Notes under the pieces: generated by a model
What the model saw: only the letters and a program-made list of their open reading frames with translations
What the model was told of the DNA's origin: nothing
Databases searched by the model: none
Assembly (NCBI RefSeq): GCF_004010195.1
Contig: NC_057753.1
Span: 10,416,445-10,437,506 of the forward strand
From: Chiloscyllium plagiosum
Lineage: Eukaryota
Length of the DNA stretch: 21,062 nt
Direction: 5' to 3'
Program-made: the position numbers and the translations under genes
In this document: in pieces, positions 1 to 21,062 of the stretch
Layout: each line of letters starts with the position of its first letter
Numbering within the stretch: the first letter of the stretch is position 1

Positions 1-150
1 ACAACACTCTCCTTTCTCACCCTCCCCTCCTTTTCCATTTCTTTTCTCATCCTGGGGTTCAATTGTTGATTTGTCGGAGCTGGAGGGAAAGCAAGTCAAT
101 CCAGGGAAAGGTACAGACTCTGGAAACGGTTGCTCTCGATCTGTGTTTAT
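1..150 (+). repeat. Paralogous copy of the 5' end of ZNF intron 1 (matches 12125-12262)
   Basis: 'ctggggttcaattgttga...aatccaggga...acagactctggaaa...tctgtgt' aligns colinearly with the sequence just after the GTGAGT donor at 12117. Confidence 0.8.
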
Positions 151-339
151 TAATGACATTGACAGGCTTTGTTTCCTCAGCTTGACACATTTATTTGTCT
201 GGCAAAAAGGATGACTTCTTGATCTGCCATCAGGACAGATGCGAGAATATTGAATCTGCATGAGAAACAGGGTGCTGGTCAGGGGTCAGATTCCCTCTAA
301 GAGCTCTTTGTAAGAGCTTGTTGATTTGATTTATTGCCA

Positions 340-1180
340 CATGTACCACATTCAGTTGGTGGAGTTGTGGATAGTATGGAGGGCTGTTGTAGTTTGCAAC
401 GAGACATTGACAAGATGCAGAACTGGGCTGATGGAGTTCAACGTGGAAAGGTATGAAGTCATCCACTTTGGAAGGTTGAATTTGAATCCAGAGGACGGGG
501 TTAAAGGCAGGATTCTTGGCAGTGTGGAGGAACAGAGGGATGTTGGGGTCCATGTCTGCAGATCCCACAAAGTTGTCATGCAAGTTGATAAGGTTGTTAA
601 GAAGGCGTAGGGTGTGTTTGCTTTCATTTGCAGGGGGACTCTGTTTAAGAGCCTATTCTGTAGCTCTATGTTAGACCACACTTGGAATATTCTGTTCAGT
701 TCTGGTTGCCTCATTGTAGGAAAGATGTGGAATCTTAGAGAGGGTGCAGAGGAGATTTACTAGGGCCCTGCCTGGGCTGGAGGGCATGTGTTATGAAGAA
801 AGGTTGAGGGAGTTAGGGCTTTTCTCATTGAAGCGAAGAAGGGTGAGAGTTGTCTTGATAGAGATATACAGATGTTGAGAAGCATAGATAGAATGGATAG
901 CCTTGCCAGAAATGCCTATTATGAGGGGGCATAGTTTTATGATATTTGGAGGAAGGTTTAGGGGAGATGTCAGGATAGGTTCTTTACTCAGTTAGTGGTG
1001 GGTGCATGGAATGCACTGTCAGCAGAGGTAGTGGAGTCACATACATTAGGGTCATTTTAAGCAACTCTTGGATAGGCACATGAAACCTGTCAATTAGTCT
1101 GATCTTAGAGTAGGATAAAAGGCCAGCACTACATCAAGTGCCAAAGAGCCTGTACTGAGCTGTACTGTTCTTTGTACCTA
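340..1180 (+). mobile_element. CR1-type LINE, degenerate ORF2 C-terminus plus 3' tail
   Basis: Translated pieces include MEFNVERYEVIHFGR and ILGSVEEQRDVGVHV...QVDKVVKKA, followed by RPHLEYSVQFW (674-706). The 3' end is 'gagcctgtactgagctgtactgttct'. Stops and frameshifts are present. Confidence 0.85.
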
Positions 1181-1219
1181 AGTACAGTCAAACATTTCGA
1201 TTTGTGAGCAGAACAGTCA

Positions 1220-1695
1220 GATCCTAGAAAACAAGGACATGCAGGTCATACTGTGCTTAGACAGAGCGAGGTACACAGGGTTACGACCGCACAGGAGATG
1301 CACAAAAGCAAGGTCAACATTAGATTTCAAATTTTAGAGCTCCATTCAGCAGTCTAATAATGGCAGGGAAGAAGCTACTCTTGAACCTGTTGGTGTTTGT
1401 GTTCAAGCTTCTGTATCTTCTTCCTGACAGAAGAGGGTATAGGAGATCATTACCGGGGTGGGAGGGGACTTTGATGATGTTGCCAGCTTTTCCATGACAA
1501 TGAGAAATGAAGGTGGATTCCATGGATGGGAGGTCGGCTTCCATGATGGACTGTGCTGCGCCAGTGATGCACCCAAATACAATGCTTTCTGTGGTGCATC
1601 TGTAAATGTTGGTGAGGGCCCTTATAGACATGCTGAATTTCTTAAGCCCCCTGAGGAAGAAAAGGTGTTGTTGTGCCTTCTTGACCATTGCATGG
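1220..1695 (-). mobile_element. Rex1/Babar-like non-LTR retrotransposon, C-terminal fragment
   Basis: ORF 1320-1688(-) reads KKAQQHLFFLRGLKKF...YRCTTESI...PSHPG...SGRRYRS...RFKSSFFPAIIRLLN, the characteristic post-RT tail of Rex1/Babar. Confidence 0.8.
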
Positions 1696-1889
1696 GTAGA
1701 TATTTCGCCACTCCTTTCTCATTCTTTCTAACGTCTTTATTTGATGCAGTCACACAGTCAGTTTCATACCTTGTGCTAATACTTTTGAAGGACTTCTTCA
1801 GAAGGATAAAATGTGTCGAGGGGCAAAGACAGTGTACGTATTAAATATTTAAACTTGATTATATTTTACTGAACAGAACAGCTTATAAA

Positions 1890-2515
1890 TGGTAAAATGG
1901 GTAAACTTAACAGGCATTATGAAGGGTGAGAGTGTGCAGTATTTCGAGGTGCATGGTAAAACAGGACTGAGTCTGCACGACTTTGACAAGAGGAGGTCAT
2001 GTCTGACAAATCTATTTGGATTCTTTGAGCAGGTAATGGGTACGTTAGGCAAAAGGAGAGCCAGTGGACATGAGCGGTTTAGATTTCCAGAAGGCCTTTG
2101 ACAAGGTGCTTTTCAGGAGGCTGCTAAATAAGAGTCCCTGGTGTTTGGGGTAAGGTACTGGCACGGACAGAGGATTGGCTGATTCTCAGGAGGCAGAGAT
2201 TTGGCACAAAGGGTCTTTTTCAGGATGGGGCAGGTGGAGTTCCGGAAGGGGTCCATGCTGGGAAGGCTTGGACAGGCCAGGAGAATGGCCAGAGAAGGGG
2301 CAGATGGAATTCAATGTGGTAGAGTCTGAGGTTATGCATTTTGTGGGAAGACCAGAAGCAGAGACTATTTTCAAAATGGGAAAGGCTTCGGAAATGTGAA
2401 ACACAGAAGGACTTGGGAGTCCCAGCTCAGGATTGACAGATGACACTAAGGTCGGTGGAGTTGTGGATAGTGACGAAGGATGTTGTAGGTTACAGAGAGA
2501 CATAGATAAGCTGCA
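1890..2515 (+). mobile_element. CR1-type LINE RT fragments with internal deletions
   Basis: RSCLTNLFGFFEQV, DFQKAFDKV (gatttccagaaggcctttgacaaggtg) and QMEFNVVESEVMHF. Confidence 0.8.
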
Positions 2516-2519
2516 TCAT

Positions 2520-2705
2520 CTCAGCTCTTCCTCCCTGCATTGTCCCAACCATGCAAAAATCCATCCAACTGTGTCTTGAATATACTTAATGAAGCTGCCT
2601 CTACAACTTCCTCAGGCAGAGAATTCAATAGATTCACTAGTTTCCAGGAAAATCAGTTCCTCCTCATCTCTGTCCTAAATCTACTCCCCCTAATCTTGAG
2701 GCCTA
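2520..2705 (-). mobile_element. CR1-type LINE 3' fragment
   Basis: The reverse complement resembles the CR1 ORF2 end (LKIRGSRFRTEMRRN...NLLNSLPEEVVEAASLSIFKTQLD). Confidence 0.7.
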
Positions 2706-2717
2706 GTCTAATCCACC

Positions 2718-2955
2718 AGAAATGACTGGATAGAGTAGTGCTTCATCCCCACAGTGCAATGAATTCCCACTTTCCACCAAAATCCTGGATGTACTCACTC
2801 AGTTGCTGTCTCACAAATTAAAGATTTCATTGCAACTTATTCTGATCCCAGTAGGGGCAAAACATCTTGGAAAGCTGCTCTCAAAGTCCGGTGTTCACAG
2901 CCACACTTCTGCTTTCACCGAAGACGATAGAGTCATCCAGCGTGGAAACAAACTG
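2718..2955. repeat. Local duplicated module, copy 1 (direct copy at 5023-5255, inverted partial copy at ~15543-15660)
   Basis: 'cagaaatgactggata...cacttctgctttcaccgaagacga' plus the adjoining CR1-tail junction is shared with copy 2. Its 3' half is shared with the inverted copy. Confidence 0.9.
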
Positions 2956-3260
2956 TTGCGTCCGACTCGTCGTGCTGACCAGATATCCCAAATTAATAGA
3001 GTTCCTTTTGCCAGCATTTAGCCCATATACCTCTCTTCATGTACCCATCCAGGTGCCTTTTAAATGTTGTCATTGTACCAGCCTCCGCCACTTCCTCTGG
3101 CAGCTCTTTCCAGACATGCATCACCCTCTGTATGAAAAGGTTGCCCCTCAGGTCCCTTTCCCTCCTTAAACCTGTGCCTCTCTCGTTCTGGACTCCCGTA
3201 CCCTGTGGAAAAGACCTTAGGTATTCAGCCTATCCATGCCCCTTATAAACTTCAATAAGG
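2928..3260 (-). mobile_element. CR1-type LINE 3' end
   Basis: Reverse-strand CR1 tail 'tagagtcatccagcgtggaaaca...gaccagatatccc' and ORF2 end 'cctccgccacttcctctggcagc'. Confidence 0.8.
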
Positions 3261-3795
3261 TTGTTAAAGTACAGATTTGAGACGGCCCTGGGAATCCCTT
3301 GTGAACTGAACCTGTAAGCCTCTCTTGGTTTGTCCCGGAGATCGTACTCTTTGGAAGTCTGAAATAAAAAAAACCTCTTACAGACAGTTTATTTTAATTT
3401 TAGTCACTTAAAGCATAACACTGTTACTGAGAAGCTAAACTAACTGGGTTCTAATAACCCAGGCGAGTAGGATATCAGCTGTTCAAGACCCCTGGCAGGC
3501 TACTCTGCTGTACTGTCTCAAACAGGCTTCATTTATACAAAAAGTTTACAAAAAGCACTGCATGTTCTTAATTAGACAGATAACAGTAAAAGACAATAAT
3601 TCATAAGGAAGAAAAGTGAATTGACAGATCTGTGCGCACTGTGATCACTCCTACAGACCTTGAGCTATCCGTCAGGTGGGAAAAACAAATCCAGCCGAGT
3701 TAGGTATCTGCTGGTGAGATAAATTCCTATAAAGTAGTACCAGTCTAAATTAAGTGGGAGATGTCATAAGGTAACCTTGCATAGCTCACATATCT

Positions 3796-3995
3796 AGGTA
3801 AAAACAATGACTGCAGATGCTGGAAACCAGATTCTGGATTAGTGGTGCTGGAAGAGCACAGCAGTTCAGGCAGCATCCAAGGAGCTTTGAAATCGACGTT
3901 TTGGGCAAAAGCCCTTCATCAGGAATAAAAGCAATTAAAAGCAATTTATTCCTGATGAAGGGCGTTTGCCCGAAACGTCGATTTTACTGCTCCTC
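3796..3995. mobile_element. Small non-autonomous Penelope-like insertion: terminal repeat plus a partial inverted copy, with a 12-bp TSD
   Basis: GCTCACATATCT at 3784-3795 and 3996-4007. Inverted arms at ~3890-3929 and 3945-3984 each carry a hammerhead motif. Confidence 0.85.
3952..3979 (+). ncRNA. Minimal (PLE-type) hammerhead ribozyme motif, intact core
   Basis: CTGATGA A GGGC-GTTT-GCCC GAAAC GTC, with an ACGT palindrome in place of helix III. The minus-strand partner at 3895-3922 has GAAA changed to AAAA. Confidence 0.75.
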
Positions 3996-5022
3996 GCTCA
4001 CATATCTGATACACTGGTTTTACAAAATGGCTTCTTAGCAAGGAGGGCAAACATTTGACCATAAAATGACTTGCTGACAGATTGTGTCAGAATCTCTTCA
4101 ATGTTAGGTTTAGAACAATTTTAAGTTGGGAGCAGACTCTTGCTTTTTATCTTAAGCCCTGAATCATTTTGTACCTGAGGCTGAAATGTTCCCGTAAAGT
4201 TGCATTTAAACTGATTCATTAGTCTCAAATTAAACATGCTTTCTTTTCAGGGTTGTGATTCAAATTCAAATAAGACATAAGATCTGATTAGTTAGAATTG
4301 ACAGTGGGGCAGTCTGTGAAGTTTTAGAGTGGTGTGCAAGAACAGCAAGTAAGTTAAAGCTTCATCAATATTACCTTTTACAGAGTTTGCATTTCATAAC
4401 CAGTAATGGCTACTCAAAATTATCAAAGTCTCAAACATACAATTAAATTCAATCCATAGCAAGTAAGCACAAAGAGTTAATTTTCTACTGGCTTCAGCAG
4501 TCCCAGCGCTAAAATGGTCTCTCTGTCTCTCTCTCTTTCTCTCTGTGTCCTTTTGAACTCTCAAGTCAGGGACTTGTAACAGAAAAGATGTTTTTCCCTC
4601 TGTGTCTGCCTAGCTTGAAAGGGGTAATAAGAATCTGTTATAATTGATAGGATCTGACCGTCAATTACAAGGCTTTCGATAGTACCGAGTTTCATTTCAG
4701 GGTCAGAATCAAACACTGTCGTGAATTTCACAAGGGAACAGCCGTGAATGTTATCACTCGGTGTCCTGTTTACACAGATTCACTGATGTTAAGGCAAGTG
4801 TTCTTAATTGCCTTCGAGCATCCTGTTATCACTTGGTGAGAACAGATGTTTTAATCTTCTGCATAACATGGGTACCCCCTTTTTTTTCCCGGAGCCTCCT
4901 TGCCTGTCTATTTTTTAGTGTGCAGCAAATGTGTCCTATAATTCAACATTACATTTTAGTCTAAACGTTTAAAGGACAAGTTTTAAGGCTACAGACTTGC
5001 TCAGCCTCGTCTCAACCACCAA

Positions 5023-5255
5023 CAGAAATGACTGGATAAGGTAGGGCTTCATCTCCACAGTGCAATGAATTCCCACTTTCCACCAAAATCCCAGATGTAC
5101 TCACTCACTCAGTTGCTGTCTCACGAAGGAAACGTTTCATTGTAATTTCTGCTTGCAGGAAGGGCAAAACAGGAAGCTGCTCTGAAAGTCCAGTCTTCAC
5201 AACCACACTTCTGCTTTCACCGAAGACGATTAGAGTCATGCAGCACGGAAACAAA
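5023..5255. repeat. Local duplicated module, copy 2
   Basis: Colinear with 2718-2955, with one extra ACTC unit at ~5105. Confidence 0.9.
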
Positions 5256-5339
5256 ATTCACATAATTTTGTAAAAATCTAACTACTATGTACTAACTAAA
5301 AAAAAAGAAAAAATGTTAATTCTAAAGTTAACTAACCTT

Positions 5340-5856
5340 TTAATGACTTTGTTGGTGACTGCTTTTTGTAGGAAAGCATTTGAATATTTGGTTGCAGCAT
5401 GGAGGTCTACAGTTTTAGCTGATCCTCTAGATTGGTATCCGTCATTTGTGACACTAAGGGCGTCTTGATTTTGATTAAATAGGAGAATGTAGATTCACTG
5501 CAATAAGTGGTTGAAAAGCAAGAAAGCATTTTTCGTGCATGTTACCGAAGGCATGGGTATTCTATTGCATTTTTCCATATTTCAATCGGATCTTTCTTAG
5601 CATCAAATAAGTACTTTAGAATGTCATTTTCTGAAAGATCAATCTGTAGTTCTTTAGGAGCCTTGGAGACATCAACTAGGTGAGATTGAAATGCTAATTT
5701 GAGTGTGATGTCATGATTCTCAAAGTCAGAGAACCTTTCATTGCATTCTCCAATTAATAAGTCTATAACAGCTGCGTATTCTTCAAATGATTTGCAAGAA
5801 TCCTCCTGTTCATCAATGACCTTTGCTAACTGGGAAAAATGTTCATCCGAAAATAA
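5340..5856 (-). pseudogene. hAT transposase C-terminal (dimerisation-domain) pseudogene, GTF2IRD2/SPIN/EPM2AIP1-like
   Basis: Manual translation: LFSDEHFSQLAKVIDEQEDSCKSFEEYAAVIDLLIGECNERFSDFENHDITLKLAFQSHLVDVSKAPKELQIDLSENDILKYLFDAKKDPIEIWKNAIEYPCLR*HARKMLSCFSTTYCSESTFSYLIKIKTPLVSQMTDTNLEDQLKL*TSMLQPNIQMLSYKKQ, then a frameshift to QQSH*. Stops at 5542-5544 and 5407-5409. Confidence 0.9.
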
Positions 5857-6086
5857 AATAAATGTTGATACGGTTAGACTGTGTAACTATTCTCAAATTT
5901 CACTTCAAATGGAAAGCCACGTGCACTGTTGTCATAAGTTGATAAACACTGGTGTACTGGATACCCACAGGCTCTCGCCAACCAGCCTTGGGCAGTAATG
6001 GCACCAGTCAGGCGGGGAAGATAACGTACATTCTACCCCAGACAGACACACACACACAGACAGACAAAGACCCACATGCACACATA

Positions 6087-6311
6087 TTAGATTACATTAG
6101 ATTAGATTACTTTACAGTGTGGAAACAGGCCCTTCGGCCCAACAAGTCCACACCGACCCGCCGAAGCGTAAACCACCCATACCCCTACATTTACCCCTTA
6201 CCTAACACTACGGACAATTTAACATGGCCAATTCACCTGACCTGCACATCTTTGGACTGTGGGAGGAAACCGGAGCACCCGGAGGAAACCCACGCAGACA
6301 CGGGGAGAATG
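6087..6311 (-). mobile_element. HE1-type SINE, 3' part, cut by the assembly gap
   Basis: Near-identical to the reverse complement of 13358-13577, with an (ATTAG)n tail. Confidence 0.9.
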
Positions 6312-6952
6312 NNNNNNNNNNNNNNNNNNNNNNNNNNNNNNNNNNNNNNNNNNNNNNNNNNNNNNNNNNNNNNNNNNNNNNNNNNNNNNNNNNNNNNNNN
6401 NNNNNNNNNNNNNNNNNNNNNNNNNNNNNNNNNNNNNNNNNNNNNNNNNNNNNNNNNNNNNNNNNNNNNNNNNNNNNNNNNNNNNNNNNNNNNNNNNNNN
6501 NNNNNNNNNNNNNNNNNNNNNNNNNNNNNNNNNNNNNNNNNNNNNNNNNNNNNNNNNNNNNNNNNNNNNNNNNNNNNNNNNNNNNNNNNNNNNNNNNNNN
6601 NNNNNNNNNNNNNNNNNNNNNNNNNNNNNNNNNNNNNNNNNNNNNNNNNNNNNNNNNNNNNNNNNNNNNNNNNNNNNNNNNNNNNNNNNNNNNNNNNNNN
6701 NNNNNNNNNNNNNNNNNNNNNNNNNNNNNNNNNNNNNNNNNNNNNNNNNNNNNNNNNNNNNNNNNNNNNNNNNNNNNNNNNNNNNNNNNNNNNNNNNNNN
6801 NNNNNNNNNNNNNNNNNNNNNNNNNNNNNNNNNNNNNNNNNNNNNNNNNNNNNNNNNNNNNNNNNNNNNNNNNNNNNNNNNNNNNNNNNNNNNNNNNNNN
6901 NNNNNNNNNNNNNNNNNNNNNNNNNNNNNNNNNNNNNNNNNNNNNNNNNNNN
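6312..6952. other. Assembly gap (641 N)
   Basis: Run of N. Confidence 1.
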
Positions 6953-7022
6953 AATTTCAGTTACATCACACTGCAAATTTTTGCTATAAATTCTGTGTTA
7001 GGATCGAGCCCCCCGCTATCAC

Positions 7023-7051
7023 CTGATAAAGGAGCGTCGCTCCGAAAGCTA
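7023..7051 (+). ncRNA. Minimal hammerhead motif of a second PLE family, core mutated and probably inactive
   Basis: CAC CTGATAA A GGAGC-GTC-GCTCC GAAA GCTA GTG. It has an AGCT palindrome and a CAC/GTG helix I, but the G8-equivalent position is A. Confidence 0.6.
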
Positions 7052-7384
7052 GTGTGCTTCCAATTAAACCTGTTGGACAATAACCTGGTGTTATGTGATT
7101 TTTAACTTTGTACATTCTACAGTTGCATTATAACTAAATCATGAGCATAGCAGGTGTCGAAATAGCCCTTGTGACTTACCAAATTTTTAATTGCCCCGGT
7201 CAGTCTGTGAGGGTTATTTCGTTGAATTTTCTTTTACTCTCTAGTATTTTAAATACATTCATTTTAAGATTAAAATAAAAATAATAAAGGACGAAAAAAA
7301 CATAAAAGATTTGTTCTGCAAAATTTGGATTCATTCAAAAGGCCACACACAATGGCTTAGAAGGCCGCAGGTTCCCCACCCTTG

Positions 7385-8085
7385 TTCTAAACCCTTCCTA
7401 TTCATGGACCCATCCAGATGCTATTTAAATGTGATCATTGTGCTAGTCTCCACCACTTCCTTTGGCAGCTCGTTCCATCACAAACCACTGTCTGTGTGAA
7501 AACGTTGCCCCTCAGGTCCCTTTCCCCTTAAACCTCTGCCCCTCTAGTTCGGACTCCCCTACCCTGGGAAAAAGACTTTGGGTATTCACCCGATTCATGC
7601 CCCTTTACACTTCAATAAAGTCACCTCTCAGCCTCCCGATGCTCCAGGGTAAATTATCCCTGGCCTATATGCCTTTCCTTGTAGCTCAAACCCTCCAAAT
7701 CTGGTAACCGCCTTGTAAATCTTTTCTGAGCACTTTCAAGATTTCACAACATTCTTCTATAGGACAGAGACCAGAATTACATGCAACTTTCCAAAAATGG
7801 GCTAACCAATGTATTGTACAGCCACAACATGATATCCCAACTCCTTTACTCAATGCTCTGATCAATGAAGGAAAGCATAGGAAATGCCTTCTTCACTGGC
7901 CTATCTACCTGCGACTCCACTTTCAAGGAACTATGAACCTGCACTCCAATGTCTCTTTGTTCTGCAACACACCCCTGAAGTGTGTTGGTCATGCCTGGAT
8001 TGCTGGATCAAAATACAAGCCTCACATATCTCTAAATTATACTCCATCTGCCAGTCCTCGGCCCATTGGTCCATCCAATCAATTC
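7385..8085 (-). mobile_element. CR1-type LINE 3' region
   Basis: Reverse-strand ORF2 end, paralogous to 3030-3260. It continues the tail interrupted at 5255. Confidence 0.8.
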
Positions 8086-8264
8086 TAATTGATAGTGAAC
8101 TCTTTTTCCTCTCTTATTCCCTGGAAGCTGAAAATCTCCATCTGACACACTCCCCCTCCATTCTCACTTTGTTGAACATAATCCCTGTTGTACCTCATCC
8201 TGAAGGGTCTGGTTCATGCTAATTAACAGGCCACACTCAGAGAGGATCTAACTAAAACATACAG
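7914..8264. repeat. Local duplication, copy 1: CR1 piece, inverted ZNF intron 3'-end relic, CR1 junction
   Basis: Colinear with 9151-9466. The reverse complement of 8082-8220 resembles 15927-16049. Confidence 0.85.
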
Positions 8265-8560
8265 AATCCTGAACGGCCTGGACTGAGTGGACATTGGGAA
8301 GATGTTTCCATTGGTTGGAGAGACTAGGACCCAAGGGCACAGCCTTAGAATAAAGGGAAGACCTTTCAGAACGGAGATAAGGAGGAATTTCAGCCAGAGA
8401 GTGGTGAATCCATGGAATCCATTGCCAACAAATGCTGTGCAAGCCAGATCACTGAGGATATTAAAGACTGAGCTGGATAGGTTCTTGAGTATCAAGGAGA
8501 TTGAGGGTTACAGGGACCTGTTGGGCTGAAGGGTCTAATTTCTGCTCCTATGTCTTATGG
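8240..8560 (+). mobile_element. CR1-type LINE 3' end
   Basis: ORF 8287-8529: KMFPLVGETRTQGHSLRIKGRPFRTEIRRNFSQRVVNPWNPLP. Confidence 0.85.
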
Positions 8561-8674
8561 TCTCTTGCTGTCCTGGACACAGTGGGAGAATTGGGAGCAG
8601 GAGTAGGTCATTTGGTCTTTCAAGCCTGCACCAGCATTGAACAGATCATAAATGGATATGAATATACTTACATC

Positions 8675-9105
8675 CAGGTGGATGGCTGAGACTTTTTCAC
8701 TGGAGCACAGGAGGTTGAGAGGTGACCTGAAACAAGTTTAAAAAACCATGAGGAGTATAAATGAGGTGAATGGCAGGTGCTGTTTCCTTAGGGTGGGGGT
8801 TTAAAGATTAGGGAGCAAATTCTTAAGATGAGAGGAGAAAGATTTTTAAAAGATTTCAAATGTATTTAAAAAAAAAGACATGAGGAGCATTTTGTTTTTG
8901 AGAGTGGTTTGTGTGTGGAATGAACATCCAGAGGAAATGGTGGATGCAGGTATGGTTACAACGACATTTGGAGAATTACATGTATATGAAAGATTTAGAA
9001 GGACATGGGCCAAAAACTGGCAGGTGGGACAAGTTTAGTTTGAGAACATAGTCAGCATGGACGAGTTGGACTGAAGGGTGTGTTTCTGTGCTGTCTGACT
9101 CCAGC
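8675..9105 (+). mobile_element. CR1-type LINE 3' end
   Basis: 'ttttcactggagcacaggaggttgagaggtgacct' (FSLEHRRLRGDL) through the tail 'gaagggtgtgtttctgtgctgtctgactc'. Confidence 0.8.
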
Positions 9106-9150
9106 TGTTCTAAATTGGTCTTAAAACTATTTTCTTGCTTTCACTCATAA

Positions 9151-9466
9151 ACTCCACTTTCAAGGAACTATAAACCTGTACTCCAAGGTCTCTTTCTTCT
9201 GCAACATTCCCCTCAACTGTGTCAGTCCTGCCTGGATTGCTTGACCAAAATGCAACACCTCACATTTCTCTAAATTAAACTCCATCTAGCACACTTTAGC
9301 CTATCACCACATCTGATCAATTCTAATTTAAAGTGAATCTCCATCCCACACTCTCCCTCCATTCTTACTTTGCTGAACCTAATCCCTGCTGTACCTCATC
9401 CTGAAGGGTCTGGTTCATGCTGATTAACAGGGTCACACTCAGGAGGGATCTAATTGAAACACACAG
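9151..9466. repeat. Local duplication, copy 2
   Basis: Shares both junctions with 7914-8264 and has an internal deletion of about 30 bp. Confidence 0.85.
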
Positions 9467-9601
9467 TCCAAATTGAAACACACAGTTTCCTCCCACAGTC
9501 CAAAGATGTGCGGGTCAGGTGAATTGGCCATACTAAATTGCTGGAAATGTGTTGCTGGAAAAGCGCAGCAGGTCAGGCAGCATCCAGGGAACAGGAGAAT
9601 C

Positions 9602-9629
9602 GACGTTTCGGGCATAAGCCCTTCTTCAG
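9602..9629 (-). ncRNA. Minimal hammerhead ribozyme motif, intact core
   Basis: Minus strand reads CTGAAGA A GGGC-TTAT-GCCC GAAAC GTC. Confidence 0.75.
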
Positions 9630-9634
9630 GAACC

Positions 9635-9662
9635 CTGAAGAAGGGTTTATGCCCGAAACGTC
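9635..9662 (+). ncRNA. Minimal hammerhead ribozyme motif, intact core
   Basis: CTGAAGA A GGGT-TTAT-GCCC GAAAC GTC, with a U-G wobble closing stem II. Confidence 0.75.
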
Positions 9663-9906
9663 GATTCTCCTGTTCCCTGGATGCTGCCTGACCTGCTGCA
9701 CTTTTCCAGCAACACATTTCCAGCTCTGATCTCCAGCATCTGCAGACCTCACTTTCTCCTCATACTAAATTGCCCGTAGTGTTAGGTAAGGGGTAAATGT
9801 AGGGGTATGGGTGGTTTACGCTTCGGCGGGTCGGTGTGGACTTGTTGGGCTGAAGGGCCTGTTTCCACACTGTAAAGTAATCTAATCTAATCTCATCTAA
9901 TCTAAA

Positions 9907-10020
9907 GTACAGATAGAATACTTTCTGTGGCACATCTGTAAAAGTTGGTGAGGGTAGTTATGGACATGCTGAATTTCATAAACCTCCTGAGGGAAAGAGG
10001 TGTTGTTGTACTTTCTTGAC
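9907..10020 (-). mobile_element. Rex1/Babar-like fragment
   Basis: Paralogous to ~1585-1686 ('ctttctgtgg...catctgtaaa...ttggtgaggg...acatgctgaatttc...gtgttgttgt...ttcttgac'). Confidence 0.7.
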
Positions 10021-10059
10021 TGAGATTGTTTCCATCGTTATTCCAGATGGTGAGAACAC

Positions 10060-10805
10060 TCAAACAACCTATTGTGGAGTTTGCATTGCTGTCAGAAAGC
10101 AGTTTGTGTTCAGCAGCAGCGTAGTCACTCAGGCACTTGGTGCTGTGAGACTAAAGGTACAGAGGACCATGAGGAACCAGGGTGTTTCCAACCAACATTC
10201 AAACTGATTGTATAAACCTTTGAAGTTTCAAATGAAAACTGGAAGTTCACTTAGCCAAAAGTTAATGGAGGCATCCTGATAAAATGACCAGGAATACTTG
10301 GAATCCTGAGAAGGATTCAAGTGAATCCTAGAGAGATGTTGCATCCCTTTGACTATTCCCAGAAAGTGAATGAAATATCAAGATTCATGCAAAGATTTGT
10401 GGGAACGCTTGCAGGGAAGTAAAGAAAATTAAATTTACATTTAAGGCCATATATGCTATTCTGCTAAGTTACTCGTATTAATTTTGTCTTTGCTTAAAAA
10501 CGTGAAAAATTAAAGAACAGTTCTTCGAGTTAATCACTGGGTATTCAAATTTCTCCTCAGAATTAATGATCATAACAAAACTGGTTGTCAATGTGGGATG
10601 TTGAATCTGTAGTGTGTGCTTGGTAATGTTTTAATGAACAATATTTCAAAGTGAATTTTATCATGTTAAGTACTAAAGTTTTCTGGAGAGGAAAGATTTG
10701 CCCTTGTGTGTTTTGCAACACTTAACCAAGATCAGTTCTATAGAATAAGCGGACAATTTGATGCTAACAGTTGAGAGCTGGGGCAAAACATCAGAAATAA
10801 TGCAG
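10060..10805 (+). mobile_element. Possible degraded LTR-retrotransposon 5' end (LTR-like region plus gag-like start)
   Basis: About 10680-10805 translates FLERKDLPLCVLQHLTKISSIE*ADNLMLTVESWGKTSEIM, which resembles fish/shark Gypsy gag N-termini. This is a resemblance from memory only. Confidence 0.3.
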
Positions 10806-10809
10806 TCAG

Positions 10810-11418
10810 GAGCAGAGCAATTAGGGTTAGAAAGTTAGCCAAAAATATAAAACAGATTGGAAAGTTTTGTCAGCTTTTTTAACAGTGTTTGTTCTGTAGA
10901 AAATGAGTCTGGGGATTCAATAACAGAGGATAAAGAGATGGGCAGATGAATTGAAAAGAGCTTGAATCTGTCTTCACTAGAGAGGATACAAGTAACACCC
11001 TGGAACTAGCTGTAAATCAGGATTTGAAAGGGAGGGAGGAACTGAAGAAAATTACAATTACCAGGGAAGTAGTACTGAGTAAACTATTGGAACTACGGGT
11101 TGACAAGTCCCAGGTGCCCGAAGGATTTCATTCTAGATTCTTAAAGAAAAACTGGCTAGTGAAATAGTTAATGCATTGGTTTTAATTTTCCAAACGTCAT
11201 TAGTTTCAGGGAAGGTTCCTTTACATTGGTAAACTCCTTTCTTCAAAAAGGGAGACAGAACAGGAAACTGCAGACCACTTGTCTTAACATATGTCATAGG
11301 GAAAATGTTGAAAGCTATAATTAAAGATGTTATGACAGGGCACTTGGTATAAGTTCAAGGTAATCAGGCAGTGTGAATGTGTTTTTGTCAATAGGAAATA
11401 ATGTAATAATTTTTTGAA
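10810..11418 (+). mobile_element. CR1-type LINE ORF2 fragment (pre-RT region and RT start)
   Basis: ITITREVVLSKLLELRVDKSQVPEGFHSRFLK, TPFFKKG, GNCRPLVLTYVIGKMLKAIIKD. Frameshifted. Confidence 0.85.
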
Positions 11419-11661
11419 GAACTGCCTCTCCCCACTCTCCAGTGCTGACAGGGAATGAAATCTCTTCCCTCAGTCCCCACATTTCCACAACATCTCTAGT
11501 TCTGGTGTCCTTTTGGCTCTGTGTTTCTGATGAACAATTGAAAGTTTGACCACAGTCAGAAAACCTGTACAGTCACCCTCTACTGCGAATAGTTTAATGT
11601 TTCTTCAGTCTGTGTAACTGGTTAAAGCTCTTTCCCACAGTCAGCTCACTAGGACACTCTC
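11419..11661 (-). pseudogene. Degenerate C2H2 zinc-finger exon fragment
   Basis: Manual translation allowing frameshifts: RVS**ADCG/KSFNQLHRLKKH*TIRSRG*LYRFSDCGQTFNCSSETQSQKDTRTRDV/WKCGD*GKRFHSLSALESGERQF. Confidence 0.8.
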
Positions 11662-11825
11662 TTTCCCAACAAGGGGAAAGGTCACACAAAAGTTGAGCAG
11701 CCAGACAAAATGCAAAAGCAATAAAATGTCGAGGCACAGGGAAGAAAATTGTGGCTATACTCTTTTTTTCTCCTATCCACGTTTAGACATTTAAAATCTG
11801 TCAGTAATATCAATATCCTAAAGAA

Positions 11826-12024
11826 CATACTGCGCATGTTTGCCGGTGTCAGCAATGCAGTGCGAATGCCCGTCGGTGTCAGCAAAACACTAGGCATGCT
11901 CTTCGCTGTCCGCAAAAAAAGGCGCGAGACCTTCTTTTGATGAGTGATTAGGGAAGCCTGGAGGACCGGAAGGTGACTGGTCCACCTGCTAGTCAGAGCC
12001 CCCTTAGTGTCTGAATGCGGAAGT
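11826..12024 (+). promoter_or_regulatory. Putative ZNF gene promoter: three 30-bp NRF1-like repeats plus ETS/GABP-like sites
   Basis: TGCGCATG at 11831, TGCGAATG at 11861 and TAGGCATG at 11891. ACCGGAAG at 11965-11972 and GCGGAAGT at 12017-12024. Locally CpG-rich, upstream of a splice donor. Confidence 0.6.
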
Positions 12025-12116
12025 TGGACATGAGCTTCTGAAGCTGCTGCTGCTCCTCTCTGAATGAAGATTGAGCTTCACCCCAGACTGAAACTTCCTT
12101 CCCCTGTCCAACATCT
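12017..12116 (+). other. Putative non-coding exon 1 of the ZNF gene (start approximate)
   Basis: Ends ...ccaacatct|GTGAGT (donor 12117-12122). The downstream intron start is paralogous to 1-150. Confidence 0.55.
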
Positions 12117-12263
12117 GTGAGTACGGGACTCTATTTTCTCCCTCCTTTTTTCATTTATTTTTCATTCTGGGGTTCAATTGTTGACTTGCAACAACAGAAA
12201 GGAAAGGGAGTGAATCCAGGGAGGGGACAGATTCTGGAAAAGTTGGTCCAGGTCTGTGTCTCA

Positions 12264-12396
12264 AGTGGCAAAGTAGACAGGCAGGAGGCTGCAAGAACAC
12301 AGCAAGGCAGGCAGCATCAGGAGGTGGAGAAGTCGATGTTTCAGGTGTAACCCTTATTCAAGACTGGGGTGGGTGTATGGAGAGATGCAGATAAAG
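12264..12396 (-). mobile_element. PLE terminal-repeat fragment (third variant) with a degenerate hammerhead
   Basis: Minus strand reads TTGAATAAGGGTTACACCTGAAACATCGACTTCTCC...GATGCTGCCTG, similar to 9635-9710. Confidence 0.6.
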
Positions 12397-12507
12397 ATAA
12401 TCTTAAAACTCCCACCCTAGGGAAAGGACACCCACCATTCACCTCCTCTATACCTCTCATGATTTTATTAACCTCTTTAAGGTCACCTCTGAACCTCGTG
12501 TGCTCCA

Positions 12508-12603
12508 GTGAAAAAGAGTGTGGTGCTAGAAAAGCACAGCAGGTCTGGCAGCATCTGAGGAGCAGGTAAATGGACGTTTCGGGCAGAAGCCCTTCATCAG
12601 GAA
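12508..12603 (-). mobile_element. PLE terminal-repeat fragment
   Basis: Matches 3843-3925 and 9548-9632. Confidence 0.8.
12573..12600 (-). ncRNA. Minimal hammerhead ribozyme motif, intact core
   Basis: Minus strand reads CTGATGA A GGGC-TTCT-GCCC GAAAC GTC. Confidence 0.7.
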
Positions 12604-12604
12604 C

Positions 12605-12800
12605 TGCTTTTTCCGGAGAGTAGTGAATCTATGGAATTCTCTGCCCAATGAAGCAGTTGGATGGGTTTTGCATGGTAGGGGAATTAAGGGTAGTTGGGAC
12701 AATGCAGAGGATGAGCTGAGACGATGGATAGATCAGCCATGATCTTAATGAATGGCGGTGCAGGTTGGATGGGCCAAATGGCCTACTCCCGCTCTTTTAC
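12605..12800 (+). mobile_element. CR1-type LINE 3' tail
   Basis: RVVNLWNSLP followed by the tail 'gatcagccatgatcttaatgaatggcggtgcagg...gatgggccaaatggcctactcc'. Confidence 0.8.
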
Positions 12801-12889
12801 GCTGAAACTGTAACCCTGTATTTCCCATGGCCAACCCACCTAACCTGCACATCCCTGGACACTAGGAGCAATTTAACATGGACAATCCA

Positions 12890-13210
12890 AATCAAGGCCA
12901 GTGAGCAATGTAGTGATGTGGAAAATGACCATCAGAGAATGACAGAAAGGGACAAGGAGGATAAATTTACCAGCAATCAAACTGGATTCGAAAGATCACA
13001 AAAATTGAACCTAAAAACGGTGTGTCTGAATGTGCGCTGCATTGTAACAAAAGTGAATGAATTGAGTGCACACATTGAAGAGAATAATTATGATCTGAAA
13101 CTCCTTACAGAGACATGGCTTCAGGATGACAAGGATTGACCCTGAATATCGAGGGGGTAATCAAATGGGAAGCTAGGTAAAGGTAGAGGGTTGGCACTGC
13201 TAATCAAAGC
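12890..13210 (+). mobile_element. CR1-type LINE ORF2 N-terminus (APE endonuclease) fragment
   Basis: LKTVCLNVRCIVTKVNELSAHIEENNYDLKLLTETWLQDDKD*...GRGLALLIK. Confidence 0.85.
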
Positions 13211-13258
13211 ACTGATCACAGGGCAGACTGGTGTCAGCTTGGATTTCAGGTACTGATA

Positions 13259-13577
13259 GGCGGCACGGTGGCACAGTGGTTAGCACTGCTGCCTCACAGC
13301 GCCAAAGACCTGGGCTCAATTCCCGCCTCAGGCGACTGACTGTGTGGAGTTTGCACGTTCTCCCCGTGTCTGCGTGGGTTTCCACCGGGTGCTCCGGTTT
13401 CCTCCCACAGTCCAAAGATGTGCAGGTCAGGTGAATTGGCCATGCTAAATTACCCATCGTGTTAGGTAACGGGTGAATGTAAGGGTATGGGTGGGTTACG
13501 CTTCGGCAGGTCGGTGTGGACTTGTTGGGCCGAAGGGCCTGTTTCCACACTGTAATGTAATGTAATGTAATCTAATC
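13259..13577 (+). mobile_element. Full-length HE1-type tRNA-derived SINE
   Basis: Head 'ggcggcacggtggcacagtggttagcactgctgcctcacagcgcca' with A/B-box-like motifs, V-domain-like 'gtgtggagtttgcacgttctccccgtgtctgcgtgggtttcc', LINE-like tail and (TGTAA)n end. Confidence 0.9.
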
Positions 13578-14019
13578 GATTTCTCGTCCTCTGTTGATCT
13601 TCCCAGAGAGTATGATGTCAATCTGTTCTCAGCTCTGTTGGCTTTCTGCTGAAACTTTGACCTCCCCCTTTTACACCTTTCGGAACAATAAAACATTCAG
13701 TTAATCAAGCCCCAATCCACAACCTCCCAGCCTGTCAGCCATCCAGACACAGTGTACAGTCATAGCAGGGAATCAAACAAGAAAAATGAAACAAAATTAA
13801 AAGAAAGAAGGTGCTCATGTTTAATGTTTGTTCATTTGGAAGGAAACCAGAAATAGGAGTCCCCCAGCATTCTTATACTGCCCTACTTGAGGAATTCTCG
13901 CTCCCTTACATCTAACTATTAGTACCCAGCTATGATTTACAACAATATTTACACCAACAGAAGTAAGTCATCTGTTCTCAAATAGACATAGAAATGCACA
14001 GGATGGAAATAGACATTTT

Positions 14020-14682
14020 CTCTCTGTCATACACACACACCCACATACAAGTCCATGGGAGTGAATGTGTATTTGCAGGATTATATTTGCAGAGCTGAGC
14101 TGAGATGTCATTTTTTGTGATAAAACCTTAAGTTATCTCAAGAAGATGCCTTACAGGAAGTTCTGGGATTGACATATTAATGATACCTGCAACCCATTTG
14201 AAAAGATTAGATTACTTACAGTGTGGAAACAGGCCCTTCGGCCCAACAAGTCCACACTGACCCTCCGAAGAGCAACCCACCCAGACCCATTCCCCAACAT
14301 CTAACACTACAGGCAATTTAGCATGGCCAATTCACCTAACCTGCACATTTTTGGACTGTGGGAGGAAACCGGAGGAAACCCACGCAGACACGGGAAGAAT
14401 GTGCAAACTCCACACAGAGGCAGGAATTGAACCTGGGTCTCTGGTGCTGTGAGGCAGCAGTGCTAACCACTGTGCCACCATGCTGCCCTTAAAAGACTTA
14501 ACAATCCAGGTTTGTTCAATATGTCATTTCAGTGGCAGGACAGTGTAATGTTTTTTCCATAAATTCTGTGTCTTATGATATTATTCTCTGCAACCACCCA
14601 ATGAAGGAGCAGCACTCCAAAAGCTAGTGCTTCTAAATAAACCTGATGGACTATAACCTGGTGTTGTGTGATTTTTAACTTT
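14020..14682 (+). mobile_element. PLE 3' region plus terminal repeat (degenerate hammerhead 14598-14626), interrupted by a SINE
   Basis: Colinear with the reverse complement of 17640-18250. 'ccaatgaaggagcagcactccaaaagctagtgc' matches 7023-7058. Confidence 0.8.
14205..14488 (-). mobile_element. HE1-type SINE
   Basis: Reverse-complement match to 13259-13577 with small deletions. Confidence 0.9.
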
Positions 14683-14689
14683 ATCCATG

Positions 14690-14880
14690 TTAGGGTGGAT
14701 TTGCTATGTTAAATTACCCATAGTGTCCAGAGATGTGCAGTTTAGGTGTAGTACACAGGGAGTAAATGTAGAGCAATAGGAGTAGGGGAATGGGTGTGGG
14801 TGGGTTACCCTTCGGATGGTCGGTGTGGACTCGTTGGGCTGAGTGGCCTGCTCCCACATTGTGGGGATTCTCTGAATGGA
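14690..14880 (+). mobile_element. HE1-related SINE 3' fragment
   Basis: 'aaattacccatagtg...gggtgggttacccttcggatggtcggtgtggactcgttgggctgagtggcctg'. Confidence 0.7.
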
Positions 14881-15051
14881 AGGGATTTCTACAAACGATA
14901 CAAGGCAGTGCGGGCCAGCCGGCCGGCCGTAGCATGTGCAGTGCGGGGTCCTGCTTTCGGTGGAGCTCCGAGTCTTGCCCCGTCTCCCATTCCCTCCCGA
15001 CCCCCGACCCATTGATTGCTGTTGGGGCTGTTTCCCCCATCATGCCAGAGT

Positions 15052-15568
15052 CTGAGGGGTGACATCATGCACTTTTATAAAATCATGAGGGGCAATGGAT
15101 AGGGTAAATAGACAAGGTTTTTTCCTTGGGATGCGGGAGTCCAGAATTCGAGGGTAATAGGTTTAGGGTGAGAGCGGGGAGGGAGATGTAAAATAGACCT
15201 CAGGGGCAACTTTTTCACAGAGAGGATGGTGCATATATGGAGTGAGCTGCGAGAGGAAGTGGTGGAGGCTGGTACAATTACAACAGTTGAAAGGTATCTG
15301 GATGGGCATATGATTACAAAGGGTTCAGACGGATAGGGGCCAAGTGATGGCAAATGCAACTGGAGACATAGAGATGTATAGCATGGAAATAGACCATTCG
15401 GTCCAACCCGTCCATACCGACCAGATAGCCAACCCAATCTTAATCCCACCTGCCAGCTCCCGGCCCATACAGGGGCTAAGTGATGGCAAATGTGACTAGA
15501 TTAATTGAGGATATCTGGTCAGCTCAGACAAGTTGGGCCAAAGGGTCTGTTTCCATGCTGTATGACTA
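15052..15568 (+). mobile_element. CR1-type LINE 3' end containing an inverted CR1 tail (15365-15470)
   Basis: LRGD...YKIMRG...DLRGNFFTERMVHIWSELREEVVEAGTITT. A 30-bp direct repeat at 15335-15364 and 15471-15500 flanks the inverted tail. Confidence 0.8.
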
Positions 15569-16109
15569 ATGTCTTCGGTGAAAGCAGAACTGTGGTTGTG
15601 AAGACTGGACTTTCAGAGCAGCTTTCAAGGATGTTTTGCCCTTACTGGGAGCAGAAGAGTTGACTGAAGTGTGTCGGTGTTAATGCCTTGATGTCTCATT
15701 TTCCTTCCACCTTCCTGGGGTCGTTAACCATTTTGTGTCTGGTTGTTCCACAAGAAGCTGCTTTGCAGGTTCACCCTGAATTGACGCATTTTTTTTTGCT
15801 TCCCGAAATCAGACCTGCTCACTCTCAGTAGGATCTCAGTGTTGTGAAAGATATTAACTTTCAGATGGAGTTATCCAAAATTCAGTGAGATGTCAGACTT
15901 AATGTTTTTGTTTTTCTACCCCGATCTTGAATCAGCACCTTCAGGAGAATTAGTTAGAGCGGAGTGCAAACAGAGGGGGAGAGAGAGAGTGGGATGGAGC
16001 TTTTTGTAGAATAACAAAAGAAAAGAATATTCTGCAGAAAGTAGAATTGCTTGTTCTGAATTGTAATCTCTTGTAATCTCTTTTTGCAGGATATTTGAAG
16101 ATCTGAAGA

Positions 16110-16230
16110 GATGAAGGCCTTATGCCCGAAACATTGACTTTCCTGCTCCTTGGATTCTGCGTGACCCGTTGTGCTTTTCCAACGCCGCATTTTTCAACAC
16201 TGACTCTCCAGCGTCTGCAGTCCTCACTTT
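16110..16230 (+). mobile_element. PLE terminal-repeat fragment within the putative ZNF exon 2 (hammerhead truncated)
   Basis: 'gatgaaggccttatgcccgaaacattgactttcctgctcc...ctccagcgtctgcagtcctcacttt' matches 9637-9755. Confidence 0.8.
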
Positions 16231-16383
16231 GACGCCCATGTCTGACAGTCACTCCATCCATCGGGACCGCAACAATTTTCAACTATGATTCTGGGAGAAG
16301 GAGCAAAGCATTTGGTTCCTGTTTGAGTGCGTTTTCAGCATCAGTGGGACTGGATGAGAGAGCCTACTGTTGCAGGGCATTGA

Positions 16384-16746
16384 ATGTGGAGTGTGAAACA
16401 GATCTACGACCTGGAAAGAGGAATTCACAGCAGGGAGGAGGTGTACACACGTTTGTGTGCAGCTGAGGCTTCAGCCATGGAGAAACTTGAGGAATCCCAC
16501 CCTGTGGAGAAACCATGGGAGTGTGGCAACTGTGGGAAAGGCTTTCGCGCCCAGTCTACCCTGGAGACTCATCAGCATAGTCACACTGGGGAGAGGCCGT
16601 TCTCCTGCCCCGTGTGCGGGAAGGCCTTCAGCGATTCCTCCACCCTGTTGAGGCACCAGTGGGTCCACTCTGGGGAGAGGCCAATCACCCGCTCTCAGTG
16701 CAGGAAGGGCTTCACCCGCTCCTCCCACCTGTGGAGGCACCAGTGA
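16384..16746 (+). CDS. Short C2H2 zinc-finger protein, truncated and probably a pseudogene
   Basis: Two intact fingers (CGNCGKGFRAQSTLETHQHSH and CPVCGKAFSDSSTLLRHQWVH) with TGERPF/SGERP linkers. The third finger has lost its first Cys and ends HQ*VH (TGA, probably from CGA). A Kozak-like gccATGG lies at 16477, and the upstream acceptor is tttttgcAG at 16088-16089. Confidence 0.6.
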   Translation: MWSVKQIYDLERGIHSREEVYTRLCAAEASAMEKLEESHPVEKPWECGNCGKGFRAQSTLETHQHSHTGERPFSCPVCGKAFSDSSTLLRHQWVHSGERPITRSQCRKGFTRSSHLWRHQ

Positions 16747-16774
16747 GTTCACATGCCATCACAGAGGGATTGAA

Positions 16775-17086
16775 GGAGCGATGGCCGAGTGCCATCATCA
16801 ATCGGACTACCACCTCAGTTCCCGGTTTGAATTCCACCACAGCAGATGGCAGAATTGGAAATCGGTTAGAAATCTGGAGTTCAGAAGCTAATGATGAAAC
16901 CATTTTCAGCAGGGTCGGTCCGGGGTGAGGAGAAACCCCCATGTGATTCACTCACATCTTTTTTCGGGAAGGAAACTGCTGTTGTGGGAAAGGATTCACT
17001 GAGTCATCACAGCTGCAACCTTTACCCGGCCTGGCCGACGTGTGACTCCAGACCTACAGCAGTGTCGTTGACTCTACACTGACCCC
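16775..17086 (+). mobile_element. Old tRNA-derived SINE, DeuSINE/SacSINE1-like
   Basis: A-box-like TGGCCGAGTG (16782-16791) and B-box-like GGTTTGAATTCC (16824-16835). Core 'gggaaggaaactgc...ttacccggcctggccgacgtgtgactccagacctacagcagtgtcgttgactct'. The family name is from recollection. Confidence 0.6.
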
Positions 17087-17609
17087 ATCCCCGGCAGATG
17101 AGCGGGGAGAAACTTACTTTGAGACAGGGTGTGGGTTGAAATTGCTGCGTGAGGCAATACTTCCTCCGGGTTACAGCTGTACAAAGGATCCAGTTACAAA
17201 GGGACAACTTGATGCTGACCAATAGTCAAGAAAGTGAGGTGGGGTGGTGGGGTAGTGTGTGCGCTTTGATCTTGAGCTGTTTAAAAAGCAACTAATTTTT
17301 CTATGCCTTTTTATTGGGGGGATTCTGAAGCTGTAACAAAGTTGGGTCACAATAAAGGTTACCTTACTGCCTGGCTCAGACTAATTGAAAGCTTTGAGCT
17401 CCAAGAGGTTTTGTTTGAAAGCTGTTCTTTTCTTTCAGTATCCTGAACTAAGTTTCCAATGTCGTGTATCAGATGGAATAGTGAATGAGTAGCTAGTATC
17501 ATTCAAAATTGTAAGTTTTTCAGGAGTGCAGGTATTGTGTCATTTCATCGGCATTGTAAAGTTTAATGGCGGTGCTGGAAGGTGTGGGCTGTGTTCACTA
17601 GAAACTATG

Positions 17610-18362
17610 TGGAGGTGCCGATATTGGACTGAGGTGGATAAAGTTTAAAAATCACACAGCACCAGGTTTTGTTCAACAGGTTTATTTGGAAGCACTGACT
17701 TTCGGAGCTTGTTCCTTCATCAAGTAGCTGTGGTGAAAATGTGTTGCTGGAAAAGCGCAGCAGGTTAGGCAGCATCCAAGGAGCAGGAGAGTTGACTTTT
17801 CGGGCATGAGCCCTTCTTCAGGAATCCTGCTGCACAGCTCAAGTAGCTGTGGAGCAGGATTGTAAGACACAGATTATATAGCAAAAGATCACCGTGTCAT
17901 GCAACTGATAGAATATATTAAACAAACCTAGATTGCTGTTAAGTCTTTCATCTTTTAGAATGTGTTGCAGGTTTTGGTTCATTAATCCGTAAATCCCAGA
18001 ACATCTTTTAAGTCACGTTCTCAAAATGACTTAACTTTTTTTTTAAAGTCTCAGCTCAGAAAATGCATTAAAGATGTGAGGTTCGTGTCTGTCAGTGTCA
18101 CGCTCTTGACTAAGACTGGTTCTATTTCCAAAGTAGGAATTTGTAAAATATTACATGGATTGATTGCCTTTTGAGCAAAATTGAATGTATCTGCAAATAT
18201 AATTCTGCCAATACAAATTCACCCCATAGAGTTATGCGTGTGTGTGTGCACGTTTGCGTGAGAGTGCGTGGAATAGTGTTTGCATGCTTGATAAAGTGAG
18301 TGTGAGGGTGTGTAAGCCTGTGAGTGTGTGTGTGTCTGAGAAAGAGCTGTCTATGAGAGAGG
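17610..18362 (-). mobile_element. PLE terminal repeat plus 3' region (hammerhead 17696-17723 with TTGATGA)
   Basis: Matches 20010-20103 and the reverse complements of 14020-14682 and 6953-7109. GT-rich tract at 18237-18360. Confidence 0.85.
17734..17838 (-). mobile_element. Nested PLE terminal-repeat insertion with a 14-bp TSD (hammerhead 17794-17821)
   Basis: TCAAGTAGCTGTGG at 17720-17733 and 17839-17852. Minus strand reads CTGAAGA A GGGC-TCAT-GCCC GAAAA GTC. Confidence 0.85.
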
Positions 18363-18394
18363 TACGAATAAAAGCAAGGGGTTACGTTTTGCTA

Positions 18395-18930
18395 AGTCAA
18401 GGAAGAGCAGGACTTGTACAGGTAGTGGCCTACCTTGGGTTGTGTTGTAGAACAGAGACATGGCGGGAGAGGGGTTCAGGTACATAGTTCTTTGAAAGTT
18501 GCATCACTGGTAGACAGGGTGGTTAAGAAGGCATTTACCACTATTGCCTTCATTGTTCACATCATTGAGTATAGGAGTTGGGACATCATGTTAAGGTTGT
18601 ACAGGATGTTGGTGAAGCCACTTTCAGAGTACCGAGTCTGGTTCTGCTAGCCCTATTATTCTATTAGAGAGAGTTCGGTAAATATTTACCAGGATGTTGC
18701 CAGGACTGTAGGATTTGCATTATAAGGAGAGGCAGGGACCTTTTTCACTGGAGCACAGGAGGTCATAGTTCCGTGAAAGTGGAGTCTCAGGTGCACATGA
18801 TAGTGAAGAAGGCATTCAGTATGCTTCCATTTATTGGTCAGAGCATTGAGAGAAGGAGTTGGAAGGTCTTGTTGTGGCTGTACTGGACCTTGCTTAGACC
18901 ACTTTTGTTGAGGGGTGACCTCTTTGAGAG
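18395..18930 (+). mobile_element. Two adjacent CR1-type LINE ORF2 fragments
   Basis: GVQVHSSLKVASLVDRVVKKAF...LRLYRMLVKPLSEYRVWF and KVESQVHMIVKKAFSMLPFIGQSIE...LYWTLLRPLL. Confidence 0.85.
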
Positions 18931-19250
18931 GGGGTGGCATGGTGGCTCAGTGGTCAGCAATGCTGCCTCACAGCGCCAGGGACGCGGCTTCGATTCCTGC
19001 CTCAGGCAACTGTCTGTGTGGAGTTTGCACATTCTCCCTGTGTCTGTGTGGGTTTCCTCCGAGTGCTCCGGTTTCCTCCCATAATCCAAAGATGCACAGG
19101 CCAGATGAATTGGCCACACAAAATTGTCCATAGTGTTAGGTGCTTTAGTCAGGGGTAAATGTAGGAGAATGGGTCTGGGTGGGTTGCTCTTCAGAGGGCA
19201 ACCTGTTGGGCCAAAGGCCCTGTTTCCATACTGTAGGGAATCTAACCTAA
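18931..19250 (+). mobile_element. HE1-type SINE inserted in CR1
   Basis: Similar to 13259-13577. The CR1 reading LRGDLFE|YKIMR resumes at ~19251. Confidence 0.85.
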
Positions 19251-20006
19251 TTTATAAAATCATGAGGAGTGGCGGTAAGGTAAATAGCAAAGGCCAATCC
19301 ATCTTAACCTGCACATCCCTGGGCACTATGGGTAATTTAGCATGGCCAATCCACCCTAATCTATAAATTACCTTCTCAAGAATGTAATTTAAATGCTGAG
19401 CTTTTCTAAGAAAATCGTACTGTTTACCCTGTACCCTGACAAGTCAGTGACTTTGGGAGGAGAACAAAAATTGGAATTTCTACTTAAATATTGATGCTCC
19501 TATTTATATCTCTCTCAAAAGGAGATTGTTTGATCCATCACATTTGTAATGGCTCTTTTGCTGAATTATTTCCCTGCATCCACATATATCTGGAATCATT
19601 TCCTTTTCATGAATTTTGCAATTACCTTTATCAATTACTGGTTACATCACCCCTTCAAGATCATTCCAAATCGTAATAACTTGCTTATTTCTTAAAAATT
19701 AAATCATCTTACCCCCAGCCCAACCCTGATTTTAAAAGTGGCTGCACTATTTCCAACATGGTCATGCTTTCTAAATATTACCATGTACTTTTAATTACGA
19801 CTAAGTCTCTTTAGATTTCAATATATCTTTTTAAATGTAGAAATGCCCGTTTACATGCAGCTCAGCCCTTTAAATTTGTTATGTTTCTCCAATCGCAATC
19901 TTGCCCCCTCGATAATATATATTTACCTCTTTAGATATGACTGCCTCTTCAAGGGATATTTCTGTTTATAAATAGGGCAGTGTCTCTTTGAAGTATAGAT
20001 TCATAT

Positions 20007-21062
20007 ATTTGGAGATGCCGATGTTGGACTGAGGTGTACAAAGTTAAAAATCACACAACACCAGGTTATAGTCCAACAGGTTTAACTGGAAGCACACTAG
20101 CTTTTGAATACCACGATAGTTTCACTTCTTTCATGTGTAAAAAGTGAGGTAAGAGTTTTATATGAATTCATGCAGTTTTTGAGCAAAGTACAATGTAACT
20201 CTGTAAGTACAAATTCACCCCACAAAATATATGTGTGCATGTGGGTCTTTGTATCTGTGTGTGTGTGTCTGTCTGGGTTGGGGGTTGTGAGTGTGAGAGA
20301 GAATGTATATATGTGTGTAGTGAGTGTAGAGTGTCTTAAGTCTGTGAGGGGGTGCATGTATGAGTGTGGGAGTGTGTGCGCGTGTCTGGGGTGGGGGTGT
20401 GTGAGCGTCTGTGAGAGAGAGTGTCTATGTGTGTGCATGAGTGTAGAGTGGTCTAAGTCTCTGAGAGGGTGTCTGAGTGTGTCCCTGTGTATATGTGTGT
20501 CCCTGCGTATATGTGTGCCCGTGTGTGTGTATAGGAGTGTGTGTGTGTATAGAGGAGTGTCTGTGTGTGTGTATAGTCCAATGGTGGTCACCTGTAATGT
20601 GACATAAACCCAAGGTCCCGGTTGAGGCCCTCCCTATGGGTACCGAACTTAGCTATCAGCCTCTGCTCAGCCACTTTTCGCTGCTGCCTGTCCCGAAGTC
20701 CACCTTGGAGGATGGTCACCCGAAGTCGAATGTCCTGGACCACTGAAGTGTTCCCCAATTGGGAGGAAACACTCCTGACTGTTGATTGTCGTAGCCTTTG
20801 CTCGGTTTCCCCAATGTACCATGCCTCAGGGCATCCTTGCCTGCAATGTATAAGATAGACAACGTTGGCTGAGTAACATGAGTACCTGCCATGTACAAGG
20901 TGGGAGGTATCCCCACGCGTAATGGTGATATCCATGTCCACACTCTGACACATCTTGCAGCACCTACCATTACAGGGTTGTATGGCGTTGTCCTGAGAGC
21001 CGGGCAGCTTGCAATGAACAATGATTTGTTTGAGGTTTGGCGGTTGTTTAAAGGCAAGCAGT
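20007..21062 (-). mobile_element. Penelope-like element (probably Neptune-type): endonuclease ORF end, CA-rich 3' region and terminal repeat; runs off the window
   Basis: GIY-YIG ORF at 20588-21061, (GT)-rich tract at 20230-20572, and terminal repeat at 20007-20105 matching 7045-7113 and 17610-17700. Confidence 0.9.
20588..21061 (-). pseudogene. PLE ORF C-terminus: Cys-rich linker plus GIY-YIG endonuclease, with compensating deletions
   Basis: LLAFKQPPNLKQIIV...PCNGRCCKMC...YSCYSANVVYLIHCRQGCPEAWYIGETEQRLRQ...RKVAEQRLIAKFGTHREGLNRDLGF. The motif LPIGEHFSGPGHS lies in a shifted frame. Confidence 0.9.

Follow-up and report, generated by a model that had tools for sequence, protein, structure and literature searches.

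The closest described counterparts of the insertion reported here are the complex insertions of Penelope-like retroelements (PLEs), for which an inverted 5′-truncated copy, a one-sided tail of 30-40 bp, target-site duplications (TSDs) of 8-10 bp and head-to-head palindromic junctions are described (PMC3846280, PMC8557442), and inverted-copy PLE insertions are mentioned as well in PMC8969392. The available text of the first two sources does not state that the junctions sit at the hammerhead. How PLE inverted repeats form is still unsettled in the sources cited here. For the anole PLE, reverse transcription is reported to initiate at two internal sites bounding the tail, with both strands cut and extended (PMC11167929), and the R2 element is reported to form snap-back 5′ junctions on the cDNA or on the target, especially after full-length cDNA (PMC11371274). 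The pLTRs of metazoan PLEs carry minimal hammerhead motifs (min-HHR) with an extra base after A9, a G10.1-C11.1 pair and a palindromic ACGU, and single motifs of this kind are given as inactive in vitro (PMC4209133), whilst the non-LTR retrozymes are described as non-coding, hammerhead-bearing and likely PLE-derived, with same-strand tandem repeats each containing a hammerhead (bioRxiv 10.64898/2026.07.22.740005).

We examined an insertion at 3784..4007 of a 21,062-nt stretch of Chiloscyllium plagiosum DNA (the window, to which positions refer unless another record is named). It is one insertion bounded by a TSD, consists of two copies, head-to-head, of the end of a very abundant, hammerhead-bearing repeat, and most likely represents a dead-on-arrival PLE copy; the assignment to PLEs is drawn from structure, and we consider such an origin very probable. 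Its architecture is already in print. As in canonical EN+ PLE complex insertions, the inverted copy lies head-to-head at the 5′ end, one arm only carries a tail and a short filler or palindrome marks the junction, and the TSDs of this window's elements (12-14 nt) are similar in length to the 8-10 bp recorded there. Unlike those insertions, the unit is without an ORF and consists of just a 130-nt end module, and its short arm stops at +43 (arm coordinates are counted from C3 of CTGATGA), before the tail boundary; no RT or endonuclease ORF is attached to, or lies upstream of, any family copy within the window. The unit is one inverted pair, unlike the same-strand arrays of retrozymes, and the terminal inverted repeats common to family copies that would mark a MITE were not found when the 3784 element was compared with the other copies.

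Boundaries and arms of the insertion

The original prediction had described a 200-nt insert between 12-nt direct repeats, with a long minus-strand arm, a short inverted copy on the plus strand and a 10-bp tandem duplication in the spacer, and we confirm each of these. The exact 12-mer GCTCACATATCT occurs twice in the whole window, at 3784-3795 and 3996-4007 on the plus strand, with 200 nt (the insert, 3796-3995) between the copies, and the match extends no further on either side. As a control, 6,488 pairs of positions spaced 200 nt from each other (sampled every third base, slack ±5) were compared, and only four gave a match of at least 10 nt, all of them the site 3784/3996 itself, and the next best match was 9 nt.

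The long arm (3796..3936, minus strand) is the 3′ end module of what is very probably a Penelope-like family, its C3 lying at 3922, its 3′ end at 3796 (+126) and its 5′ end between 3930 and 3936 (−8 to −14), as judged from the reads across 3930 and the depth of run X21. The segment 3796..3833 of this arm is likely the tail, ca. 38 nt past the +87/+89 end class of other copies. The two arms had been thought to be joined by a spacer; the duplication does lie there, but G at 3930 is found in 5,079 of 5,487 raw reads aligned across the site, the long arm therefore reaches at least −8 and part of the supposed spacer is family sequence.

The short inverted arm (3945..3995, plus strand) has its C3 at 3952 and spans −7 to +43, a length of 51 nt, of which six positions (12%) differ from the long arm, two of these being CpG transitions. 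Past 3995 the family sequence goes on in 5,842 loose-end reads (agreement 0.9), and the junction of the short arm with the TSD exhibits a 1-nt (G) match to this continuation. At the inversion junction itself AAAAGCAATT is present twice in tandem (3927..3946), its last TT common to the short arm as a 2-nt microhomology. We rejected the idea that a second, nested insertion left this duplication as its TSD, as nothing lies between the two copies. Both arms have in common the ATGA, the TTTATTC upstream and an A at +34, where 24,479 of 26,924 aligned reads carry C; the presence of minority alleles in both arms fits one template or one source. Folding of the insertion gave a hairpin of −106.6 kcal/mol (z −13.7).

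Hammerhead motifs

The plus arm contains an intact minimal hammerhead motif (3952..3979), reading CTGATGA-A-GGGC/GTTT/GCCC-GAAA-CGTC, with a 4-bp helix II, the palindromic ACGU and a predicted cut after 3979. The minus motif (3895..3922) has AAAA in place of GAAA, as had been noticed before; the change, at 3902, is a CpG-type transition of G12 to A, and G12 is the general base of the hammerhead (PMC6155905), so that this motif is predicted dead. C3 of the long arm sits 126 nt from the 3′ end, which places the hammerhead motif near the 3′ end of the terminal repeat.

All core features of the min-HHR are present in the plus arm, namely CUGANGA and GAAA, the base between 9 and 10.1, the G10.1-C11.1 pair and the palindromic 15.2-16.2, and the likeness to the motifs in PMC4209133 extends to a core without helix III and to copies that are mostly solo. 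Helix I is weak, with three of the first four pairs formed by inspection against the 4-5 bp of the min-HHR. Other departures from the described motifs are a helix II of just 4 bp, the mutation of one core, and a pair 29 nt apart rather than ca. 100-700 bp apart as in the available text of that source. When single arms were folded the hammerhead fold was not predicted (z −0.05), and within the plus transcript folding buries the intact core in the long hairpin.

As the two cores lie on opposite strands and the minus core carries G12>A, no working dimer is expected from them, and the insertion is predicted to be without ribozyme activity. The name "double hammerhead" given to the unit therefore carries no mechanistic meaning, since it needs two cores on one strand. 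An Rfam search returned no hammerhead family at E ≤ 1; matches to miRNA precursors fell below the gathering score, were caused by the hairpin and were rejected. A family-specific core pattern gave no match in viral contigs and none in metagenome contigs.

Other family copies and the 5′ boundary

A second inverted pair, of a sister subfamily, is present at 9529..9773 (the 9540 element), flanked by a 13-nt TSD (9529-9541 and 9761-9773). Its arms start at −3 and −1, end at +87/89 and +125 and differ at 2 of 90 positions, against 6 of 51 in the 3784 element, and an uninterrupted paralog of its target repeat is found at 13397-13577. With 97 of 127 long-arm positions identical, and with its own TSD and target in the 9540 element, the claim of a second, independent insertion of a different subfamily holds. 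The shared architecture proposed for the two elements stands as regards the head-to-head arrangement and the arms that start a few nucleotides 5′ of the core, and fails as regards the short arm, which ends at +43 in one and at +87/89 in the other.

Solo copies are located at 12510..12603 (minus strand, starting at ca. −3, no TSD found), at 17720..17861 (minus strand, ca. −4, with a 14-nt TSD at 17720-33 and 17839-52) and at 16110..16230 (plus strand, starting inside the core at ca. +2, no TSD found). An older, more diverged relative with a decayed core at 12288-12370 (minus strand) was left out of the solo count. At the 5′ junction of the copy at 17734-17823, 16 nt of its own target recur in inverted orientation (17823-38 against 17846-61, 15 of 16 positions), which looks like a fold-back on the target strand and indicates that DNA fold-back occurs at 5′ junctions of this family. 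The bases upstream of the 17821 core had been considered as helix I and were rejected as such, being this same inverted copy of the target. The 17720-17861 copy is inserted into the terminal part of another hammerhead-type repeat family.

The window counts are tiny, four inverted arms and three solo copies, and within them the inverted arms of the two elements start at −8 to −14, −5 to −7, −3 and −1, whilst the solo copies holding a core start at −3, −4 and ca. +2. Since all three core-holding solo copies start there as well, the near-core boundary is a property of 5′ ends at large rather than of inversions in particular. It has exceptions: at 3948, 19,056 reads depart from the short arm (agreement 0.63 over 30 letters), so that many sister-subfamily copies run further upstream. 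At the 3′ side, family copies fall into one class ending at +87/89 (the 9540 short arm, the 17734 copy and, by eye, the 12510 copy) and a second at +125/126 (both long arms), with ca. +122 at 16230, as expected of an optional tail of 30-40 nt. The short arm of the 3784 element (+43) belongs to neither.

Copy number, target repeat and the empty site

Read depth over the terminal-repeat family reached ca. 58,000 in run X21 (1,934 million letters). The genome is 3-4 Gb in size, and from these figures we infer a family copy number of around 10^5 or more. The insertion was taken by an older multi-copy repeat, found to the left at 3300..3783 (X21 depth ca. 60-190, the aligned stretch beginning at 3300) and to the right at 4008..4531, with a depth of ca. 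60-220 over the two flanks together, and the paralog contig pieces of this target repeat that were listed carry roughly 8-18% other letters. Depth was zero over 4532-4600, where repeats were skipped.

In one X17 contig 10 letters separate 3787 from 4010, the length expected of an empty site from which the insert and one 12-mer are removed; just 5 of these 10 letters match. This was the only one of the three paralog joints listed to have the exact empty length, the other two having 12 letters against 13 and 22 expected, and several paralog pieces end at 3784-3786 or start at 4017-4018. Among the best-supported read and contig rows listed, no near-identical orthologous record was found, either empty or filled.

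Thousands of reads also gave "opposite strand" joints between 3877-3885 and 3981-3996, which we rejected as evidence of inversions because ordinary copies produce them by switching between the two arms of the query itself. A separate, recurring inverted junction joins 3919-3927 to 3961-3968 with similar filler letters, in contigs of three runs with three organism labels (depth ca. 50-530), which suggests that an inverted unit has itself been multiplied somewhere in these genomes.

Other features of the window

The 3′ part of another PLE-like element occupies 20035-21062 (minus strand), with a 157-amino-acid frame at 20588-21061 containing a YIGET motif, which we take to be GIY-YIG. A Pfam search of this frame gave no significant match. 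Its protein has 29 homologs, many of them shark proteins (54-84% identity), several with an RT domain; the best matches are from shark, and two of the three homologs scanned with Pfam match RVT_1. This protein piece belongs to a family other than that of the 3784 insertion. The element continues with a CA-rich tract and then an end piece common to 7021-7099, 14601-14672 and 17651-17725. A 120-amino-acid frame at 16384-16746 (plus strand) contains several repeats, presumably of C2H2 zinc-finger type, and is probably a gene fragment or retrocopy. An assembly gap lies at ca. 6312-6955, and the window contains 641 N.

Head-to-head pairs in metagenome contigs

Metagenome contigs were searched with a pattern of head-to-head cores at most 30 nt apart, which selects for near-core junctions. 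An estimated 2,000 or so stretches matched (extrapolated from 4 of 64 parts); the search yielded 112 loci, of which 55, from several unrelated hammerhead families, were true inverted pairs with an arm score of at least 40 (shuffled maximum 36); the other 57 failed this arm-versus-arm test and were dropped. Across the 55 pairs the core-to-core gap was flat over 2-30 nt with no peak. As the pattern itself selects near-core junctions, the pairs demonstrate that the form is widespread, not where junctions fall.

In the largest family (M1, 18 distinct loci) the shared upstream sequence ends at ca. −11 to −16, and this limit holds also in the nine loci with gaps of 19-28 nt. Ends were analysed in 30 hand-picked loci of the 55, 16 of them from M1. 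The M1 arms share sequence to between +87 and +93 in 10 of these 16. In the other six the sharing runs to between +40 and +73 (four loci), to +79 (one locus; 87 by its repeat) or to the end of the contig (one locus). A direct repeat of 8-12 or 15 nt was found in 9 of the 30 loci, at ca. +68-92 on one side and +112-136 on the other, with two more doubtful. Six loci (L010, L041, L080, L093, L097 and L104) exhibit perfect palindromic head-to-head junctions without a loop, which are hard for a simple hairpin to produce. Same-strand tandem hammerhead repeats, retrozyme-like and with units of 122 and 203 nt, respectively, occur in L035 (1165-1653) and L083 (331, 534).

Formation of the inverted unit

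On balance, the insertion probably arose from a nascent cDNA that terminated a little upstream of the hammerhead core and then folded back on itself, and for the 3784 copy we favour such a snap-back origin modestly. A PLE endonuclease would have nicked the two strands 12 nt apart within the older repeat, and reverse transcription would have started at the family tail end (+126) and run to ca. −8 to −14, the limit seen in solo copies too. The 3′ end of the cDNA may then have slipped back 10 nt, unless the duplication arose later, and would have re-annealed on its own strand via the 2-nt match and copied 49 nt, after which the folded-back cDNA would have been joined to the second nick via the 1-nt match. 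The fold-back position would be set by the point at which the cDNA ends (the 5′ terminus of the RNA, or a strong stop close to where helix I begins) rather than by ribozyme cleavage, and the fold-back likely inherits the family-wide cDNA end point. The short-arm end is variable, at +43 here and usually at +87 to +93 (the 9540 element and, among the M1 loci examined, 10 of 16), which suits DNA-templated copying. The process resembles R2 snap-back in that the 3′ end of the cDNA would prime on its own cDNA in the 3784 element, or on nearby target DNA in the 17720 element, and differs in that the R2 case, in the available text of PMC11371274, concerns another retroelement class in engineered human cells, and would apply to PLEs by analogy.

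A doubtful alternative, though the strongest of those considered, is that both nicked strands of the target serve as primers, each for a separate cDNA on PLE RNA (a second RNA, or a second terminal repeat), with both cDNAs stopping at the same 5′ boundary and their ends joined by microhomology, the second priming lying at +43 here and usually at +88. According to the available text of PMC11167929, the PAc protein cuts both strands and extends them, starts synthesis at two internal sites and is a predicted dimer. The short arm is fixed at +87 to +93 in the 9540 element and in 10 of the 16 M1 loci examined, such fixed arms ending 32-45 nt before the long arm where a TSD can be placed. Loop-free palindromic junctions such as those in L010, L080 and L093 are not obtainable from a plain hairpin, and the 12% difference between the arms of the 3784 element, which exceeds that of the 9540 element, could point to two templates instead of to age. 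Priming from both strands is thus the better account of short arms fixed at +88 and of loop-free palindromes in other elements, and perhaps also of the arm difference here. At this locus it meets a short arm that ends at +43 with a target match of just 1 nt, no 3′-end pile-up at +43 among the loose ends listed, and minority alleles common to both arms. From the sequence of one copy, a snap-back and a second priming are inseparable.

That the hammerhead fold or its cleavage directly sets the template-switch point, giving rise to a special class of inverted double-hammerhead elements, is improbable, and the ribozyme is probably not the cause of the inversion; the original prediction, which inferred a fold-back point set near the ribozyme by a reproducible template switch, is thus partly supported. 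All four inverted arms in the window do start within ca. 14 nt of C3, upstream sharing in M1 indeed goes no further than ca. −11 to −16 even where the gap is roomier (9 of 18 loci), and a structural stop by the folded motif is conceivable. The boundary is, however, common to the solo copies (3 of 3), the predicted cut lies at +27, downstream of the arm starts, and the copies keep the core. Hammerhead mutants leave PLE insertion in vitro unaltered (PMC11167929), Naiads without a hammerhead also make inverted units (PMC8557442) and opposite-strand min-HHR pairs 100-700 bp apart are on record (PMC4209133), each according to the available text, and opposed cores are unable to form a same-strand dimer. 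A fold-back DNA transposon or MITE, or an assembly palindrome, is more improbable still: the hairpin is strong and no junction-spanning read was found among the best-supported read rows listed, but the arms are unequal with ends (+126 and +43 of the same module) that do not form inverted repeats with one another, the majority of family copies are solo, the junctions of the 3784 and 9540 copies differ, and neither six differences in 51 arm positions nor a flanking 12-nt TSD is given by assembly fold-back.

The insertion itself is one worn copy among very many and is unlikely to matter. The same geometry recurs here and in unrelated metagenome families, with 5′ ends just before the core, a short arm to ca. 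+85, a long arm to ca. +120 and a TSD of 8-15 nt. A clustering of 5′ ends at the hammerhead was not found stated in the open-access literature, and the supplements of PMC4209133 and PMC11167929 may bear on it. We tentatively propose, as a possibility somewhat short of probable, that most short PLE insertions across unrelated hosts may be copied from a conserved module of ca. 130 nt in which three landmarks are fixed (a 5′ boundary ca. 12 nt upstream of the core and priming at ca. +85 and ca. +120), with inverted units arising when both ends meet at the boundary; that boundary would be the RNA start or a hard stop of reverse transcription at the start of helix I. If this is true, the origin of PLE inverted repeats would become a matter of countable, testable geometry, and the hammerhead region would gain a role other than cleavage.

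What the first reader, a model, noticed from the sequence alone, without database searches (positions are those of the whole stretch)
3895..20105. About a dozen minimal hammerhead motifs from at least three PLE repeat families, with covarying stems
Seen: motifs at 3895-3922(-), 3952-3979(+), 7023-7051(+), 9602-9629(-), 9635-9662(+), ~12333-12361(-), 12573-12600(-), 14598-14626(+), ~16110-16135(+), 17696-17723(-), 17794-17821(-) and a remnant at ~20098-20105(-). Stem II covaries between families (GGGC/GCCC versus GGAGC/GCTCC), while its loop varies freely (GTTT, TTTT, TTAT, TTCT, TCAT). The helix III position stays palindromic (ACGT versus AGCT). Established: this pattern is typical of PLE minimal hammerheads proposed to cleave as dimers. 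Inference: the genome may hold very many such motifs, and several fragments (12508-12603, 16110-16230, 17734-17838) terminate within a few nt of the core.
Basis: partly seen in the sequence, partly recalled or inferred. Interest (0 to 1): 0.7.

Follow-up and report, generated by a model that had tools for sequence, protein, structure and literature searches.

The report
Penelope retroelement stubs carrying minimal hammerheads
These are real copies of a tiny predicted self-cutting RNA motif (hammerhead) already known from Penelope-like jumping genes, present about 200,000 times in this likely shark genome and mostly decayed in this window; where the copies begin and end suggests many were likely copied from the uncut front of the element's RNA, a clue to how this class replicates.

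Summary
The motifs are real, but not a dozen intact ones. Of 12 listed, 5 keep the whole core (0 in 20 shuffles), 2 have one core change, 4 are decayed and 1 is a remnant. They are end pieces (pLTRs) of Penelope-like elements (PLEs). Families A1, A2 and B follow GIY-YIG endonuclease ORFs, show the known two-step 3' tail, and three window insertions have 12-14 bp target duplications. The genome holds 201,960 core matches (717 in the control). Stem II, helix I and the palindrome covary across nine family consensuses. Inserted copies decay neutrally, and back-to-back pairs fold into hairpins, so most are likely inert. This kind was described in 2014. Beyond that, short copies start just 5' of the core, not at the cut (replicated), with an extra G in A1. 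In B, RNA of a relative is polyadenylated 29-32 nt past the cut, upstream of both tail ends. So short copies are likely run-offs from a capped, uncut RNA front. No cleavage was shown. This scan found these readings before, on other DNA of this and other genomes.

The parts
3796..3995 (.). Family A2 head-to-head insertion: long-tail arm on (-) and short arm on (+), between 12-bp target duplications at 3784-3795 and 3996-4007
3895..3922 (-). Minimal hammerhead, A2, G12 changed to A (predicted inactive)
3952..3979 (+). Minimal hammerhead, A2, all features intact
6953..7114 (+). Family B pLTR fragment (5' end at an assembly gap): TATAAA 6985-6990, hammerhead 7023-7051 with G8 changed to A, ATTAAA 7063-7068, short tail
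9540..9760 (.). Family A1 head-to-head insertion inside a SINE-like repeat; 91-nt arms 98% complementary; 13-bp target duplication at 9529-9541 and 9761-9773
9602..9629 (-). Minimal hammerhead, A1, all features intact
9635..9662 (+). Minimal hammerhead, A1, core intact, one G-U pair in stem II
12335..12361 (-). Decayed hammerhead of family F (two core changes, palindrome broken); about 40 nt of family sequence upstream and an A-like tail
12520..12603 (-). Old A-type short copy; hammerhead 12573-12600 with intact core but first helix I pair lost; 5' end 3 nt before the core
14492..14682 (+). Family B pLTR fragment; decayed hammerhead 14598-14626 (three core changes); AATAAA 14636-14641
16110..16230 (+). 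Old A-type copy lacking C3-U4; lies in a unit repeated elsewhere on this contig, so not an independent end
17607..17725 (-). Family B pLTR with decayed hammerhead 17696-17723, interrupted at its 5' edge by the A1 insertion
17734..17825 (-). A1 short copy: starts at ATTC with a G before it, hammerhead 17794-17821 (palindrome broken), short tail; 14-bp target duplication at 17720-17733 and 17839-17852
20007..20104 (-). Family B long tail; hammerhead core mostly deleted
20588..21061 (-). C-terminal part of the family B ORF (zinc-finger-like linker and GIY-YIG-like motif, internally deleted); runs into an assembly gap beyond the window
   Evidence: no Pfam hit for this copy

Best explanation
The motifs are minimal type I hammerhead motifs in the terminal repeats of Penelope-like retrotransposons, left as short, mostly decayed insertions that were likely made when reverse transcription began inside the element's 5' leader and ran off the capped, uncut front of the RNA. 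Shown: the motifs, their covariation between families, their place behind reverse transcriptase / GIY-YIG ORFs, target duplications, two 3' end points about 35 nt apart, a pile-up of 5' ends just before the core, and neutral decay after insertion. Shown for family B: a pLTR directly followed by the ORF's ATG at +93 from the cut, a TATA box 38 nt before the core, and poly(A) at +29/+32 in RNA of a related species. Inferred (about 0.6): transcription starts 4-8 nt before the core; a full B transcript would carry one hammerhead at each end, and these would pair through the 4-bp palindrome and cleave weakly, likely with help from the element's protein as reported for the anole element; priming at +55-65 or +93-100 of the leader yields 90-135 nt copies, and priming on both strands of one cut yields the head-to-head pairs. 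The inserted copies themselves are likely inert.
For: Motifs beyond chance. B core lies 322-1157 nt behind the ORF end on the same strand in 22 of 28 loci. A1/A2 cores follow endonuclease hits in 8 loci read; GIY-YIG E=4.5e-5 and 1e-4, RVT_1 E=7.9e-10. Nine family consensuses: G10.1-C11.1 in 9 of 9; pair 10.2-11.2 G-C, A-U or U-A; first two helix I pairs kept in 9 of 9 with three pair types each; flanks only 17-33% alike between A, B and C. 5' ends of young copies anchored on the tail only: in the 18 nt around the core's 5' edge, A1 39 of 54 at risk, B 11 of 14, A2 10 of 23; in the next 45 nt, 2 of 15, 0 of 3, 5 of 13; fresh tiles alone gave 22 of 23, 6 of 6, 2 of 6. At the cut +/-3: 2 of 73, 1 of 19, 1 of 27. 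Target duplications of 8 nt or more in 10 of 21 such A1 copies against 4 of 420 mismatched pairs. Base before the A1 start (template C): G not preceded by G 4,733, T 1,428. Poly(A) on 358 + 446 of 2,985 reads; 2 comparable A-runs in the genome. Internal initiation on uncut RNA was shown in vitro for another PLE (PMC11167929).
Against: No cleavage and no transcription start was observed; the start is inferred from DNA ends and motifs. 17 of 71 young A1 copies end inside the core, so the peak is broad. Family C shows no pile-up (0 of 11) and A2 a weak one with no G excess (2 G of 13 plain-flank copies). A before the A1 start is also common (3,817), and inverted partners can supply A or G. Target duplications are weak for A2 (2 of 8) and B (1 of 8). 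The catalytic dimer is not the predicted most stable fold (-12 to -16 against -21 to -30 kcal/mol). The poly(A) evidence is one run of another species (second run: 0 reads laid), may come from host transcripts, and was not seen for A1 among the six loose ends shown (158 not shown). No A element with pLTR joined to its own ORF start was found in 312 loci.
Confidence: 0.75

Rival explanations
1. Ordinary 5' truncation from the 3' end of read-through or tandem transcripts: the enzyme stalls or falls off after passing the folded or protein-bound hammerhead, so the pile-up marks a structure, not the RNA's front.
For: PLE copies are known to be heavily 5'-truncated (PMC8557442); many A1 ends lie inside the core (17 of 71); the main A lineages show no polyadenylation hexamer in the tail.
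Against: The peak's sharp edge is upstream of the structure, about 30 nt behind a TATA box in B and at an initiator-like TCATTCC in A1; extra G in A1; in B both tail ends lie beyond the used poly(A) site.
Confidence: 0.25
2. Head-to-head pairs and short copies come from self-priming on an antisense transcript, as proposed for rotifer Penelope elements.
For: Published reading of head-to-head palindromes (PMC3846280); 72 of 156 A1, 30 of 71 A2 and 14 of 51 B copies have an inverted partner; A2 carries AATAAA on the opposite strand just before the core (window 3925-3930).
Against: Single copies with target duplications end at the same point; B poly(A) reads are sense.
Confidence: 0.12
3. The short copies are a separate non-autonomous element (retrozyme or SINE-like) that is transcribed, self-cleaved and re-inserted on its own.
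For: Very many copies of uniform size; animal retrozymes derive from pLTRs (preprint 10.64898/2026.07.22.740005).
Against: No head-to-tail array among the window's repeat families; ends are not at the cut; the sequence is colinear with ORF-bearing elements; CpG decay is alike at catalytic and other sites.
Confidence: 0.08
4. The motif is kept as a promoter, protein-binding or RNA-pairing element and does not cleave in these lineages.
For: Cleavage was not needed for insertion in vitro and no RNA ends were found at the cut in the anole element (PMC11167929); minimal motifs cleave poorly (PMC4209133); few copies start at the cut.
Against: Catalytic letters and the H17 rule are kept in family consensuses across two PLE clades with covarying helix I around the cut (cores partly fixed by the search patterns); protein-assisted cleavage was shown for the anole motif.
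Confidence: 0.2

Closest known systems
Minimal hammerheads (min-HHR) in pLTRs of metazoan PLEs (Cervera and De la Pena 2014, PMC4209133; parts 1-2 of 4 read)
   Same: Type I core, one base between positions 9 and 10.1, G10.1-C11.1, palindromic 15.2-16.2, several consensus families per genome, mostly single truncated copies, some pairs on opposite strands.
   Different: Helix I is only 2-3 bp here (4-5 bp given for Schistosoma). About 200,000 core matches against about 4,000 (coelacanth) and 9,000 (Xenopus) there, with different descriptors. No shark is named in the parts read; supplements not read.
PAc, Poseidon element of Anolis carolinensis (Frangieh et al. 2024, PMC11167929; parts 1-2 of 4 read)
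   Same: Hammerhead in the pLTR, two 3' end points 30-40 nt apart, internal initiation on uncut RNA, extension of both DNA strands.
   Different: In PAc the ORF starts inside the hammerhead; in family B it starts 93 nt after the cut. A and B carry the zinc-finger-like linker of Neptune/Nematis elements. The parts read do not discuss 5' run-off copies or a poly(A) site.
Endonuclease-positive PLEs of the Neptune/Nematis type (Craig et al. 2021, PMC8557442; passages read)
   Same: RT followed by a CX2-5CxxC linker and C-terminal GIY-YIG; 5'-truncated, partial-tandem and inverted copies; 30-40 bp tail.
   Different: Clade assigned by motif only; no tree with named references was built.
Animal non-LTR retrozymes (preprint 10.64898/2026.07.22.740005; parts 1-2 of 5 read)
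   Same: Type I hammerheads, pLTR-related, non-coding; one chondrichthyan was surveyed and had them.
   Different: Retrozymes are head-to-tail tandem repeats; these are dispersed single or head-to-head copies.

Membership tests
PLE minimal hammerhead (min-HHR) | Core CUGANGA ... GAAA ... UH | tested here: met
   5 of 12 window copies intact; 201,960 genome matches against 717. One small family consensus (E, 4 copies) shows an A6 change.
PLE minimal hammerhead (min-HHR) | Stem II with G10.1-C11.1 and one unpaired base before it, supported by covariation | tested here: met
   9 of 9 family consensuses; three pair types at 10.2-11.2 and four at 10.3-11.3. Counted by hand on consensuses, no phylogeny-aware statistic; the first pair was required by the genome patterns.
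PLE minimal hammerhead (min-HHR) | Palindromic positions 15.2-16.2, no helix III loop | tested here: met
   CG in 8 consensuses, GC in B; kept in 58 of 78 A1, 46 of 59 A2, 38 of 41 B intact-core copies.
PLE minimal hammerhead (min-HHR) | Helix I closing the motif | tested here: met
   First two pairs kept in 9 of 9 consensuses with changes on both sides; third pair in 5 of 9. Shorter than the published examples.
PLE minimal hammerhead (min-HHR) | Self-cleavage as a dimer or with protein help | not testable with these tools
   Only energies were computed; the catalytic dimer is not the predicted minimum.
Endonuclease-positive Penelope-like element | ORF with reverse transcriptase and C-terminal GIY-YIG endonuclease upstream of the repeat | tested here: met
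   B: RVT_1, core behind the ORF in 22 of 28 loci; no Pfam GIY-YIG hit on the two B endonuclease pieces scanned, motif read by eye. A1/A2: GIY-YIG; RT piece has YIDD but no Pfam hit. Family F not tested.
Endonuclease-positive Penelope-like element | Pseudo-LTR before and after the ORF | tested here: met
   B: pLTR directly before the ATG in 4 of 30 loci, L253, L255, L261, L267. A: seen behind the ORF only.
Endonuclease-positive Penelope-like element | Optional 30-40 bp tail, inverted 5'-truncated partner, target duplication | tested here: met
   Two 3' end clusters in A1, A2, B and C; inverted partners; duplications of 12-14 bp in the window.
Neptune/Nematis clade | CX2-5CxxC linker and placement in an RT tree | tested here: inconclusive
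   Linker seen in A and B translations; no tree against named references.
Non-LTR retrozyme | Head-to-tail tandem repeats each with a hammerhead | tested here: not met
   Window copies are single or head-to-head; the rest of the genome was not screened for arrays.

The most novel reading that the evidence does not exclude
The PLE pseudo-LTR works like a retroviral U3-R-U5. The transcript starts just before the hammerhead and, in family B, ends 30 nt after it, so R is little more than the ribozyme and the priming sites exist only in the 5' leader. The many short hammerhead insertions are then fossil strong-stop cDNAs, and full-length copies need an end-to-end step (template transfer through R, or dimer cleavage and circularisation) that the two terminal hammerheads set up by pairing through their palindrome.
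Probability: 0.3. Interest if true: 0.7.

Novelty: new member of a known kind. Interest (0 to 1): 0.35.

Why it matters
The motif class is known, so the motifs alone are ordinary. The value lies in numbers: about 200,000 insertions record where PLE copying starts and stops in a living germline. How PLEs regenerate their terminal repeats and what their ribozyme is for are stated as open in the papers read (PMC2377424, PMC4209133, PMC11167929). The end statistics and the poly(A) site give exact positions (-32, -37, +29/+32, +55-65, +93-100) for direct tests.

Tried and rejected
Rfam found no hammerhead model; its microRNA matches at 3892-3981 and 9599-9664 are far below gathering scores and reflect the inverted arms. 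No solved-structure match for the B protein. No Pfam match for the window's own ORF piece or the A RT piece. A pile-up of copies starting at the cut was looked for and not seen (4 of 119 young A1, A2 and B copies within 3 nt); the sample is too small to exclude a few percent. Selection on inserted copies: CpG kept at 96, 90 and 94 of 125 for the G12, palindrome and cut-site CpGs, so none seen. Subfamily artefact for the 5' pile-up: 14 of 55 A1 copies shared upstream sequence in units repeated on the window's contig, so those 20 tiles were left out of the pooled counts; copies next to N or tile edges and copies under 70% of the maximal alignment score were also left out. Sequencing-run search: no RNA holder listed; run X22 laid 0 reads. 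No A pLTR-ORF start junction was found in the loci held. The paper on dimer cleavage of PLE hammerheads (Lunse et al., PMC5785218) is not held and was seen only as a citation in PMC6765202. Literature searches: hammerhead ribozyme + Penelope + shark gave one review that mentions sharks only for the head shape; Penelope-like + strong-stop gave one fungal Copia paper (listing only); searches showed nothing on run-off copies or a pLTR poly(A) site in their listings or in the passages read. These searches miss most subscription papers, and no supplements were read.
Full report
Setting. The window lies on contig C44 of an unnamed 3.56-Gb genome. Its repeats look like those of a shark (recalled, not tested). 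The window holds LINE- and SINE-like pieces, a C2H2 zinc-finger fragment and, at 20588-21061(-), the end of a retroelement ORF that has about 36,000 first-look candidates in the genome.

Observation. A descriptor scan finds 5 motifs with an intact hammerhead core, against 0 in each of 20 dinucleotide shuffles, and 7 with at most one core change, against a mean of 0.25. All 12 listed sites exist: 5 intact cores, 2 with one change (3895 G12A, 7023 G8A), 4 decayed and 1 remnant. Three (3952, 9602, 9635) meet every feature. Rfam has no matching hammerhead model.

Copy number. A generic core pattern has 201,960 matches against 717 for the reversed control. That pattern does not test stem II pairing and is too short for one long-stem family. 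Exact family patterns give 18,219 for A2 and 15,860 for B, with controls at 0. A pattern that excludes the G-G start of stem II gives 33,877 against 549; 72 of the 100 listed are the long-stem family C by my count.

Identity. Family B's core lies 322-1157 nt behind the ORF end on the same strand in 22 of 28 loci. The ORF matches RVT_1. In 4 of 30 loci the same repeat precedes the ORF, whose ATG sits 93 nt after the predicted cut. A1 and A2 cores follow a related but distant endonuclease in 8 loci read, which matches GIY-YIG; A1 and A2 are 73% identical there and 27-34% identical to B. Both carry the cysteine linker described for Neptune and Nematis elements (PMC8557442, passages); no tree was built. 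Family C follows an RT with YVDD in one locus and is absent from the window. Family F explains 12335 and was not linked to an ORF. All four families mapped show two 3' end clusters about 35 nt apart, the known PLE tail. Three window insertions have target duplications of 12, 13 and 14 bp.

Covariation. Over nine family consensuses, G10.1-C11.1 is constant, pair 10.2-11.2 is G-C, A-U or U-A, and pair 10.3-11.3 is G-C, A-U, C-G or U-G. The first two helix I pairs hold in 9 of 9, each with three pair types; the third holds in 5 of 9. Positions 15.2-16.2 are CG in eight and GC in B. Thirty bases of flank are 17-33% alike between A, B and C. The cores were partly fixed by the search patterns, but helix I was not, so it is the cleanest evidence. 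This is a hand count without correction for kinship.

State of the copies. CpG sites decay alike at G12, the palindrome and the cut site (96, 90, 94 of 125 intact), so inserted copies are not under visible selection. The 9540-9724 pair folds into a 91-bp hairpin that would bury both motifs. The catalytic dimer scores -12 to -16 kcal/mol against -21 to -30 for other folds; the energy model ignores core contacts, but this fits the weak, protein-assisted cleavage reported (PMC4209133; PMC11167929).

Where copies begin. I anchored copies on the tail alone, so the core was not required. In 96 tiles, young A1 copies ended 22 of 38 times in the 18 nt around the core's 5' edge and 1 of 16 times in the next 45 nt. 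Fourteen of 55 A1 copies in that zone shared upstream sequence in units repeated on C44, so those tiles were dropped. Forty fresh tiles gave 22 of 23 (A1), 6 of 6 (B) and 2 of 6 (A2). Pooled: A1 39 of 54, B 11 of 14, A2 10 of 23, C 0 of 11; within 3 nt of the cut, 2 of 73, 1 of 19 and 1 of 27. Also, 17 of 71 A1 copies end inside the core. Target duplications flank 10 of 21 plain A1 copies against 4 of 420 mismatched pairs, but only 2 of 8 A2 and 1 of 8 B copies. The A1 peak at -31/-32 falls on an initiator-like TCATTCC, and B has TATAAA 38 nt before the core (window 6985; motif definitions recalled). An earlier scan note suggested an extra G from the cap. Genome-wide, the base before the A1 start (template C) is a G not preceded by G 4,733 times, T 1,428 times and A 3,817 times. 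Inverted partners can supply A or G. In plain flanks A1 shows G 5, C 4, T 1; A2 shows no excess.

RNA. In one single-cell poly(A) run of a related organism (X21, about 2% read), 2,985 reads laid on a B 5' end. Poly(A) follows position +29 in 358 reads and +32 in 446, 12-15 nt behind ATTAAA/AATAAA and before a GU-rich stretch. This genome has 2 comparable A-runs. The second run laid nothing. These reads may be host transcripts ending in B copies. For A1, 3,274 reads laid, depth stepped up at the core's 5' edge, and none of the six loose ends shown was poly(A).

Mechanism. Shown: PLE end pieces with a covarying minimal hammerhead, two 3' ends, a 5' pile-up and neutral decay. Inferred: transcription starts just before the core; in B a polyadenylated transcript would carry one hammerhead at each end, which suits a dimer; both tail ends lie beyond the poly(A) site and so would exist only in the 5' leader. 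Internal priming there, as shown in vitro for the anole element, would run off the uncut front and give the 90-135 nt copies, and priming on both strands would give head-to-head pairs (72 of 156 A1 copies). Long copies would need read-through RNA, template transfer or a circle; the data do not choose among these. Rivals are stalling at the structure, antisense self-priming (PMC3846280, passages), an independent retrozyme, and a non-cleaving role.

Known and new. Minimal hammerheads in PLE repeats, their families, covariation and opposite-strand pairs were described in 2014. A start site inside the pLTR (PMC2377424, passages) and TATA/initiator motifs are also published. Run-off copies and the poly(A) site did not appear in the searches made, which miss most subscription papers; supplements were not read and may list shark motifs. 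Earlier notes of this scan reached the run-off, extra-G and poly(A) readings on this and other genomes; they are not independent support. My run-off reading and the poly(A) result preceded those look-ups; the extra-G test followed them.

Verdict. A real feature and a new member of a known kind; most copies are likely inert. Interest 0.35, mainly for the replication clues.

Noticed in passing
window 17720-17852: An A1 copy has inserted into the 5' edge of a family B hammerhead, with a 14-bp duplication and a short inverted copy of the target next to its 5' end.
   Followed up: partly
window 16050-16750 and L101-L120: The A-type copy at 16110 sits just before a C2H2 zinc-finger exon fragment, in a unit whose upstream sequence recurs in several tiles of contig C44; a long zinc-finger ORF lies in L051:8326-9999(-). 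Likely a zinc-finger gene cluster.
   Followed up: partly
G000, listing; L181-L209: Further hammerhead families absent from the window: long-stem family C (three variants, RT with YVDD, no 5' pile-up in 11 copies) and families D and E with an A-U second pair in stem II.
   Followed up: partly
L210:1360-1500, L230, L244: Short hammerhead-plus-tail copies sit directly or almost directly before 5'-truncated ORF pieces, in two cases of a different family (B-type before an A ORF, A2 before a B ORF).
   Followed up: no
L253:362-579, run X21: Four reads join the early B ORF back to position 362, which is 37 nt before the cut, the predicted start.
   Followed up: no
window 3925-3930: The A2 sequence just before the core reads AATAAA on the opposite strand; one A1 subfamily has AATAAA about 50 nt after the cut.
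   Followed up: no
L310:2232-2911, L233:600-1100: The family A ORF has a long Thr/Pro/Ser-rich stretch between its N-terminal domain and the RT.
   Followed up: no
window 6086-6311, 9761-9901, 13259-13577, 14204-14490, 18933-19250: Several copies of one SINE-like family of about 320 nt; one hosts the A1 palindrome and one splits a B fragment.
   Followed up: no
window 5542-5886(-): An ORF piece that looks like a DNA transposase C-terminus (by recall); only a weak unrelated Pfam match.
   Followed up: partly

Follow-up and report, generated by a model that had tools for sequence, protein, structure and literature searches.

The palindromic insertion studied here comes from a very abundant Penelope-like element (PLE): it is an ordinary copy of the end that bears the ribozyme, with a footprint that is already known for such elements, and is not a new kind of mobile element. 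We consider it highly probable that the locus received only the 3' end of an endonuclease-containing (EN+) PLE, as an insertion that was dead on arrival, and that its mirror half was made in that single event rather than inherited from a palindromic master. One of the two options in the original prediction was a PLE insertion with extreme 5' truncation and a partial inverted repeat, and this option is supported by the anatomy of the element's terminal piece, by its abundance and by the single target site duplication (TSD). Earlier work on PLEs has already described each of these features: inverted pLTRs, a tail on one side, TSDs, junction palindromes and minimal hammerheads (PMC3846280, PMC8557442, PMC11167929, PMC4209133). 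Throughout, the window is the whole 21,062-nt stretch of DNA that was analysed (C44:10416445-10437506), from a genome of 3.56 Gb.

Structure of the insertion

Re-reading of the sequence bore out the predicted 219-bp insert, 13-bp TSD and two inverted arms (Table 1). The inverted repeat pairs positions 9540-9630 with 9634-9724, with 91 nt on each side, 98% complementarity and a 3-nt spacer. Two mismatches separate the arms, both of them transitions: GGGC/GGGT in stem II, where a G-U pair is still formed, and GCGC/GCAC at a CpG. The inverted pair itself stood, and the arm limits were corrected against longer copies of the element to those listed in Table 1, with a single filler base at the inversion point. 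The inner end of the left arm (9632) lies 3 nt upstream of CUGA and its outer end (9542) is the short 3' end of the element (...CACATTTCCA). The final GC of the left TSD is possibly the first two bases of the element, shared by microhomology.

Table 1. Coordinates of the insertion, its parts and the interrupted host repeat (window positions).
Feature	Position	Strand	Description
Host SINE-like repeat broken by the insertion	9485-9900 (approximate)	+	From uninterrupted genomic copies; read loose ends at 9485, high depth to ~9919
Left TSD	9529-9541	.	CATACTAAATTGC, 13/13 identical to right TSD
Whole insert	9542-9760		219 bp, flanked by perfect 13-bp TSDs
Inverted arm	9542-9632	-	PLE 3'-end copy, tail-less; coordinates read against longer copy L008
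Minimal hammerhead core	9602-9629	-	CUGAAGA-A-GGGC UUAU GCCC-GAAAC-GUC; predicted cut after C at 9602
Filler base	9633	.	1 nt at the inversion point; unlike the parent sequence of either arm (against longer copies)
Direct arm	9634-9760	+	PLE 3'-end copy; starts 1 nt before CUGA and reaches the long 3' end
Minimal hammerhead core	9635-9662	+	Stem II GGGU/GCCC with one G-U pair; predicted cut after C9662
36-nt tail	9725-9760	+	Between the short and long 3' ends; right arm only
Right TSD	9761-9773	.	CATACTAAATTGC

When the flanks are joined with a single copy of the TSD, the resulting 37-nt site has 3,131 exact matches genome-wide. At the 5' truncation of the host repeat, AATTGAAACACACAGT is present twice, 19 nt apart, within window positions 9452-9486, and read loose ends put the break at 9485.

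The insertion had also been called young, which holds in a relative sense: its arms differ at 2 of 91 places, and some sampled copies show no difference at all. Across the 42 head-to-head copies that we sampled (see below), the arms differed at 118 of 3,183 compared places, and four copies with at least 66 places compared had no differences. Judged by arm divergence, the window insertion is recent, yet not exceptional in age.

The parent element

The sequence of the arms is abundant in the genome. The 38-mer that starts at CUGA has 27,158 exact matches in its GGGC form and 552 in its GGGT form, and a 35-mer located 3' of the cut site has 62,467, while each of the reversed-pattern controls had none. 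Thirty of the 552 GGGT-form loci were inspected, of which 12 extend upstream into a common longer sequence, 11 have an inverted arm upstream, with a different junction in each, and seven start within a few bases of CUGA and have TSDs of their own. Many long copies read N from ~120-340 nt upstream of the hammerhead onward, and the coding part reads N in the long copies L001, L008, L009, L016, L026 and L027. Because most of the parent's coding DNA reads N in the loci retrieved, the link to a reverse transcriptase (RT) consists of one endonuclease fragment and its match to a protein, P0001.

This fragment comes from L028, an unmasked copy whose upstream frames (LYIGETGR...REH and ...RRLEEECLIFRLGTLQPQGMNSDF) are GIY-YIG-like and have 82% identity over 51 aa to P0001 in a database search. 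P0001 is a protein of 359 aa from Chiloscyllium punctatum with the source label "uncharacterized protein"; it contains an RT-type YIDD motif and the motif LLYIGETGR...EH, and its nearest Atlas clusters carry RVT_1, HTH_animal and GIY-YIG. Matches to the Pfam GIY-YIG model were below the curated cut-off for both the L028 frames (E 0.062) and P0001 (E 0.0046). EN+ PLEs are defined by an RT that is followed at its C-terminus by a GIY-YIG endonuclease (PMC8557442, PMC11167929), and RT and GIY-YIG were both found for the source element, by way of the L028 fragment and P0001.

Two 3' ends were identified. The short 3' end (...CAGCAACACATTT(T/C)CAG), which is CA-rich, lies ~90 nt after the C of CUGA, and the long 3' end (...CACTTTCTCCT) lies 36 nt beyond it, at +126. 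Measured from GUC, the distances are ~62 nt and ~98 nt, respectively. The terminal piece of the element is made up of the minimal hammerhead, ~90 nt to the RT start region and an optional 36-nt tail; we infer the RT start sites from the genomic ends of copies. Among 47 long-ended arms, we found none in which an ORF follows the tail. In L016 the sequence reads N starting 80 nt after CUGA, so that the body of the element may follow the repeated end in this copy. L002, L020 and L024, long PLE copies on C1, have identical flanks on both sides and are therefore likely to be segmental duplicates rather than separate insertions.

Other PLE ends are present elsewhere in the window. At positions 3785-4007, a related variant of the PLE has left an older insertion, also head-to-head, with CUGAUGA cores at 3895-3922(-) and 3952-3979(+), ~15 nt between the arms, and arms that reach 7 nt upstream of CUGA. 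Its left arm has a tail-like end and its right arm stops early, ~47 nt after CUGA; GCTCACATATCT is repeated at ~3785-3796 and 3996-4007. A solo PLE-end copy at 17745-17870 (-) has a damaged core (GAAAAGTC) and a 14-nt TSD (CCACAGCTACTTGA), and the 13 nt between its TSD and the hammerhead (GCAGCAGG) resemble a very short inverted piece of the element. A solo copy of the CUGAUGA variant at 12505-12610 (-) ends near the short 3' end and lies inside another repeat.

Minimal hammerhead cores

An intact minimal hammerhead core had been predicted on each strand of the insertion, and this was confirmed, with no mismatches in either arm. Using the search pattern CTGANGA-N13-GAAACGTC and allowing at most one mismatch, six matches were identified in the window, versus none in 100 shuffles. 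Apart from the two cores of the insertion, these correspond to the pair in the older head-to-head insertion described above and to matches at 12573-12600(-) and 17794-17821(-). Across 306 kb (the window and the loci) there were 166 instances of the motif and none in reversed controls. N7 was A in 141 of the 166 instances, T in 19, C in four and G in two, the other core letters being fixed by the search pattern.

The core contains the extra base between positions 9 and 10.1 (CUGAAGA-A-GGGC...GCCC) and the G10.1-C11.1 pair. Loop 3 is absent and GAAACGUC yields a palindromic ACGU, so that helix III is possible only between two copies of the motif; the single-copy cores in the window insert are without helix III. 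Minimal hammerheads in metazoan PLEs have the boxes CUGANGA, GAAA and UH, the extra base between positions 9 and 10.1, the G10.1-C11.1 pair and no loop 3 (Cervera and De la Pena 2014, PMC4209133), and they sometimes lie close together on opposite strands (PMC4209133). The shark motif resembles them in its core boxes, its extra base, its G10.1-C11.1 pair, the absence of loop 3 with ACGU, and its occurrence as opposite-strand pairs. Stem II is 4 bp long in the shark core, compared to 7-8 bp in Schistosoma, and helix I has ~2 bp in the native context, as in the D. virilis variant (PMC4209133); the helix I expected of a minimal PLE hammerhead has ~4-5 bp.

Six of the 166 instances represent a second minimal-hammerhead family in the same genome, which has a stem II of GGAGC/GCUCC and an AGCU palindrome (for example, CUGAUGA-A-GGAGC GGC GCUCC-GAAAGCUA). 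This family presumably comes from another PLE lineage.

A search with hammerhead covariance models, which had been proposed as a check, returned no hit to types I, II, III, HH9 or HH10: no Rfam hammerhead family reached its gathering score in the whole window, and none matched positions 9450-9850 at E ≤ 10. The only Rfam matches within 9450-9850 at E ≤ 10 were sub-threshold miRNA hairpin models, which match because of the palindrome. In the native upstream context, helix I amounts to two adjacent pairs at most, and the minimum free energy fold is without helix I and is not a hammerhead. Within the palindrome CAGGA can pair with UCCUG over an internal loop, and the 91-bp hairpin dominates. The ~90-bp hairpin expected of a read-through transcript was reproduced as a fold prediction of 91 bp, with a predicted stability of the insert hairpin of -192.3 kcal/mol (z = -27.8; none of 200 shuffles was equally stable). 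By this fold prediction the hammerheads of the window copy are passengers, and would be unable to form within the 91-bp hairpin. Such minimal motifs have low activity in vitro (PMC4209133), and protein-assisted hammerhead cleavage has been reported (PMC11167929).

Head-to-head copies across the family

To characterise the family we took the first 100 of the 62,467 matches to the 35-mer anchor, all from one chromosome-scale contig, and aligned each of them to the natural copy L008. The anchor is located 3' of the cut site, so that the sample was not selected for any 5' structure; it favours young copies, since it derives from one contig and an exact 35-mer was needed. Fifty-nine of the 100 matches form 42 distinct head-to-head insertions. 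The other 41 are not head-to-head, and they include one further pair, 131 nt apart. Exact TSDs of 12-16 nt were found for 26 of the 42 head-to-head insertions.

The centres vary among the 42 insertions. Some recur: in five of the 42, one copy of 11 nt (-3..+7) lies between arms that start at GGGC, and in three the arms overlap on GAA. Recurrent centres such as ...CCCTTCTTCAGGAAGGGC... are compatible with priming or annealing through TTC/GAA. The 28-nt centre of the window insertion has 16 exact matches in the genome, itself included, and the 12 same-centre copies that we examined have different TSDs, a tail on either side and different sequence variants. The differing centres mark the palindrome as a by-product of insertion, with a centre formed afresh in each event, and not as a palindromic family.

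The inner ends of 52 of the 84 arms fall at -7..+3 relative to CUGA, a number that is slightly inflated where arms overlap. Of the remaining inner ends, 11 are at +4..+19, eight at +20..+32, seven beyond +32 and six far upstream. There is no sharp peak of inner arm ends at the predicted cut (+28), and +20..+32 holds eight of the 84. These ends give no support to hammerhead-cleaved RNA as the usual template: the 5' ends cluster at -3 and not at +28, where there is the loose +20..+32 group. Within this group, four truncated arms share C24 as their first base, which belongs to the ACGU palindrome and precedes the predicted cut by 4 nt. Among the 41 matches that are not head-to-head, 15 have 5' ends at -7..+3 and 19 continue upstream.

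The outer ends of the 42 pairs are short/long in 36 cases, long/long in two, short/short in one and of another kind in three. The 41 other matches have 23 short and 15 long ends, from which 48% mixed pairs would be expected. Short/long pairs are therefore in large excess over this expectation (36 of 39 classifiable pairs versus 0.48; binomial p = 4e-9). The window copy is typical of the family: its left arm is short-ended, its right arm has the tail, and the two inner ends, at -3 and -1, are separated by a single filler base.

In L114, L117 and L119, rare changes are mirrored in both arms. The two arms of an insertion therefore derive from a single template, and we rejected two independent RNAs as templates for the arms. 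We also considered whether the presence of GGGT in the direct arm and GGGC in the inverted arm, seen in all 11 palindromic loci among the GGGT-form copies, might be a signature of mechanism or of editing. This asymmetry is better explained by ascertainment, because the search used the rare GGGT form (552 versus 27,158 matches), and because the T occurs on the tailed arm of some copies but on the untailed arm of other copies.

Origin of the mirror half

We propose that the two arms would be made in a single round of insertion. The RT-endonuclease would nick the two target strands 12-16 bp apart, and each nicked 3' end would prime a cDNA on one shared RNA, at one of two adjacent internal start sites. 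Both cDNAs would extend to a preferred 5' end of the RNA, ~3 nt upstream of the hammerhead, and their identical 3' ends (...CTTCTTCAGGAA) would be joined through a TTC/GAA microhomology of a few bases. From the copies' sequences we infer an RNA 5' end near -3. The parent sequence TCATTC near -3 presumably resembles an initiator motif, with the modal end at -3 and not at the A at -4. RNA read starts in one RNA run did not pile up near -3, and 250 reads cross into the parent's upstream sequence. The short/long rule is broken by three of the 39 classifiable pairs, and three more pairs have other ends.

A similar process is known from L1 elements, in which twin priming generates an inversion during target-primed reverse transcription: both target strands prime, the joint shows microhomology and there is one TSD. 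The second priming of L1 takes place at a variable internal site. In contrast, the outer ends of the shark stumps lie at two defined sites and their inner ends are clustered at one place.

The junction sequences are compatible with this two-strand priming and equally with snap-back self-priming, in which the same PLE insertion would acquire its mirror half when a single cDNA, primed on one of the target strands, arrives at the 5' end of the RNA, folds its 3' end back on TTC/GAA and copies itself, with endonuclease or repair resolving the hairpin to give a one-sided tail. We regard snap-back as possible, although rather doubtful. It would account for the centres with a single copy of the 11 nt from -3 to +7 (five of 42, with a related form in three of 42) and for the rare variants common to both arms. 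In an earlier study, palindromes at the junction of inverted pLTRs of PLEs were read as evidence of self-priming (PMC3846280), and the tail has been ascribed to endonuclease-mediated resolution in another (PMC8557442). However, a self-copied arm ends where its template begins, and snap-back therefore predicts equal outer ends unless additional trimming removes exactly the 36-nt tail, whereas 36 of 39 pairs are unequal. The two start sites and both-strand extension of the Anolis enzyme explain the asymmetry without an extra step (PMC11167929).

The other option of the original prediction, an independently mobile palindromic family, did not hold up: the inversion point varies from copy to copy, which is what the prediction itself had named as grounds for refuting it. 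Under this option the palindrome would be a self-propagating, non-autonomous MITE-like or retrozyme-like family, transcribed and copied as a unit, and we consider this very unlikely. Its very high copy number, discrete ends and TSDs would fit such a family, as would the 16 occurrences of the window's exact 28-nt centre, and animal retrozymes have been proposed as derivatives of PLE pLTRs in a recent preprint (bioRxiv 10.64898/2026.07.22.740005). Against this, centres vary both in the sample of 42 insertions and in the 11 palindromic loci of the first 30, and the 12 copies that do have the same centre differ in variant, TSD and tail side. The termini are unequal, and hence there are no terminal inverted repeats of the MITE type; units in direct tandem are absent, and the copies are not bounded by the hammerhead cut site as retrozymes are. 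By analogy with the Anolis element (PMC11167929), copies that end at the RT start would also be expected to lack the downstream RNA used for priming.

Both element classes were also considered as assignments for the locus and rejected. Assignment as a MITE conflicts with the unequal termini (a 36-nt tail on one of them), the variable centres and the TSD of 12-16 nt. Assignment as a retrozyme conflicts with the inverted arms, with the absence of a direct tandem at the locus, and with family boundaries at -3 and +90/+126 instead of the cut site. Animal non-LTR retrozymes are similar to the shark insert in being non-coding, hammerhead-bearing, PLE-related and of high copy number, but they are direct tandem repeats between hammerhead cut sites and have circular RNAs, whereas the shark insert is an inverted pair that ends at putative RT start sites.

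An assembly artefact or later rearrangement, in which the locus would be a fold-back chimera or would have been hit by two separate insertions, is the least credible explanation and extremely improbable: tandem and inverted PLE structures do trouble assemblies (PMC8557442) and contigs from four runs leave the locus unspanned, but a single perfect 13-bp TSD surrounds the whole unit, 42 sampled insertions are built in the same way and differ in their TSDs wherever a TSD could be identified, the loose ends at 9632, 9724 and 9760 recur, at family level only, in runs under three organism labels, and two independent insertions would leave two TSDs and arms of unrelated variants.

Sequencing reads and RNA editing

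Short-read contigs from four runs, under three organism labels, have enormous depth and break at the repeat, and none of them bridges the locus. The contigs have loose ends at 9632, 9724 and 9760 as well as joints in which the insert is skipped, and both are signals of the family as a whole. The RNA run X21, which has the same species label as the window, contributed 2,703 reads in both directions. As 97% of these continue into unlike sequence, they come from other copies of the element.

In window positions 9636-9730, the X21 reads have 33 variable places, including 13 A>G versus four T>C. The GAAA adenines at 9656-9658 are read as G in 11/77, 21/78 and 24/82 reads of one direction (14-29%), whereas the corresponding share in the contigs from two further runs does not exceed 0.5%. 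Transcripts of the palindrome had been suggested as an ADAR substrate, and the A>G excess weakly favours this idea at the level of the family. These reads are no more than a hint of A-to-I editing of hairpin transcripts across the family. The ends of RNA reads showed no pile-up in run X21.

Comparison with known Penelope-like elements

The window insertion and its family carry the footprint of EN+ PLEs, namely a one-sided tail, an inverted 5'-truncated copy adjoining a direct copy within one TSD, and a hammerhead in the pLTR. The PLE tail is described as extending the insert by 30-40 bp, in many cases on just one side (PMC8557442), and a 31-bp tail is described on one of two inverted pLTRs (PMC3846280). 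Pen2a_Av of Adineta vaga (PMC3846280) and the scheme of Craig et al. 2021 (PMC8557442) resemble the shark insert in having an inverted 5'-truncated copy adjoining a direct copy in one TSD, a 30-40 bp tail at one end only, a palindromic or microhomologous inversion point, and a hammerhead in the repeated end. They differ from the shark insert in that the latter has no ORF between its arms and both of its copies are cut to ~95-130 nt, just upstream of the hammerhead.

A second point of comparison is PAc (Poseidon) of Anolis carolinensis, in which reverse transcription starts at two adjacent internal sites shortly after the hammerhead, and the sequence that separates them is the tail (PMC11167929). 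These start sites belong to an AC-rich stem-loop, at a distance of ~85-92 nt from the cut, and the PAc protein, a predicted dimer, nicks and extends both target strands and inserts without needing hammerhead cleavage (PMC11167929). The shark element is similar in that its hammerhead is closely followed by two neighbouring 3' ends, with the tail between them. PAc has been characterised biochemically, whereas the shark start sites are putative and were placed from genomic ends. The AUG of loop II in the window copy opens a frame of 25 codons only, which suggests that the ORF does not start where it does in PAc, or that its start was missed.

Significance

Taken by itself, the single locus is without importance, being a routine non-coding retrotransposon stump inside a SINE. 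Taken together, the copies of the family could give rise to a very large number of long dsRNA hairpins from the shark genome. As a tentative and somewhat unlikely extension, the stumps could be a genome-wide fossil record of a dimeric RT-endonuclease acting on both strands at once, from two start sites of one RNA whose 5' end would lie ~3 nt upstream of the hammerhead (possibly at the initiator-like TCATTC), with one tailed and one untailed arm produced in more than 90% of events and with tens of thousands of perfect 90-bp read-through hairpins that would be A-to-I edited. Head-to-head stumps make up approximately half of the sampled insertions, in a pattern that is compatible with extension of both strands from two start sites as observed in vitro, and these family-level statistics may be useful to specialists in PLE integration.
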